Origin: Octopus vulgaris
Taxonomy: Eukaryota
Length of the DNA: 64,000 nt
Direction of reading: 5' to 3'
NCBI GenBank assembly: GCA_951406725.2
Contig: OX597815.1
Location: 85,250,001 to 85,314,000 of the forward strand
Shown here: positions 1 to 64,000 of the stretch, one piece after another
Position numbering within the stretch: the first letter of the stretch is position 1
How the letters are laid out: the number at the start of each line of letters is the position of its first letter
Notes under the pieces: model-generated
Database searches by the model: none
What the model was told of the DNA's origin: nothing
What the model saw: the letters and a program-made list of their open reading frames with translations, nothing else
Translations under genes and position numbers: made by a program

Positions 1-1010
1 AGTCTAATCATTAGGTTCTTGATTTAACAGGGATTATAGAATTTAGGTATTACATCCAAATAAGAATTTAAGCAACTGTTTACTGAAAAATAGGAAATGA
101 GATTAAGTATCAATTGTTGATGAATATTTTTGAATATTTGATGAATATTATGAACTATCATAATTAGTATATTAGTTACAAAGTATATTAGTTACAAGAG
201 TACATCATCACAGGTGTTATTTCCACCATAAAATATATCTCTCTGAAAACTGGTCACAAATCATGTAGAGACATTGCTGAGTTGTAAGAACTCTTTAGTC
301 TTGTAGGAGGCATGACGCATCCCCTGTGCTGGTGTCACAATAAAATGCACTTAGTACACTGTAAAGTGTTTGGTATTAGGAGACTATCCAGCTGCAGGAA
401 CCATGTTAAAACAAAGACACCTGAATGATATCTAGTTTTCAATATGCCAAGAAGAGCAGTAATTTTTAAAAATCAGATTTGGACTGTGAAATATCCATCA
501 AACGCATACAAGTATGGAAAACTAATGTAAAATGATGATGGTGGTGGTTATATTGTCGTAGCACACACAACTTACTAAATTACAATACCCTTGCAGTTCT
601 CTTACAGTCATCTGATGTATTGGCATTGAAAATGAGCAAATGAAATATTTAAGCACTCCCAAGCCTATCTTTTTTTTTATGCATCTTGAAAAAGACCTAT
701 CCAGCATTTAGGAAGCTAAATTCGAACTGAAAATTCAAAGAGCCAAAACAGATGCTACAAGGCATCTCAGGTAATACTCACCTGAATTCAACATAGGGAG
801 TACTGGAAAGTTTCTTAGTTATTCTAAAATTTAAATGAATTGAGTTTTAAGAAAGCTAGATAACTTCAGGCTTTTGATTAGATTTTTTTTATTCCAGATA
901 CTTAAACTTTGGTTAATATAGGATGAGAAATTTACTAGTTTTTAAAGCATGAATTTATTCATTTACTATTTTATATTGACTTTTACACCTAGATACATTA
1001 ACTTTTGCAG

Positions 1011-1061
1011 GTGTTCAACTCGAGGAAGTTACGATCTGACTCACTCATAGGTTCTTTTAAG
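1011..1061 (+). CDS. MYOF: Ferlin exon, C2B (VFNSRKLRSDSLIGSFK)
   Basis: ttttgcag|...|gtaaaa, 51 nt, phase 0-0, similar to myoferlin C2B. Confidence 0.9.
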
Positions 1062-2744
1062 GTAAAATTTTATTTATTCATTCATAGTTTCACTTTGGTG
1101 TCGATTAACAAAACATCCAATAAAAATCATCTAAAAAAAACATAAATTAAGAAAAAGTATTGACTATGTAATATTTTCATTATAGTAAAAATTGCTCTTC
1201 TAATTTTGTTAATGACAACTAGCATGTAGTCTATTAGTTTGTCACATGTGGTTAAAATATTCAATAATTGACACAGACTATGCTTTTGAATATGTAACAA
1301 TTTTTAATGTTTGTTTTGTAAGTTTTCTGGAACATTGCATTTGTGTTTTCACTAAATATATGAAAAGAGAGGTTTTTTTCACAGCACTGACTATTGATTT
1401 ACTGAAGTTGGCCAGTTGCTGTCGTAATATGCAGGATTAAATTTGCATATTACTAAAAGGTTTTATGGAATATGGGCAGAATAACTTATCACCATGGACA
1501 AGCACTACAAAAAACAACCAACAGCAAAAAAAAAAAAAATGAATATCAGGAAATAAAAGATTAGAATAGTTGACTTTCAACTGAAGAGAATATGTTTCTT
1601 TTTAAGATGGAGCTGACCTTTCCCAGTGATATTATGCAATTAATCAACAGGAAAGGCCACCATATAAATTATGAGACAAGAGATTTTTGATCATTTATAT
1701 CTAAGCAGAATATAGTTAGGACTCTTTGTAATAAACAGTAGGTTTGTACCCTAACACCCTAACAATATAAGCAAACTTCATACTTTGACACAGTTTCAAT
1801 AACTGTATAATATCCTTGCTTTAATTAATGTATTTGTATTAAGAGGTATATTCTCGATGAACAATTATCAGAATCAGTATTGTTTTGTTATATATTTTCA
1901 GCCAAGTTGAATCAAGAACTGTATACAATTAAAAGCACCTTTAGTACTAAGTTGCATTTGGATTCTGTGTGGATATGTGATAACACAAGATGTCCCAGTG
2001 GTTAGGGTGTTGTGCTCATAATCATTTATATTAATAAAAGCAAAATTCTGTCTGTCCGTCTAGGATCCCTATAATTCAGTCTACATTTGCTCTACGTAGA
2101 CATATCATACTATTTTGGAATCAGGATGATACCGAGATTGAAAATTTGCCCTACATTTGGTTCTTGAACGTCCAACATTGGGATCTGATTTAAAAGCATT
2201 TGGGTTGCTATTTCTAGCAGATAATTCTTGGCTGATTCATGCCATTTTGGTGATGTTTATCATATGGCATCAGAGATCAAGGAGGAGATAAATGACTTCA
2301 TTAATTTTACATCAAGATAAGAACTTTGGGACAAATTGGCCAATAGTTGGAATTCAACTTGGGACTGGAACAATAGAATATTTGGATTGCAGAATTAATT
2401 CTCATCCATCCTTAACCTTTGATCAAACATCACTGGGGCATATTATAATGGAGAAAGCTGCTTATTAATTAGGTATGTAACAGTTACTAAAAGAAAGCAA
2501 TTATTAAAGGCTTGACCATCTGGAAATTTTTTTTTAAATCCATGTTCCAAGAAATTTCCTGTAATTTTGATTTCTGAAGTTTATTGAATATTTGAAATAC
2601 AGGTTTTTCACAAATTTAGATATTCATTGCATTCACTGCAAGGTAGATTTTTATGTTTAATAAACAATATTCATTGCTGGCAAAATTTTCCGTTGCATTT
2701 GAACAGTCTATCACTCTTGTTGATCTTACCATTATAGAACAGTG

Positions 2745-2791
<47 letters not shown>

Positions 2792-2792
<1 letters not shown>

Positions 2793-3160
2793 TAGCAGTA
2801 TCGCCCGGCGTTGCTCAGGTTTGTAAGGGAAATAACTATATAAGCATTTTTAGAGAGTTATAGCCAAAAAATAGCAAAAAAATGGAGAAAAAAATTATTG
2901 TAAATTTTTTTTGAGAGTTAAAAAAGGTGGAGTTGCGTCCCCTAGACGGTCTGTGGTTTGGGTTTCTGATTCTCGACCCCATGTCGAATTTATCGATTTT
3001 TTTCAGAACTGGGGGAACTTTTCAAAATTTTCGCTGCGTTAGTTTTGAATTATGACATTGGGCTATGTGTGTGTCAAGTTTCATCAGAATCGGTTGAAAG
3101 CCGTGGTCAGGGTGAGGGTACGAGAAAACAGACACACAGAAAACGCACAGACAAACTGCC

Positions 3161-3170
<10 letters not shown>
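2792..3170 (-). mobile_element. Non-autonomous Helitron-like element in (TA)n
   Basis: Minus-strand 3' end has a GC-rich hairpin (gagcaacgccgggcg) followed by CTAG|T; the 5' end merges into the TA repeat. Confidence 0.6.
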
Positions 3171-3197
<27 letters not shown>

Positions 3198-3278
3198 TTG
3201 TGTACTATAAAACTATAATTGGTAAACAAAATTATTGAAAAATTGTATGCTTATAATATTTTCTTTTTCTTCTCTTAG

Positions 3279-3425
3279 ATGGATATTGGAATGGTCTATG
3301 ATGAACCTACACATGCATTTATTGGAAAATGGCTTCTTCTTAGTGACCCAGATGACACATTGGCTGGTTGTAAAGGTTACCTCAAAATATGTGCAATTGT
3401 TCTTGGGCCTGGTGATGAATCACCT
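3279..3425 (+). CDS. MYOF: Ferlin exon, C2B end/FerI start ([10 protein letters not shown]...KWLLLSDP...[18 protein letters not shown])
   Basis: tctcttag|...|gtaagt, 147 nt, phase 0-0. Confidence 0.95.
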
Positions 3426-4628
3426 GTAAGTTAAAGTTACTTTAATTTACCTCAGCTTGTTGTGTGTTGGCAATATTTTCTCTTATGCATGTTTTGTTAT
3501 TGTTTTTCTTTTTAGCTAATTTTTGTTAATTGCTTTCTATAGGAATTCAGACTCTTGATTCATAAGTTATCTCTTATTTTCATTTGTTAAGTTTAGCTGA
3601 TGTAGATCACATTCTAAAGCTTCTAGAAAAATTAGTTGTCTATATTAGATTGTGTTACCTTTCTTAGCATAGCATAACTAATAGTATGAAATTAGCATAG
3701 CATTCTGCAACATAACTAATAGTATGAAAATACCTATAAGAAATTACATTCATATAAAATCTGACACAAACAAAAATTTATTTATCTAATCTATCAAGGC
3801 AAAAGATCCTGACTGAGATCTTCCGAACTCACCCTCTCCACACAATGTTTGATCACCATGTGTTAAAAAGAATGTAGTCTGTCACTACCATCACGTGATT
3901 GGTTCTCATGGCATCCACTTTGTTAACCTCAAACAATGTGCTCTACAGTATTCAATATCCTCATCAAACTTTTCTCCTATTCATCCAGAGTAATATATCC
4001 TTATGTATGGAAAGGTAATAGTGTGAACTCAAGAAGAGTAACCTTTCCAACCCTGCTAATGGCTGCTTTATCACCTTCCTATCCATAAAGGTGACTTATG
4101 ATCAACCATCTCTTTTAATACATTTTCTTTTTCTCTTCTCAGTGGTTACCAGTACAGTTTCTTTAGAATAAGATGTATCTGAGAATTGCACTCCTACATC
4201 AATGCTTATGCATTCTCATCATTGAAAGCTTTAACAAAACAATGTTGTTACTTTGAGACAAGCAAATGACATTATTGTGGCTGTCTTGAGAAGCTAAAGT
4301 TTCTATCAATCTTGGATTGGAATTATCTCTTGCTAGACAACTGAATTGTACTATATGCTGACAGGATTATTCCTATCTAGATTAAGTCTAGTATATTCCA
4401 AGGTCCACTTATATCCCATACTCTTCCTTCTGCTCATTAATAATTTTATTTTATATTTCTCATACATACTAATAATTAGATGACCCATCCTACCTTCCTC
4501 CTTAACCTGTACATAGGTTTCATCTTCCCATAATCCAAACTCCTCAAACTAGACATGCACTACTTTAATATACTGAGATCTTGTCTGCTGTGCCAAATAC
4601 TATCCAGCAGAATGTTTTATATATATAT

Positions 4629-5381
4629 AACAATTGATGAAGGAAATGAAAGGTAGATTTATCACTTAGTCTTTTTAGTATGATTATCGTTTTGACCCAT
4701 CCTGCAACTGTCTGTTATGGGTAGGATATTGGGCATCTAATTGTGTTGTATCAATCTATGCAGTTTGTGTTGTATCAGGTACATGCATAAAGAAGATGTC
4801 TCACTAGATATGCTGAGTTGTCCTAGGCATGTTGTTCTTGCTTGCTGCATTTTGGTTATGACTAACTAATGGAGCTGGCTACAGTTGTCTCTGAGTATAT
4901 AACATAAAATAAAAATCATACAATTATAAAGTATAGAGAGTAGAACCTGTCAAAGAGAGAGTACATTTAGATTAATGGAGAGGAGTGTGCACTCTGTCAT
5001 GAACACACACTCACTCATGACCAGCAGTGCACACCTTTCCTCATTAACTTAAATGTAAACCCTCTTTGATAGCTTGTACTCTCGATATCTTATGATTGTA
5101 TGATTTTAATTTTATGTTGTATACCCACAGACAGCTGTAGCTGGTCATAACCAAAATACAGTAGGCAAGAACACCATACCTAGGACATCTCAGTATATCC
5201 TGCAGGACATCCCCTTCTTTATGCATGTACCTGATGTGACACAAATTGCACAGACTGATGCAACACTATTAGATGCATGAAATCCTACCCGCAACGGATA
5301 GTTGTAGGATGGGTCAAAACGATTGTTGTACTGAATAAAGACTAGTGCTAAATCTATCTTCTGTTTCCTTCATTAATTATT
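4629..5381. repeat. About 750-bp diverged palindrome (foldback element)
   Basis: Arms align in reverse complement along their length, e.g. atcaggtacatgcataaagaag / cttctttatgcatgtacctgat; centre near 5008. Confidence 0.85.
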
Positions 5382-6006
5382 ATCTCAATTATCACTGGAA
5401 TTCCTGATGTAGATCCAGCAGATATATACCCCCACCGTGGATGATACCAGGTAGCCCAAACTGTGAACATGCTTTACTCAACACACTAATTGTCCAAATG
5501 AATTACACACACACATGTATATATGTATGTGTGTTTATTTCAAGTTGTATATAAGAACGATTTAGCATTAAACTACAGAAGTACTTATGCTTTTTAGTAG
5601 AGCACATGCTTGCTAAACTTTTACAAGAAGTGAAGTGATAATGACTTTGAAGTTTCAACCTGTTAGCCTTTGTTGAATAAAAGCAAAAAGGCCAAAACTT
5701 TGAAGTTACTGCCACCCCTTTTGTATAAGTTTTTCTCCTGTTCAAAATGTGGGCTATCATCAAAGAAAAATGTTTACGTATTTCCAGCAGTTATGGACTT
5801 AATATTTGTAGATTGTTCATAATTTTGAATTTAATAAATTAGGCTACCGAAACTGGTGTTCTATCTTGAACAGGTCATTTGTTTATTTTCTGTTTGATAA
5901 AAGCATATAATTTGCTTTACATGTGTCAAGATTTTGTTTTGTGGTCATGCTTTTATTTTTTATTTGAATTAAAATCTTTCTATGTGGTTTTCTTTTGCAC
6001 TCTTAG

Positions 6007-6021
6007 ATGAAAACTTTAGAG
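6007..6021 (+). CDS. MYOF: 15-nt microexon (MKTLE), probably alternative
   Basis: tttcttttgcactcttag|ATGAAAACTTTAGAG|gtaagt; consensus donor, phase 0-0, no stop. Confidence 0.7.
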
Positions 6022-7036
6022 GTAAGTCAATAAAAGTGGTTTTCAGTACACCCTTAAATTCATTAAATCATATGCTTTTTTTGCTAATTGCTATTTAGCA
6101 TATCAGCTAAGTTGATTTTGCTTAATTTCATTTATCCTTGCTACATAGCTGCTCTCATAGTCATTATCTTCATTGTCACCATTGTGCTGGCATGGTTTGA
6201 CAGATAGGCAATGTAGCATCCTGATCTTGTGTCATTTCACTCATGAAACCTGACAAATTTTTATGTCAGAACTTGCTCCTTACAAAGTCTTCTTTAGTCT
6301 AATTCTACAGAATTTGCCTAAGGAACAACTTCAGGGTAATTTTTCCTCAGCATGTATGATTCATTTCTGTTTATATATGAATGTGCATAGTTCTTTTTTT
6401 TTTTTCCTTTTTTTTTCCATACATCAGCCAATGTTTTTGATGGCTATTTGCATTCAACCATTATCAAGTGGATTCTTCATCAGTTTTGATATATTCGTTC
6501 ACTTAGTCATAACTTAGGTTAATGCCCCAAAAAGCATTGCATTGCTTACACATTTCATGTTGTTTACTTTTCATACAGAGAGAAAATATTACTAGCAGAG
6601 GGGCAATTATCTCACCATTTCCTGTTCTATCAAACCCTGTCCAATACGCTATCTCTATATTCCATTCCATTAATAATTGACACAGAGCTTATAAAACTTA
6701 GGAATTTCTTCTATTAAGGTAAATAACTGAATGCTTAGTTTCTGTTTACATATTCTATCAACTACTCAAATATGATATAGTGCAGCTCTTTCTCCCTCCA
6801 GCTTTCACATCCTCAATGTTCTGTTGGATCAAGGAGTGTGAAGACCAAGAGGGTGCCTGTATCTGCTCATGAAACAATTAATGCAGATATATGTTACCAG
6901 GTCATACTCACATATGAGTGACTGTTATGGTTTTAGTCAAGGACACTTCTGATTTCTGAGCAATCTACCTGAGATCCCACTTCATTTTTTTTTTTCTTTA
7001 TGTGTATTCATTATTTGCGATGATTACTCTATAGAC

Positions 7037-7201
7037 CAATGATTCCTGGCCTGTGGTCCGCAGACCCCTGGTGGTTCACAAAAGTAGTGCTAGGGATCCG
7101 TCAGCATGTTAAGCTGACAGACCTTTCAATATCCTGGGGTCTGGGGGAAATCTCATTTAAATAAAAGGTGTCCTTGGTAGTGAAAAGGTTGGGAACCACT
7201 A
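7037..7201. mobile_element. hAT/Charlie-type MITE
   Basis: Degenerate TIRs (caatgattcctggcct / aggttgggaaccacta); 8-bp TSD ctatagac / ctgtagac. Confidence 0.65.
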
Positions 7202-7898
7202 CTGTAGACTCTCTGTATACTCACTTTTTATGTATGAAGCAAGATTTACTATTTCTGTGCTAGTGCCTTTTTTTCTTTTTTCTTTTTTTTTGTTCCTGAC
7301 ACGAGCAACTTTTTAGCATCTTTAATACCTTTGAAGTTCTCATTCCATCCTTTTGATTTGAGAGTTTTTCTAAAATTTAAAAAAATTTTTTTTTTCATCT
7401 TAAGACTCTCTACAGAAAAATATTACTGACCATCCATTCTTGAATTCCTCGGACATTACTATAAGATAGTTGAGAATAGCCTTCCTTGATAGATACCCAC
7501 TGAGGATAGCCTTCCTTGATATATACCCACTACAATACTAAAATTCTTTATCTATCTCAGTGTTGATATTGATAAATTTCTCAAATTTTCATGCTTGTCT
7601 TGATCCAAGATCATAAGTCATTCATTCTCCTAACTGTCTCATCATCCAAACATTTTGCTTCAAAATTTTATTTGCTACTGCTTGACTCCTCAATCAAGTT
7701 AAAGATTTTTGGTAGACAAAAAAACTATTCCCTAGCTAATCACTAAAACTAATTAACACTATTCAGTTATTAGTGGTTGTAATATAAGGGTAACAAACTA
7801 TTGATGTAATATAACTACAAGAGCAAGTACAATGCAATACAGCACAATTACAATACAAGTTAATACATTTACTTCAGAATCAAGTGATTTACGAAACT

Positions 7899-8260
7899 AC
7901 AGGGTGGCCATAAAGTCATGCACCATCCTGCAATATGTGAAATTGCTAACATTCTCTTTTTTTATCTGTTTTCACAACTGCCACTATTACTCACAAACCA
8001 ATCCTCATTGAATGGAGGCAGATAATCAACAAAACGAGGGCAAGGTAATGGTGTAGTGTAGTGTGGGATTTAGCACAATCAAGTAATTGGACCGTTTTAT
8101 TTTGAGGGCTCTGTGACAGGTGATTCGTATCTGGACATGCTTAGCAACAAGATGCCTCACGTGCATTCACTTGGAAGGGGAAATTCTGTCTGGTTTCAGC
8201 AGGATGGGGCTCCACCCTATTATGCATTACAGGTTCGTGATTTTCTGAATGAACATCTAC
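7899..8260 (+). mobile_element. Tc1/mariner-superfamily transposase relic
   Basis: TA-CAGGGTG TIR-like start; ORF 8113..8328 contains SYLDML and WFQQDGAPP..A..VRDFLNE, the second catalytic Asp motif. Confidence 0.75.
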
Positions 8261-9574
8261 AGCTTTTAATCATTCAGATGTGGTTATGCAGGTATCTTGG
8301 AAACAAATCTTCTTTCTTTGCTCATTAACCACAATTCTTTAACTTCTTTAAAATTCTAATTTTTGTTTTTATTCTTAATATATATATTTAATTAAACTTA
8401 GCTTCTCAATTTCTTTTTCTTTTCTTTTTTTTCAATTTGGATATTTTACTGATATGAACAGAATTTTATAAAACTAGTCTTTTATCTGCTATTTATAATT
8501 ATCTTAATCTCAAGCTGATGGTTGTATTGTTTAAAAGTTTGACATTAAGAAACTGAAAGATTCATTTTGTTAATGAAATGTTTGGGTTTATATTGAAATG
8601 CTTTTCAAAATCAATGGCATAATCATTTCTAGATTATTTTTCTGTCTTAATTCTAAACAATACAATCAACTTTTTACTGAGATCATTCTTAATAGTTCTT
8701 GAAATCACTTATGGTTAAGTATTGTTATAAATACTCTAAACTAAGCTGAATGTATCCTTTGAATTCAGACAGCTTTCATAAAATTTAATTACTCCTCAGT
8801 ATTATTATAGCCTTGGAATCATATCAATACATTAAGACTGATAGTAAAAGTTAATATCTCTTCCTAACATTTCACTATTTTCTGTAGTTTGTTGACTTGA
8901 CTCTTCATGCTAGTCATATAAATTCTTTGAATTTTTACTGCATAATATGCATGAGGTGATATTTGCTATTTAAAGACAACAATGGAAATATTTTTTTGTA
9001 TTATTGTTTGTAAATCCTAATTATTTCTTTTAGTCATGTGGTAATATTTAACTGCTAAATGTTAATATATAAAGAAGAAAAAATATTTTTGATAATGTAT
9101 AATTTTATTCACGTTTGTAATCAAGTCTTTCAATCTTGTATATTGAAATAAATTTGTTGTCCAAGCCTCATTTGTATGTTTTCTGAAATTAGTTCATCCA
9201 TTTACATTTAGACTAACAGAAAGTAGAGTTTTAATCTTTCACTGTTATAAATATGCTTAGATATTAAGAACTAGTATGTGCACATACACAGACAGACAAA
9301 CACTCCCTTATCTATATCTACAACAAACTGATATGCTTCCTACAAGAAAGGTAACTTGGAAATCTTTTGCTTCTCTAAGATAACTTTCTTCAGTAACTTG
9401 GAAATACCTATATTAATTGCTTACTAAAGGGTGTTGGTTAAAGGTTCATTTTATGCTTGGCTTTTCATTTTTTTTTCTATTTATCATATGTATGTATGTA
9501 TGGATGTGTGTGTGTGTGTTTGTGTTGTAAAATGTGGAGGTGCATGGGTATTGTATTCATGATTATAAAATTGT

Positions 9575-9770
9575 AGTTTTGATTCCTGAACTGGGCAATG
9601 TGTTGTGTTCTTGAGTAAAACACTTCATTTTGCATTGCTCCAGTCCACTTATCTGGCAAAAATGAGTAATCCTTCAATGGACTGGCATCCCATCGAGGAG
9701 GAAAGATAATATATATGCCACAGAATCGAGGAAACCAGCATTATGAGCCTATAGCTTGGGAAAGACCTCA
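9575..9770 (+). mobile_element. Second SINE family; also at about 45090-45225
   Basis: gttgtgt(c/t)cttgag.aa.acac...cattgctcca motif shared by both copies. Confidence 0.5.
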
Positions 9771-9952
9771 ATTTTTTGTTATATATTTCAAAATAAGGAT
9801 AAGAATATTTAACATATCTATGCAATGCAATGCAACTGTGATGTCAGTTCCTGATTATAAGTCATTTTTATGAACCTATGGTTGTGATCACTTCAATGTT
9901 GAATTTATATAACAACGATGCATTTCTTTAAGATCCAAATCTTTCTTTGTAG

Positions 9953-9996
9953 TCTATTAAAGCATCATCTCAGAATGAGGCTGAAGACATTGAAGC
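9953..9996 (+). CDS. MYOF: Ferlin exon, FerI (SIKASSQNEAEDIEA)
   Basis: tttctttgtag|...|gtaagt, 44 nt, phase 0-2; gives EDIEANLL, cf. myoferlin DDVESNLL. Confidence 0.88.
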
Positions 9997-10319
9997 GTAA
10001 GTATTATAAACATAACTTTGTAATGGTTGAATACTTTTGTCTTGATTCCAATTTAAATTAGTTGTCTGTCTGACTATTTTGATTCCTGAGCCCAACTTTG
10101 CCTATAATGTAAACAAAGACCTTCTTCTACTACATATATTTGGCTTAGAACTATGGTGGTGATAGGTTTACCCTATGTGGAAAATTATTATGTATTTCTT
10201 GCATCTAAAATGCCTTGTTTATAATGATTTCCTTTTTTTTTCCATAACTTTTAGTTTCTACAAAATTTATTTACATCTTCATATTTCTAACACTGGTTCC
10301 ATTTACTGGGTCTCACTAT

Positions 10320-10540
10320 CACTGAGGATCTTTTTTAATGAAAACACATCCCAACTACTAGCTCCTCTCTTCAGGACCAGAAGATACTTCAGTCCCCAAC
10401 AATTATCAATTCTCTACAAAGCTGGTGTGGGGTCCATAATGGATTGTTGTGCTCGCTTCTAGGACAATCCAGAAAAGAACTAATCTGATTTATTGGCACA
10501 AAGTCTTTTACAGGCATACTCCAGTCTCTAGCCCTGTAAG
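10320..10540 (+). mobile_element. LINE (CR1/Jockey-like) RT C-terminal relic
   Basis: LFRTRRYFSPQQLSILYKA..SIMDCC resembles the LYKAxVRPxMEYC motif. Confidence 0.55.
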
Positions 10541-13387
10541 CTGGCTGGGATCATGCCACCTCCACTCAGCCTTTTCCAACTCACTTATCTCTCCCACTCC
10601 CTTAGCCCTTTCCTCCTAACAATCTCAGAGGTTATGCTGCTGGAGATGACATTTTGTTTGGTGATGGTTGCCTTTTGGGTTATAGGTCTTTTAAGGCTTA
10701 TGTTCTTGAGTAGAGACAAAGAAAAAATAGATTTCATGCATTTTCCTTAAAATATGAAATGGTAAAGTATATATATATATATATATATAGTTTCAAAATA
10801 CATCTCATGGATGTTCTGGAATGCATTGTCAGTGATGTTTCTGGATTCCCAGGGTGTTTCAGCATCAGACTCTCTCACCCATTTGACTCAGCCAAGATTG
10901 ATCATGTATCAGCTTCATCCCAGTAGCAGCAAACCACTTGTCTGCCCTCTTTATCCAAAGCCACCCAGTCTCCTTCTCTGCAGTTTCTTTGCTGCTCCAG
11001 TAACTCCAAGCCCAGTCAGAGCTTTGCAGAATGAATACCCCACAAAACCTCGAAAGCCCACTTCCTTGCAAAGTGTTTGCCAGCCCTGATTTTTAGCAAA
11101 CTTCTCATGTGATCACCTGTTTGGTGGAACATAAGAAGAATACTGCCTGTGGGCAGAGTGTTGTTGGTACAGTGTTCCGTATATAAGTGAAATAAAAGAG
11201 ATGTAAACCATATAAAAAATGTATGTACATATAAAGTGAACTGATATTCAAATAAATTTTATTTGTTTGTTTACTTCAGTTTGTCTTTAGCTCTATATAC
11301 AACAGAGCATGTTAATTGTAAATATGAAGCTTGGAACAATTCCACATTGAAGATGTTATAATTAAATGAAAAAAACATTCTTGTATTATGCATGATATAA
11401 AGAAAGAAAGACTTGAAAACATTTTCAGCTCCAAGTGTTCTGCATATAAGTAGTGAGGTTTATTTATAAAATTATTCTAGCAGAATGAAAGCTATTGCAC
11501 TTCAACCCTTTAGCATTTAAATAGGCCCAAGTATTCTACCTGTTTTATGTTCAAACCGGCTGGATGTGGCCTCTCACACCTACTCTACAACATTATTCTA
11601 CAAATAAACAATCACATCATTGAAACCTTGATTCAAAACAAGAGGAATAAATAAGCATAACATTTGACAGTAATTCAAATGCTAAAAGATTAATACCCAT
11701 TAATGCTGGATATAGATATGACGAAAATAAATTAAGTTGTTGAAAATCAAAATTCAAGAACTTTTCAAATTTTAAAGGAAGAAATAAAATACTTCATTTT
11801 TAACGTATTGACAGTTTTTTTTTTAGTTTTTTACTTTGGGTAAATCAGATTTATATTAATATAACAAAAGCTAAAATCTAATATAAATTCAAGTTATTAC
11901 TTTTATTCAATTGAATTGTTTATAATTTCTTGTTTGAATCCCCAGTTTTAGAATAATCCTTGATTTCGTTAGTTATTGATGAGTAGAAAATGAGGCTTTC
12001 TTTCTCATTCAAGCTGTTGTCCTATAAAATGTGATATTTAAGTGTGAGTCGATCATTGCTTTGAAATTTAAAACATTTTTATTGAAAAGTCATGTCTATC
12101 ATTGATCCAGATTAAATGTCAAAATTACAAGAAAACTTGTCCTTTTTCAATTAAAATAGAGATTGGTAGAATCTTTAGTGTGTCAGACAAAATGTCTGTA
12201 GTGTTTAGTTATGATTCTTTATGTTCTGAGTTCAAATACCACTAAGGTCATCTTTACTTTTCACTTGTCCAGGATCAATTAAATAAAGTACCAGTTAGGT
12301 ACTCTAATTTATTTCATATTCCTATAAAGCATCCTAGCTGAGAGTGGGATTATAATAGACTAGCTGGAGTGGTATTTTACAAAAGTAAAATACAGTTTAA
12401 TCTTAATATTTAGATAAATAAAGGTGGCAAGCTGGAAAAATCATTAACACACCAAACAAAATGCTTAGTGACATTCCATCCATCTTTACATTCTCAGTTC
12501 AAATTCCACCAAAGACCACTTTGCTTTTCATCTTTTCAAGGGGTTGATAAAATAAGTAACAGTCAAGCACTAGGGTTGATGTAATCAACTTACCCACTGC
12601 CTTGAACTTTCTGGCCTTGTGCCACAATTTATTTTGGTAAATAACAAAAAAAAGCCTCCATTTTAAAACATTTCTTAGCTGGGTTGTTTAAGATATGTAT
12701 ATATCTGAGGTGCTTCATTTCAGATAATCCTATTCTAGTAATTTGCATTTTTTTTTTTTTTTTTTTTTTGTAAATATAATTAACCAAAGATCTGGAACTA
12801 CCAAACAAACATTTCATTTAATTTTTTTAATCACTTAGGAAGGAAGGACAGTTACCTTAACACATTTCAGAACCACAGAGATGAATGGTTGAGAAAGAGG
12901 AAGATATTAAATATTTTCAAACTAGAAACCTGGCTTAAATATTTGCAACAAACTCTGTTAAAGGAACTCAAATATCAGGTGGTAGTTTTAAACTGGGCAG
13001 TGAATTTAGTTTAGGCTACAGGAGAATTTAAATTCAGAATGCAAAGAATCAGTGTAAGGTATTCTTAATGGCATTCTAATGATTCCATCAGTCCATCACT
13101 CTATTGATCAGAGAAAAATAAACAGCAACATTGATCTCAGCAGGATTTGAACTCAAATATAAGGAGCTTGAATAAAATACTGCAAGCTATTTTATCTGAC
13201 ATTCTAACAATACTGTTAATTCACGGGTGGAATCCTTGAAATTTTTATTCATTTTTTAAAAAAATATTTTGAAACATTAATTTAAAATGAAATGCAATAG
13301 GTTATTTAACAAACCACAATACTATACTGAAAATTCAGTTACTTTTATATATTTGGTTTTGAGTTTCTGGATATTATGTTTTTGTAG

Positions 13388-13470
13388 AAACCTTCTTCGA
13401 CCAGCTGGAGTCAGCTTACGACCTGCTACTTTTACAGTAAGATTATACAGAGCAGAAGATATTCCCAAAA
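13388..13470 (+). CDS. MYOF: Ferlin exon, FerI/C2C start (NLLRPAGVSLRPATFTVRLYRAEDIPK)
   Basis: tttgtag|...|gtaagc, 83 nt, phase 2-1. Confidence 0.95.
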
Positions 13471-13720
13471 GTAAGCAGTTTAATGGAAATATTTTTAAAC
13501 TTTAAAATCTTGTGTACATTTTATTTTTTTTTTTTATCCCTTATTTCTCTTTACTCAATAACAAACCAGATTGGTTGCAGATTTTCCAAAGGTAGTTCTG
13601 TGTGTGTGTGTTCTAAAACTATACTTTGTTGAGTTTATGATTAACAATAATTTATTGATTATAACAATTTTTGTAAATGTTTAAACTGAATAAAATATAT
13701 ATATACATATATGTATGCAT

Positions 13721-13762
<42 letters not shown>

Positions 13763-13931
13763 GAGAGAGGGAGTGAAAATCTGGGGGAAATATAGCATTA
13801 GGAAGGGCATCCAGCTATAGAAACTGTCAAAACAAACATTGGAGTTCAAAACTCCAGTGTTTGTTTTGACATAGTTTCTATGGCTGGATGCCCTTCCTAA
13901 TGCTAACTATGTCTCTCCCCCAGCTTTTCAC

Positions 13932-13940
<9 letters not shown>
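13763..13940. repeat. Inverted duplication of an RTE-family 3' fragment (hairpin) between microsatellites
   Basis: gcattaggaagggcatccagc...caaacattggag-ttcaaaa-ctccagtgtttg...gctggatgcccttcctaatgc. Confidence 0.8.
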
Positions 13941-13987
<47 letters not shown>

Positions 13988-14090
13988 TTGTCAAACTATC
14001 TCACCCATACCACCATGAAGAATGGACGTTAAATAATGATGATGATAGTTTTATAAATTGCTGAAAATTAATATTTCTTTATCATTGCAG

Positions 14091-14194
14091 TGGATTCTGA
14101 CTTTATTGAAGGAGTGAAGAAAGTGATAGGCTTTGGAGATGACAAGAAAGAGTTTGTTGATCCTTATTTCATCTTCTCATTTGCTGGGAAAGAG
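14091..14194 (+). CDS. MYOF: Ferlin exon, C2C (MDSDFIEGVKKVIGFGDDKKEFVDPYFIFSFAGKE)
   Basis: attgcag|...|gtaaaa, 104 nt, phase 1-0. Confidence 0.95.
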
Positions 14195-14914
14195 GTAAAA
14201 ACAATCCCTGGATATATTTAGACACTAGCTATTATGTCTAGTTTTAATGTTTGCCAGTAATAAATCTGCTTTTTCTTCGTTTATATGATGTTTGTTATCA
14301 TTTGTTCTTTGGCTGCAATTAATGTTATTGGATACTTGCAGTCTACTTTAAATCTCAGCATGAAAGCAACACTCAGTTGCAGTCCTCACATTTTTAACTT
14401 TATCTGAATAAATTACTGATTCTACCTTACAGTTATATATTTGCTGTTAAGACGGTGTTTCATTTCAGAAAGTTACCATATTTGATGGTAAATAAAATAC
14501 ACTTTTTCCCTAAAAATGTTCAAAAGGTTACCCCAGGTCCTATATGTGAAGTTTGGCCTATATTACATGCTTCAATTCACTAAAAAATTTTTTCCTCAAT
14601 ATACACTGTTGATGTTGGGTTGCATCTAATAGATCCATGCATCTTTAATTCCATCAGTTACAGTAAGTGATTAAATAATTGTAGCTTTTAGATTAAATCG
14701 TCATCCTCGCTTTAAAAGTATGTTTGATTTAGTTGAACCTACGTGTTTCATTAGCTTTTCTTGGTTCAAAATATTATGTAAATAACAACTTGACACATGT
14801 ATCAAAATAATAATTTATGGATGTTTTATAAAACAAATTTGTTTATTAAAGCTAGTATTGATATCGAGTAGTAGATATTTAAGGTATCTAATTGCATTTT
14901 CTATACTTCTGTAG

Positions 14915-14983
14915 GTACGTTCAAAAACATTGTACTCTAATGATCATCCAGAATGGAATCAGGATTTGTCCCTTGGTCTGCAG
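14915..14983 (+). CDS. MYOF: Ferlin exon, C2C (VRSKTLYSNDHPEWNQDLSLGLQ)
   Basis: ctgtag|...|gtgagt, 69 nt, phase 0-0, PEWNQ C2 motif. Confidence 0.95.
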
Positions 14984-15582
14984 GTGAGTTTTAAATAAAT
15001 TTTGTTGATTAAATCCAGTGACTGTCACTTACCTTTTAAATATTCTCCTTGTTTTCTCATAATTGCATGCATAACATGAAAAGCTGAAAATGGTATTCCT
15101 TTCCATGTATACTTTATTTTACACTACTTGAAGAAAAGCAATTTGACTGATTGATAAACCTTTTCTCTCTGTCCTATCTTATTCTACTTTATACCATTAC
15201 AACAATATCTTTTCAATTCTCACCTGAAACTAATTCATTGAATTGCTAATGCACTTAAATTCACAAACAATTTCCAGTATATTTTTTTAATGTAAGAAGA
15301 ACTATAGGCATTTCTGTTCTTATAACTGTATTTTAATATGAATAAATGTTGTTGCAAGCATTTTTAGAAGATAATGAATTAGAGCTAAATTAATCTCAAT
15401 ATGCTACAGTTAGAGGTTTAGCTCTTACGTATACAACAACAAAAGTGAATAATTTCAATGTTTTCCTATCAAGAACAGAAATCTTTCATATTGTTAATGC
15501 CCTTTGGAAAGACCTGTTGAGACTATATCTACTCTAATAAATTTGAGATTTTGTTCCTATATAAAATATTTCTTTCTTTCAG

Positions 15583-15626
15583 TTTCCTTCCATGTGTGAG
15601 AGATTAAAATTCATCATCAAGGATTG
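15583..15626 (+). CDS. MYOF: Ferlin exon, C2C (FPSMCERLKFIIKDW)
   Basis: ctttcag|...|gtatgt, 44 nt, phase 0-2. Confidence 0.95.
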
Positions 15627-16918
15627 GTATGTTTATTCTATTTATTTAATCATTTCTGAAGTTAGGAATTCTGTATTATTTTTACACGTTTTCATGCTAA
15701 ATGTTCGTAGTGAAGTTAATGTTTCATTAAAGTTGTCAAATTTGAAACCACTCACTTTAAAGATATTATATAAATGGATTGTAATAATTTGAGGTTAGGG
15801 TGCAAACTTTCTGTAGGCCTTGTGATTAAGAAGTTTGCTTTGTAATCATTGTGATTTCTGGCCCAAACCTACTTTGGGCTGGTGTTGGGGTTTTTTCTTT
15901 GGTTTTTACTCTTTTCCCACTATTTTACCATAGTTTAAGGTTCAAACCAGCTTTCTGGAATTATCTACTGTGACTTCAAGTTTGAACCAACTTAGTGGTG
16001 CTTTTAACAAATGTTTTTCATTGTTTGGGGTTGATTTAAGCCTTGTGTGCAACATTATGTACAGTAAAACTGTACTGAATCCCAAGCAAACTGTACTTTC
16101 TCTTAGGTAGGAGACTTAATCTATTGCTTGGATTACATCACCACCTGAGTGTCTTTAATGGGATCTGATTTGCTGTGTTGCAACCATTTGGATTAGATAT
16201 CAGGTTTGAGGTTTCTTTTTTTTTTTTTTTCACTTCCATCTGTCTTGGAGACTCCTGAAATGTTCTGGGCTCTGTCCTTTTTCATAAAACGATCTGATGT
16301 AAAATTGTTTTCACAGTTAAGTATTAATGGCTGAATCCCTACATGAAACATGTCATTGTTATGGAAGATATTCAGATGTTTTTTTATGAAAGTGTTATAC
16401 TGCCAGTTTTACAATTCCTTTTCTTTGTATGTTTGTTTGCTTAAAATGTGACTTCCATAACTTATCAGGTTATAGAGACATTTAAAAACTTCAAGTTCAC
16501 ATGATCGAGATCCTTTTCTCATTAAGGCATACTTATGTGAGGTTTTTGAGTTGGTAATGCAAACAAACATAACATTTAGCAATCACACCTTGTTCTCCCT
16601 AGAACCAGGGATGTATGATTTCAGCCCTGAGCACCTATTTCCAAATAGGTAGGCTATTCTGTTATAAGATAAGTGTGTTTGATGAAAGTGCACCATTGAT
16701 GGAATACATACAGTAGATCTTTGCTTAAAAGGTAGAAACTCTTACTGACTCTCCTGGTTGTGATTCTAAATTTGGTTAATACTTTCTGTGTTGAATATCT
16801 TATATTTTTTATCTTGGCGTGTAGAATATTTGTATAGTATTTGCTATATGACTACAGTCATTGTTAATTCTAGGAGCCTTCTGTTGACATCTTTCTTGTG
16901 ACTTTTACCAAATCAATA

Positions 16919-17695
16919 ATGAGTGGTTAATGTTATAAATCTCAATACTTTTCCTGACAAACTATGTCAATATTCCAAATGATGGCTCCGTCAACACATG
17001 CAAATAAGAAAAGGCAGGTGTAAAATTGTTTTTAAAAGAAATTCCACACCTCATTTTTTTTAAACTGGTTGTCATGAGTTTGTAGTGAGAAAAATAAATA
17101 TTCCTATTGGCTGCAATAAAATTGAAATATCTCTATAGTGTGTGATTTCCCATACAGCATATCCAATAGAATATGACTGTTTAGCAAAACATTTTACTCA
17201 CTTAAATATTTTGAAGGTGCTTTGACAATAGTTTAAAAAACAAACAATCAAATGTAACTGAACATCCTGTTTATCATATGAAATCTGGTTGGGTTTTCAT
17301 GGACAATAATTTGGTTCATTCAAGATGCATTGTTTGAGATAGTTCTGAATTTTGTGACATCATTTAACAGTTTAAAGAACCTGAATTACATAAGTAGAAC
17401 ATCACAAAAAGTGCCTTGCAGTGTTATCTTTTTACATTCTGAGTTCAAATCCCAAAGAGGTCAAATATTGCTGAGTTCAGCATTTAAAATAAACCTTGTC
17501 AAGTACTGGGGTGCAACATCACTAATTATATCCAACCTCCAATTTATATGACCTTTTAATCTATTAGAATTTATGGTCAGACTGGAATGTTAAACATATT
17601 TGTATATGGATAGCACTACAATTGTTTCAATGTAGATTTGCCAATATAAATATTACTGAAGCATTTTATAAAATATAAATTAACACATCATGTCA

Positions 17696-17727
<32 letters not shown>

Positions 17728-17985
17728 GGAATGATGCTGAAGATCGTTCTCTTCTATTTGTTATTGCTATTGTTATCTAGCTTGAATATTTTCCCCTCAG
17801 TGATGAGTGGTTAATATTATAAATCTCAATACTTTTCCTGACAAACTATGTCAATATTCCAAATGATGGCTCCGTCAACACATGCAAATAAGAAAAGGCA
17901 GGTGTAAAATTGTTTTTAAAAGAAATTCCACACCTCATTTTTTTTAAACTGGTTGTCATGAGTTTGTAGTGAGAAAAATAAATAT
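16919..17985 (+). repeat. 183-bp direct repeat (16919-17101 and 17803-17985)
   Basis: Copies identical except for one visible substitution (aatgttat / aatattat). Confidence 0.92.
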
Positions 17986-18059
17986 GAATGTTTAACTTCT
18001 CTACTTACAGATGTAAATCCATTTGATTGTTTTTGATTTTTAAAAAACAATCATTATGA

Positions 18060-18560
18060 AACCTTCCTTTTTATCAAATTCTGTTCTTTTCAAATTTTTC
18101 TTTTTATTCTCAAATTTTTAATCCTGATGTCTTTTTATCCTTAAATCATTTTAACCTCTTAGTTTTTTTGCTCTTAAATCTGTTTCAAGTACAGGTCTTT
18201 TTCTCTTCATATCTCTTTATCCCCTAATTTTTTAATCCCCATATCTCTTTAACTTCAAATCTCTTTAGCTTTAAATATTTTTATTCTCAAATCATTTTTA
18301 AATACAGATTTTTTTCTCTTCAGTCTTTTTAAGTTCAAATCCTTTTATCCTTAAATTTTTTAATCATTAAATTTTTTTAGCTTCAAATCATTTTATCTTT
18401 TAATCTTTATATTCTCAAATCTTTTTGGCTTTAAATCTCTTTATTCTCACACCTTTTAATCTTAAGTCTTTTTATCCATTAATCTGTTTTTCTCAAATCT
18501 TATCTTCTAATCTTTTGATTCTTAAATCTCTTTGGCTTCAAATCTTTTTATCTTAAGATA
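18060..18560. repeat. Degenerate pyrimidine-rich minisatellite, unit about 16-17 bp
   Basis: Recurrent tttttat(c/t)ctyaaatc units. Confidence 0.7.
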
Positions 18561-19560
18561 TTTATCTGAAAAATTTAATGAATGGATATGTTATGTCTAA
18601 ATCTCAGCTGCTGATATACATTTTATTTTATATATTATACAATTAGGAACATTTTAGATTTCCATATTATTTTACAACTGTTACAAAATTAGGCAAGTCT
18701 TAATTTTTCTTTTGATACTTCTTGAAATTAAAAAAATTAATTAACATAGATTATGATATTGCTATTGAAATGAGAAAATGTTTCTAATTGAGGGTTTTTT
18801 TTGTTTTTTTTTTTTTTGTTTTTTTTGAGAAATAGTAGAATTTTACTTCAGTCCAAATTCCTAATAAAAATGGATTTAGGCTTGGTCATTTAACTAATCT
18901 AAAGAATGTGAACTAAATATTATATCTGATAAGTCTCAAGAAAAATTATTCTTTATAAATACCTTATATAAAGTGATTATGAAAACATTCAATGGGTATA
19001 GTTTAGATACTTAACAATTAACAAGATCATCACTATTAGAAACTTTTTAAGCAATATACATTCACTTCTTTTGCCTTATAATTTACCATGACAGAATTAA
19101 TTGCTCCAATCATTTATTAGTAATTATCCTAGTCTCCAAACATCATACTGCATAACAAATATTAAAATGTTTCTTCTTCAATCTGACTAAAAGGATAAAA
19201 AAAAAAATTATGACTTATTACAGTGCTCTCTTATAGAAAAGATTTGGGAATGAATTATTCTGAAGTCTTAATGACATTTTTTTTTTCTTCACATCATTTT
19301 CAGTTAAACATTGATCATTTACTGCAAAAAGTCTCATCTGATGATTCTTGTACTTAGCTGTTATCATACATTAATGGTTGGGCAGTTTGCATGCTTTTTT
19401 ATATACTCTAAATCCACTATATCTATGACTTGATAATTCAATTTAGAACCTTACATCATTAATATGAAAGCATAAATAAACAGCATTTGCCCTTCTAAAA
19501 TTTTGAGCTATTACATAATCACATCAAAATAAATTTGCTTATTTCTGAATTAATCACTAT

Positions 19561-19744
19561 TGTGCCAGTGGCATGTAAAAAGCACCGACTACACTCTGAG
19601 TGATTGGCATTAGGAAGGGCATCCAGCTGTAAAAATATTGCCAGATAAGATTGGAGCCTGGTGCAGCCACTGATTCTCCAGACCTCAGTCAAACTGCCCA
19701 ATCCATGCCAGCATGGAAAACATGTTAAATGATGATGATGATGA
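19561..19744 (+). mobile_element. RTE-family 3' fragment
   Basis: ttggcattaggaagggcatccagctgta...catgccagcatggaaa...(atg)n. Confidence 0.7.
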
Positions 19745-20125
19745 GTGTTATTTAGAGACACTTAGAAACTACATTTGTTAGTCTTAGAAAACATGTTGAT
19801 TACTATAACCCCAAAATAGGAATGAATAGGATTCAGAAATATTTTGAAACAGTTTAATTTTAAATTTTCTAAAGGGTAGCTGAGTACTTGTTCTTATGTT
19901 TTGTCTATATTTTACTGGCCTTAATATATGTACCAAAATTACATTTTAAACTTAATCAAAACCTTATTAATAGTAAATCTTGTTACATATATCAGATATA
20001 TAGAAATAATATGCATAATAATTTAACATAAAACAACCTAGATTCATTCTCTTTTGCATAATTTATCATTTGAACTGTTCAAACATTCGTTTTATTCTTT
20101 GAATTCTTTATTTGCTATTTCTCAG

Positions 20126-20202
20126 GGACCGTGTATCTAATGATGATGTTATATCTTCCTCCTTTCTAAACACCAACATTATTTCTGCCAATGGAGAGAA
20201 CG
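20126..20202 (+). CDS. MYOF: Mutually exclusive exon A, C2C (DRVSNDDVISSSFLNTNIISANGENG)
   Basis: tttctcag|G GAC CGT...AAC G|gtttgt, 77 nt, phase 2-1, paralogous to 27686-27762. Confidence 0.85.
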
Positions 20203-20450
20203 GTTTGTCCTTTCAAAGTTTTCGTTGGTCAATTTACAACATTCCCTCACCCCACCACACCTCTTGATACCTCCCAGTATTTTCGCTACTTCTGTGATTA
20301 AAAAATAAACTTCAAAGACCATTTTAACTGCATGCTGCCTTAATGACAGGAACACTAATCTGAACAAGACATTTTTCTTGATTGTTGCTTTCTATATCTG
20401 GAGATGTACTCGCATAGCAAGTAATTTGATCTGAGATCGTGTGCTGAAAC

Positions 20451-20715
20451 GAAAACAATTGCAGCGTGGAAGGTGTTTATAAGCCATTTAAGAAACACAC
20501 AAAAGCTGTTCGATTCACTTCAACATTTAAGTTTAATTTGTCAAATTGTTCACTGACAAAAATCCGTGCAGCACGGATTTTTGTCAGTGAACAGGTCGCG
20601 GATTTTAGCGACGAAAATATTTTGACAAATTAAACTTAAATGTTGAAGTGAATCGAACGGCTTTTGTGTGTTTCTTAAATGGCTTATAAACACCTTCCAC
20701 GCTGCAATTGCTTTC
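20451..20715. repeat. Near-perfect palindromic element
   Basis: Outer arms of about 95 bp nearly identical in reverse complement; inner perfect 23-bp arms at 20547-20593 around a single A at 20570. Confidence 0.9.
20580..20629 (+). ncRNA. Minimal type I hammerhead-like motif with G3-C8 swapped core
   Basis: TTTGTCA-GTGAACA-g-GTCGC-ggatttta-GCGAC-GAAA-ATATTT-TGACAAA: 7-bp stem I, 5-bp stem II, palindromic minimal stem III. Confidence 0.55.
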
Positions 20716-21999
20716 TGTATCATCATTTCAATTCGTTCATACTAAACTCGGCTGTCTATTTGCTCACTTCCATTGTTCTTTATGAACATAAAATCATATT
20801 CTTAACTCAAATAAAACAAATTACTAATGAATACCCTATCAAAGTTTCTGTCATGCTAAAATATAGAAACCCTTTATATGTGTGACCCTTATCTTGGGTT
20901 TTTATTCCTATTGTTTCTCAATAACTATTCACATACATTTTTTCAGTCTTTCTTTGTCAAGCATTCTGTTTTTATTTTCATCTATATAGCTATCATTCAA
21001 AGATGGATATTTGTCTCACTAACAGAAAAGATAATTTAGTCTTAACTGCTTTTAAAAAACAAAAACTTGATGTTGATTTTCTGTAAATTTACTTTCAGTC
21101 ATTGGCTTTATAACTGGAAAAGTTCTGTATTTCATGTATTTTCTTTAATCTGTTTTAGGCATCACATATCTCTAATCTAGTTCATTCTCTTTTTCAATAT
21201 TGATTTTTATAAAATGGTGCTGTACCAGCATTGGCCCATCAGAACTAATTAATAAACTCTTCATTATTTCTTCATTCATTTATTTCCGATTCACCTATTA
21301 TAAATCAGTCTAACTTAGTACAATCCTTTCATTGTCTAAAATATTTTTTCCATGCTTGCTGTTGATTTTTGCACTTTTCTACTGCCTACTCTGCTACAAA
21401 CTTGATGAATCTGATATTTTAATTCATTAACCATTAGCCTGTCAAAAGGGCTTTGACATCTATTTCTTTGTAAAACAATTTATGCTTTAGGGTGCCAGAT
21501 ATTTCCAGGATCTGAAAAGCTTTGCTTGCTAGTTGCATTTATTTGATCCAGAGTCAAAGAATATATATATACACACGTGTGTATGTATGTGTGTGGTTTC
21601 TAATATTTCTTTTGTACTATGTATATCACATCAAGATGAGCTGCATTCTTTTAATGCCATACTTTCACTACCAAAGAATTTTTTTCTCATTCTTTTAACA
21701 TTACTAAAAGTGGGAAATAATTGCAATCAACATAATGGGAGTTGGTTTTAAAAGAGAATTAAATACACATAGTTAACTATTTAAAAGTTGGGTTGTTTAA
21801 AATTACAGTTACACAAAAACACCTTTGAATATTAGATTATTATTTTAAAATCCTAGGTAATCTTTCTTTAGCTAGTTTTCAAAACTAAATGTTGAAGCTT
21901 TAAGCATTTTAATTTCAAAAGAGGTCATAGAAGTAAAGTAGAACACAATGTAGCATTTTAATGTAAATTCCATGTCGTAAAAAAATACCTGATTTTCTC

Positions 22000-22285
22000 T
22001 CTCTCTCTTTACATCTTGCTCCCTTACTTTACCCTTTTCTCACTAACTCTCTCTCTCTCTACATCTCATTTTTACTTTTTCTCTCTCTCTCTCTTTTTCT
22101 CTCTTGCTTTACAGCTCTTCCTCTGCTTCTCTTTCCCCATTTCTCAACCACTCTTGCAGCTACTCTTTTCCTCTACCTTTCTAACTCTACTTCTTTCTCT
22201 CCCTACCTCTCTCTCACTACACCTCTCTTTCCTCGCCTCTCTGCCTCTTTCTCTCTCCTTATCTATCTGCCTTCTCTTCTCTAGC
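22000..22285. repeat. CT-rich low-complexity tract
   Basis: Degenerate (CT)n; explains the L/S/F-rich ORF 22016..22300. Confidence 0.8.
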
Positions 22286-23699
22286 AATCTGAGAATGTAA
22301 AAAGTTACAGAGATAAAAATGATAGAGTATTAAAGATTTGTAAATGATAGAATGGCAAATTCTCTATTCTGTAATTGGTGATACAGTTGCTTAGCAAGTA
22401 ATAGATCCCACATTTGTTCCCATCAGTTGGCCTAATGCTCTTTTTGGTTTCAAATTGGTGATTATTTTGTAAGGCAGCAAATTAACAGAAGCATTAGAAT
22501 GTCCAGTGAAATAACTTTTGATATTTTTTCTGACTCTTTGTTTTCTGAATTCAGATCCTAACAGGGTCGACTTTACCTTTCATTCTTTTGGGATCAGTAG
22601 ATAAAGTGGGAACCTAGATTTTATTTCACTGGGGCAATAGTCTGGCAGAGTGCTGGATGGAATGGCTTTCAGTGTTTCTTCTGATTCTGTAATTCTGTGT
22701 TTAGATCCTGTGCCCTGCCAGCTACCACAAAAAAAAAATTAGAATCCTGTTGTGTCTACCCCCATAGTTAACCATACATAGCAATAGAGTGAGTGATCCA
22801 GGGTATTCAATCTGCTGCATGCAGACAATACCTGGCAATGTTGAATATCATTCACTAATATCAGTTTTTCTCACCTCATTTTATTTCTCTTTAGTTCATT
22901 TTTTATGCTCTGTACACTAAATTCAAGCATTAATTTAAAATGGTTAATTCCTCATTAATTTCTTTTCTCTCCCAAGATGTGGTTAGTCACATATTGATTA
23001 TTGAAAAGTCATATTAAAAAATTTTAAATAGATGTTTTTTCAACCACTCCTATAATTAATTTTAGACATATTTCTAGAGAAAGCCATGTACTCAATGAAA
23101 CATTTTTAGTATGATGTTTAAAATGGGATTTAAAACAGTTATATTCATGTATAGATAAGCTTATTTCTTTCATGAACATTTTAAATACGAATGCTGTGAG
23201 CTAGCAAGCTCTAAGGTAATACAACTGTAGAGTCCATGAAGCTAATGATGTTCTACATCAACAAAAAGTAATGCAAATAATTCAAATAGTGGAATATGTT
23301 TTATGTTGTGAAAAAGAGAAGTGAAATATTTGAGGCAGTTTCTCTACTTCAAAGAGAGAGAGTAAAGGTTTTATCACTAAGACACAAAAGCCAGATGTGT
23401 GAGGTAGAGGATAGGATTGGAAACCAAATACAAAGAGACAATTTCTCTACCAAAAAACCTGGTAGAGAAATTATTAATCCAAGTAATTAAGTCAGAATAT
23501 AAGTCTATATAAGTGAGAATGAGTGAGGTAGCTTGCTTACAGCATGACTTTCTGAGCAGTGTCTTTTCTTACTCCTAACTTCAAATCAATCCTCTTTTTC
23601 CAATTTTAAATAATACAGTTTATAAAATGGGACCAATGGAATTAATATAATCTATTACAACAAATATAAAAAGGGATATATATATATATATATAGATAT

Positions 23700-24030
23700 A
23701 TAATTAGAGGAATTACAACCGTGTTTCGTGGTCTGCAACCACAACAGCTCCTTTATAGGATTCAGTTAGCTCAAGACATCATCAGGTGGAACCACGTCCG
23801 GTTTCAGCCCCTACTCCTCTACCGTTTTGACGTGGCGGGGCCCCCCCTTTCGGAGGTGTCTTCTGCTCTGGTGTTGGGTGCATGTCTTCTTTCTTCTGTT
23901 CCCTGGCCTCTTCGATGTATCGATGTATCATCAGCGAGTGTCAGCCGGTGACTGACTGTCTTGTCAAATTTCTCTCTTTAAATAGAGAGAAATTTGACAA
24001 GTATAATTTTAAGGATTATATCCTTATTTT
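23700..24030. mobile_element. GC-richer insertion between (TA)n tracts with hammerhead-core-like motifs on the minus strand
   Basis: CpG-rich island in AT-rich intron; minus-strand CTGATGA (23779-85) and CGAAAC (23723-28); internal hairpin at 23960-24001. Confidence 0.45.
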
Positions 24031-24066
<36 letters not shown>

Positions 24067-24821
24067 GGATAATATCGATATTTCAGTATCGATCTTATCA
24101 AGTGGCCAGCATGGGAACAAATACCATACAAAGGTAATAATTATTTAAAACTATAAATTAGGGTATCTGAGAGATACCACCATGCTGAAATAGCAGTCAA
24201 AACCCTGACCCTAAAGCCACATTAATTGTTCATATAGCACTAGGAGAGAAGACAGAGAGACAAAATAAACTAGCAAAATAGATTTTTTTGCTCACACACA
24301 CACACACACATACACACATATGTCCAGTTAAGAGACTGTACTAGATAGATTAATGCCTGTTGACATGAAAGAACTTAGATTAAAAATTAAGTATTTTTAC
24401 TCTAGCTGCTTTTGGATAAAAGGTGAGATCCGATACTAGATAACTCTACATATAGAGGTAATTTAGGTAATAGATGAGCAAATTAAAATACCTGGTTATG
24501 TTTGGGTGTTATTTATTCTGCACATCATGAAGGTAAAGGTGTCTTAAGTTTCATAGCTTACATCTGATATACTACAAGGCTGGTGGGGGTAGTTTAAGCT
24601 AGATAACTTTGTCTGTCATTCAGCCTCATCAAATATTTCCTAGTGATTAAAACTTGTTTTAGCTGAAGTTTTATTGGCAACTTTCACTTGGTGTAAGAAT
24701 AATGTTTATTTTCAGTATTTTGGTATTTCTGGACAAACACTCGAGGACAACTTTTTCTTTCAGTTGTTTATATTCTTATTTTTTTTCTATATTTCAGTTT
24801 TTACCAAAGTTGAGATATAGC

Positions 24822-24869
<48 letters not shown>

Positions 24870-24973
24870 CAATATAATTTCCTTATTTGTTTCTTGCTCT
24901 TTGAATTTAAAACACATCTCAGTGTGTGTGTGCATATACAAATCATATGTGTTAGTTATACAGGTAGTTGTTA

Positions 24974-25325
24974 CTAGCACTATGACCCGGCAACGCCAGG
25001 TCATAGTGCTAGTGCATGCATATACAGCTGCGTGCGTGCGCACATACACGTGAGTACTGTCCAAATCTCCGACCAATTACATACAGCTAGCTGGCATTCA
25101 ATTGGCGTATCAAGTTTTGGGCATTTTGATTGGGTTTTGGACAAAAAAGTCACTTCTATTGATTTTTTTAATGGCTTTGCAGGGTGACTGGAGAAATGTA
25201 AAGATGTGCACGACCACTTTTGGACGGTTTTGAATGACCATAGAAAGTGTGAGCCCTCTAACTGAAAAATTGTGTATTTGTATAAAGGACACATGCAGAC
25301 ATTTTGCTGTTTATATATAGAGAGA
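24974..25325 (-). mobile_element. Non-autonomous Helitron-like element
   Basis: On the minus strand A|TCTCTATATATAAAC...CTAG|T, with a terminal hairpin at 24973-25013. Confidence 0.7.
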
Positions 25326-27685
25326 TTATTTTGCCCTGGGTCAGACCTGACTGAGATGTTCAAAAAAAGCTTTAATGCTATAGCAATGTTTTTGTTTGTT
25401 CTTTTGCAGGCTCTGTGCCCTGGACTATATTATCCAATATGTCCTTCCTTTTTTAAACTGTAGGGTGTTGTTGGAGGGAGATTTGACTCCTCAAGCAACC
25501 ATGTAGAGACTCCTTCAGTGGTTCATTAGAGATGCAATTGTTTTATTAGTAGTTCAAGCTGCATTTATTTATAGTCTTCTTGTTTCAATTAAATGTTTAA
25601 AAAACTTGAAGTGGCAACATTACCTAGTGATTTCTGAGAAGGGAAAAAAATCTTCTCTTGTGTGAAAACAATTTTATACAAATATGCCGATATACACATA
25701 CCGCTGCCTCTCTCTCTCACTCTACACACACACATCTTCCTGTACACATACACCAAGCCTATAAACTCACCTGAGCCTACAGGTGTGGGCTGAAAAATTC
25801 CTGGCTTTAAGGGTATCGCAAAAGGCTTGGCTGGAGGCCCAACCTTCCAAGTTCTTTTGTAGAGCTTAGGAAACCTGAATGACCACTGCAATAAGGGTAT
25901 GAATCTGAGAGGGGAATATGTTGAATAAAATCATAATTAACTGATCCTCCTGTATTTTCTTTTACCCAAAGCCAGGAACTTTTTAATACCACCTCATACA
26001 AATGTTCCTGTACTCTACACACATTATTGTGCCAACACAGTCATGCCTACACACACACAGTCACCTCTATTCACTACTGGCCTTTAATGAAAAGCCTACA
26101 TGCAATTATCAATGATTTATTAACCTACAACTGTGATTAGTACTGTCTTATTGGTGTATTAATTAGTAGTGTCTCTTCGCATGTAAAACACCCAACACTC
26201 CTGTTTTTCTCTTTTGTACTCCAGTGTCAGTCAATTCCATAACTAATTTATTTACTTGGATACAAGAGGCACAGGAAATGTGTAAAATTAAAATAACTCA
26301 CCTTTAAATCAGCAATGTTGAAAAATCTCAATAAGCTATTGCTAAGAGAAATATTTTTCAGACTATTGTCTTCTCTCAAAATGAGAATTATTTTTTTTTA
26401 AAATTATGTCTTCATATTTAGACATAAGTATCCATATGCTTACCTCTAAAACTGTATTTTATTTCCCCCATGCATGCATGCACACACACTCACACAAACA
26501 CTCCAACAATGTTGGTATGAAAAAGCACAAAGATATCTAAACTAGCTGAATTTTATTAAGCAGATGAACTGGATTATGCTTTTACATACTTATATTTTGC
26601 ATTACATGGCATTTTTGTTTGACTTACACACTGTTAGATTAACACAAGTCTGTATGTTGTCTTTAATTGTCTTGTCATGCAAGTTCTCAGCTCCTCAGAG
26701 TATTTGTAAGGGTCATAACACATAGTTCTGTTATATATATGAGTTTATCTACCATGACTGCTAGTGCTGATTTTAAAAAAAATAGAAGTTTTAACAGTAT
26801 TGAGTACTATAGCATATAACTAAGCCAACAATGTCCTGAGTTTGTCTGATTTCAGTTCTGATCTGCTAATACTCTTTGGGGAATGTATATATATTGCAGT
26901 TCCATATCTCTAATAAATCAAGTACTTATACCTTTGGTAGAAATCAATTGTTTAAATAGTTGTCCTGATTAACAAGACCTCTAGTAAAAATCATTCAAGC
27001 TGTAACTATACTATCTTTCCCATTTTGAATGGTAGTGTGTGGTCAGAGGTAAATTTGGTTGATATTTCTAACAAGTTAGCCAACTATGTAGATGCATTCA
27101 TTGCTATAAGAATTCAATATTTGAGTGAATATAATTAATTCAATTAGATTATGAACTGTCTTTACTAGGATTTCTGGGAATACTGTTGAACAAATATGTG
27201 TCCTTATACAGTATCTATATATACACACATACATAGATGTATACATTTTTATGTATATTCAAATATCAAAACTCCCTGAAAGATTTGAGGCTTCTAAAGA
27301 TATTTTAATATCATCCTAATCTAGAAGTTATTGAAACTACATAGTTAAATGATTTGGTTTTCTATAAATTATTTCTCATTATTTATTGTTAATGAAATCT
27401 CTGATAGATCTGGTTTAATAGAATCATCATGTATCCCCCATAGTATATGTGTGAGTGTTTAGCAATTCAGTTTGACAAACCCACTTTCATTGCAAGTAAT
27501 TATTTAATATATGAGCTCTAATTTTAGATGTTATTTCTAGGTAAATAAGAGCAAACAAGGAATTTTAAGAATTCTGGTTGAACTTATCTATCTTTTAATT
27601 CTGAGATTCTTATATTTGATTGCTTTTATGCTTAATAATTGTTTTGTTTTTTTGTTTTGTTTTCTTTTTTTTTCCTTTAACACAG

Positions 27686-27762
27686 GGACCGTTTGAATGA
27701 AGATGACACAGTTGGAACCCATTTTCTGCCTATATCTCTGATTTCTTCACCAGGCGATGCTG
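27686..27762 (+). CDS. MYOF: Mutually exclusive exon B, C2C (DRLNEDDTVGTHFLPISLISSPGDAG)
   Basis: aacacag|G GAC CGT...GCT G|gtgatt, 77 nt, phase 2-1; read-through hits TAA within a few codons, supporting this donor; closer to myoferlin DRLTKNDVVGT. Confidence 0.88.
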
Positions 27763-30700
27763 GTGATTATTCAATATCCTAACTATTTACTTTCTTTTAA
27801 AAAAAGATGTGCCTGCTTTCTTCATTGGTTGTTGTCTTTCTGTCATTTCTAAATCTTTTTATTTTTCCTTGCACTATGGAAGGTAAAGGTTAATTTTATG
27901 TTCTACATTTTCCATGGTGTTAAAGCATGTTTGCAATGGACAATTGATAGGGATTAAATATAGTTTAAAATTAATGTCTGAAAAACAGAAATGATTATTT
28001 CTTCCCACCACTTTTTATATAAAAATCCTCTCCAAATGAATTGGAGTGTATGGAATGAGGGGAAGGTGGTTTTATGCCAGATGTTGAGGGGCTAAAATAT
28101 GACACAGGATAGTTGTCTTACTATAGAGGAAATACATGGCTACTCTACTTTATATAAGCGTGGGTGGTAGTAGCTGGAGAGAAGATAAAAGTGGCAGTGA
28201 TGAGATGCCAGAGCAAACTCTCAAGGTACAAGAAAGTGAATATAATTGAGAGTACCGAATGTGGATCAGAGGGAAGGAGAGGATGGGTAATTTCATAAGA
28301 ATGTGAGGAGAGGGATAGGTGATTAGAAATGGAGGTAGAGATGAATGAGGGTGGAGAGGTGGTTAATGGTAAACATCAATATGAAGGTGGGAGTTGTGAG
28401 GGAGAGAGAGAGAGGAGTGGCTCAGGAAGGAGGAGGTGACAAGTTGCAGCACAGGAAAGGAAGGAGATATACAGAAATCGGGGGTACAATAAGAGTGGTA
28501 ACAGTGATTGGAATGATGATGATGGCAAGGCATTGATGACACGTATGAGAGAATGCTGAGAATGATAGCAGATATTAAAGATTAGGGATGGTAGATCTGA
28601 GATGTGGCTCAGAGTAGAGGGAAAGATAACTAAAGGCACAGAAAAGAAGTGATCTGTGGAAATAGTATGGGAAGGGATGATAATGAGAGATAGACATAAA
28701 TAGAAAATAGTTCTTGGAGAGATAACTGGTAGCACAAAAGAAGCAATGAAATGTGCGCCAATTCTGCTTTCAAATGATTGCATTAGATGTGTAATGCCAT
28801 AGATTAATGGAGGCGATCCGTATTAGGGAGATGAGAAGTGGAGAGTGTTTGGTGGGAGCAAACTGGGTACCAGGGCAGGGCTCACTATGTACAGGTATAA
28901 ACATAATGCTCTGAGGACCTCACTTTGACTGATAGATGGGTCTTCTCAAGCATAATGTGGAATTGAAATTGTCACATCAATAAGCATCTAAATTTTTTAT
29001 AGGTAATCCAAAATATCCCCTCAACACAAGAGCTTTCTTTCTTCATAATCCTTATAATTGTTTATTCATTCTGAGTGACATTGTTTTAAACTATATTTAA
29101 TGGCTGTTTGTTGGTGAAGGTAAAATTTTAAAATTCTACTTTGCAATGATTTTTTTTTTTTTTTTTGTATGTATGTATACATATGAGAAAACCTTCTGGG
29201 TTTAGGTATCTTTGCAAGCAGAAAAAAAACTATTTTAAAATTATACATCAAAACTATATTTTTTATTCTTGAATGATCACAATACAAAGACCACTATCCA
29301 ACTGCAAAAAAACAATTGCCTCACTTAAACCATTCCACCCATGCAACAGTGAGAAAATTAATGTAAAAACAAAAACTTGCATAAAATGTTTCTACACTGA
29401 TTCATATGACTCTGTTGATGTAACTGATGAAGCAGTGACATAACTGTCGGGCAAGAATACATAGGTCCATTTCTGTCACTGCTTACAAGGTCAACTGTTC
29501 CACCAGTTAATTAGCAGTTTCATGGACACAGGTTTGACTGGGTGCTGAATAAGTTCACAAACATGAAGCCTTGGGCACATTCCATAACCACACACTAATT
29601 CAAGCCTTATGAGTTTATTTGAATTGAAAGAAATCATACAGATGCTTGTTGTATAGATTGCACTTGTTATTGAAAGGTAGAGCCTTATCACACTTGAGTC
29701 ATGTTGGTTTCTCCTGGGATTATGTTGAGGTAAAGTTGTCTGAGGAATACTCAGTTGTGTTGCATGCTAATTCAATGAGCAGGTTATCCAGTTGATTGAA
29801 CAGCTGGACACTCATCGGTCACAATCAATATGAATGCTAATCATTATACCATCTGTGACTCATATGTACATACATACACCTAAAGTACTTATGATCTAAA
29901 CTAATCAGAAGAATAGGGAATATTAAAGAAAGGTGAGGAGCAGATAACCATGAGATGTGCGCCTAATGCAAGTTGTAAGTTGTCGCACAGAGTATTTAAC
30001 TAGTTTTACTGATCTCAACTAATTAATCATCATAGAAAAAAATACTAAGAGATTGTTAAACCAACAAAATGAAAAACTCCTGATGGGACCTTTCTATATA
30101 AAATAGTTGAGTAGTTTTGCTGTAACAAACCTAATATTTCAGGCTTGCTAGAACCTTTTAATTCAACTTGCTACATGTTGCACATTTGTACGTTTTTAGT
30201 AGCTGTAATAAAAAGACTGTTGAATGTTCATCTAACATAGTCTTTTTATCTTTTTAATAAAACTAATTTCCTAAACTCTTGGTACTCTTTCATTCACTGG
30301 TTCTGCAATAGGCAAATCAAAGATGTACTAATAATGCTTAATAGTAAAAACTGAAAACTGTAATAATCGTATATTTATATCAAGTCTTATGTAATGTGTA
30401 TGTCTAGAAATAGAGCATAACAGTTGAATGCCTGTCTGAATGAGTAGAATCTAGTTATTTTTCATATTTCTAATACTGTTTCATACGTTAATGTAATTGC
30501 TACTCTGGATAGCTTTTATATATTACTACTGACCATATTAAATTTGCTGTTTTGATGTATGTTAAAATGTACAATAGCTGGAAGATGAAGATGTAGGACT
30601 TCTGATCACATGACCACAAGTCCAAACCATTGTTGTCTATTCTTGTTATTTAGCTTGTGATCAGAGTGGATTGAACGGACCCTTAATCAAGGCTTTCCAG

Positions 30701-31086
30701 CCATGACCTTCCAATCCTCATTTCAGGCACTGTACCAGAACTACCTTATCAAAAAATTGTTTAGAATGGGTTTTGGCTGCTATTTCTTGTAGGTTAAACA
30801 ATGTAGTTGCTCTCTCATTGCCCATGCTTAGTTATTGTTTAGTTCTATGTCAACAGTACTGATCAAGCATATTTGCAATCAGAGGTATTAAAAACTTGAC
30901 AATCCTATTGTTTCCAAGTATAGGATATCTAATATGCCCTTTTACTTTAAAATGGTATGGTATGATTTAAAGGAAATTTGGCTTTTTTTAGCAGGTTGAG
31001 TAATTGCATATAGGCTCCCTGGCTTAGATCACCAGGCATAGCATATTCTATCTTCAGAAGTGAATGAAAAAGTAGCATCAAGGTTG

Positions 31087-31820
31087 TCATCATCGTCGTT
31101 TGACATCCGCTTTCCTTACTGCCATTGGTTGGATGGTTTGACTGAGGACTGGCAAGCCACAAAGCTGTACCAGGCTCCAATCTGATCTGGTAAGGTTTCC
31201 ACTGCTGGATGCCCTTCCTAGTACCAACCACTCCGAGAGTGTAGTGGGTGCTTTTTATGTGCCACCAGCATGGGAGCCATTCAAGCAGCACTGGCAACAA
31301 CCATGCTTGAATTCCGCCGAGGTCGACTTTGCCTTTCATCCTTTTGGGGTCGATAAATTAAGTACCAGTTACTCACTGGGGTCGATGTAATTGACTTAAT
31401 ACCTATGTCTGTCTTTGTTTGTCCCCTTTATGTTTAGCCCCTTGTGGGTAATAAAGAAATAGGTACTTTTTACATGCCACTGGCAGAGGAGCCAATCAGG
31501 CGACACTGGCATCAACCAAGCTCAAATGGTGCCTTTTACATGCCACCAGGATGGGTGCCAATCAGGTGGTACTGGCATCGGTCACGACAATGAGTTCACT
31601 TGCCTCAACAGGTCTTTGCAAGCACAGTTTATTGCCCAGTGATTGAAGGGTACTCTTAAATGGGCCGGTTATGCTGCACTGGCATAGGCCACAGACACAG
31701 TCTCACTTGGCTTGCCAAGTCTTCTCAAGCACAGCATATCTCCAAAGGTCTCGGTCACTCATCATCACTTCTGTGAGGCCCAACGTTCAAAGGTGGTGTT
31801 TCACCACCTCATCCCAGATC
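31087..31820 (-). mobile_element. RTE-clade LINE 3' end with nested SINE at about 31310-31460
   Basis: (ATG)n-type tail, 3'UTR repeats (gtgccac...ggca) and ORF2 C-terminal remnant; same family as 32986-33840, 44299-44775 and 59100-59560. Confidence 0.75.
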
Positions 31821-32985
31821 ATGAGCTTAATTTTTGCTACAGTTATGCTATATTTGTAAACAAAACCTTTCTCTCTTCATTGGTTTCTCAGTTAAATAAT
31901 TAGTCACAGAAATTAAAACTTCTTTATGTCAGTGTCCAAATTTACAAAGCTACCCTCTCATATTAAAAGTGGGCAAATGGCAGATGTCATGCTAGCTGAC
32001 TGTTTAATGCTCTGGAATTTTTATGGATTAAATGTGTTACAGAGTTCTTTAGGTTCCATCAATCAGAAAATGTAGATCTCTACTTCAACAGTATCATATG
32101 GTTGGATTATGGAAAGAGGGGACATCAAATTTTAACTATACAAATGTACCAGTATTGTTCCAAAATGAAAAATTGAACACAAAATCATAAATAGTTAGCA
32201 TTTTTCACTAAGACTTAAAGAACTTCATTCTTTGTACAATCCAAAATGGAACTCATGATGAGGAAAGTTCTGTAAATTTAGCAAAGTTTGAAGACGTGAG
32301 TTGAAACATAAATATTACTATTGGTTACAAGGGAAAGCAGTGTCCCTGACTCTACCAAATAACATAAATCAATTTTGTTGTTTCCTTTTTCAGGGTGTTC
32401 ATATTGTTTAGGAGGCTGAACACATCTACCTTGAAATTACATGACAAATTATTATTTTAGGAAAAAAAAGTTACTGATGGTAGTACTCTAATCGTTAAGA
32501 CAGTCATTGATTTAAAACATTTTTAGAGTTTGTCTGTAAATATAGTCATATACTATAGTCGTCAGTATGTGTGCAATATGTGACCATGAAGTGGAGTTGT
32601 ACATGACTTGTTTGTTTTGATATGTCTTATTGATTATTTATCTTTGATTTTCTTACCATATCTTAATAGGGTTCTCTAAAATTGACAATAAATAAATACA
32701 CGCACATAAATATATCCATATCAGGACAATTACCCCACCCCCATAGGACAATTCGCCTGATGACAACTACCTCCTAGGACAATTACACCCCTTGGTTAAT
32801 TACTCCCTCTCCAATATATTAAGAAGTTTTAAATCATCATTTGTTGTCCTCCGGGGTAATTGTCTTTGCTGGGTTATTGTCCATGGGGGTGCTAAATGCG
32901 CTAGACTCATATATATCATCGTTTAATGTCTGCCTTCCATGCTGGTATGGGTGAGACACACACACACACACATATATATATAATT

Positions 32986-33840
32986 ATCATCATTTAACAT
33001 CTGCCTTCCATGCTGGCATGGATCGGATGGTTTGACAAGAGCCAGCCAGGCAGAAGCCTGCACCAGACTTCTGTGTCTGTTTTGGCAGGATTTTTACAGC
33101 TGGATGCCCTTCCTAACACTAACCTCTCAGCAGCGTGGACTTAGTGCTTTTTACGTGGCACAAGCACAGGCAAGGTCAGTTTTGGCAAGGTTTTTATGGC
33201 TGGATACCCTTCTGAACACCAACTACCTTACAGTGTGGACTGGATGCTATTAAGTGTCACCTGCATTGACAGGGTTACCAAGCACTCGCAAAACAAACAA
33301 AAAAATTTGGAGGAAGTGACCTTATGTCAGATGATGAAAGGTTATAGTGAGACAGAGAAACAGAAACAGGTGCGCTACTGCAAGGGAGATACATGGTTAT
33401 CCAACCTGAGGGAGGTGCAGGAGAAGGAGAAAGTGGGAGACAGCAGACTAGAGATGGTGGCAAAATGTCGGACATACTCACAAGGGATTGGGATCAGATT
33501 ATAAATGAGATGGTTGAGTAAAGGAAGAGAGAGATATAGATGGTAGCAAGTGCCAGGGCATACTCCTGAGGTCCGAATGCCATATTTGATTTCGATTTCA
33601 ATTGCATCAACAGGTCTTTGCAAGCAGTGTTTAGTGTCCAATAAAAGAAAGGTACTCTTAAGTGGGCTGGTTACACCACTAACATAGGCCATGGGTTATG
33701 GTCTCACTTGACTTGCCAGGTCTTCACAAGCACAGCATATTTCCAAAGGCCTCAGTCACTAGTCATTGCCTTGGTGAGGCCTAATGTTCAAAGGTTATGC
33801 TTCACCACCTCATGCCAGGTCTTCCTGGGTCTACCTCTTC
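32986..33840 (-). mobile_element. RTE-clade LINE 3' end
   Basis: Minus strand of about 33700-33840 translates RGRPRKTWHEVVK...LWKYAV, the RTE ORF2 C-terminus, followed by 3'UTR and tail. Confidence 0.75.
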
Positions 33841-34174
33841 CACACACATGCACACACACACATATAAGCTAGAGCTTTTAAAAAATAGATTGTTTAAAAG
33901 TGATTATTTAATTTTTTTTAAATTACTGTTTAAAATATTTAAGTATTATTTCTGAAATATACACTCTTAAAAATAAAATCTTCAATACGCAATCTTATAG
34001 TAGAAGTATGGATGTGAAAAAGAGACGTTACTTATAATGCAAAATATAAACTTAGTCACAGAATTTAGTCAAAAGTCATTAAACACATAAGGGAGCATTA
34101 TATTTGTGATCCCATTGTACTCCTGTAAATATATGTATGTGTGTATGTTTGCTTATATAAGGTTAAATGCTTAA

Positions 34175-34375
34175 CCCTTTAGTATTTAAATTAGACGTAT
34201 CCAGCCCAAATATTCTGTTTTATGTTCAAGTCAGTCATATTTAACCTACCCTATAATGTCATTCTAAAAATAAACAATCACATCATCAAAATCTTGAATC
34301 TGCAAGACAATGCATAATTAATTCAAAATGGTGGAAATAAGCATTACATATGACAGTAATGTGGATACTAAAGGG
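34175..34375. mobile_element. piggyBac-type MITE; related copy at about 11506-11689
   Basis: TTAA|CCCTTTAG...CTAAAGGG|TTAT; shares internal sequence (cattctaaaaataaacaatcacatcat) with 11506-11689. Confidence 0.65.
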
Positions 34376-37300
34376 TTATTGCCACACTTATGGTGTCGGT
34401 TCAAAGATTTGCTATCTTTTGCCTAAACTACATTTCTGAATTTGTGTGTGCACTAAAATAACTGCTTATTGTCTAACTACAAAATTTTATTTTGCTTAGA
34501 AAATGTATTAACTCATTTTTGAAATTTATTTTATACAAATATTTTTTTACTAAATTGTTTTTGTTTTTTTAGAATTCAGTTTTTATTTCTGATTAAATGT
34601 TTTATTTTTTTTAAAGGTACTTACCCAGGTAACTCTTCCTCATATCTCCTTTTATCTGTCGACAAATCAGAATCAAGTGATCCAGTTTTCTTCATATTTT
34701 TCCCCAATTTTTTTTTTGTTTTCCCACTTGGCTTCTCCATCTCATTCTCTCTCTTTCTCATTGCCTCAACTGTACTCTCTTTACATACAAATAAATATAT
34801 CCTACTGCCTTTTTATTACCCTTTCCCCTGTATGCTCTCTGTCCCTACCCACCCAATTTTGCTCTTTCTCTCTCTCTCTCTCTGCTTGCTTTTTGTCCTT
34901 TTCCCATTCTTGAACATTTCCACTGTCTTCCTCTTTTCCATTCTAACTCCTGCTATGTGCCCCACCCCACCCAGTCACACTCACATTTTCCTATGCCCCC
35001 ATTTGTTTTTACATCTGCCATTCCATGTACGCATGGATTAAACATGTCTTTTTGAGCAAATGCTTTACCACGGGACATTTTTCCTGATGCCAACACTTTT
35101 AGCCTCCTCTTATGCCATGCAGGATTGCAGCATACCTTTGCTAAAGTCCTTGATATATGTATACTAATGTTTGTTTTTATGTGAAGTTATATATAAAAAC
35201 AATTTAACATTAAACTAATATTTTTTTTAGTTGAGAGCATGTTTATTAATTTATACAAGGAAAAGGTTGATTCTTACTTGGAGATTTGACTTGTTCAGTG
35301 TCATCAGTCTGATGATAACAAGCAAGCCTGAACTTCAGAAGCTGGCAATCCTATTCTATTTCATGTATTAAGTCTCATCAAATACTCATTGATGCATTTA
35401 TTGATGGTCCCTCTTCACACTGGCCCATTGTTACAAATATGGGTGAAGTGATTTTTTTTTCTGTTTACTTTGCAAGAAGAATCCACATTTACACAGATGG
35501 GAGAGACTTTATATGATTGCTCAACTTTGTAGAAGTAGCCAGCAAATGTCCCTTGGAACACACTCTAAAAAAACAAAATAACACATTACATAATGAGGCC
35601 TTGAATGTCCTGCAAATAGGAAAAAGATGGAGTGACCATAGCTGGAAAGCTTTTGATCCTATAATTCCTTACACATGGTTTATCTTGAGCTAAAAGCTAA
35701 AACAGTGTATGGAGTTCCTTATTCATTTCAGTACCCTACTTATTCAATTCCCCTTTGTAAAAATAAGTTATAACACTTGTAATAAGCTGTGATAATTTAT
35801 GACTTAGTTCTATATATTGGACTTAATAGAGGGTATCCGGAGATGCAAAGTCTGAACTGTAGTGAATTGAATTATGATGCACTTTGCCAAATCGAGAGCT
35901 AATGTGGCTTCCTTGAGATAACATTACCTGTAGTTTAAGAGTGAGAAGAAAATTTCATCTTGAGCTTCTATTATCTCTTGTGTATGATTGATGCTTTGTA
36001 TCAACAGCTCTTTTATATGACTGATGCCTTGTCCTCGTCTCTTCATTATTTCGTATATATATATATATAAAAACTGTTTATTCACTTCTTTAATCCTTCC
36101 CTCCAGATGTCTAATTGATCTTTCATCTTCACAGCACGACTCAGACCCATAAAACCATATCTGGATGCCTTTTCCTCTGATTGTTGTCCAACATAAGGAT
36201 GCTGCTACATGCTAGAATGTTCTTATCAATTCAGAATTGTTGCCATTGATTGTTTTTTTTTTTTTTTTTTGTTTTTTTTTTTTTTTTTTACTTTTATTTC
36301 TTTGTGTGTGAGACAACATCTGAATGCTATAAGTTCTCTGTTAAATTTTCAGAAGTTTTAATGTTTTTTGATTTGTTTTAATATTTCATTTTTCCTTTAA
36401 ATGTTCTTTATATGTACTTTTTTTTAAAGATATGAAAAATAATTATAAAATATTTTCTTTAAAATCAATATTCAGAATGTTAGCAGTTGGTATATCTCCT
36501 TCCCTATTTCTGAATCTGTTTTTGTTTATGTTTCATTGCTCTCATTACCAGTTATTTGTCTCTGTGTTTGAAACATATGTCACTGACAAAAATCAATAAC
36601 ATTTGTTTCAAATTGCTCCTCATTTCGGACAACTTGTTTATAAAATTGTCGCTAATTTTTTATTATTTTTATTGTCTAGCTGAATAATATACTTATGTAA
36701 AACACACAAAAATGTGTGGTTGTCAAGTGCAGTGGTAGGGTCACTAAAAATTGAGTCTAAGCCCTATTTTGATACTTTTGCATTAATTCTTCTTGAAAAT
36801 GACATGGATGTCATTATTTCTTATACAAATTTGGGACAAAGATTTAGTTAATCAAAAACACTATTTCATGGCAGCTAGTATTAAAGGTTTTGATTTTACA
36901 TACACCTATGAAATTTTGCTTCTAATATGGTACTGCTTCTTATCAAATGCATCACATTTAATTAAGAAATTACTATTTATATTATTCCTTTGGTGTACTC
37001 TCCAACCACATGTTGACTCAAACATTTACATAAGTTAAACTAATTATCAATTGAAATTTCAATAATGCCCGACTTTTTTTTTCTTGTGATTTTTATTTCT
37101 TTTAACTGTGTATTCAGTTTGCATATTACTCAAAACTTTTTTTTATTTGTTAACTCCAATTTTGGAATTATTTTTATTTAAACAACTTTTAATAGCCAAT
37201 TAATTCAGGTAAAAAAGAAAATTTATGTCTAAATAGTTTCATTATTTGTTTGGCTTTAAAATATAGATATATTCTAAATAAATGCTTATCATCTAAACCA

Positions 37301-38050
37301 TGCTTGCTTATTTGCATTTAACTTCTTTAGATTTTTTTTTTGCCCTCTTGATTTGCTTTCATATAACCCCACCCTTCCTGTTACCTTTTAAAATTAATCA
37401 AACATTTGTTGATATATGCTCTACTTTTGTTTTTTCTCTCAAATTTGCACTTTGATAAGATCTAATGTTGTAATTAGAATCTGAAGACCTCATTAGAATG
37501 CAGATTCAACAAGAGTTCTAAAGCTTAGCCTTTAGTAAATTAGCTTGACATAAAATTCCACAAGCAATTTTCCACTGTGTGTGGTCTCCTTGAATAATTC
37601 ACATTATTTTGGAGTTCTAAATAGGCAATGTATATTATCAAAATATAAAACACAGTAAGCCATGATTGAGATGGTTTCAAGTCTCAAAGTGTAATGTCAT
37701 ATTATTCATCCTTGTTTTCCTTTTACAAATAAATATAAGGCTTTGTGTCTATACCAAAAGTGAATTCTTTATCTAGCAAACACATAAATGAGTCTACTTC
37801 GCAACTTTTGTGTGCGTGCGTGTGCATGTTTAAAATTCTTGTAAAAAACACTCAATAATATATATTGAACAATTTGAAAATATTTTGTATTAGATTAAAA
37901 TTGAGTATATCATTTCTTATTCTAGATTAGCTTAAACCTTTATTTAGATATTTTTTAATAAATGCATATTTATTCTTTGAAGAAAATTCTACATTCTATC
38001 AGTATTTTAATAGATTACAAAAATTCAACACATTTAACTTGTTATTCTAG

Positions 38051-38151
38051 GATTTCTTCCAACATTTGGGCCATGCTTTGTAAATTTCTATGGTTCCACA
38101 AGGGAATATTCTGATTTGCCTGATGAATTTGATGATCTGAACATTGGAAAA
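38051..38151 (+). CDS. MYOF: Ferlin exon ([34 protein letters not shown])
   Basis: ttctag|...|gtaagc, 101 nt, phase 1-0. Confidence 0.96.
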
Positions 38152-38865
38152 GTAAGCAATTTTTCTTTGTGTGTTTTTGTACTTTTTTCTAGTTACTGCT
38201 TTTAGCAATTCAAATCTATTAATCTCCTTTAAGAAGGATATGAACATTCCATTCCTTGCAAACCTATAAATCTGAAACTTAGGGCTAATCATCAGCTGAA
38301 CAAATATTCCATACAAGCAATTACAGAAACTAATAGAAGACAAAAGTTTGAATTAGCAAGTATTTACTACTTGCTATATCTATGCTAGCAGAAGATGTTA
38401 TACAATTAATTATTGTTGCTATTTATAAATATCAAACTTATATCAGTGATAACAGTATTTTTACAATGAGATCCTTAGTTGAGTATTAGTAAATTCATTA
38501 AATAAGAATACGAGATTAAGACAGTATTTAACCCTTTTGTTACTATATTTCTGTTAAAAAGCATTGAATTTCCTTCAATTAACTCTTTGAAAATAGCTTT
38601 GTCACTATTAGCTAGTGTTTGGAATGTGAATTAATGTGAAATTTTGATGGAAGATTTTAATTCAGATCACTTTTGAGCAAGAAGTGTGTATCATAGAATC
38701 TGGGCCTGTCTCAGACAGATTATTATCACAGATTTAAAGATGGTTATAGATAACAGATATGCTACTGAAATAATCTATTACACCATAATGATGAGTCATT
38801 GCAATGAAATGGTTAAAGCTCTACTATGAATTTAAAAGTCACAGGTTCGGACCATAAGGCTTCAC

Positions 38866-39046
38866 TACTATAGCAACATTATTTTCTGTTTGTAGCCAAA
38901 CTCAAATTTTGTTGGTCTACTAAATTAAGTACGTATCTTACTTTCTAGTGAACAGAATTACAAACTAGAAAGTAAGATACATACTTAAGTAGACCAACAA
39001 AATTTGAGTTTGGCTACAAACAGAAGAAAATAATGTTGCTATAGTA
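38866..39046. repeat. About 180-bp hairpin palindrome
   Basis: tactatagcaacattatttt...ctttctagt / actagaaag...aaaataatgttgctatagta with a loop of about 14 nt. Confidence 0.9.
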
Positions 39047-39407
39047 TACAGTATTGTAATACTGTATAGCAAAAATGCATTATTGGGATTACTTTCATGA
39101 TATCACAACATATCTTTTCACACAGACCAGATGTATTTATCATAATATTAATCATTTATCAGTACAATGTCTTAATACCAGTATATAGTAACTTCATAAA
39201 TTCAGAACCTTATTAATCCATAAGTAGATTAATTACTTTGTAAAAGCCTTGGCTAGCTATGTATTTCGTGTTGGGAGAAATTGATGTAAATATTTATTTT
39301 CTATAGAATGTAGTATATTTCTGAAAGGTTGTATATGGACTTCTATGTTTGTATAGGACTTTTTTTTTTTCTAAAACATTTCATGGAATATTTCTTTCTC
39401 ATTTCAG

Positions 39408-39521
39408 GGAGAAGGTGTTGCCTATCGAGGTAGGGCTCTGTTGGAATTGAAAACTGTTCTTGGAGAATTACCAGAACTTGCTCTAACAGATATACCAAAT
39501 GATGACCTCTTGAAAGTGCAG
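39408..39521 (+). CDS. MYOF: Ferlin exon (GEGVAYRGRALLELKTVLGELPELALTDIPNDDLLKVQ)
   Basis: atttcag|...|gttaat, 114 nt, phase 0-0. Confidence 0.96.
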
Positions 39522-41176
39522 GTTAATTTGCTTTTCTTTTTTTTTTTTCTTGTTAGTCTTTTGAATCGTACTGATGTTTTTTATTGTACATTATTTTCAT
39601 AGTCTTTGTTTATCTTTTTAGAAATTGCATTCTTTATTCTTGTTCAGAAAATTGTTCTGATGAGTATAATAGTTACTGGAAAGATTATTTAACCAAGTTA
39701 CTAATTTTGAAGTTGTTTATTTACTATCACATTTTCTTGGAATTCCTGATTGATTCCCAAAAGTTACTTGGAATAATTTTGTTTGAAATTTGTTGTGGAC
39801 GGGGGTGGAGGCGGTTAAGCTATAAGTTTATTTGGAAAATATTTAGGTAACACATGTCCAGCATACCAAATATGTTCACTTCCAATATAGTATGAGACTG
39901 TTTCACTGTATCATGCAATATTCAATGATGGTGAGATTCATTTATGTTTAAGCTGAAGCTAATTTATTCTCACAACTGTTTTTTATATATGTAGACGGGA
40001 TGGTGGTGGTAGTGATTGTAGATGTCATCAAGATGGATAAGTTGGTGCATTGCGAAATTATTTGAAATTTATTAGAAGTTTGGCAATCCCACATACTTAG
40101 AGAAACAGTATTCCATTGTATGTTAATTTAGGTATGTAATATGTATCAAGTAAGATTAAAGGGAAATTAATGTATTTTGGTGTGAATTTAAGTATTTGAA
40201 TCTGAATAAACAGTGGCAGTCTGTATGTTTTTATATTATAATCATTAATAGCTGTATCAAATATACATCTTGTGCTGGAGTAATAATCTCCAATACTTTA
40301 TTATTCTGTAGTTTGAAACTGCTATTGTGTGTGTTTTTTGTTATTCAGTTAACATTCTATTTGGGACCATTATATTTTCATTTAGAGCATATTGTCTTGA
40401 GATTTGGTACAAGAAAGGTCTTGTTTTAGAGATATGGATTCAAGAAGTTGAACTACTAAATCATATACTGGAATGATGAGGGAAATACTTTTGTTAGCTT
40501 CTAGAACTCTTTACATAAAAATGAATTCTAAAGAACAAAGCTCATTAGTCCTTGTAGAAGTGTTTTCTTCCATGCACTTTTCTCTGACTTCAGTATCTCT
40601 GAATTATTCCTCTGGTTATTAGTATAGCAACCATCTTCACTGATGTGTTCATTTGGGCCCTTTCATATAAAATAGCATCTTAAAAACTGGTTAGTACTGT
40701 TTTTTTTTGTCCTGGGTTTTTTTTTTAATGACATCTGTCAGAGAATAAACCATTGTTGTTGTTGATGATTTGAAATAGCACCTTTAGAAGTGTTTGTCAG
40801 AAAACCACTGAATTCATTTATTTATCACTCATCACTTGTATTTATTTTGTGTTCTGAACTCTTTGAATCCACTGTTAATTTTGTTTCTTGATATCCATAC
40901 CCATAGAACATAGAACAAATACAGTCAAATGAGAGCTCTAAAACAGAGCAATACTTGCATGTAAATCAAGAATTGAAATATTTTAAGCTTTTTAAATATA
41001 GAGGGACTCAGTGAGTGATTCTGATTCTCATGTTACTTAAAAAAGTTTTTCATAATATTTACAGCCAGGATATTAATTAACTTGTGAAAAGGGTTAAAGG
41101 TTTTTGGTGAAAATTTGTCTTTGTTGTTTTGCCGGGTATGACATTTAATAACAATAACTTTTATTTAATCCACTAG

Positions 41177-41276
41177 AAATTCATGCGCCGAAGGAATTAT
41201 AAACTTCATGCTGCCTTCCTCAATGCAACAATGGTTAGCTGCATTGATGCACCAATTGAATTTGAAGTCAGCATTG
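41177..41276 (+). CDS. MYOF: Ferlin exon, C2-FerA (KFMRRRNYKLHAAFLNATMVSCIDAPIEFEVSIG)
   Basis: cactag|...|gtaaga, 100 nt, phase 0-1. Confidence 0.95.
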
Positions 41277-42322
41277 GTAAGAATTTTATCTTCTAAATGA
41301 ATTGAATAAGTTATGAAAATAACTAAATTAATGAAATGTGCATAATTTTAAATGCTTTTGTTAATTTCAGATTCTTTACATTCCCAATGTGTAAAGTATT
41401 AGTTTCTATGATCTGAATATATTTGTTACTTGCACTTTTAGATATATTGTACCTTCTTAGTTTCCGTGCCTGAACTGAAATTATTCTTCCATTGAAAAAG
41501 TATTTAGTTATTTGATAGACTTAATCCACACTAGTGATTCAGCCAGTAAGAATAACCATTGCTTGAGAATGGAAGAATTTTACACAGCTGACTTTTTTAT
41601 ATTTTTTACCAATACACTAATTCTCTCTTTATACACAACAACGGCTTCATTGTGTGTGTGAGAGTGAATGAGTTAGAAGTATGATGTAGGACAGTGAAAT
41701 GTAACCAAAACAGCTGTAAAGCCTAATAGGATTTCAACAAGATATACAATAAAATTGTTGTTGATATTCCTTAGTTGAATATGTTGGTGGAATTAGACAT
41801 TAGATCTGTGTTTTGTCAATCAAAACTGCAATTTGGTTTCAATTCTCAGTTGATACAAGTATATTGCTGTTCTTATCCCTATCCTTGAGTTAAATTTTTG
41901 CTCTCAACTATAGAGCTTTTATAACTAATGAAAAAGAGACTGATATTTCAATTTGATAGTCTGCTTGATCTAAGTTATAAAACAAACACAAGTCAACAAA
42001 ATATTAAAAAATAACTTGAAATATTGAGGACCAACATCCAAAGTTGACACCATTTCTAAAATGTATTTATGACTTAGGTTAAAGCAAGAATTGATGAAAA
42101 ATGAAACAATTTTTAATATTTTATTACTCAAACCTAATAAGTAGGTTGGCTTGATGTTAAAATGATAGTTTCAAATATATTTACAAATTAATTCATTATT
42201 TTTACATTAAAATAAAATAAAGAATAAAAATGTGAGCATTTCTTTCACACTCCACTGTTCCAATATTTGTCAAAGTAAAAGCACAATGCTCAAGGGAAAT
42301 TTGATCTTATTTTTGATTGTAG

Positions 42323-42525
42323 GTAACTATGGTAACAAGCTGGACGTGAGTGTTGATCCATGTGCTTCAACAACCCAACCTACAAATGCTGTTTTTGATG
42401 GATGTTATTACCATTTCTTACCATGGGCATCAACTAAACCATGCACGGTGGTGGATAGTGCATGGGAAGATATCAGCTTCAGACTTGAATCTCTCAATCT
42501 TTTCCTCAGAATCATTGACTTACTT
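42323..42525 (+). CDS. MYOF: Ferlin exon (NYGNKLD...STTQPTNAVFDGCYYHFLPW...WEDISFRLESLNLFLRIIDLL)
   Basis: ttgtag|...|gtaagt, 203 nt, phase 1-0; lies inside ORF 42232..42657. Confidence 0.96.
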
Positions 42526-42554
42526 GTAAGTTACCTGTCTTGTTTATGTGTGAC

Positions 42555-42880
42555 ATCGTTATTTTTTGTCCATTGTCCATGCTGGCATGGGTTGGATGGT
42601 TTGACCAGGGTTGGCAAGCTGAGGGGCTGCACCAGACTCCAGTATGATTTGGCATAATTTCTACAGTTGGATGCCCTTCCTAATGCCAACCATTCTGAGT
42701 CTGTAATTGCTTCCTTAAGGCTGAATGCTTGAATGATACTTTTTACATGCCACCAGCACGAATGCCGGTTATGTGACGCCAGCATTGGCCACATTGCCTC
42801 CATGAGGCCCAATGCTCCATTGGTGAATTTTATGTGCCACCGGCATGGGTGCCAGTTACAGGACACTAGCATCAGCCATT
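42555..42880 (-). mobile_element. RTE-family 3' fragment immediately downstream of an exon
   Basis: catgctggcatgggttggatggtttgac...ggatgcccttcctaatgccaacca. Confidence 0.7.
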
Positions 42881-43116
42881 ACAATAATTATTAATTCTTA
42901 CTCTGTGTTGCTATGAAGATAATATCTTTAAATTACTTTAAGTGTGTGTTTCAGCCAACCCACCCTTTTTTATATTTACATAAGTCAAGTTTGCATAATT
43001 ATATGTGGATTGTTAAAGTAAGCCTTTTCATATTTTAATGCCTTTTCTTACACTTGTCACTAAATCTTATAGTAGATTTACAAAACCTATTTGCTAGCAC
43101 AGCAGACTGAAATCTT

Positions 43117-43310
43117 TTTCACTCTAGGTACAAGGCCCGAATTTTGTGGTGAGGGGGCCAGTCGATTAGATCGACCTCAGCATGTAATGGTACTTAATTT
43201 ATTGACTCCAAAAGGATGAAAAGCAAAGTTGACCTCGGCAGAATTTGAACTCCAAACGTAAAGACAGACGAAATGCCGCTAAGCATTTCGCCCAGCATGA
43301 TAACATTTAT
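43117..43310 (-). mobile_element. tRNA-derived SINE with MetaSINE-like core; other copies at about 12170-12300, 12423-12630, 17395-17520, 22480-22610, 44113-44295, 49277-49460 and 57120-57290
   Basis: B-box-like gagttcaaattc followed by the core ctttgcctttcatcct...gataaa..aagtaccag, repeated across the window. Confidence 0.7.
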
Positions 43311-43729
43311 GCCTTATGGCAATCAATTTAATATACTTTGTCTTGAGACTTCTTAACAAGATTTATGCAATATTCAAACGTCTAAACATCAGTAAGTTTG
43401 GGTTATGTAAGATGAAAATTATGTAAGGTTATATACAGAGCTTACAAGGTTTTAAGCTGTTATCACTGTCTGATGCTAGCATTACTAAATAACTCTACTT
43501 GGACCTGTATTAATTGTACATGGGCATAATTGATCGAAGAATTATCCAAACAACTGTTTCAACAGTGAGTCTCAAAGTTTTATTGCTAAGTATTCTGTCC
43601 TTATCTAGTTTCCTTTGAAGAACATTCAGAAATTCAAATAAATGAGGGCAGTCTTTGCTAATTATATTTGATTGACAATTAAAACCAGTTTTAATATTTA
43701 TTTCTTCCTTTGAATTTTCCACTTTGTAG

Positions 43730-43836
43730 GAATCTAATTTGGAAAGAATTCGTATCAGCATGCGGACAAAACTGCCTCTTCCAGAGTTAGCTCAACTTGT
43801 GATATCATTACTGAAAGAACTGATTGAAGATTTAAA
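43730..43836 (+). CDS. MYOF: Ferlin exon, FerA (ESNLERIRISMRTKLPLPELAQLVISLLKELIEDLK)
   Basis: tttgtag|...|gtaagc, 107 nt, phase 0-2. Confidence 0.93.
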
Positions 43837-44298
43837 GTAAGCTTCATATTTTGTCTGAACCCTATTTTTTATTTATGAGTATGATTAAGGTAAACCATTT
43901 CTGCTGGGTTTTTTCTGTGTTAATATAATGGGCTTTTAAAATAGTTATAATCCATTTATTTCTGACTGTTTCAGTCTTCAATATATTCTGATTCTCATAA
44001 AGCTAGTTTACTCTAAAGTTTTGTTGAGTTGTCTTTATCTTATCAACCTTTACACATAAGTAGTGAATGCAGTTTCAGGCATGTACCCTAAATTTGCAAA
44101 TATAATTATTGGTTTCAAATTTTGGCCCAAGGCCGGCAATTTCAGGGGAGAGTGTATATTGATTATATTGACCCCTAGTACTAAACTAGTACTTATTTTA
44201 TCAACCCTGAAAGAATGAAAGGCAAACCCAATAGCATTTGAACTCAGAACCTAAGCATTTTGTCTAGCACTGTAACAATTCTGCCATATTGCCACCTT

Positions 44299-44775
44299 AT
44301 CATCATCATCATTTAACGTCCGTTTTCCATGCTAGCATGGGTTGGATGATTTGACTGAGGACTGGCGAACCAGATGGCTGCACCAAGTTCCAGTCTTGAT
44401 CTGGCAGAGTTTCTACAGATGGATGCCCTTCCTAACGCCAACCACTCCGAGAGTGTGGTGGCTGTTTTTATGTGCCACTGGCATGAGGGCCAGTCAGGCG
44501 GTACTGGCAACGGCCATGCTCAAATGGTGTTTTTTATGTGCCACCTGCACAGGAGCCACTCCAGCGGCACTAGCAACGACCTCACTCGAATGTTTTTTTC
44601 ACATGCCACCGGCACAAGTACCAGTAAGGCAACGCTGGTAACGATCACGCTCGAATGGTGCTTTTCACGTGCCACTGGCATGGAAGCCAGTTAGCTGCTC
44701 TGGCAATGATCACACTCGGATGGTGCTCTTAGCACTCCACTAGCACGGATGCCAGTCATCGAATTTGATTTTGAA
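44299..44775 (-). mobile_element. RTE-family 3'UTR copy
   Basis: (CAT)n-ttaacgtccgttttccatgctagcatggg...ggatgcccttcctaacgccaaccactccgag plus tandem subrepeats of about 55 bp. Confidence 0.75.
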
Positions 44776-45525
44776 TTATTCTAATGTATATTTTAATTTT
44801 ATGTTTTTCACAAATTAGATATTTAATGGTTGATTCACCTTAATTATTGAAAGCTTCTTTGGTTCAAATCTTAGCTGTGTCTACTATGATTTGAATTCTC
44901 AATTACTATTATGCACTTGATATGTATAATTTAACATAATTAGTTTTATCTGAAAGGCAACTATATGTCTTATGAAAGATTGATTTTAATTTATTACTTT
45001 AATTGCATTGGATAACCCCTTAAAAAGTAGAGAAATTATATTTTTCTTAAAAAATGTAATTTAATATAATTTTTATTTTATTTTGTGTCCAAGTGGTTTA
45101 GATGCTGGACTAACAGTCATAAAATCATGGGTTCAGTTCCTGGACTGAGCAGAATGTTATGTCCTTGAGCAAGATACATCACTTCACATTGCTCCACCCT
45201 ACTCATCTGTAAATGAATACCAGCTTGGTGTTGGTACTGCTTTTTCTCCCTTCAGCATCACATCCACCATGTTCCACTGTATATAGAGTAGGAAGGCCAA
45301 GAGAGGGTGCTTGTCTGCTCACAACTATAGAAACACCTAAAAACAATTAGCAAAAGCATAGTACATTTTATTGGATCATGTTTGTTTGCATGATATTGTA
45401 ATGACATTTTTCATATTAGTGATTTGTTTAGATTTGATTCAAACTACATCTTATAAGACTAAAAGAATTTAAACTGATAACTTTTTCTTTTGTTTGTTTG
45501 AAATTGTTTCATATTTGTTTGACAG

Positions 45526-45721
45526 GAAACCTTTGTCACTACCCCAGTCTGGGTATCACATGGAGAATGAACTGGACAAAAACATAAGAGCCTTCAGGGA
45601 GATTGAATTGAAAGATATAACTGAAAATGCTGAACGTGTAATGAACAATGCAACAGATATCAATGAGGCACTCTCTGAGATTGAGAGTATCTTGGAGAGA
45701 TTAAAAGGTTTAGCTATTGAG
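45526..45721 (+). CDS. MYOF: Ferlin exon, FerA (KPLSLPQ...ELDKNIR...ATDINEALSEIESILERLKGLAIE)
   Basis: tgacag|...|gtaaat, 196 nt, phase 2-0. Confidence 0.95.
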
Positions 45722-47118
45722 GTAAATTGTAAATATATTTCTTTGTAGTGTGTGTTTATTGTGTGGCAGTTTTTCAAAGTTATCTTGGATAACATTGTGA
45801 ATTCTAGAACATGTGTGTATAAAATTATTCTTGCAGCAATGTTTCATCTAACAGTCATTTTCAATTTTAAAAAAAATGATTATCTTTAACATACAGTTTC
45901 AAACATTTTGGTCAGATGATTTCAAATTCCATCTTAGTATCTATGGCTATAAGAATAGAATTTTATCTTAGTAGTAACAAAGGATGTGAAGGGAATTTTT
46001 TTTTATGCCAACATATCCCATAATTCATAGAACTTTTTCATTAACCATATATAGAAGATGATGGTAAATGTCAGTTGAACTCTTCTCACTTTTGTTGCTA
46101 TTTTTAAAGGGAAGTTTTGATATTCTTTCCCTTATAAACCCTATTGCAGAAGGGTGTGCATTACCTATGCCTGTTTATCAACATGAATCTTGACAAGCTG
46201 AACAGTAGTTTATGTATACATAGAAGAGGAAAGGGTCTTGTAGAGGAATGAAAGACTGCATAAACTGTTTGGCAGGAAGTTTAGCAAATAACCCACAAAT
46301 CTGGTTTAATGGATACTTGACCTGAGGGCTAATCCATTAGCCCTCAGGTCAGACCTTTCATCTAATATTTTTCATCGATGATCAACCTGTTGCTGTTTTA
46401 GGGCATTTCATATCTAAGGAGAAGGCCTGACTTCTTATTCCTATCCAATCAAGTGACCAAATAGAGAGATCCACCTCAATCTCTACTGTCTTGGTGATGT
46501 TGTTAACTAGTTCTAAAGACACTAACACTAGCAGTATTCATGGAAATTCTTTGGCCCATTTTGTGGTACATCATCAGCCATAAACATCTCCCCATTCAGT
46601 AATAATATCATGTAATTTCTTTCATAACCCTTTAATTGATTTCTAAGAAATCTTCTATTCTCTTCTATCAAGTATTCTCACTTCAAGCCTGTTTTCTCAT
46701 TCTGGATTTTGCAAAATATTCTTGCCTGTCATCATCATTCATACTTTTGCCTTTATTTTTGGTTTACTGCTCTCATTCTTTCTCTATAGACACACACACA
46801 CACAGCGAGCTAATTGTCATCAATGTGTGTGTGTGTGCAACTAGTGTTTGAATATCTCTCTCTTGCACACTCTTTTGCCATCCTTTTTCAAGGAAGTGAC
46901 AGTGTTTTTACATTACAGGAATCTATCATAACATTTTAATATAATAGATTAGTTTACTATTGAGTGGATCAGTAATAAAACTCAACTTATTTCATGTGCC
47001 TCAGGTGCAAGATCTAAAATATCAATGCCATAGTAGAAAAGTGGACTATAAAATGTCTTTTGAGAATGATGTTATTTGTTAAATATTCCATTGTAAACAA
47101 ATTTTTTTTTTTTTTTAG

Positions 47119-47271
47119 CCACAAAACAGCATGCCTGATGTCATCATTTGGATGATCAGTGGAGAGAAAAGGATTGCTTATTTCAGAATTCCTGCTTACG
47201 AGTTGCTTTATTCTGATAACCCTAATTACATTGGCCGCCAGTGTGGTAAAGTACAGTCTATCCAACTGAGA
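47119..47271 (+). CDS. MYOF: Ferlin exon, FerB (PQNSMPDVIIWMISGEKRIAYFRIPA...CGKVQSIQLR)
   Basis: poly-T ag|...|gtaagt, 153 nt, phase 0-0. Confidence 0.96.
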
Positions 47272-47592
47272 GTAAGTTGAAAAATGTCTTACAACATGAA
47301 AATTTAACCAATGAAACATTATGTTCTTAATCTATTAATTAATTTCTAATTGAGGTTTTAATTTTGGGAATTCAGTTTTATTCTTTAATTTAAAGAAATT
47401 TGGTTAGAATATTTTTCTATGAAATATTTCCCAGCTTCTTCAGAAATTATAAAACAAAATTATAGCTTGCTTGGTAACTTATTTTTTACTTCAACACTTT
47501 CCAAATTCTAGGTAAAGTTTTAAGTCTAGCGTGAGTTTAAAGTAAAACATCATTTATTATTTTTTCTTTTTCTCTTTCTTTTATTTTCTTAG

Positions 47593-47733
47593 TATCCTGG
47601 GCTGAAAGCACAGAAAGAAAAATATAACATACCTGCTTTGATCCGTGTGAAACTGTGGCTTGGTCTTTCAAAACAGGAAAAGGAGTGGCATAATATCCAA
47701 ACTGAAGGCGAACTTGCTGTTTTTGCTGAAACT
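47593..47733 (+). CDS. MYOF: Ferlin exon, FerB (YPGLKAQKEKYNIPALIRVKLWLGLS...EGELAVFAET)
   Basis: ttcttag|...|gtaagt, 141 nt, phase 0-0. Confidence 0.95.
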
Positions 47734-48916
47734 GTAAGTTTTGACCTGTTAGAATATTCAGTGTTGTTGACAATGGTTTTTGATAGTCATTAGTAGATTC
47801 TTTCACAAGTTTCAATCTTTGAATTGTACCTATACTGGGAGACTGATCTTCAAGTATTGTCAATTATATTAATCACAGTATTACTTTGTTGAGTACATTT
47901 TTGGTAATATCATAAGAGATGAAAGGCAATGTTAAGCATTGTGCAGAGACAAAAATAGTTACTACAAGACAAATTTAATTTGGTCATCCTTGCTGATACA
48001 CACACACACATAAAGATTCTATCACGGTTCACATTGATCAAATTTCACTTAAGGTTTTGGTTGACCTGGGGCTATTGTAGAAGACAGCTCAAAGTGCTGT
48101 GCTGTGGAATTAAACTCAGAACCACATGGTTACAAAGAGACAGAGACCTTCTTAAAAATGCACCATGCTTCCACATGAAAATGAAATAAGTTGTTGTATA
48201 CAAGGGATCAGATAATAAATAAAGTTTCAATGTTCAGAATATTTTAAAGATAAATTATACAAATATAGCTTTTCAGTTTTAATCTTACTTAAATTTATGA
48301 CTTAACTCTTTTGCTTGTCCAAAGCATCTTCATAAATTTGTCCTAAATGTCCTTGCTTGTTATCAGATTTTTAATTTCATATTTTCTGAGTAATATAAAG
48401 CTCTCCTTTCATAAGTTCCAAGTTACTTTGGTAGTTCAAAAAAAATTTTGAAATGTGTGTGTATAAGATACATGAACACCAAGGAAATATGTCTTGTGTA
48501 TCACATATGATATACAGGACTAGCAAAGTGTTAACATTTAAAAATTTACATTGATCAATTTGGCTTACCTTTCCAATTGTAATAATCTACTAAAAGATGG
48601 TAGAAATATGTTAGTAGACATTGTAATGCTGGACTAAATACTTGCTTTAAAGAATGTATTTTTGTACTTCCATCTTTTGAGACCAAATTCTGCTGGAATG
48701 AAGTTTTCATTTCACCCCTTTGTAATCAAAGTGCCACTAATATTTGGAACCATTGACTAGATAACATCTTCCCTAGTCACTGTTCCACAAAGTTTTGATT
48801 AGTAGTATGTAAATTTATATGATTGCTTTTCAAAGGAATGTTTACCGTGTAGTTAGAAGTTTGAATAAAAGTTAGCATTTTTTTAAAGATATTTTATGAA
48901 ACATTTTATTTTGTAG

Positions 48917-49003
48917 TATGAAAATCAAGTCAGCATCCTTGGGTCCTGGACTGATAAAAGCCCAACCATGACTAGACCAAAATTTTCAGATATTCAAGGA
49001 AAA
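48917..49003 (+). CDS. MYOF: Ferlin exon, outer DysF N-part (YENQVSILGSWTDKSPTMTRPKFSDIQGK)
   Basis: ttgtag|...|gtaagt, 87 nt, phase 0-0. Confidence 0.95.
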
Positions 49004-50176
49004 GTAAGTTATTTTAGTTGTTGTTGTTGTTCGGCTCCCAAGTAACCCTGGATTGAGAAGACCTATTAAAAGGCTGTTTCAATCACTGTCTTATTTGTTA
49101 TCAATCCATCATTTTTCTACACAGTATATCCAGGCTACATGATCCAATGTCTTTCCTTTATTTTTAAATGATAGTGTGATTTGTGAAGTGAGAATGATTC
49201 TGCTGCTATTTCTTGATGGTTGAGTGACCAAGTACAAACTCTCTCATTGGGTCATGCATAGGCACATTAATGTTGATTTCAAATTTTGGCAAAAGGCCAA
49301 CAATTCCAGGGGAGTGGGTAAGTTGATTATATATTAACCCCAGTACTCAACTGGTACTTATTGTATCAACCCTGAAAGGATGAAAGACAAACTCAGAACA
49401 TAAAAATGGACAAAATGTTGCTAAGCATTTTGCCCAGTGTAATAATGATTCTGTCTGCTAACAATCACATTAATATTAAGTTTTGAAGACTAAAATTTCT
49501 GCCTGAACAATTACATTTAGATCCAAGATTTCCCTCAGTCAGATTTATTTCAGAATATTTACAATATTTACTGTTTGCAAACAAAACAAAATTGAAATTT
49601 TCAATTGATTTGATTTGGTTTAAATTCAATATAACACAGCTGAAATAAATTGTGATAAATGTTTTGTTTTTTTTATTTAAAAAAAATTCTTGATATCCTA
49701 TATAAAAAAATGTACTTTTAATATCCTTTTAAAAATTACAGATACATAGCTCTTCAACTATATGTTTATGGAACCCCTGAAGAACTCTTTGGGATCATTA
49801 GTTAGCTTTAATGTGAATATTAAATCACTACATGAATAGCATATAAGTTTATGGTGATTTGCATTCTTAGGGGATTTGGCCAGCAGTTAAGTATAGAGAA
49901 ACCCATAGAATTTAGTGTGTTGTTCTGAGACACTGCAACACATGGCAGATTTTTAATTTAAGACCTGTGACGTGGTAGCCAGTGTCTTATGTATAATGCT
50001 GTTTCACTTGATATCAAGTTTATTTTATGCCATTGTTATGATTATAGTGTTATCAATAGACCTGTCTAGCATTGAAAGATAAATAGCAAAACTTTGGGGA
50101 AAAACTGAAGTAAATTTTATCATCCAAATTCTTTAAGGCATTTCTAATTAGAAATATATGGTCTATTTTGGTTTAG

Positions 50177-50256
50177 TTAAATCTGAAGAAGGAATATTTC
50201 ACCCCCCCAAACGGATGGCAATGGGATGGTGACTGGTACATTAGCCAGGAACTCAG
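50177..50256 (+). CDS. MYOF: Ferlin exon, outer DysF (LNLKKEYFTPPNGWQWDGDWYISQELS)
   Basis: gtttag|...|gtaagt, 80 nt, phase 0-2. Confidence 0.95.
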
Positions 50257-50499
50257 GTAAGTAACTTTTTTTACTTTAATTTTACATGAATGAGAATTCA
50301 GATTTCTTCAATTTATCTTTGATTAAATACTGGAAATTCATTCTAACTTTGAATATAGTTTTTTTCTTCTCATATACAATGCAGCATTATAGTAATAGTT
50401 GCTAAGGCAGATTGTATCAGCTTTGATAGTGGTTTACCATTCCCCTGACTACCATCAAGATACTCAGTTTTTTTAATTTCTCAGAGCTGCATCAAAGAA

Positions 50500-51960
50500 A
50501 ACAGTCTCCTATGTTTTCATTACTGGTGATTTCAACTACTCAGAGATTGATTGAGAAATCTTTCACTGACTGCAAAGTGCAAATAATTTCCTTGATTTAG
50601 TGCTAGGTTTGAACTGATCCCAAGTAATTACCTCCATCATGAGAAGTAACAACACTTTGGATCTGCTATTTACCACACCTCCTGAAACTCTGATTGGCAC
50701 CACTCTTATTGACAGCAAGGAAAACTGCCACCACTACCAGCCAACTACTTGCTTTGATTGGAACACTCACTGTACTGAATTACAGGGCCTGAACTGAACT
50801 GAATTGAATTTTACTACTCTAGAGATGTCAATACCCTCCTTCAACACATCATCAATTCAATATGAAATGCTTTATTACATTGGAATCTACAAAAGCACAA
50901 TTTGGGAGTGTGCAACAGTTTACCTTACCAGGACAGAAGATACTGAACATGAATACAGATTACTTTGCATAGAGGATAATAGAAGACACAACAGAGTAAC
51001 CAAACATATCAAGTAAATGATTGGAAAGATATTACTTAAATTTAAACCCTATGTAGCAACCAACCTGGATAACAAAGTATTCTGGAAATATGTTTACTTG
51101 AAACAGAGGCCTCACTCTGTTGTTGGGCCCCTCTGCATTTCCCCACACAAGTCAGATTAGTGATGTTCCCAAAAAGTGTACTATGACTATTGCCAAATAC
51201 AATGTTGGCATTTTTACTGTAAAATTCTTCACCAAATTCCTGGCACCAAATTCCATAACATCTGTTGAATTTACCCCTGCAGTGCCTCAACACCACCTCA
51301 AGTACATGCACATCTGTCTCCTCTGATCTTAATGGTGTTACTTGTCTGCTTCTCAAACATGATGACCTCTTTCTACTGCACCTACTTTCACTCATCTCCC
51401 AATTCTGACTTAATAACATCAGCTAAATCACATATGGCAGTTCATGGGTGGATGTCACCTGTCTGAAATTTGTCAAAGCTTTTAATTTTGTGCCACATAA
51501 ATGACTTGTAGCAAAGCTCTTTGCAATAGGTATGACAGCTAATTCTTTATAATTGGTTGAAATTTTTCATTCTCATTCATAAAGAGGTAGTTACACTACT
51601 AGGATGACATTTTGAACCCTATCTGATGACATCTGCAGTCCAACAGAATCAGTTCTTGGTCCTCTGTTTCTGGTTGCTTATATAAATAAAGTAGTTACCT
51701 ACTTGAAGTTAAAATATTTATTGTGTTAAAATATGCTGTATCTTGAGATTTAAAAAATGGCACTTATAAGCTATAGATCTTTCTTGCAATGTGACCTGGA
51801 CACATCACATTGACAAAGATTGCTGACTGGAAGTGCACTACTATGCATTTATGGAGTTAAAAAAATTTAAAAAATAAATAAAAAACACAGAATTTACCTC
51901 CTCCCTTTACAAACCCAACCTTAAAAAGTCTGCTGGTGAACATGGCCTAGACACTATTGT
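50500..51960 (+). mobile_element. Degenerate CR1/L2-like LINE ORF2 relic
   Basis: Fragments translate to FITGDFNY and NNTLDLLFT (APE endonuclease) and SVLGPL...YIN (RT); many stops and frameshifts. Confidence 0.65.
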
Positions 51961-52030
51961 CAACATTGATCTACATAGTTTGTATCCTTATATTTTAGTC
52001 TCACATTTTTTTTTCTCCTCAATTATACAG

Positions 52031-52145
52031 CCTCATGTTTGATAAAGATGCTGGTCACCGCAACTATCTAGAAGAGGTTTATGAAAACCAATACAGACTT
52101 CCTCGGGGTACTTGGGGACCAATGAAACAAGCATGGAGTGATGTG
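52031..52145 (+). CDS. MYOF: Ferlin exon, inner DysF (LMFDKDAGHRNYLEEVYENQYRLPRGTWGPMKQAWSDV)
   Basis: tatacag|...|gtaaaa, 115 nt, phase 2-0. Confidence 0.95.
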
Positions 52146-52812
52146 GTAAAATATCGTTTTTTATTACTTAAACTGTCACTGAGATTCAAGGAATATGTTG
52201 TTTAAATTTGGCTAAAATTGGTATTTGACTAGCTAGTGCTCATTTCAATCAGAAAAAAATTAAAAGATTTAAAGTGAGATACATTAGTGGATTATGATGA
52301 AGGAAAAAGAATGAAATGTTTAATGCAAAGTCCTTTGTCAAAATAGAATTTTAAGACAAGTTTTCTTTTACCAGACTACTGGCATTTTAGACTCCATTTT
52401 TCTTGATGCATTATTTCAATCATTTATCATTAATTAGTTAGACTCTTTTTATTATCTTCCTATCTTTAAATAATGCAACTTTTATTAATATTCATCAAAG
52501 GTGATGTTGCATACTTTTTCTTTTACCTTCCTAATGAAGAAAACTGTCCAGAGAATTACATTTTCCATAGTGTACCAACTTTTGAGATTTTTAATAATGT
52601 AACCCAAGTCAGCATGAAAACATTGACATATACAAGTGAGATTCTGAAAACAAATACATGCTTCCTTGTTTGAGGTTCTATTTAACAGAATATAGACTTC
52701 ATTTTAAACAACTATAGCAACTGAAAAGCTATTATTCATAAATTTGGTCTCAGAATGTATAGTTGTCTTGTTAAAATGATTCACGTCATCTGAATGTGAT
52801 CCCCTTTTTCAG

Positions 52813-52915
52813 AAAGGAGATGTTATGCCATCTAAAGATGAAACCAAACTCCCAGAAGGATGGAAATGGGATGACGACTGGAAAATTGATTTAAGCAGAG
52901 CTGTAGATGAAGAGG
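52813..52915 (+). CDS. MYOF: Ferlin exon, inner DysF (KGDVMPSKDETKLPEGWKWDDDWKIDLSRAVDEEG)
   Basis: ttttcag|...|gtaaga, 103 nt, phase 0-1. Confidence 0.95.
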
Positions 52916-54448
52916 GTAAGAAATTATTTCATTGCAATTATTTTTTAAAATCTTTTAACTGAATAAAGTATTTATAACTATTGCATCAAATACAAAAATC
53001 ATCTAGTTGTGAAGAAAAACCTAAAACATTATTTAATTTAGTATAGGACAATATGTCCAGGAAAGAGTTCTGTGCAATAAACCTGTCTTACACAAGTGAA
53101 CTGATGATAGAATGATAGGTTCCAAAAATTCATTGATTTTAGTAGTTTATTGAACAATGGAAAAATTTACCTGTTTTCAATGTGTTGGAAAAATTAATCC
53201 AGAAAATAGTGTAAGTATGGCTTGTAGAGAACTAATTAAATTAAAAGATGGAGTTCCCTAAGTATTAACTTTACTTTCTACCTGTCCTTAAAAAAAGACA
53301 AAACATTAAAGGAAGAAACTTACCTAAGGGAACAAATTTAAGTAAGTTAAATATTTGGTTTGAATAATGGTTTTCTATTTAAAAACTGATCAATAGATTG
53401 TAGTTATTTTTAAAATAAAATACCTTTACATATGTGTCCTGACAAAAAGAAATCGCCTTAGTTTTTAAAGATGCTGTCTTATCCCATTATATAAAAAAAA
53501 AAACTTATAACGTTATATAATTTAAAATCAGACTATATGTGCAGGAAAGAGTATTGTGTGATAAACCTGTTTAACAGAAGCCAACTAACAATAGAATAAA
53601 ATTTTAGAAGGTTCCAAAAATTCAGTGACAAGGAACGCCATCTTTTAGTTCAGTTAGTTCTCTGCAGGTCACACTAACTATTTTCTGGATGAATTTTTCC
53701 AATACATTGAACAGGTAAATTTTTCTAATTGCTCCAGCAATTTGTATGCAGAACTATTCTATCCTACTACAATAGTAGGTGCAGAGGACCATTAAGCTTA
53801 GCATATAATTAGGTTTCATTTGTCATAGCATTTTAGTGTGTGTAATGTGGCATTGTTGTGCAACTAATTAGATTATTCATAAGCTATATATCTATATCTA
53901 TCTGTGTGTGTGTGTGTGTATATATAAATATATAAACTGAAATTTTTTTGATACCCAACAGTCCAAGACTGCCCATGGAGCTAGGATACAAACTTCCTAT
54001 TTTAAATTGACCTAAATTAAAACCATCCGTCAAAATTTCATGCTAATTTATGTTCCAAACTCCAGTTTCATAATAATAAAATTATTTTACTAAATTCCTC
54101 AATATTACCAAAATTAATTAAAATAAAGTTAATGTGTTTTAACAGGGATTTGGTAACAAAAGGATTAAGAGGTTGGGCTACTAATGACATGATCATAAAT
54201 TCAAATCTTAAAATAAATGTAACCCTCCTGCCTTAGGAATATACTTCTATTTGTACCAGTTGATCTGCCTGAAAAATAGGCACTATTTTGTAATAAAGTG
54301 GTTAGGTACAGTAACAGCATCTAACTTCAAAATTATTCAGGTAGCAAATATTCTAATTCCTTATTAGTATGGGAAAAAATGTAAAAATATGCATGTATTG
54401 CTCGTTTAAATAAATAAAATTTTCCTTATTTATCATTTCATTTACCAG

Positions 54449-54579
54449 GCTTTGAATACTGTGTTGAGGCTACAATGGGAGGTTATGGTCCTGTTCAGAA
54501 AAACTATCATCTCTGCAGACGTCGTCGCTGGGTCAGATCAAGAAAATTAGTGGTTGATGAAAAGGCAAAGCAAAAAAAG
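54449..54579 (+). CDS. MYOF: Ferlin exon, inner DysF C-part (FEYCVEATMGGYGPVQKNYHLCRRRRWVRSRKLVVDEKAKQKK)
   Basis: ttaccag|...|gtattt, 131 nt, phase 1-0, RRRRW motif. Confidence 0.95.
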
Positions 54580-55245
54580 GTATTTACTTGAAACTGTTTT
54601 CATATTTTACTAGAATAATATACCAGTCAAATACTGGGTTAGTTTAATTAACTATGCCCTCCTAAATACATGGTCTTCTGTCTATGCTAGAAATCAGTAT
54701 CATAATCTGATATTAATAATTAATCTGAGATATGTTAAGTCAAATATTTTATTTGCATTGAAGAATAAATGTTTAATTTATTACATGTTCATATGTAAAA
54801 CAAAACTTAAATACTGTATTTTTTAAAAATTCAAAATATAAGGTACTTTGGGTGTTAGGTACAGAACAGACTTGGAGAAATTATGGAAGTTTGCCAGAAC
54901 CCAAAAAGCCTTGAAATATCAATCAGAAATTGAGGTTTACTTAGAGATTCTTATTCCTGGATATGGTTTATGTATTGCCTGATGATTCCATAATGTGATC
55001 ATAAATGGGAGACAGAGCTTGAACGTGGGTGGACAATTGTAATAGAAATAAGTTGAAGACTGGCACTTCTATAACCACAAATGAATCTACAATTGCAACA
55101 TTTAAATTTAATTTTCCTAAACAATGTTTTTTTTCATTATTTTAAATAGGAGTAGTCGTATGTATGTAGTTTGTTGTTTTTTTGGGGTTTTTTTGAAACC
55201 TTGTTTTTTCTTTCTTTTTACCTTTAAACTATCTATTATTTTCAG

Positions 55246-55410
55246 GAAAAACTTGAAAAACAAGCAGCTGAAGGTTGGGAATATGCCCCATTGTTCAGCA
55301 TGAAGTTCCATGCCAAGGAACGTAAGATGGATCTTGTCAGACGCAGAAGATGGCATAGAAAAATGATATCAAAAGGAATTGGTGGAGCATGTTTCTTTAG
55401 AGTAGCTGAG
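55246..55410 (+). CDS. MYOF: Ferlin exon, outer DysF C-part ([22 protein letters not shown]...[10 protein letters not shown]...RVAE)
   Basis: tttcag|...|gtaaag, 165 nt, phase 0-0, GWEY and RRRRW motifs. Confidence 0.95.
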
Positions 55411-56917
55411 GTAAAGACATTTTTTATTGTTTCAGTTCTTTTTTCAATTGTAAGTAAAGGGCTAAGATGTATTTGTATCAGTTTAATATAATGTTGATGA
55501 AAATGAACTTTCTCAAAACTTATTATAATGGTTTGAGTATGACCTGTTGTGAGTGCAATAAGAATGTTTACCATAGTAACTTTGGTAAATGACGAAGGTA
55601 TTGGAACAGTTGAGGTGAGTTAGTTGTTTATTACCAGGAAGATCACTGTAAGTGAATAACAGTGTAACAATTTTTTTTTTTGTCTTTGGTTAGTAAGTGT
55701 TATTTCTTATTTGCTTCAAAGAAATCAAAGGAAATGACTACTATTCCCTTAAAACTTTGCTCTTGTGACTTCGACATCAATGTTTTGAAACTGACCTATT
55801 TTCCATTACATTTCGGACAGATTCAGTTGCTGAAGCAGAAATATCATTATATCAAATATTCTGCTCATTACCACAGATATGCTTGTCAGTTACTTGATTT
55901 TAACCACTTGAGTGTGTTCCTTAGTGGCTGACAATATGTACATCTTTGAGCAGGAGTAGTAGATTGAGAGGGATTCTTTGGAGTTTGAATAAATGTAATA
56001 AAAGCAAAGTTTGAAAGAATTTTTAGTCATTTTTCATACTCTCTAAGGGTAAGCAAATAGGAAATAACCCAAGGTCAAAAATTGTGTCACACAGTGTAAT
56101 TGAAGTACCATGAATGGTTGTGACACTAATTTGAAGAATGTTTAAATAAATATACACTAAGTAAAACAGTTTAATCTTAATGAAGAGTTTAAGTTGCATA
56201 CTAAGTGAAGGTACTGACAGTATTCTTATTAAAATCTTCCTTCAGCAATGTGTCCTTACTCTGAATAAAAGCATATTACTTTACTTACATTAAGGAACTA
56301 AGCTGAAAAATAAATCTTTCTTCTATCACTTAGTTCAATATTTAATCTTAATTTTCAGTGTTTCTCATATAGCTTCATATTACCAAAGCTAATTTTAACC
56401 TGTGTAAAGTAGTTGAAAAATAAGATTTGGTGTTTAAAGGTCATGAAATTAAACTTTGCTACAATGATTTTATTTGAAATGTAAGGTATGCCTTTCATAA
56501 ATAAACTTACAATTTTTCGTTCACTGTGAAAATTAAACATCACAGCTTTTTATCTATATGGGAAGAAAAAGTAGAATTAATTTGACTAGTTTCTAATATT
56601 GTTAGTTCTTCATTAGTAAAATGTCAAAGAGAGATTTGTATACACTATAATGAATACAAATGAGAAATGTTTCACTGGTTAGTGTAATTTGGATTACAAT
56701 GCATGTTTTATCATGAATTAATTTATAATGCACTATGCAACAATTTTGGATAATTTGTAATGTAGGGTAGACTGTTTTCTATGAACATGCAATTTCAGTC
56801 TGTGCAGCAAATAAACAAAATGGTTATGCCACACACTCTCCCTCCCTCTTTTTCTCTCTTTCTCTCTCTCTCAATTTGTACAAATTATATTTTTATTTTT
56901 TTTCCTTTGTGTTATAG

Positions 56918-56975
56918 GATGACTCTGACAAAGAAGTTGGTATGATATCACCACGAATGTTTCTTACATTTGGGG
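56918..56975 (+). CDS. MYOF: Ferlin exon, linker (DDSDKEVGMISPRMFLTFG)
   Basis: gttatag|...|gtaaat, 58 nt, phase 0-1; needed to restore phase to the next exon. Confidence 0.88.
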
Positions 56976-57870
56976 GTAAATATTTTTAATAGTTTTCTTT
57001 TTTTTTTTCTTTTACAACTATCTAATTGCTGTTAAGTCCATGTATAATATACTACTATATGTAACACTCGCCTCAGATTTGGTCCTTAATTGGTCTTAGT
57101 AGGTAGGAAAAAAATTTTGCAGTCTGTGGCATTAGGCTGAAAAAATGCAGCTAAGCACTAGACAAATTTCATCTTCTGTTACTCAAAGTTCAAATGCTGT
57201 TGAAGTCAGCTTTGCCTTTCATCTATACAGGGTCAAGGAAATAAATACTAGCCAAGCACTGAGATCAATGTAATTGACAGACACCTTCCCAGAAAGGATT
57301 ATATATTGAGGTTAATTTGATCTGTCCACAACTTTTATGATATTTAAAGCCATTTAATAAACTTGGTTTGGGAATAATTTGCGTTTCATATTTCTTGGTT
57401 TGGGAATACTTTGCGTTTCATATTTCTAAAACTAATGTGCCATGGTGTCATAAAATATTAATTTCTTAAAGTATTTCCTATACATATATTTAATTACACA
57501 TTTCATGAGCCACAAAAAAAAATCAAAGGATTTGTATTTAAATCAAGCTTTTGATAACTTTAACCAAAGGATAAACAGCTCTAAAGTGCAATAAAAAAGT
57601 TTAGACCCTATTTTCTACGGGTGGTTTATAACTGGTATTTAAGCTTTAATGCAGAAGTCCCAGGACTTTAAACAAACAACCCCTACTTATATATATATTG
57701 CCTATTGTACATAAATTATGAATTTAAAGGATCTATATATTCTTCACAAAAGTTGTATTTTATTCAAAATACTGGAAAGATGTATTTTTATTATCATTGA
57801 TTGTTAAAATAAATATTTTGTAATTAAAAAATGTATATTTAAAATGAATTCTTGATATTTTTGTTTCCAG

Positions 57871-57948
57871 AACCTCAAATTTATCAGCTTCGAGCTTACT
57901 TGTACCAAGCTAGAGATCTTGCAGCTGCTGATGATTCTGGTCTTTCAG
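57871..57948 (+). CDS. MYOF: Ferlin exon, C2D start (EPQIYQLRAYLYQARDLAAADDSGLSD)
   Basis: tttccag|...|gtactg, 78 nt, phase 1-1. Confidence 0.96.
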
Positions 57949-58480
57949 GTACTGCCTTCATCTTGACAAATATAAATTAATATGTCATTGTACTATTTTC
58001 AGATCGACTACCCCAATTTAACTAATAAAAAAGGAATTTTCTTGACTCTGATTTAAAGCTTATATGTTAATCATACTATTAGTGTACTTAACTCTAACCA
58101 TTATAAGTAAAGTTGATTTCTTCCAACAAAAATTTAAATAAAATTTTCCACTTTATTCCTTTGGCAACATTAAATACCCAGCAAATCAGTCATCATCATT
58201 TATCATCTGTCTTCCATGCTGGCATGAATTGGACAGTTTGATAGTAATTGGCAAGTCAAAAAACTATGCCAAGCCCTACTATCTGCTTGGGTTTAATTTT
58301 TGTTGTGGTATGCCCTTCCTAATATGTGTAAGAATCTGCTGTGTTTGTATTAGCATAGTTTGATGTCAGATTGTAGCCCCTGCAGCCAATCCATTCTAGC
58401 CTGGAAAGGTAGACAATGAAATAAGTACAACAGTCGACAGATCTTAACTATGAAAGTTTTTTTTTTTCTTTTTCTTTCAG

Positions 58481-58662
58481 ATCCTTTTGCAAGAGTATCA
58501 TTCCTTAAACAAAGTATGGTCACTGAACCATTTAAGAAATCACTTTGTCCAACCTGGGACCAGACCTTGATCTTTGAGCAATTAGAAATCTATGGTAATC
58601 CTCAGAATCTAGAAATGCAACCTCCAGATATCTTTATGGAGATTTTTGACCATGACATGTTT
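58481..58662 (+). CDS. MYOF: Ferlin exon, C2D (PFARVSF...LCPTWDQTLIFEQLEIYGNP...EIFDHDMF)
   Basis: ctttcag|...|gtaagt, 182 nt, phase 1-0. Confidence 0.96.
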
Positions 58663-59099
58663 GTAAGTACTTAAATTTTTGCTTGCAAGATCATTTTGAC
58701 TTCACACCTTTATCAGAATGAATGAATCATACATTTCCATTTTTCAAAAGTATTTTGGGAATTAGTGAAAATTTTCTACTTTATATTATATACTACTATA
58801 TCATTTGGCTTGTTTGGTACCCAGCTATTTAATATATAACTATTGTTTAATATCAAGAACTAAAACAAAAGCACTACTTCTTACCAGATTTTCCTTTAAA
58901 ATAACATTTCTTAATTTTTAGAGACAGTATAAAGTCAGATTTCTAAATGTCTTGCAGTTATACTTTGCAATTTTTTAAGAAGATAATGGGAAAGTATTTC
59001 ATTATTGATCATAGTTTGGCAAAGTTGATATAATTTTTATTATAAAAACATATTTAATAGATTTCTGACTTTAATGATTCAAGTCCATTTAAATTTCCA

Positions 59100-59560
59100 A
59101 AAATAAATCAAATGGAAATTGTAGTTGTGAGCCCCGTGCCGGTAACATGTAAAAAGCACCATCCAACTGTGGCTAATGCCAAGTCAAGTACATCAACATC
59201 AGCAATATCAAAATCAAATCAAATGGAAATTGTAGTGAGCCCCATGCCAGTAGCACGTAAAAAGCACCATCCGAACGTGGTCGATGCCAGTGCCGCCTTG
59301 ACTGGCTTCCATGCCGGTAGCACGTAAAAAGCACCATCCGATCATGGTCGATTCCAGCTCCCCTAGCCCCTTGTGCCAGTGGCACATAAAAAGCACCCAC
59401 TACACCTCGGAGTGGTTGGCATTAAGAAGGGCATCTAGCTGTAGAAACACTGCCAGATCAGATTGGGGCCTGGTGCAGCCTCCTGGTTTCCCAGACCCCT
59501 GTCAAACCATCCAACCCATGCCAGCATGGAAAACGGATGTTAAATGATGATGATGATGAT
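59100..59560 (+). mobile_element. RTE-family 3'UTR copy in the opposite orientation
   Basis: Reverse complement of the 44299 family, ending in (ATG)n. Confidence 0.75.
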
Positions 59561-60147
59561 TAATGACTTGAGATAATTTTACTGTTTTTCTATTACTACT
59601 ACTACTACTACAAATGTTTAATCTCCTGCAGCTTGATTCTTGAGCAGGCTTGCACAGCTCTGAAAATGAAATGAGGTATGCTTTAAGAAAAATTGCTCTA
59701 CACTACAGATTTCAAATAAAGTAGACAAATATTTAAAATTTATTATAAATCTTGAATAGTGGGCAGAGAATTTAATTTCAGGTTTTGAAGTTTTAATATC
59801 AAATTTTTAAATATATATCAAACTTCCATGCTGCTCAAGACAAATTTTGTAAATAAAACACAAGCGATGTTTAGTTTTATATATATTTTGGTGAGTGGTA
59901 TGCATGTCATTCTGAGGTGCCTCATGGATCAAATGTTATACAGACTTGTTGAGGTTATTTTACTTTTGGTGACAAATCTTGCTATTCAGTGTCATTTATC
60001 CTATTGCATTCGCAGAACATCATTCACTAAGAAGCCAGTATGTTCCCCACTTTTTTTATATACTAATTAAAACTTGTTAAATATATGATTTTTGACATTG
60101 CTTTATGTAAATGATTGTTGGTATCTCTAAAATTTGTTTTTCTGTAG

Positions 60148-60297
60148 GGCAAACCTGAATTTCTTGGCCGATCTAAAGCTAGCCCAATGGTAAAGCTTGA
60201 TCCTGCTGATGCTCGAAACCCAGTTTTACAATGGTACCCTGTTTATAAGAATGAGGTTGCAAAAGGAGAAATTCTAGCTGCCTTTGAATTGTTCTTG
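60148..60297 (+). CDS. MYOF: Ferlin exon, C2D end (GKPEFLGRSKASPMVKL...LQWYPV...GEILAAFELFL)
   Basis: tctgtag|...|gtaagt, 150 nt, phase 0-0. Confidence 0.96.
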
Positions 60298-60450
60298 GTA
60301 AGTATATATATATATATTTGATTAGAGGTTGTGTTAATCTCATGAATGTATGGTTTCATTAAAGTAAATACTAGTTCAATACCTAGTATTTTGGGGTAAT
60401 TAATTTCTTTAAAATAATAGGTATATATAAAAACATATAGTTTATAGTCA

Positions 60451-60862
60451 TACAAAAGAAGAAAAAGAAAACAGATTTGAAGTTAATAATTGTTTATTAT
60501 TTACAACAAATTAATCATCATTCCTTACAGCTGTTTCAATTAACGCTCAGTAAATATTAAAGTTATATGATTTGAGCATATCTTCAGAAGAATCAATCTG
60601 CAAACCCCTCACCTGAACATATAACAATAGAAATCATAAACAGTATCATTCAGTCTGCTATAGTGAATAAATAACACATATAAAACATCCAAGGGTATAT
60701 TTTTTCCCTCTGAAGATATTATGCTCAGGTCATATAAATTTAATATTTACTCAATATTTACTGAACATTAATTGAAACAACTGTAAGTGATGATAATTAA
60801 TTTGCTGTTAATAATAAACAATTATTAACTTACCAATCTCAATTATCTTTTTCTTCTGTTTT
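60451..60862. mobile_element. Older inverted-repeat element with hammerhead motifs in both arms
   Basis: About 60451-60592 is reverse-complementary, with divergence, to about 60707-60862. Confidence 0.7.
60521..60592 (-). ncRNA. Penelope-type minimal hammerhead motif, partly degenerate; second copy at about 60705-60790 +
   Basis: On the minus strand: TTCTT-CTGAAGA-(ATGCTCA/TGAGCGT)-GAAAC-AGCT-GTA-AGGAA, with palindromic stem III ACAGCTGT. Confidence 0.6.
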
Positions 60863-61004
60863 ATATATATATATATATATATCAACAATCAAGGAACGGC
60901 TATAATAGGCCATTCACCCACTAGAAATAACAGCCAAAGCTTCAACCGCAAATAAAAATTAATTCCGTAAACCAGGAGAAAATTTAAAAAACATTTACCC
61001 TGTA

Positions 61005-61111
61005 ATTTCTTATACGATATACCGTTTCATCTGCTGATTAATGGTAAACTAACCTGATTAAATTAAATCAAGCCAATCTTCCACAGGCCCTCAGATTCTT
61101 CAGTAAGAAAT
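61005..61111 (-). ncRNA. Type I hammerhead ribozyme motif, inverted copy of 61565-61671
   Basis: Reverse complement of the + strand motif within the inverted arm. Confidence 0.8.
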
Positions 61112-61564
61112 AGCCCAAGTCGGAACAGATATTTTCACGAGGCATTTCCGACCTTGCCAAGTTTATATCTGACCTAAAATTTTCAAAATGTTTTTTAAAT
61201 TTTCTCCTGGTTTACGGAATTAATTTTTATTTGCGGTTGAAGCTTTGGCTGTTATTTCTAGTGGGTGAATGGCCTATTATGGCCGTTCCTTGATTGTTGA
61301 TGTTGAACTTAAAAATGGTCTATGACTATTTTAATTTTTTCCCACTAGGCCGCTGGTGGCAAAAGAATTCTACAAAATTTTTTTTTGCCACCCTATATTG
61401 ATTAATTATGAATTTTCTGGTTAATTCCGTAATGGAATCGACGGCTTATATTTATTTGCTGCCGATAAATTTGGCGCGAGTGCGACGATTTGAAAATTTT
61501 AGGTCAGATATAAACTTGGCAAGGTCGGAAATGCCTCGTGAAAATATCTGTTCCGACTTGGGCT

Positions 61565-61671
61565 ATTTCTTACTGAAGAATCTGAGGGCCTGTGGAAGAT
61601 TGGCTTGATTTAATTTAATCAGGTTAGTTTACCATTAATCAGCAGATGAAACGGTATATCGTATAAGAAAT
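61565..61671 (+). ncRNA. Type I hammerhead ribozyme motif, intact
   Basis: Stem I ATTTCTTA/TAAGAAAT (8 bp), core CTGAAGA (61573-79), stem II ATCTG/CAGAT with a long insert, GAAA (61648-51), stem III ACGG-TATA-TCGT, GUA cleavage triplet ending at 61663. Confidence 0.85.
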
Positions 61672-61800
61672 TACAGGGTAAATGTTTTTTAAATTTTCTC
61701 CTGGTTTACGGAATTAATTTTTATTTGCGGTTGAAGCTTTGGCTGTTATTTCTAGTGGGTGAATGGCCTATTATGGCCGTTCCTTGATTGTTGATATTGA

Positions 61801-61858
<58 letters not shown>

Positions 61859-62701
61859 ACACACATGTTTTGGTTGACTTGTAAAACTAAAGTGTTCAAA
61901 ATGGTTCTTTTTATATTGTCAACATTAGTGTAGTACATTTGTATTGTACATAACATGAATTAAATTTGCTTTTATTCAGGTGTTATTTTTTTAGTCATTT
62001 TGAATTAGATTCATTTTTTCAGATATTTGAAATTAACTAATTTATATGCAAAGTTCAATGGTTTTATGTTCATGTGTTTCCTGAAGGAATTAGTAATGGG
62101 AAATGAAATAGTATAACTCTTACTATTGCTACTTTTAATGATTTCTTTTCCAAGACTCATTTTTTAGGAATAAGAATTAATTTTCTCAATCTCTTACATA
62201 TATGTCAGTATTACATATTGGTTATTATTCACCAAAATCTTTCCACCACATTATTAACTCTTAAACACAGCTATAATTATAATTTTTCAGTTAGAAGTAA
62301 AGTTGTAGGTCTTCAATTAATTTTTTTGTTTTCTATAGTAAAGCATTCTCTCAAACAGTTTAAATAAAATTGTTCTGGCTAATAAATTAACTTCAACTTT
62401 TGATTTGAATACCAGAATTCTAGTATTTCAGCAGTTTTATTAGCCTATATCTCTGTAATGATTCACTTAAAAAGGTATGAATCCACTGAGCTTTTAAAAA
62501 AAGAAATAAGTTGTTTTACTCCCAGGCATTTGAATTGCAAGCAAAGCAGTTCCAGATGAATGATTGTAAGGAGTCGTGATGTTAGTTATACAAGTGTACA
62601 AAATATTAGTATCTTGAAGTTACTATGGATACATTAATGGAATTGGATTGAACCAGCGAAATTGTAATTGCTTCAAAACTAACTTTCTTTTCATATTTCA
62701 G

Positions 62702-62803
62702 ATAACACCTGGTAAAGATCTTCCATTCCTACCACCAAAACGTGGAGAATTATACCAAGTTCCCAATGGTATTAGACCAGTTCTACAAAGAACTGGAATT
62801 GAG
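62702..62803 (+). CDS. MYOF: Ferlin exon, post-C2D linker (ITPGKDLPFLPPKRGELYQVPNGIRPVLQRTGIE)
   Basis: atttcag|...|gtaaat, 102 nt, phase 0-0; cf. myoferlin LPILPP...YMVPQGIRPVVQ. Confidence 0.95.
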
Positions 62804-64000
62804 GTAAATCTATTTTCTTACTATAATGTGATATCTTACAGTTTATTTATCATGAAGTATTTACATTGTTTTGTAATCTTTTAAACAGCAATAATTATAT
62901 TAAAATTTAACTTTAGTTGCATTTCACTGAATAAAATCAGTTTTTTCTACTGGATAAAATCATTTTTTTTGTACTGAATAAAATCAATTATTTCCAACAT
63001 TTTGAAATATATTTACATCAAATTCATGTTCTTGTGTTGTACACCAAACTGATATTGATCTCTTTATTGATGCAAGACACATGTCTATGTACTAGCTTCT
63101 CCCTTTGTCTGTGTACCTCTCTCTTCCGTACTATATTTTAAAACTTGATAAGAGATGTGAATATGAATAGCTTTCAGCATTTTATTTTGTGCTTTGCAAG
63201 GGTTCAGTCAAGTAAAAAACTTACTCACCATTGGAAGAAGAGTGATAAACTATGGTCTCATACTGTCTGTAATGGAAAGAAAATTTATTTAATAAAAATG
63301 TGCAGTGTGTGTGTTGAGCACACAAACTGCAAGTTATACTACTCCCTATGTTTTATAGGTTTTGTTGTGGCACTAAGATTTGAGTAAGCAATGAATTAAG
63401 CTACATACTATTTGGCTGAAATTAGTATTTGCTGTAGTTCAATAGCTAGAGTATCACCAGGATAGGATAGGATACTGGTATTTTGTACACCGCTGTAGAA
63501 TGAATAACCAATGCAGTAAATATGAATAATATTTTACCCAATCATCATTATCATATAACGTCTGTTTTTTATGCTGGCAAGCATTGGATAGCTTGACAAG
63601 AGATTGCAATTCAGCGGACTGTGCCTATATTATCTAAAAGCTTGTTGACTGCAAATGGAAAATTTGGTCAGCAAATGAAGCTTAAATTTTTAATTAATGT
63701 CCACAGGGTATTTGAGCTACGATGCAGAAAACTCTTTTGCAGCAACTGTTGAGTTTTAAAACCTGTAGGTTTTGGTGATACTGATTTTTCTCTAATTTAA
63801 TATCTATATCAGTGATTTCTGATCCTTTATCAATGCTAATAAACCCAAAGTCATATATTTTAATCTGTAACTCATCCAGGTTATACAGTCTGATTTGTTT
63901 GATATCAGAAATCTTTCATCTGATCAATGTTCCAATTCTATTTTTGGTTTGTCTTGTTCAGCTGATTTGCTTAGAAACTCTTGTGTATTATTGGTAGAAT

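Follow-up and report, generated by a model that had tools for sequence, protein, structure and literature searches.

Intronic palindromes with hammerhead motifs in an octopus ferlin gene as a likely by-product of Penelope-like element insertion

Introduction

Penelope-like elements (PLEs) are described as having an inverted 5′-truncated copy, a one-sided tail, and a bias toward (TA)n (PMC8557442). For a PLE, both DNA strands have been reported to be cleaved and extended, with two reverse transcription start sites defining the tail, and the hammerhead of a lizard element was inactive in vitro without protein (PMC11167929). Low activity of hammerheads as monomers and opposite-strand hammerhead pairs 100–700 bp apart are described as well (PMC4209133). 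When inverted repeats lie close together in pre-mRNA, or a repeat is palindromic, long dsRNA arises, a substrate for ADAR; the strongest hyper-editing signal was observed in octopus and frog, and the lizard Penelope is massively edited, at over 40 K sites (PMC5625713). Inversion of PLE copies, pairing of hammerheads on opposite strands, and strong editing of Penelope in lizard are, hence, already published. Our literature search found no paper joining hammerhead, intron, antisense, inverted repeat, editing, and retrotransposon, and no study of PLE editing in octopus; the octopus sites in PMC5625713 are not split by repeat family.

Here, we analyze four palindromes, E1–E4, from a 64,000-nucleotide stretch of the Octopus vulgaris genome (contig OX597815.1; hereafter, the window). 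Like PLEs and their truncated or non-autonomous derivatives, so far as the text of PMC8557442, PMC4209133, and PMC11167929 describes them, these elements feature partial tandems, an inverted 5′-truncated copy, a one-sided tail, and (TA)n targets. Their predicted hammerheads resemble those of PLEs in that position 9 is followed by an additional base, stem III is palindromic, and paired motifs lie on opposite strands at a distance of a few hundred bases. Unlike in those descriptions, the families studied here have no ORF, the core of E2 is G3–C8, and position 9 of E1 is U; the tails are about 55–150 nt, compared with 30–40 nt in the published descriptions of PLEs. We consider it probable that E1–E4 are four independent insertions of four high-copy non-coding families with a predicted type I hammerhead or its relic, likely mobilized by PLE proteins. 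The recurring palindrome pattern can, then, be explained as a footprint of PLE integration, and no new kind of system is needed.

Results and Discussion

Palindromes in the ferlin gene

The first-pass annotation of the window described four sequence-unrelated intronic inverted duplications. All four are confirmed by self-BLAST, at positions 4627–5383 (E1), 20442–20725 (E2), 60435–60878 (E3), and 60862–61823 (E4), with no mutual similarity except short chance matches; the true elements run past the coordinates quoted earlier by a one-sided tail. Two more short palindromes (13763–13941 and 38866–39046) yielded no hammerhead in the descriptor scan.

The host is a plus-strand ferlin gene, all four elements lying in its introns. 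Its FerI exon (3279–3425, plus strand) puts E1 and E2 within the gene, matches to FerA, DysF-like, and C2 domains are found at 45.5, 52.8, and 58.4 kb, respectively, and a candidate C2-type exon (14915–14983) is suggested by a script only. A myoferlin-like ferlin exon of the C2 region (60148–60296, plus strand) is joined by a splice to position 62701, and this GT..AG splice (60296>62701) is present in three out of four runs guessed to be RNA. In the Pfam scan of 87 ORFs from the window and four locus ORFs, matches within the window were limited to three exons of ferlin type and a weak one to an unrelated family.

The descriptor scan identified three complete type I motifs, 20587–20622 (plus), 61573–61663 (plus), and 61103–61013 (minus), all of which passed the strict setting, while shuffled controls gave zero hits in 12 out of 12 cases. 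The Rfam scan yielded no hammerhead, only miRNA-like matches on hairpins and microsatellites. The predicted motifs follow the type I order with the conserved core and three stems, being canonical in E4, having the 3–8 pair swapped in E2, retaining the core in 19 out of 25 copies of the E3 family, and surviving only as a relic in E1. The claim that the hammerhead or its relic reads sense in the downstream arm and antisense in the upstream one holds inasmuch as the orientation is outward in all elements, but a deletion in the upstream arm of E2 has taken out its stem II, GAAA, and cut site. Similarly, adjacency to TA-rich tracts, claimed for most elements, is seen for E1, whose upstream arm begins at a (TA)n tract, and for E4, which lies in (TA)n, but not for E2 of the window, although many E2-family copies have such a tract.

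Individual elements

E4 is a palindrome with 97% identity and one 309-nt arm pair that is 100% complementary. It comprises an inverted 5′-truncated copy on the minus strand (60879–61187), which begins in (TA)n and contains an intact antisense hammerhead (61111–61005), a partial tandem copy on the plus strand (61186–61301) formed by the 3′ 116 nt of the monomer without the hammerhead, and a full retrozyme monomer of about 492–494 nt (61302–61797, plus strand), beyond which lie a tail remnant and (TA)n. The monomer carries an intact type I hammerhead (61565–61671, plus strand) with an 8-bp stem I, CUGAAGA at 61573–61579, a long stem II, GAAA, a self-complementary stem III, and a predicted cut after position 61663. 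The 492-nt tandem unit lies in (TA)n and has 792 exact core matches, the family forming head-to-tail non-coding arrays with the 492-nt period, intact cores, and variable inversion points; at the family level, E4-type sequence is present in the RNA-guessed runs.

As in the metazoan non-LTR retrozymes described in PMC7229834 and 10.64898/2026.07.22.740005, the unit is non-coding and tandem, each monomer has a single type I hammerhead, copies range from monomers to arrays of at least nine cores, and stem III is of the dimer type. The E4 monomer is about 492 nt, compared with 220–400 nt for the metazoan units described there, and most E4 loci contain inverted copies, which for retrozymes are not described in the text of PMC7229834 and appear only in the title of a reference of 10.64898/2026.07.22.740005.

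In folding of the monomer, stem III has a pair probability of 0.06–0.07, and it self-dimerizes with −13.6 kcal/mol in E4 and −11.1 kcal/mol in the E3 family. Hammerheads of these families are likely inefficient as monomers, and a dimer or the PLE protein would be required for cleavage. For E4, inactivity of the monomer is not certain, as a coral retrozyme monomer did cleave efficiently (PMC7229834).

E2 (79% identity) is a short non-autonomous element of about 200 nt including the tail. Its upstream arm (20455–20569, minus strand) lacks most of the antisense hammerhead owing to the deletion (stem II, GAAA, and the cut site are gone), and is preceded by a one-sided tail of about 55 nt (20400–20454, minus strand). 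The downstream arm (20571–20715, plus strand) harbors a minimal type I hammerhead (20580–20629, plus strand) whose sense motif is intact, with a swapped G3–C8 core, an extra base after A9, a 5-bp stem II, a palindromic stem III, and a predicted cut after position 20622. An exact 20-mer of E2 has 6,323 matches in the genome. The best matches suggested a fixed-centre palindrome moving as a whole, which was ruled out as a query bias by position-sampled loci.

Covariation of the 3–8 pair to U3–A8 and the U10.1–U11.1 mismatch, the latter seen in the E3 family as well, are natural core variants according to PMC3088659 and PMC4209133, and G3–C8 is mentioned in the main texts consulted solely as a core engineered to restore activity in part (PMC11167929, PMC3884650). 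Our literature search, covering main texts, found no report of a natural G3–C8 hammerhead; figures and supplements may list G3–C8 or A9U variants. The natural G3–C8 motif with its 6,323 genomic matches, a hammerhead as predicted from sequence, is the most novel residue of this analysis. Standard hammerhead descriptors would miss this family, which provides a natural test of core base-pair swapping.

E1 and E3 belong to older families. E3 (69% identity) consists of a one-sided tail with approximate limits (60303–60450, minus strand), an upstream arm (60451–60640, minus strand) with the better-preserved hammerhead (core 60587–60581, GAAAC..GUA 60537–60526), and a downstream arm (60641–60862, plus strand) with a relic (60706–60789) that has kept the core bases while its stems are damaged. 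The pattern CUGAAGA...GAAAC-N4-GUA is retained on both arms (60710–60785, plus; 60587–60526, minus), and the antisense hammerhead folds better than the sense one.

E1 (77% identity, E-value 6e-162) has an antisense 5′-truncated upstream arm (4627–4993, minus strand), which begins at a (TA)n tract and contains a decayed hammerhead relic (G12>A), a downstream arm (5020–5383, plus strand) about 76–85% identical to other copies of this old family, and a one-sided tail of about 110 nt (5384–5492, plus strand) common to other family copies. In the type I relic of the downstream arm (5216–5341, plus strand), the core is at 5231–5237, U occupies position 9, and AAAA replaces GAAA at 5316–5319, so that G12>A is present in both arms; the sequence predicts a dead hammerhead. 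GAAA is kept in 10 out of 25 E1-family copies. Exact searches yielded zero matches for one 3′-half variant and 36 for the palindromic variant, with all 12 fetched ones belonging to the E1 family. The CTGATG..GAAA sequence at 5255–5285, considered as the E1 hammerhead, was dropped as copy-specific, the actual relic being 5216–5341.

Arrangement of arms and tails

Geometry was assessed in 128 position-sampled loci of the E2 and E4 families, other than the window's own E4 locus; six of the 128 were dropped, their hammerhead region being below the coverage threshold on both strands, and the cluster listing covered all but the last of at least 38 clusters. The inverted arrangement was observed in 77 of the 128 loci, with 75 outward, two unresolved, and none inward, and all 77 had a tail on exactly one arm (50 out of 50 in E2, 27 out of 27 in E4). 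After enlargement of the E4 set by 20 loci, simple outward pairs accounted for 42 of 43 loci and a double outward pair for the remaining one, with a tail on exactly one arm in 41 of 43. The inverted outward layout with a one-sided tail is seen in the E1 and E3 families as well. Read by eye, the flanks of family copies are AT-rich or (TA)n, in line with a preference for such targets.

Full-unit tandem arrays of E2 are absent among 92 loci, and the E1 and E3 families occur only as solo, inverted, or partial-tandem pieces; due to this absence of full-unit arrays, E1, E2, and E3 are classed as non-autonomous PLE derivatives. An ORF with reverse transcriptase and GIY-YIG domains, as autonomous PLEs carry between pseudo-LTRs, is not found within E1–E4, whereas such PLE ORFs are present in the O. 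vulgaris genome (locus L183). A search of the sampled loci for an autonomous partner, with 220 aa as the minimum ORF length, yielded PLE ORFs near L139, L155, and L183, with no terminal sequence in common with the families; these ORFs look like neighbors.

The two arms of an insertion differ less from one another than from the remaining copies of the family (median divergence 4.3% vs. 7.8%, 30 loci). The partner arm is the nearest relative for only nine of 30 arms, and rare variants are mostly found on one arm (77 vs. nine shared); both are expected after ageing and are not proof.

These features suggest the following route. A PLE protein would cut AT-rich DNA on both strands, and each end would prime reverse transcription of the 3′ portion of the element RNA, starting at two sites close to one another. 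Joining of the resulting two cDNAs at their truncated 5′ ends would make both 3′ ends of the element point outward, with a tail on just one of the arms, at any locus. Because the 3′ ends are forced outward, the antisense arm would always be first in the host transcript. If this arm is long enough to include the hammerhead, masking of the latter is predicted, along with dsRNA that ADAR would likely edit like any inverted repeat. As the hammerheads likely cut poorly as monomers, masking is probably not needed and would be a side effect. We infer two-strand priming from the end structure observed here and, by analogy, from the in vitro study of the lizard element; one tail per inverted insertion in 77 out of 77 loci provides genomic support for the model with two start sites and two-strand priming. 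Thus, the mirror layout is likely a by-product of element insertion rather than a selected silencing device.

Predicted masking and strand distribution

When the upstream arm is included in folding, the stem I pair probability falls to 0.0, from up to about 0.8 in E4 and 0.7–1.0 in E2, that is, full masking of E4 and loss of stem I in E2 are predicted by the model. The earlier claim that the antisense arm is transcribed first and can pair over the ribozyme is in line with this prediction, and long dsRNA from arm pairing follows from the predicted fold.

As a proxy for transcription we used the T>A skew of the flanks, calibrated on the window alone (six out of six bins, +0.04 to +0.10) and of modest power, with loci below the skew or length thresholds left out of the sense/antisense counts. 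Unmasked intact hammerheads are sense in 20 of 39 cases at absolute skew >0.03, in 14 of 24 at >0.05, and in 39 of 65 at any skew. Skewed flanks show no excess of masked copies (Mann–Whitney p 0.94 and 0.84). According to the first-pass annotation, solo sense intact hammerheads being as frequent in introns as masked ones would speak against its model; by the skew proxy, the data go against it in this way. Masking is physically predicted, but the proxy test gives no sign of selection for it.

Among the alternatives to a purely mechanistic origin, we regard as possible, though rather unlikely, a mixed one, in which the geometry is mechanistic and weak purifying selection clears introns of part of the unmasked sense copies, primarily of arrays competent for dimer formation. 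Retrozymes are depleted from introns in Xenopus, according to the text of 10.64898/2026.07.22.740005, and therefore some selection exists. In our data, arrays with at least two unpaired cores are sense in three of eight cases, but this is not significant (p 0.73), and with any skew allowed the count becomes eight of 14. Among E2 loci with no hammerhead in the inverted arm, two of 14 are sense (p 0.013), which favors selection for masking, but a bias in tail polarity (37 out of 49) confounds this comparison, and E2 solo copies are sense in 16 of 25 cases.

Sequence changes over the arms

Editing was assessed for E3 and E4 in contigs from other individuals, with the RNA status of runs guessed and sites assigned to a family, not a locus; run X19 had no coverage over E4, which is uninformative. 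The ratio of A>G/T>C to G>A/C>T is 24:5 and 26:10 in the RNA-guessed contigs of runs X1 and X4, respectively, and 19:15 and 5:3 in two large genomic-looking runs; compared with run X15, the excess has Fisher p 0.03 (X1) and 0.21 (X4). Positions 61110 and 61112 have A>G in both RNA-guessed runs and not in X15. Hence, the proposed editing over the arms is hinted at by a weak family-level A>G excess, but no change at a core position is seen among the 40 of 82 rows listed.

This bears on the proposal that the palindromes persist in introns since the upstream arm masks a harmful ribozyme, which ADAR editing turns off or on. Such a switch would fit the predicted masking, the A>G excess with its two recurrent positions, the E2 subset with two sense cases of 14, and splicing of the intron harboring E3 and E4 in three of four runs, though those animals may lack E4 there. 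Nevertheless, we consider it very improbable: among unmasked intact copies, the sense orientation is as frequent as the antisense one, skewed flanks are not enriched for masked copies, and the bias of unmasked E4 copies at any skew is the reverse of that expected from selection for masking (12 of 15 sense, p 0.035). Moreover, the sense hammerhead is damaged or dead in two of the four window elements, core positions are unchanged in the listed rows, and the E1 core was lost by G>A at a CpG, the direction opposite to A-to-I. Nor does a purposeful link between element, ribozyme, and editing, suggested in the first-pass annotation, agree with an outward layout that is family-wide, with one tail per insertion, and with a hammerhead on one strand only in 75 of the 128 loci.

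A broader version, in which two-strand PLE priming seeded thousands of hairpins in octopus introns as a major non-coding source of hyper-editing, with masking and editing letting active hammerheads, including G3–C8, persist under an ADAR switch, is improbable as a whole, if slightly less so. Its dsRNA-source part is plausible, whereas the skew-proxy test argues against a selected editing-controlled switch. Under the insertion by-product explanation, PLE palindromes probably still supply abundant dsRNA within the introns of an animal whose editing level is very high.

Finally, it is hardly credible that MITE-like DNA transposons or fold-back elements moved as whole palindromes with hammerheads as passengers, a model for which the best 40 E2 matches mostly have a near-fixed centre, but the query contained that centre, and which is already largely refuted by solo copies (42 of the 92 position-sampled E2 copies) with arm lengths that vary, no fixed terminal inverted repeats on every copy, one-sided tails, and head-to-tail E4 arrays with variable inversion points.

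Host gene and inverted duplications

The window lies inside a ferlin gene on the + strand (genome size 2.8 Gb), as indicated by ferlin exon matches to FerI (3279–3425, +) and a myoferlin-like exon (60148–60296, +), together with FerA, DysF-like, and C2 matches at 45.5, 52.8, and 58.4 kb, respectively, in a profile search of the window ORFs. In three out of four sequencing runs presumed to be RNA, the 60148–60296 exon is spliced to 62701. Since the four inverted duplications, E1 (4627–5383), E2 (20442–20725), E3 (60435–60878), and E4 (60862–61823), are flanked by ferlin exons, including this spliced one, all are intronic. Self-comparison of the window confirmed that they are real and mutually unrelated. 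Two shorter palindromes with arm identity of 83–85%, at 13763–13941 (resembling a dispersed repeat near 44397 and 59406) and 38866–39046, yielded no hammerhead in the descriptor scan.

Hammerhead motifs

The type I descriptor, which at the strict setting gave no motifs in 12 out of 12 shuffles (0–2 per shuffle at a looser setting), identified complete hammerheads in E4 (61573–61663, +, and 61103–61013, −) and E2 (20587–20622, +); in the upstream arm of E2, half of the hammerhead is gone by deletion. In E3, both arms still have the core bases, and the antisense arm is predicted to fold better; the core is retained in 19 out of 25 family copies and features U–U at 10.1–11.1, a natural variant already on record (PMC3088659). 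E1 carries a hammerhead relic (5216–5341) in which CUGAUGU, stems I and II, and a stem III that is palindromic can be recognised. In its family (loci L056–L080, L259–L270), stem II is long, with internal bulges, most copies have U rather than A at position 9, and GAAA and AAAA are found in 10 out of 25 copies each; AAAA, carried by both window arms, is read as probable CpG decay.

The E2 core, GUGAACA, has a swapped 3–8 pair, G3–C8 (20580–20629; loci L126–L217). Of 93 parsed E2 cores, 84 retain GAAA and 70 the 3′ strand of stem II, loop II being variable; this conservation could be partly explained by youth alone. The canonical C3–G8 form of a 17-mer occurs 19 times in the genome, and single swaps of the pair, 241 and 20 times; five fetched C3–G8 copies (L254–L258) look like a divergent sister family. 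In the article text of published studies, natural covariation at 3–8 is U3–A8, and G3–C8 figures solely as an engineered partial rescue (PMC3088659, PMC4209133, PMC11167929, PMC3884650). A literature search of article text found no natural G3–C8 hammerhead, and we tentatively regard this predicted ribozyme as new.

One solo intact E2 copy (L143 / L122; C1, ~6,252,900) sits upstream, by a few tens of bases, of an opposite-strand ATG whose ORF resembles a dCMP deaminase. Nine out of 42 solo copies (L146, L155, L156, L169, L170, L175, L179, L183, L199) extend 5′ into a longer, microsatellite-rich parent. The parent terminates precisely at the start of the short form, in a motif like a branch point and 3′ splice site, an arrangement similar to that of Penelope in D. 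virilis, whose intron ends at the hammerhead (PMC4209133).

Family assignment

E4 consists of 492-nt units arranged head to tail, in arrays that lie within (TA)n; its core has 792 exact matches genome-wide vs. none for the reversed control, and its copies are near-identical across many contigs. Judged by sequence, E4 is very young and, by the tandem criterion, is classified as a non-LTR retrozyme. E2 is a ~200-nt element (6,323 exact 20-mer matches in the genome), and E1 and E3 are assigned to older families. Each of the four shows a shared terminus, with a longer tail on one arm only. In the window copy of E4, only the last bases of the 108-nt tail remain (61798–61806), nearly all of it apparently having been removed through a short microhomology.

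No ORF forms part of E1, E2, E3, or E4. The genome contains ORFs with the reverse transcriptase (RT) and GIY-YIG domains of Penelope-like elements (PLEs), and comparison of ORFs in the sampled loci linked none of them to any of the four families. One such element (L183:2–4911, −), with RT and C-terminal GIY-YIG, is in partial tandem, and a distinct ORF of 454 aa precedes it; its 3′ region showed no hammerhead by eye. The elements are of known kinds: non-autonomous PLE derivatives and one retrozyme, E4.

Orientation and proposed insertion mechanism

Sampling by position behind the first 100 listed matches per family gave 92 E2 and 36 E4 loci of 10 kb each, and 77 out of these 128 have an inverted arm: 75 are minus-then-plus, that is, outward, two are ambiguous, and none is inward. 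The tail is on exactly one arm in all 77, and in 41 out of 43 E4 loci when the E4 set is enlarged by 20 further loci. Median arm divergence is 4.3% within one insertion vs. 7.8% between insertions (30 loci), the nearest arm being the own partner in only nine out of 30.

A PLE protein has been reported to cut both strands of the target and to extend them from two start sites internal to the RNA, the tail being the stretch between these sites (PMC11167929); PLE insertions with an inverted 5′-truncated copy, a one-sided tail, and (TA)n bias have been described (PMC8557442), as have opposite-strand hammerhead pairs spaced by 100–700 bp (PMC4209133). We infer that each palindrome would be a single insertion primed from both ends, in which case the outward orientation would be forced by the mechanism.

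Predicted masking by the upstream arm

The first-pass annotation proposed that the upstream antisense arm can mask the ribozyme. Equilibrium folding, as opposed to kinetics, bears this out for E4, where all hammerhead stems are predicted to fall to probability 0.0 in the presence of the upstream arm; for E2 it holds in part, stem I being lost and stem II kept in the model. The E3 arms are likewise predicted to pair with each other. Without the upstream arm, stem III of E4 is predicted to be paired at only 0.06–0.07; it is self-complementary, a dimer-type design as in hammerheads found inactive as monomers (PMC4209133), and a PLE hammerhead was inactive without protein (PMC11167929). As a monomer, E4 may likewise be poorly active, although a coral retrozyme monomer cleaved well (PMC7229834).

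Is masking selected?

The hammerhead is on one strand only in 75 out of 128 E2 and E4 loci, and 53 out of 99 E4 cores among the matches listed have no opposite-strand partner. As a proxy for transcription direction, we used the T>A skew of repeat-masked flanks, positive in six out of six window bins. Selected masking is not borne out on this proxy: at |skew|>0.03, the sense orientation accounts for 20 out of 39 loci with an unmasked intact hammerhead (14/24 at |skew|>0.05, 39/65 at any skew), and flank skew is no greater at masked than at unmasked loci. Of the E4 arrays that have two or more unpaired cores, three out of eight are sense (8/14 at any skew), as are 16 out of 25 solo E2 copies.

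Against the absence of selection, E2 loci whose second arm is missing the hammerhead are sense in only two out of 14 (p 0.013), a subset confounded because in 37 out of 49 cases (L126–L217; p 0.0005, post hoc) the E2 tail arm is on the T-rich strand of the flank. This tail bias suggests that insertion is polarised with respect to transcription or reflects an asymmetry of the local sequence; E4 has no such bias (8/22 on the T-rich strand). The orientation tests, several, post hoc, and based on a crude proxy, exclude a strong selection effect, not a weak one.

The first-pass observation stands, and its interpretation does so in part: the analysis gave no sign of selection or regulation, and both masking and dsRNA formation are predicted to be by-products of insertion geometry.

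Possible editing of the arms

Hyper-editing is very high in octopus, and a lizard Penelope is massively edited (PMC5625713); arms of this kind would be expected to be edited, which would be nothing out of the ordinary. At 60430–61850, the ratio of A>G or T>C to G>A or C>T places was 24:5 and 26:10 in two runs presumed to be RNA (p 0.03 and 0.21 vs. run X15). Two large genomic-looking runs gave 19:15 and 5:3, all counts coming from contigs of other animals aligned to a multi-copy family, so that changes are not assignable to the window locus. A>G at 61110 and 61112 was observed in both presumed-RNA runs and was absent from X15. Among the 40 rows of changes listed out of 82, none fell at a hammerhead core position. 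Over 54–64 kb, the excess was clear in two of the four presumed-RNA runs and slight in the other two. Run X19, labelled as the same species as X15, covers the E3 family and almost none of the E4 family at 60430–61850, a pattern for which filtering, mislabelling, or a recent burst confined to one lineage could account.

Follow-up and report, generated by a model that had tools for sequence, protein, structure and literature searches.

By its testable features, the element found in a ferlin intron of the window (the whole 64,000-nt stretch of Octopus vulgaris DNA analysed here) is a non-LTR retrozyme, a kind of element that is already known and for which the genome offers unusually direct evidence on mechanism here. 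We find that it is probably best explained as a head-to-head insertion of a non-coding 494-nt hammerhead repeat that has been copied into (TA)n by a Penelope-like reverse transcriptase (RT)-endonuclease. Whether such insertions also represent the fossil record of a retrozyme cycle, combining a dimer-gated hammerhead, priming at two sites on a single RNA and circular templates, is to our judgment an evenly balanced question. Newly reported here are the mapping of insertion ends as a test for cutting in vivo, the coupling between the two arms of an insertion and the evidence for two classes of template.

The insertion is built from inverted arms at 60879-61187 and 61489-61797, and these are 309 nt long when the flanking AT is included and differ by eye at one mismatch, which bears out the near-identical arms of the preliminary description. 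The (TA)n target is confirmed on both flanks (60862..60882 on the left and 61806..61849 on the right). If the unit is numbered so that window position 61302 is 1 and 61795 is 494, repeat comparison and family alignment identify the left arm (60881..61187, minus strand) as unit 188-494 with the so-called short 3' end facing outward, while the right arm (61186..61795, plus strand) consists of unit 379-494 followed by one full unit, 1-494 (61302..61795, plus strand), of the kind that forms tandem arrays at many loci. An internal copy of the approximately 108-nt tail, which in this family lies between the two fixed 3' ends, occupies 61302..61409 (plus strand). The window copy is a short arm joined to a tail arm whose tail is reduced to its last 13 nt (61796..61808, plus strand), the other 95 nt being missing, and the element thus reaches 61808 and not 61800 as proposed earlier. 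Tail deletion was rejected as a family trait since the junction at 61796-61808 has one match in the genome, the window locus itself. The proposed 494-bp unit was found, and within the window a direct repeat of 121 nt recurs at an offset of 494 nt (61186-61306 = 61680-61800), but what had been described as a terminal redundancy of about 116 bp is a 5'-truncated second unit. The redundant length differs between copies, and here it marks the place where one cDNA stopped. The GC content of window positions 60001-62000 is 0.30, and the longest stop-to-stop frame in the element is 68 amino acids, indicating that it is non-coding.

The type I hammerhead motif, with an extended stem II, lies at 61565..61671 on the plus strand. 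Its stem I (61565-61572/61664-61671) has 8 bp, the core comprises CTGAAGA (61573-61579) and GAAA (61648-61651), stem II (61580-61584/61643-61647) closes a long hairpin to give a 68-nt stem II domain, and stem III is a 12-nt, dimer-type palindrome (61651..61662, plus strand) that is self-complementary with two G-U pairs. Cutting is predicted after 61663, between unit 362 and 363, and the inner end of the right arm lies, in unit numbering, 16 nt 3' of a cut position, as a later-pass stop near the cut site. A mirror copy was located in the left arm (61005..61111, minus strand), so that a hammerhead is indeed present on both strands, but this is a by-product of the inverted insertion and common to most copies of the family. 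The exons upstream (60148..60297, plus strand) and downstream (62702..62803, plus strand) match the consecutive myoferlin parts 1273-1322 (E 2.5e-5) and 1327-1358 (E 4.2e-5), which confirms the location in a ferlin intron and places the plus-strand hammerhead in the sense of the ferlin pre-mRNA.

The element itself sits in the terminal (TA)n of an older head-to-head hammerhead element that adjoins it on the left (60318-60861). This neighbour begins at a distance of 20 nt from the 5' splice site of the ferlin, has a tail on its left arm and none on its right, and belongs to a family with 1441 candidates at 78-90% identity. Its relatives carry CCCT CTGAAGA ... GAAA CAGCTG TA AGGG with a palindromic stem III, while in the copy at hand (core 60710-60716, GAAA 60774-60777) stems I and III are changed and the motif does not fold. 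Another small family of inverted, non-coding elements, the third of this kind, was seen in (TA)n at L092:5532-5954 and also beside L039 and L338; its hammerhead motif is compact, with a GGGG/CCCC stem II and a palindromic-looking stem III. Elsewhere in the window, long hairpins at 38857-39054 and 13755-13948 gave weak miRNA-family matches far below gathering scores and are probably small inverted-repeat elements.

The genome holds 983 candidates for the unit, of which 40 were scored and proved mostly 97-100% identical. Searching the genome for exact end patterns gave at least 420 short ends (unit 494 followed by (AT)n) and at least 808 tail ends (unit ~108 of the next unit followed by (TA)n), with none for the reversed-pattern controls. 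These hundreds of copies, with arrays at many loci and at least 808 insertions of the 494-nt unit, agree with the earlier view of a multicopy, young, non-coding hammerhead retroelement of the retrozyme/Penelope-like kind. We examined 40 loci picked by similarity and 120 taken in list order from the two end-pattern searches. The family has two fixed 3' ends, the tail end at unit ~108 and the short end at unit ~490-494, about 108 nt apart, and in the 40 similarity-picked loci 73 of 75 ends were followed by TATATA. The insertion target is (TA)n, whose repetitive nature masks any target-site duplication. A tail arm and a short arm stood head-to-head with their 3' ends outward in 48/74 tail-anchored and 48/66 short-anchored loci, and a single arm was present in 20/74 and 14/66, respectively. 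Arm lengths ranged from 25 nt to 9 units, and the inner junctions varied, with microhomology or short AT-rich fill-ins. Besides a young subfamily B (92%), there are older groups C and D, with single copies at 71-81% to the window unit, and at L068:1908-4826 insertions of subfamilies A and B adjoin each other in one (TA)n, 36 bp apart. By eye, each fixed 3' end is preceded by a hairpin and by a CCT..ATTG(T/A)T motif that is similar at the two ends (unit ends, L262, L292, L314, window 61385-61409 and 61760-61795); the motifs of the two ends co-vary within subfamilies, both being CCTAAATTG in D, and this duplicated end motif is a candidate RT start signal.

The core order of a type I hammerhead, CUGANGA, GAAA and UH, is seen in the 308 A/B copies that were parsed, a number that includes only copies matching the motif pattern. 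GAAA was intact in 307 of these, the cut triplet was exclusively GTA or GTC (H being A or C), and core position 7 was A, T, G and C in 182, 79, 22 and 21 copies. Subfamilies B, C and D all retain the motif. Across 16 chosen variants, 96.3% of cells were paired, and both sides had changed in 13 of 33 pairs, a number reached in 0 of 500 shuffles and above that of all slid controls, although the variants are related and fall into four subfamily groups, so that the changes are not independent events. By helix, both-side changes affected 5/6 pairs in stem I, 3/4 in stem II and 1/4 in stem III, and the base of stem II was mismatched in 6 of the 16 variants. The covariation is that of a ribozyme in one sense only. 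Together with a low folding z-score (-3.6 for 61555-61685), this covariation across subfamilies shows that the motif is not due to chance, and the core conservation on which the preliminary description had staked its claim was thus found. The hammerhead is under strong selection. Rfam scans of the whole window and of the element alone gave no hammerhead match, which is a limit of the model given that the motif covaries, and the miss is probably caused by the 68-nt stem II domain.

The inner ends of the arms pile up at the predicted cut site. We mapped 208 arms from pattern-anchored loci, omitting arms below 84% identity or with other 3' ends; the interval of unit 355-392 was picked after viewing the short-anchored loci, and 60 of the 74 tail-anchored loci were fetched later. 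On the first pass along the unit, 52 of ~146 arms ended in this interval, a 6.4-fold excess over background (p=3.5e-22), compared to 7 of ~99 on later passes (1.3-fold, p=0.32), and the two differed with p=1.6e-6. Both kinds of arm showed the first-pass excess when taken alone (5.4-fold for 73 tail arms and 7.3-fold for 62 short arms), even though tail arms reach the cut site after 240 nt and short arms after 132 nt. When 19-nt bins were used, the peak was at 363-381 (28/157) and 382-400 (22/179) against a background of ~3%, and the bin just upstream of the cut, 344-362, was also raised (10/129). A pile-up just 3' of the cut site suggests that the ribozyme cuts in living cells.

The two arms of an insertion were also coupled. 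Among 85 loci with a tail and a short arm, both arms reached the site in 63, and in these both arms stopped there in 19, only one arm in 1 and 2, and neither in 41 (Fisher p=6.6e-13). Since the arms stop together, the stop belongs to the template, in the way expected of an RNA 5' end. A single master copy behind the short palindromes was rejected since the junctions differ in all 16 both-stop loci from which they were extracted (16 of 19). Folding back of the tail arm was likewise rejected as a general source of the second arm, the short arm being nested in 35/85 loci and the longer one in 26/85. Equal inner coordinates occurred in 13/66 loci with 3.3 expected, and fold-back or a shared RNA end may lie behind these.

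Within a locus, the arms are much alike, differing by a median of 0.4% compared to 2.7% between loci (96 arm pairs), and for 81 of the 96 pairs no more than 5% of foreign arms were closer. With homopolymers and indel edges masked, 63 loci contained 100 variant sites, of which 96 were singletons, 3 were shared within an arm, 1 was shared across arms (L042) and none was fixed by arm. Indels were found at 3 of 337 crossings of the cut site, compared to 1170 of 13479 background windows (8.7%), and with no scars at the crossings, repeated template jumping at the cut site is unsupported. Units alternate with period 2 at L236 and L174, which would be expected of a two-unit circle. It is probable that rolling on a circle, itself inferred, is the simplest account of the uniform arrays, the clean crossings and the period of 2, and smoothing of arrays by the assembly could also have occurred.

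The alternative that fares best, although we consider it unlikely, is a Penelope-type insertion without circles, in which the long arrays derive from uncut linear multimers or from later conversion or unequal exchange. In its favor, autonomous Penelope-like elements (PLEs) make partial tandems without known circles, and the main substrate in vitro was uncut RNA, according to the accessible text of PMC11167929. It would also accommodate the small later-pass excess at the cut site (7/103 at 363-381, versus ~3% per bin) and the shared variant at L042, which is expected if the template is a linear multimer or if gene conversion has taken place; before masking, 23 of 240 variants were shared across arms, many of them beside homopolymers or indels. 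However, the arrays are uniform within yet locus-specific, and having one locus-specific haplotype in all units requires a bottleneck of one unit followed by regrowth. Furthermore, 50 of 211 arms run through two cut sites or more even though tandem hammerheads are predicted to cut, and the period-2 arrays at two loci also speak against this explanation.

It is less probable still that the pile-up comes not from a ribozyme cut but from transcription starting, or the RT pausing, near unit 363-390. A TATA-like stretch does overlap the cut site in the subfamily of the window, the inner ends are scattered 0-30 nt downstream of the cut, with the tail arms clustering at 384-386 in an AT palindrome, and mild excesses of stops are seen at other hairpin bases (unit 78-96 and 249-267). 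Yet in 14 of the 19 loci where both arms stop, the short arm extends to 361-372, upstream of where a TATA-driven RNA would start. An internal start or pause should affect later passes too, independent pauses would not couple two arms, and the pile-up falls on a strongly selected motif. Cutting by the ribozyme remains our preferred reading of the pile-up.

The preliminary description considered stem III to be stable and to favor cleavage as a monomer, and this was not upheld. The predicted energy with the flanking A and U is -0.2 kcal/mol for the hairpin and -13.6 kcal/mol for the 12-bp self-duplex, and in the other subfamilies the hairpin ranges from +0.4 to -1.0 and the duplex from -15.9 to -18.7 kcal/mol. 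The ten-mers typical of the subfamilies (CGGTATATCG, CGGTGCATCG, CGATGCATCG and CTATGCATAG) are all self-complementary, so that the palindrome is found in every subfamily. A central change from AT to GC, representing one event, is sensible only as an intermolecular pair, and one C lineage has a central mismatch. Palindromic stems III are thought to permit cutting in multimers while sparing monomer circles, as stated in the accessible parts of PMC4209133 and PMC7229834. Stem III therefore appears to be of a dimer-type design from these energies, and dimer gating would follow, although the energy model does not favor the active fold in a circle (stem I ~0.3, stem III ~0.15).

For the same reason, we find it very improbable that a monomer-active hammerhead cuts the ferlin pre-mRNA and releases a circle from the window locus. 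A stem III hairpin of 3-4 bp can be drawn, and a two-pair helix III gave 22% monomer cleavage in an axolotl retrozyme, as far as the accessible text of PMC7229834 goes, but besides the energies given above, the arms of the whole insertion are predicted to pair over the hammerhead, leaving stem I a pairing probability of ~0. With 1.2 units in the sense arm, there is one sense hammerhead and one cut site per strand, and no unit could be excised. Cleavage of the ferlin pre-mRNA is thus unlikely on these predictions. The window copy is probably inert as a ribozyme there and probably functionally unimportant beyond forming a 307-bp RNA duplex. At window positions 60700-62000, A>G plus T>C made up 40/58, 25/44 and 15/22 of the changes listed in three sequencing runs guessed to be RNA and 12/41 in a run of unknown kind; this excess could be due to A-to-I editing of the paired arms, although family variants and alleles would give the same picture.

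Two further explanations can be put aside as barely plausible. A DNA transposon of the MITE or foldback type, bounded by terminal inverted repeats and inserting at TA, would share the long inverted arms and TA flanks, but here the two outer ends are offset from each other by a constant ~108 nt, neither the length of the arms nor the position of the centre is fixed, 20/74 tail-anchored loci have a single arm and the ribozyme covaries in one sense. That the inversion is an assembly artefact is hardly compatible with 80 head-to-head junctions of identical polarity and varied sequence in 100 loci, with arms that differ at one base and with asymmetric, family-specific ends, although for the window junction itself, short contigs only were available and no spanning read was seen.

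Candidates for the partner enzyme come from at least two RT + GIY-YIG families that are intact in the genome; they have open frames of 781 and 775 amino acids and end in (TA)n with or without tails of ~36-38 nt, versus ~108 nt here. Scoring covered 150 of 6136 GIY-YIG candidates. Sensitive blastn revealed no sequence shared between the unit and 40 GIY-YIG loci or between units A, C and D and three PLE families, nor was any seen by eye in a PLE beside L044, and an ORF scan found no RT + GIY-YIG frame inside arrays in 100 loci or in 60 C/D loci (outside L201-L260). The family of the window is, at most, Penelope-like in the non-autonomous sense. The linkage to GIY-YIG/RT frames that had been suggested as a check was thus absent from the loci searched, with a single chimera as the exception. 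At L314:520-1360 (C1, 133.10 Mb), ~800 nt of a PLE 3' region resembling the 775-aa family joins a subfamily D array at unit 363 without (TA)n. The PLE part, which has a hammerhead-like motif of its own, ends a few bases short of the cut position in that motif. This chimera is unique in the genome, and the corresponding pattern for the 781-aa family gave 0 matches in the genome. It involves subfamily D and not the subfamily of the window; it hints at shared machinery and does not name the partner of the latter. Separately, L091-L102 represent a young, intact Penelope-like family with two ORFs, in which a 479-aa frame, with no Pfam family above the cut-off, overlaps the 781-aa RT-GIY-YIG frame, and which has an atypical TGATAAG-type hammerhead-like motif.

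The following comparisons draw on the accessible portions of the cited publications. Like metazoan non-LTR retrozymes (PMC7229834, Cervera and de la Pena 2020; Li, Clavereau, Pollet 2026 preprint 10.64898/2026.07.22.740005), the family is non-coding, AT-rich and tandem, has a type I hammerhead per unit and coexists with PLEs. Its unit of 494 nt is longer than the ranges of 170-400 nt and 150-450 nt taken from PMC7229834 and falls within the 51-972 nt of the 2026 preprint. It differs from these retrozymes in the 68-nt stem II domain, the 12-nt palindromic stem III, the dispersed head-to-head insertions and the two fixed ends. Copying of retrozyme circles by a PLE enzyme is a proposal in the discussion of PMC7229834. 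The 2026 preprint regards non-LTR retrozymes as derived from PLEs and non-autonomous, on the grounds that the two co-occur and that there is pLTR similarity; of the nine retrozyme dimers assayed there in vitro, only one cleaved, which weighs against our reading. In those portions, neither publication analyses where insertions end, whether they are inverted or whether they are cut short at the cleavage site. In the open-access literature, with subscription journals and supplements outside its scope, our search found no paper describing retrozyme copies that are truncated at the hammerhead site or that arise through twin priming.

The insertion pattern resembles that of endonuclease-bearing PLEs (PMC8557442, PMC3846280, PMC11167929) in the head-to-head inverted copy, the one-arm tail, the microsatellite target, the hammerhead upstream of two fixed 3' ends and the microhomology junctions. 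In contrast to PLEs, our family has no ORF, a tail of ~108 nt and not 30-40 nt, arrays of up to 9 near-identical units and no sequence link to an autonomous family in the PLE loci searched. In PMC11167929, the tail lies between two internal RT start sites, and in the accessible text none of the RNA reads end at the hammerhead site of Poseidon. Head-to-head centres are attributed in PMC3846280 to self-priming on an antisense template, but in our family two independent primings fit better, the short arm being the longer one in 26/85 loci. Non-autonomous Chlamys PLEs such as MRC1 (PMC8557442) are likewise multicopy and inserted head-to-tail, but unlike the window family, they share 3' sequence with autonomous families and belong to a clade described as lacking canonical hammerheads. 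The dimer hammerheads of newt/axolotl satellites and of PLE pLTRs (PMC4209133, PMC7229834) have a similarly weak, palindromic helix III that requires another copy, the window palindrome being longer (12 nt) and its predicted dimer helix much stronger.

In the cycle that we infer, comprising cleavage, dimer gating, circles, twin priming and a partner enzyme, tandem arrays would be transcribed, and adjacent hammerheads would pair through their palindromic stem III and cut. A lone unit ligated to a circle would have no partner and would stay uncut. The enzyme would nick both target strands in (TA)n, and both strands would then be primed on one RNA, at unit ~108 (tail end) and at unit ~490-494 (short end), the two sites being the ends observed behind hairpins. 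On ribozyme-cut linear RNA, both cDNAs would run off at the cut and yield palindromes of ~310-390 bp, while on circles they would continue round the template for as many as 9 units before ending at various positions. Finally, the two cDNA ends would be joined head-to-head by microhomology or short fill-ins, as the observed junctions suggest.

As far as the accessible text of PMC7229834, PMC8557442, PMC11167929 and the 2026 preprint goes, retrozyme integration, circles as templates, cutting by PLE-type hammerheads in vivo and the origin of inverted PLE ends are open questions. The octopus family is young and present at hundreds of loci, and it yields well-defined predictions on the cut position, the two priming positions and the dependence on a dimer, with two intact candidate enzymes in its own genome. 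The end-mapping test can be applied to any retrozyme or PLE family. If the proposed cycle is true, the insertions would be genome-level evidence that retrotransposition in an animal uses circular RNA as its template, and two-site twin priming would explain why Penelope-like elements have an inverted pLTR and a tail.
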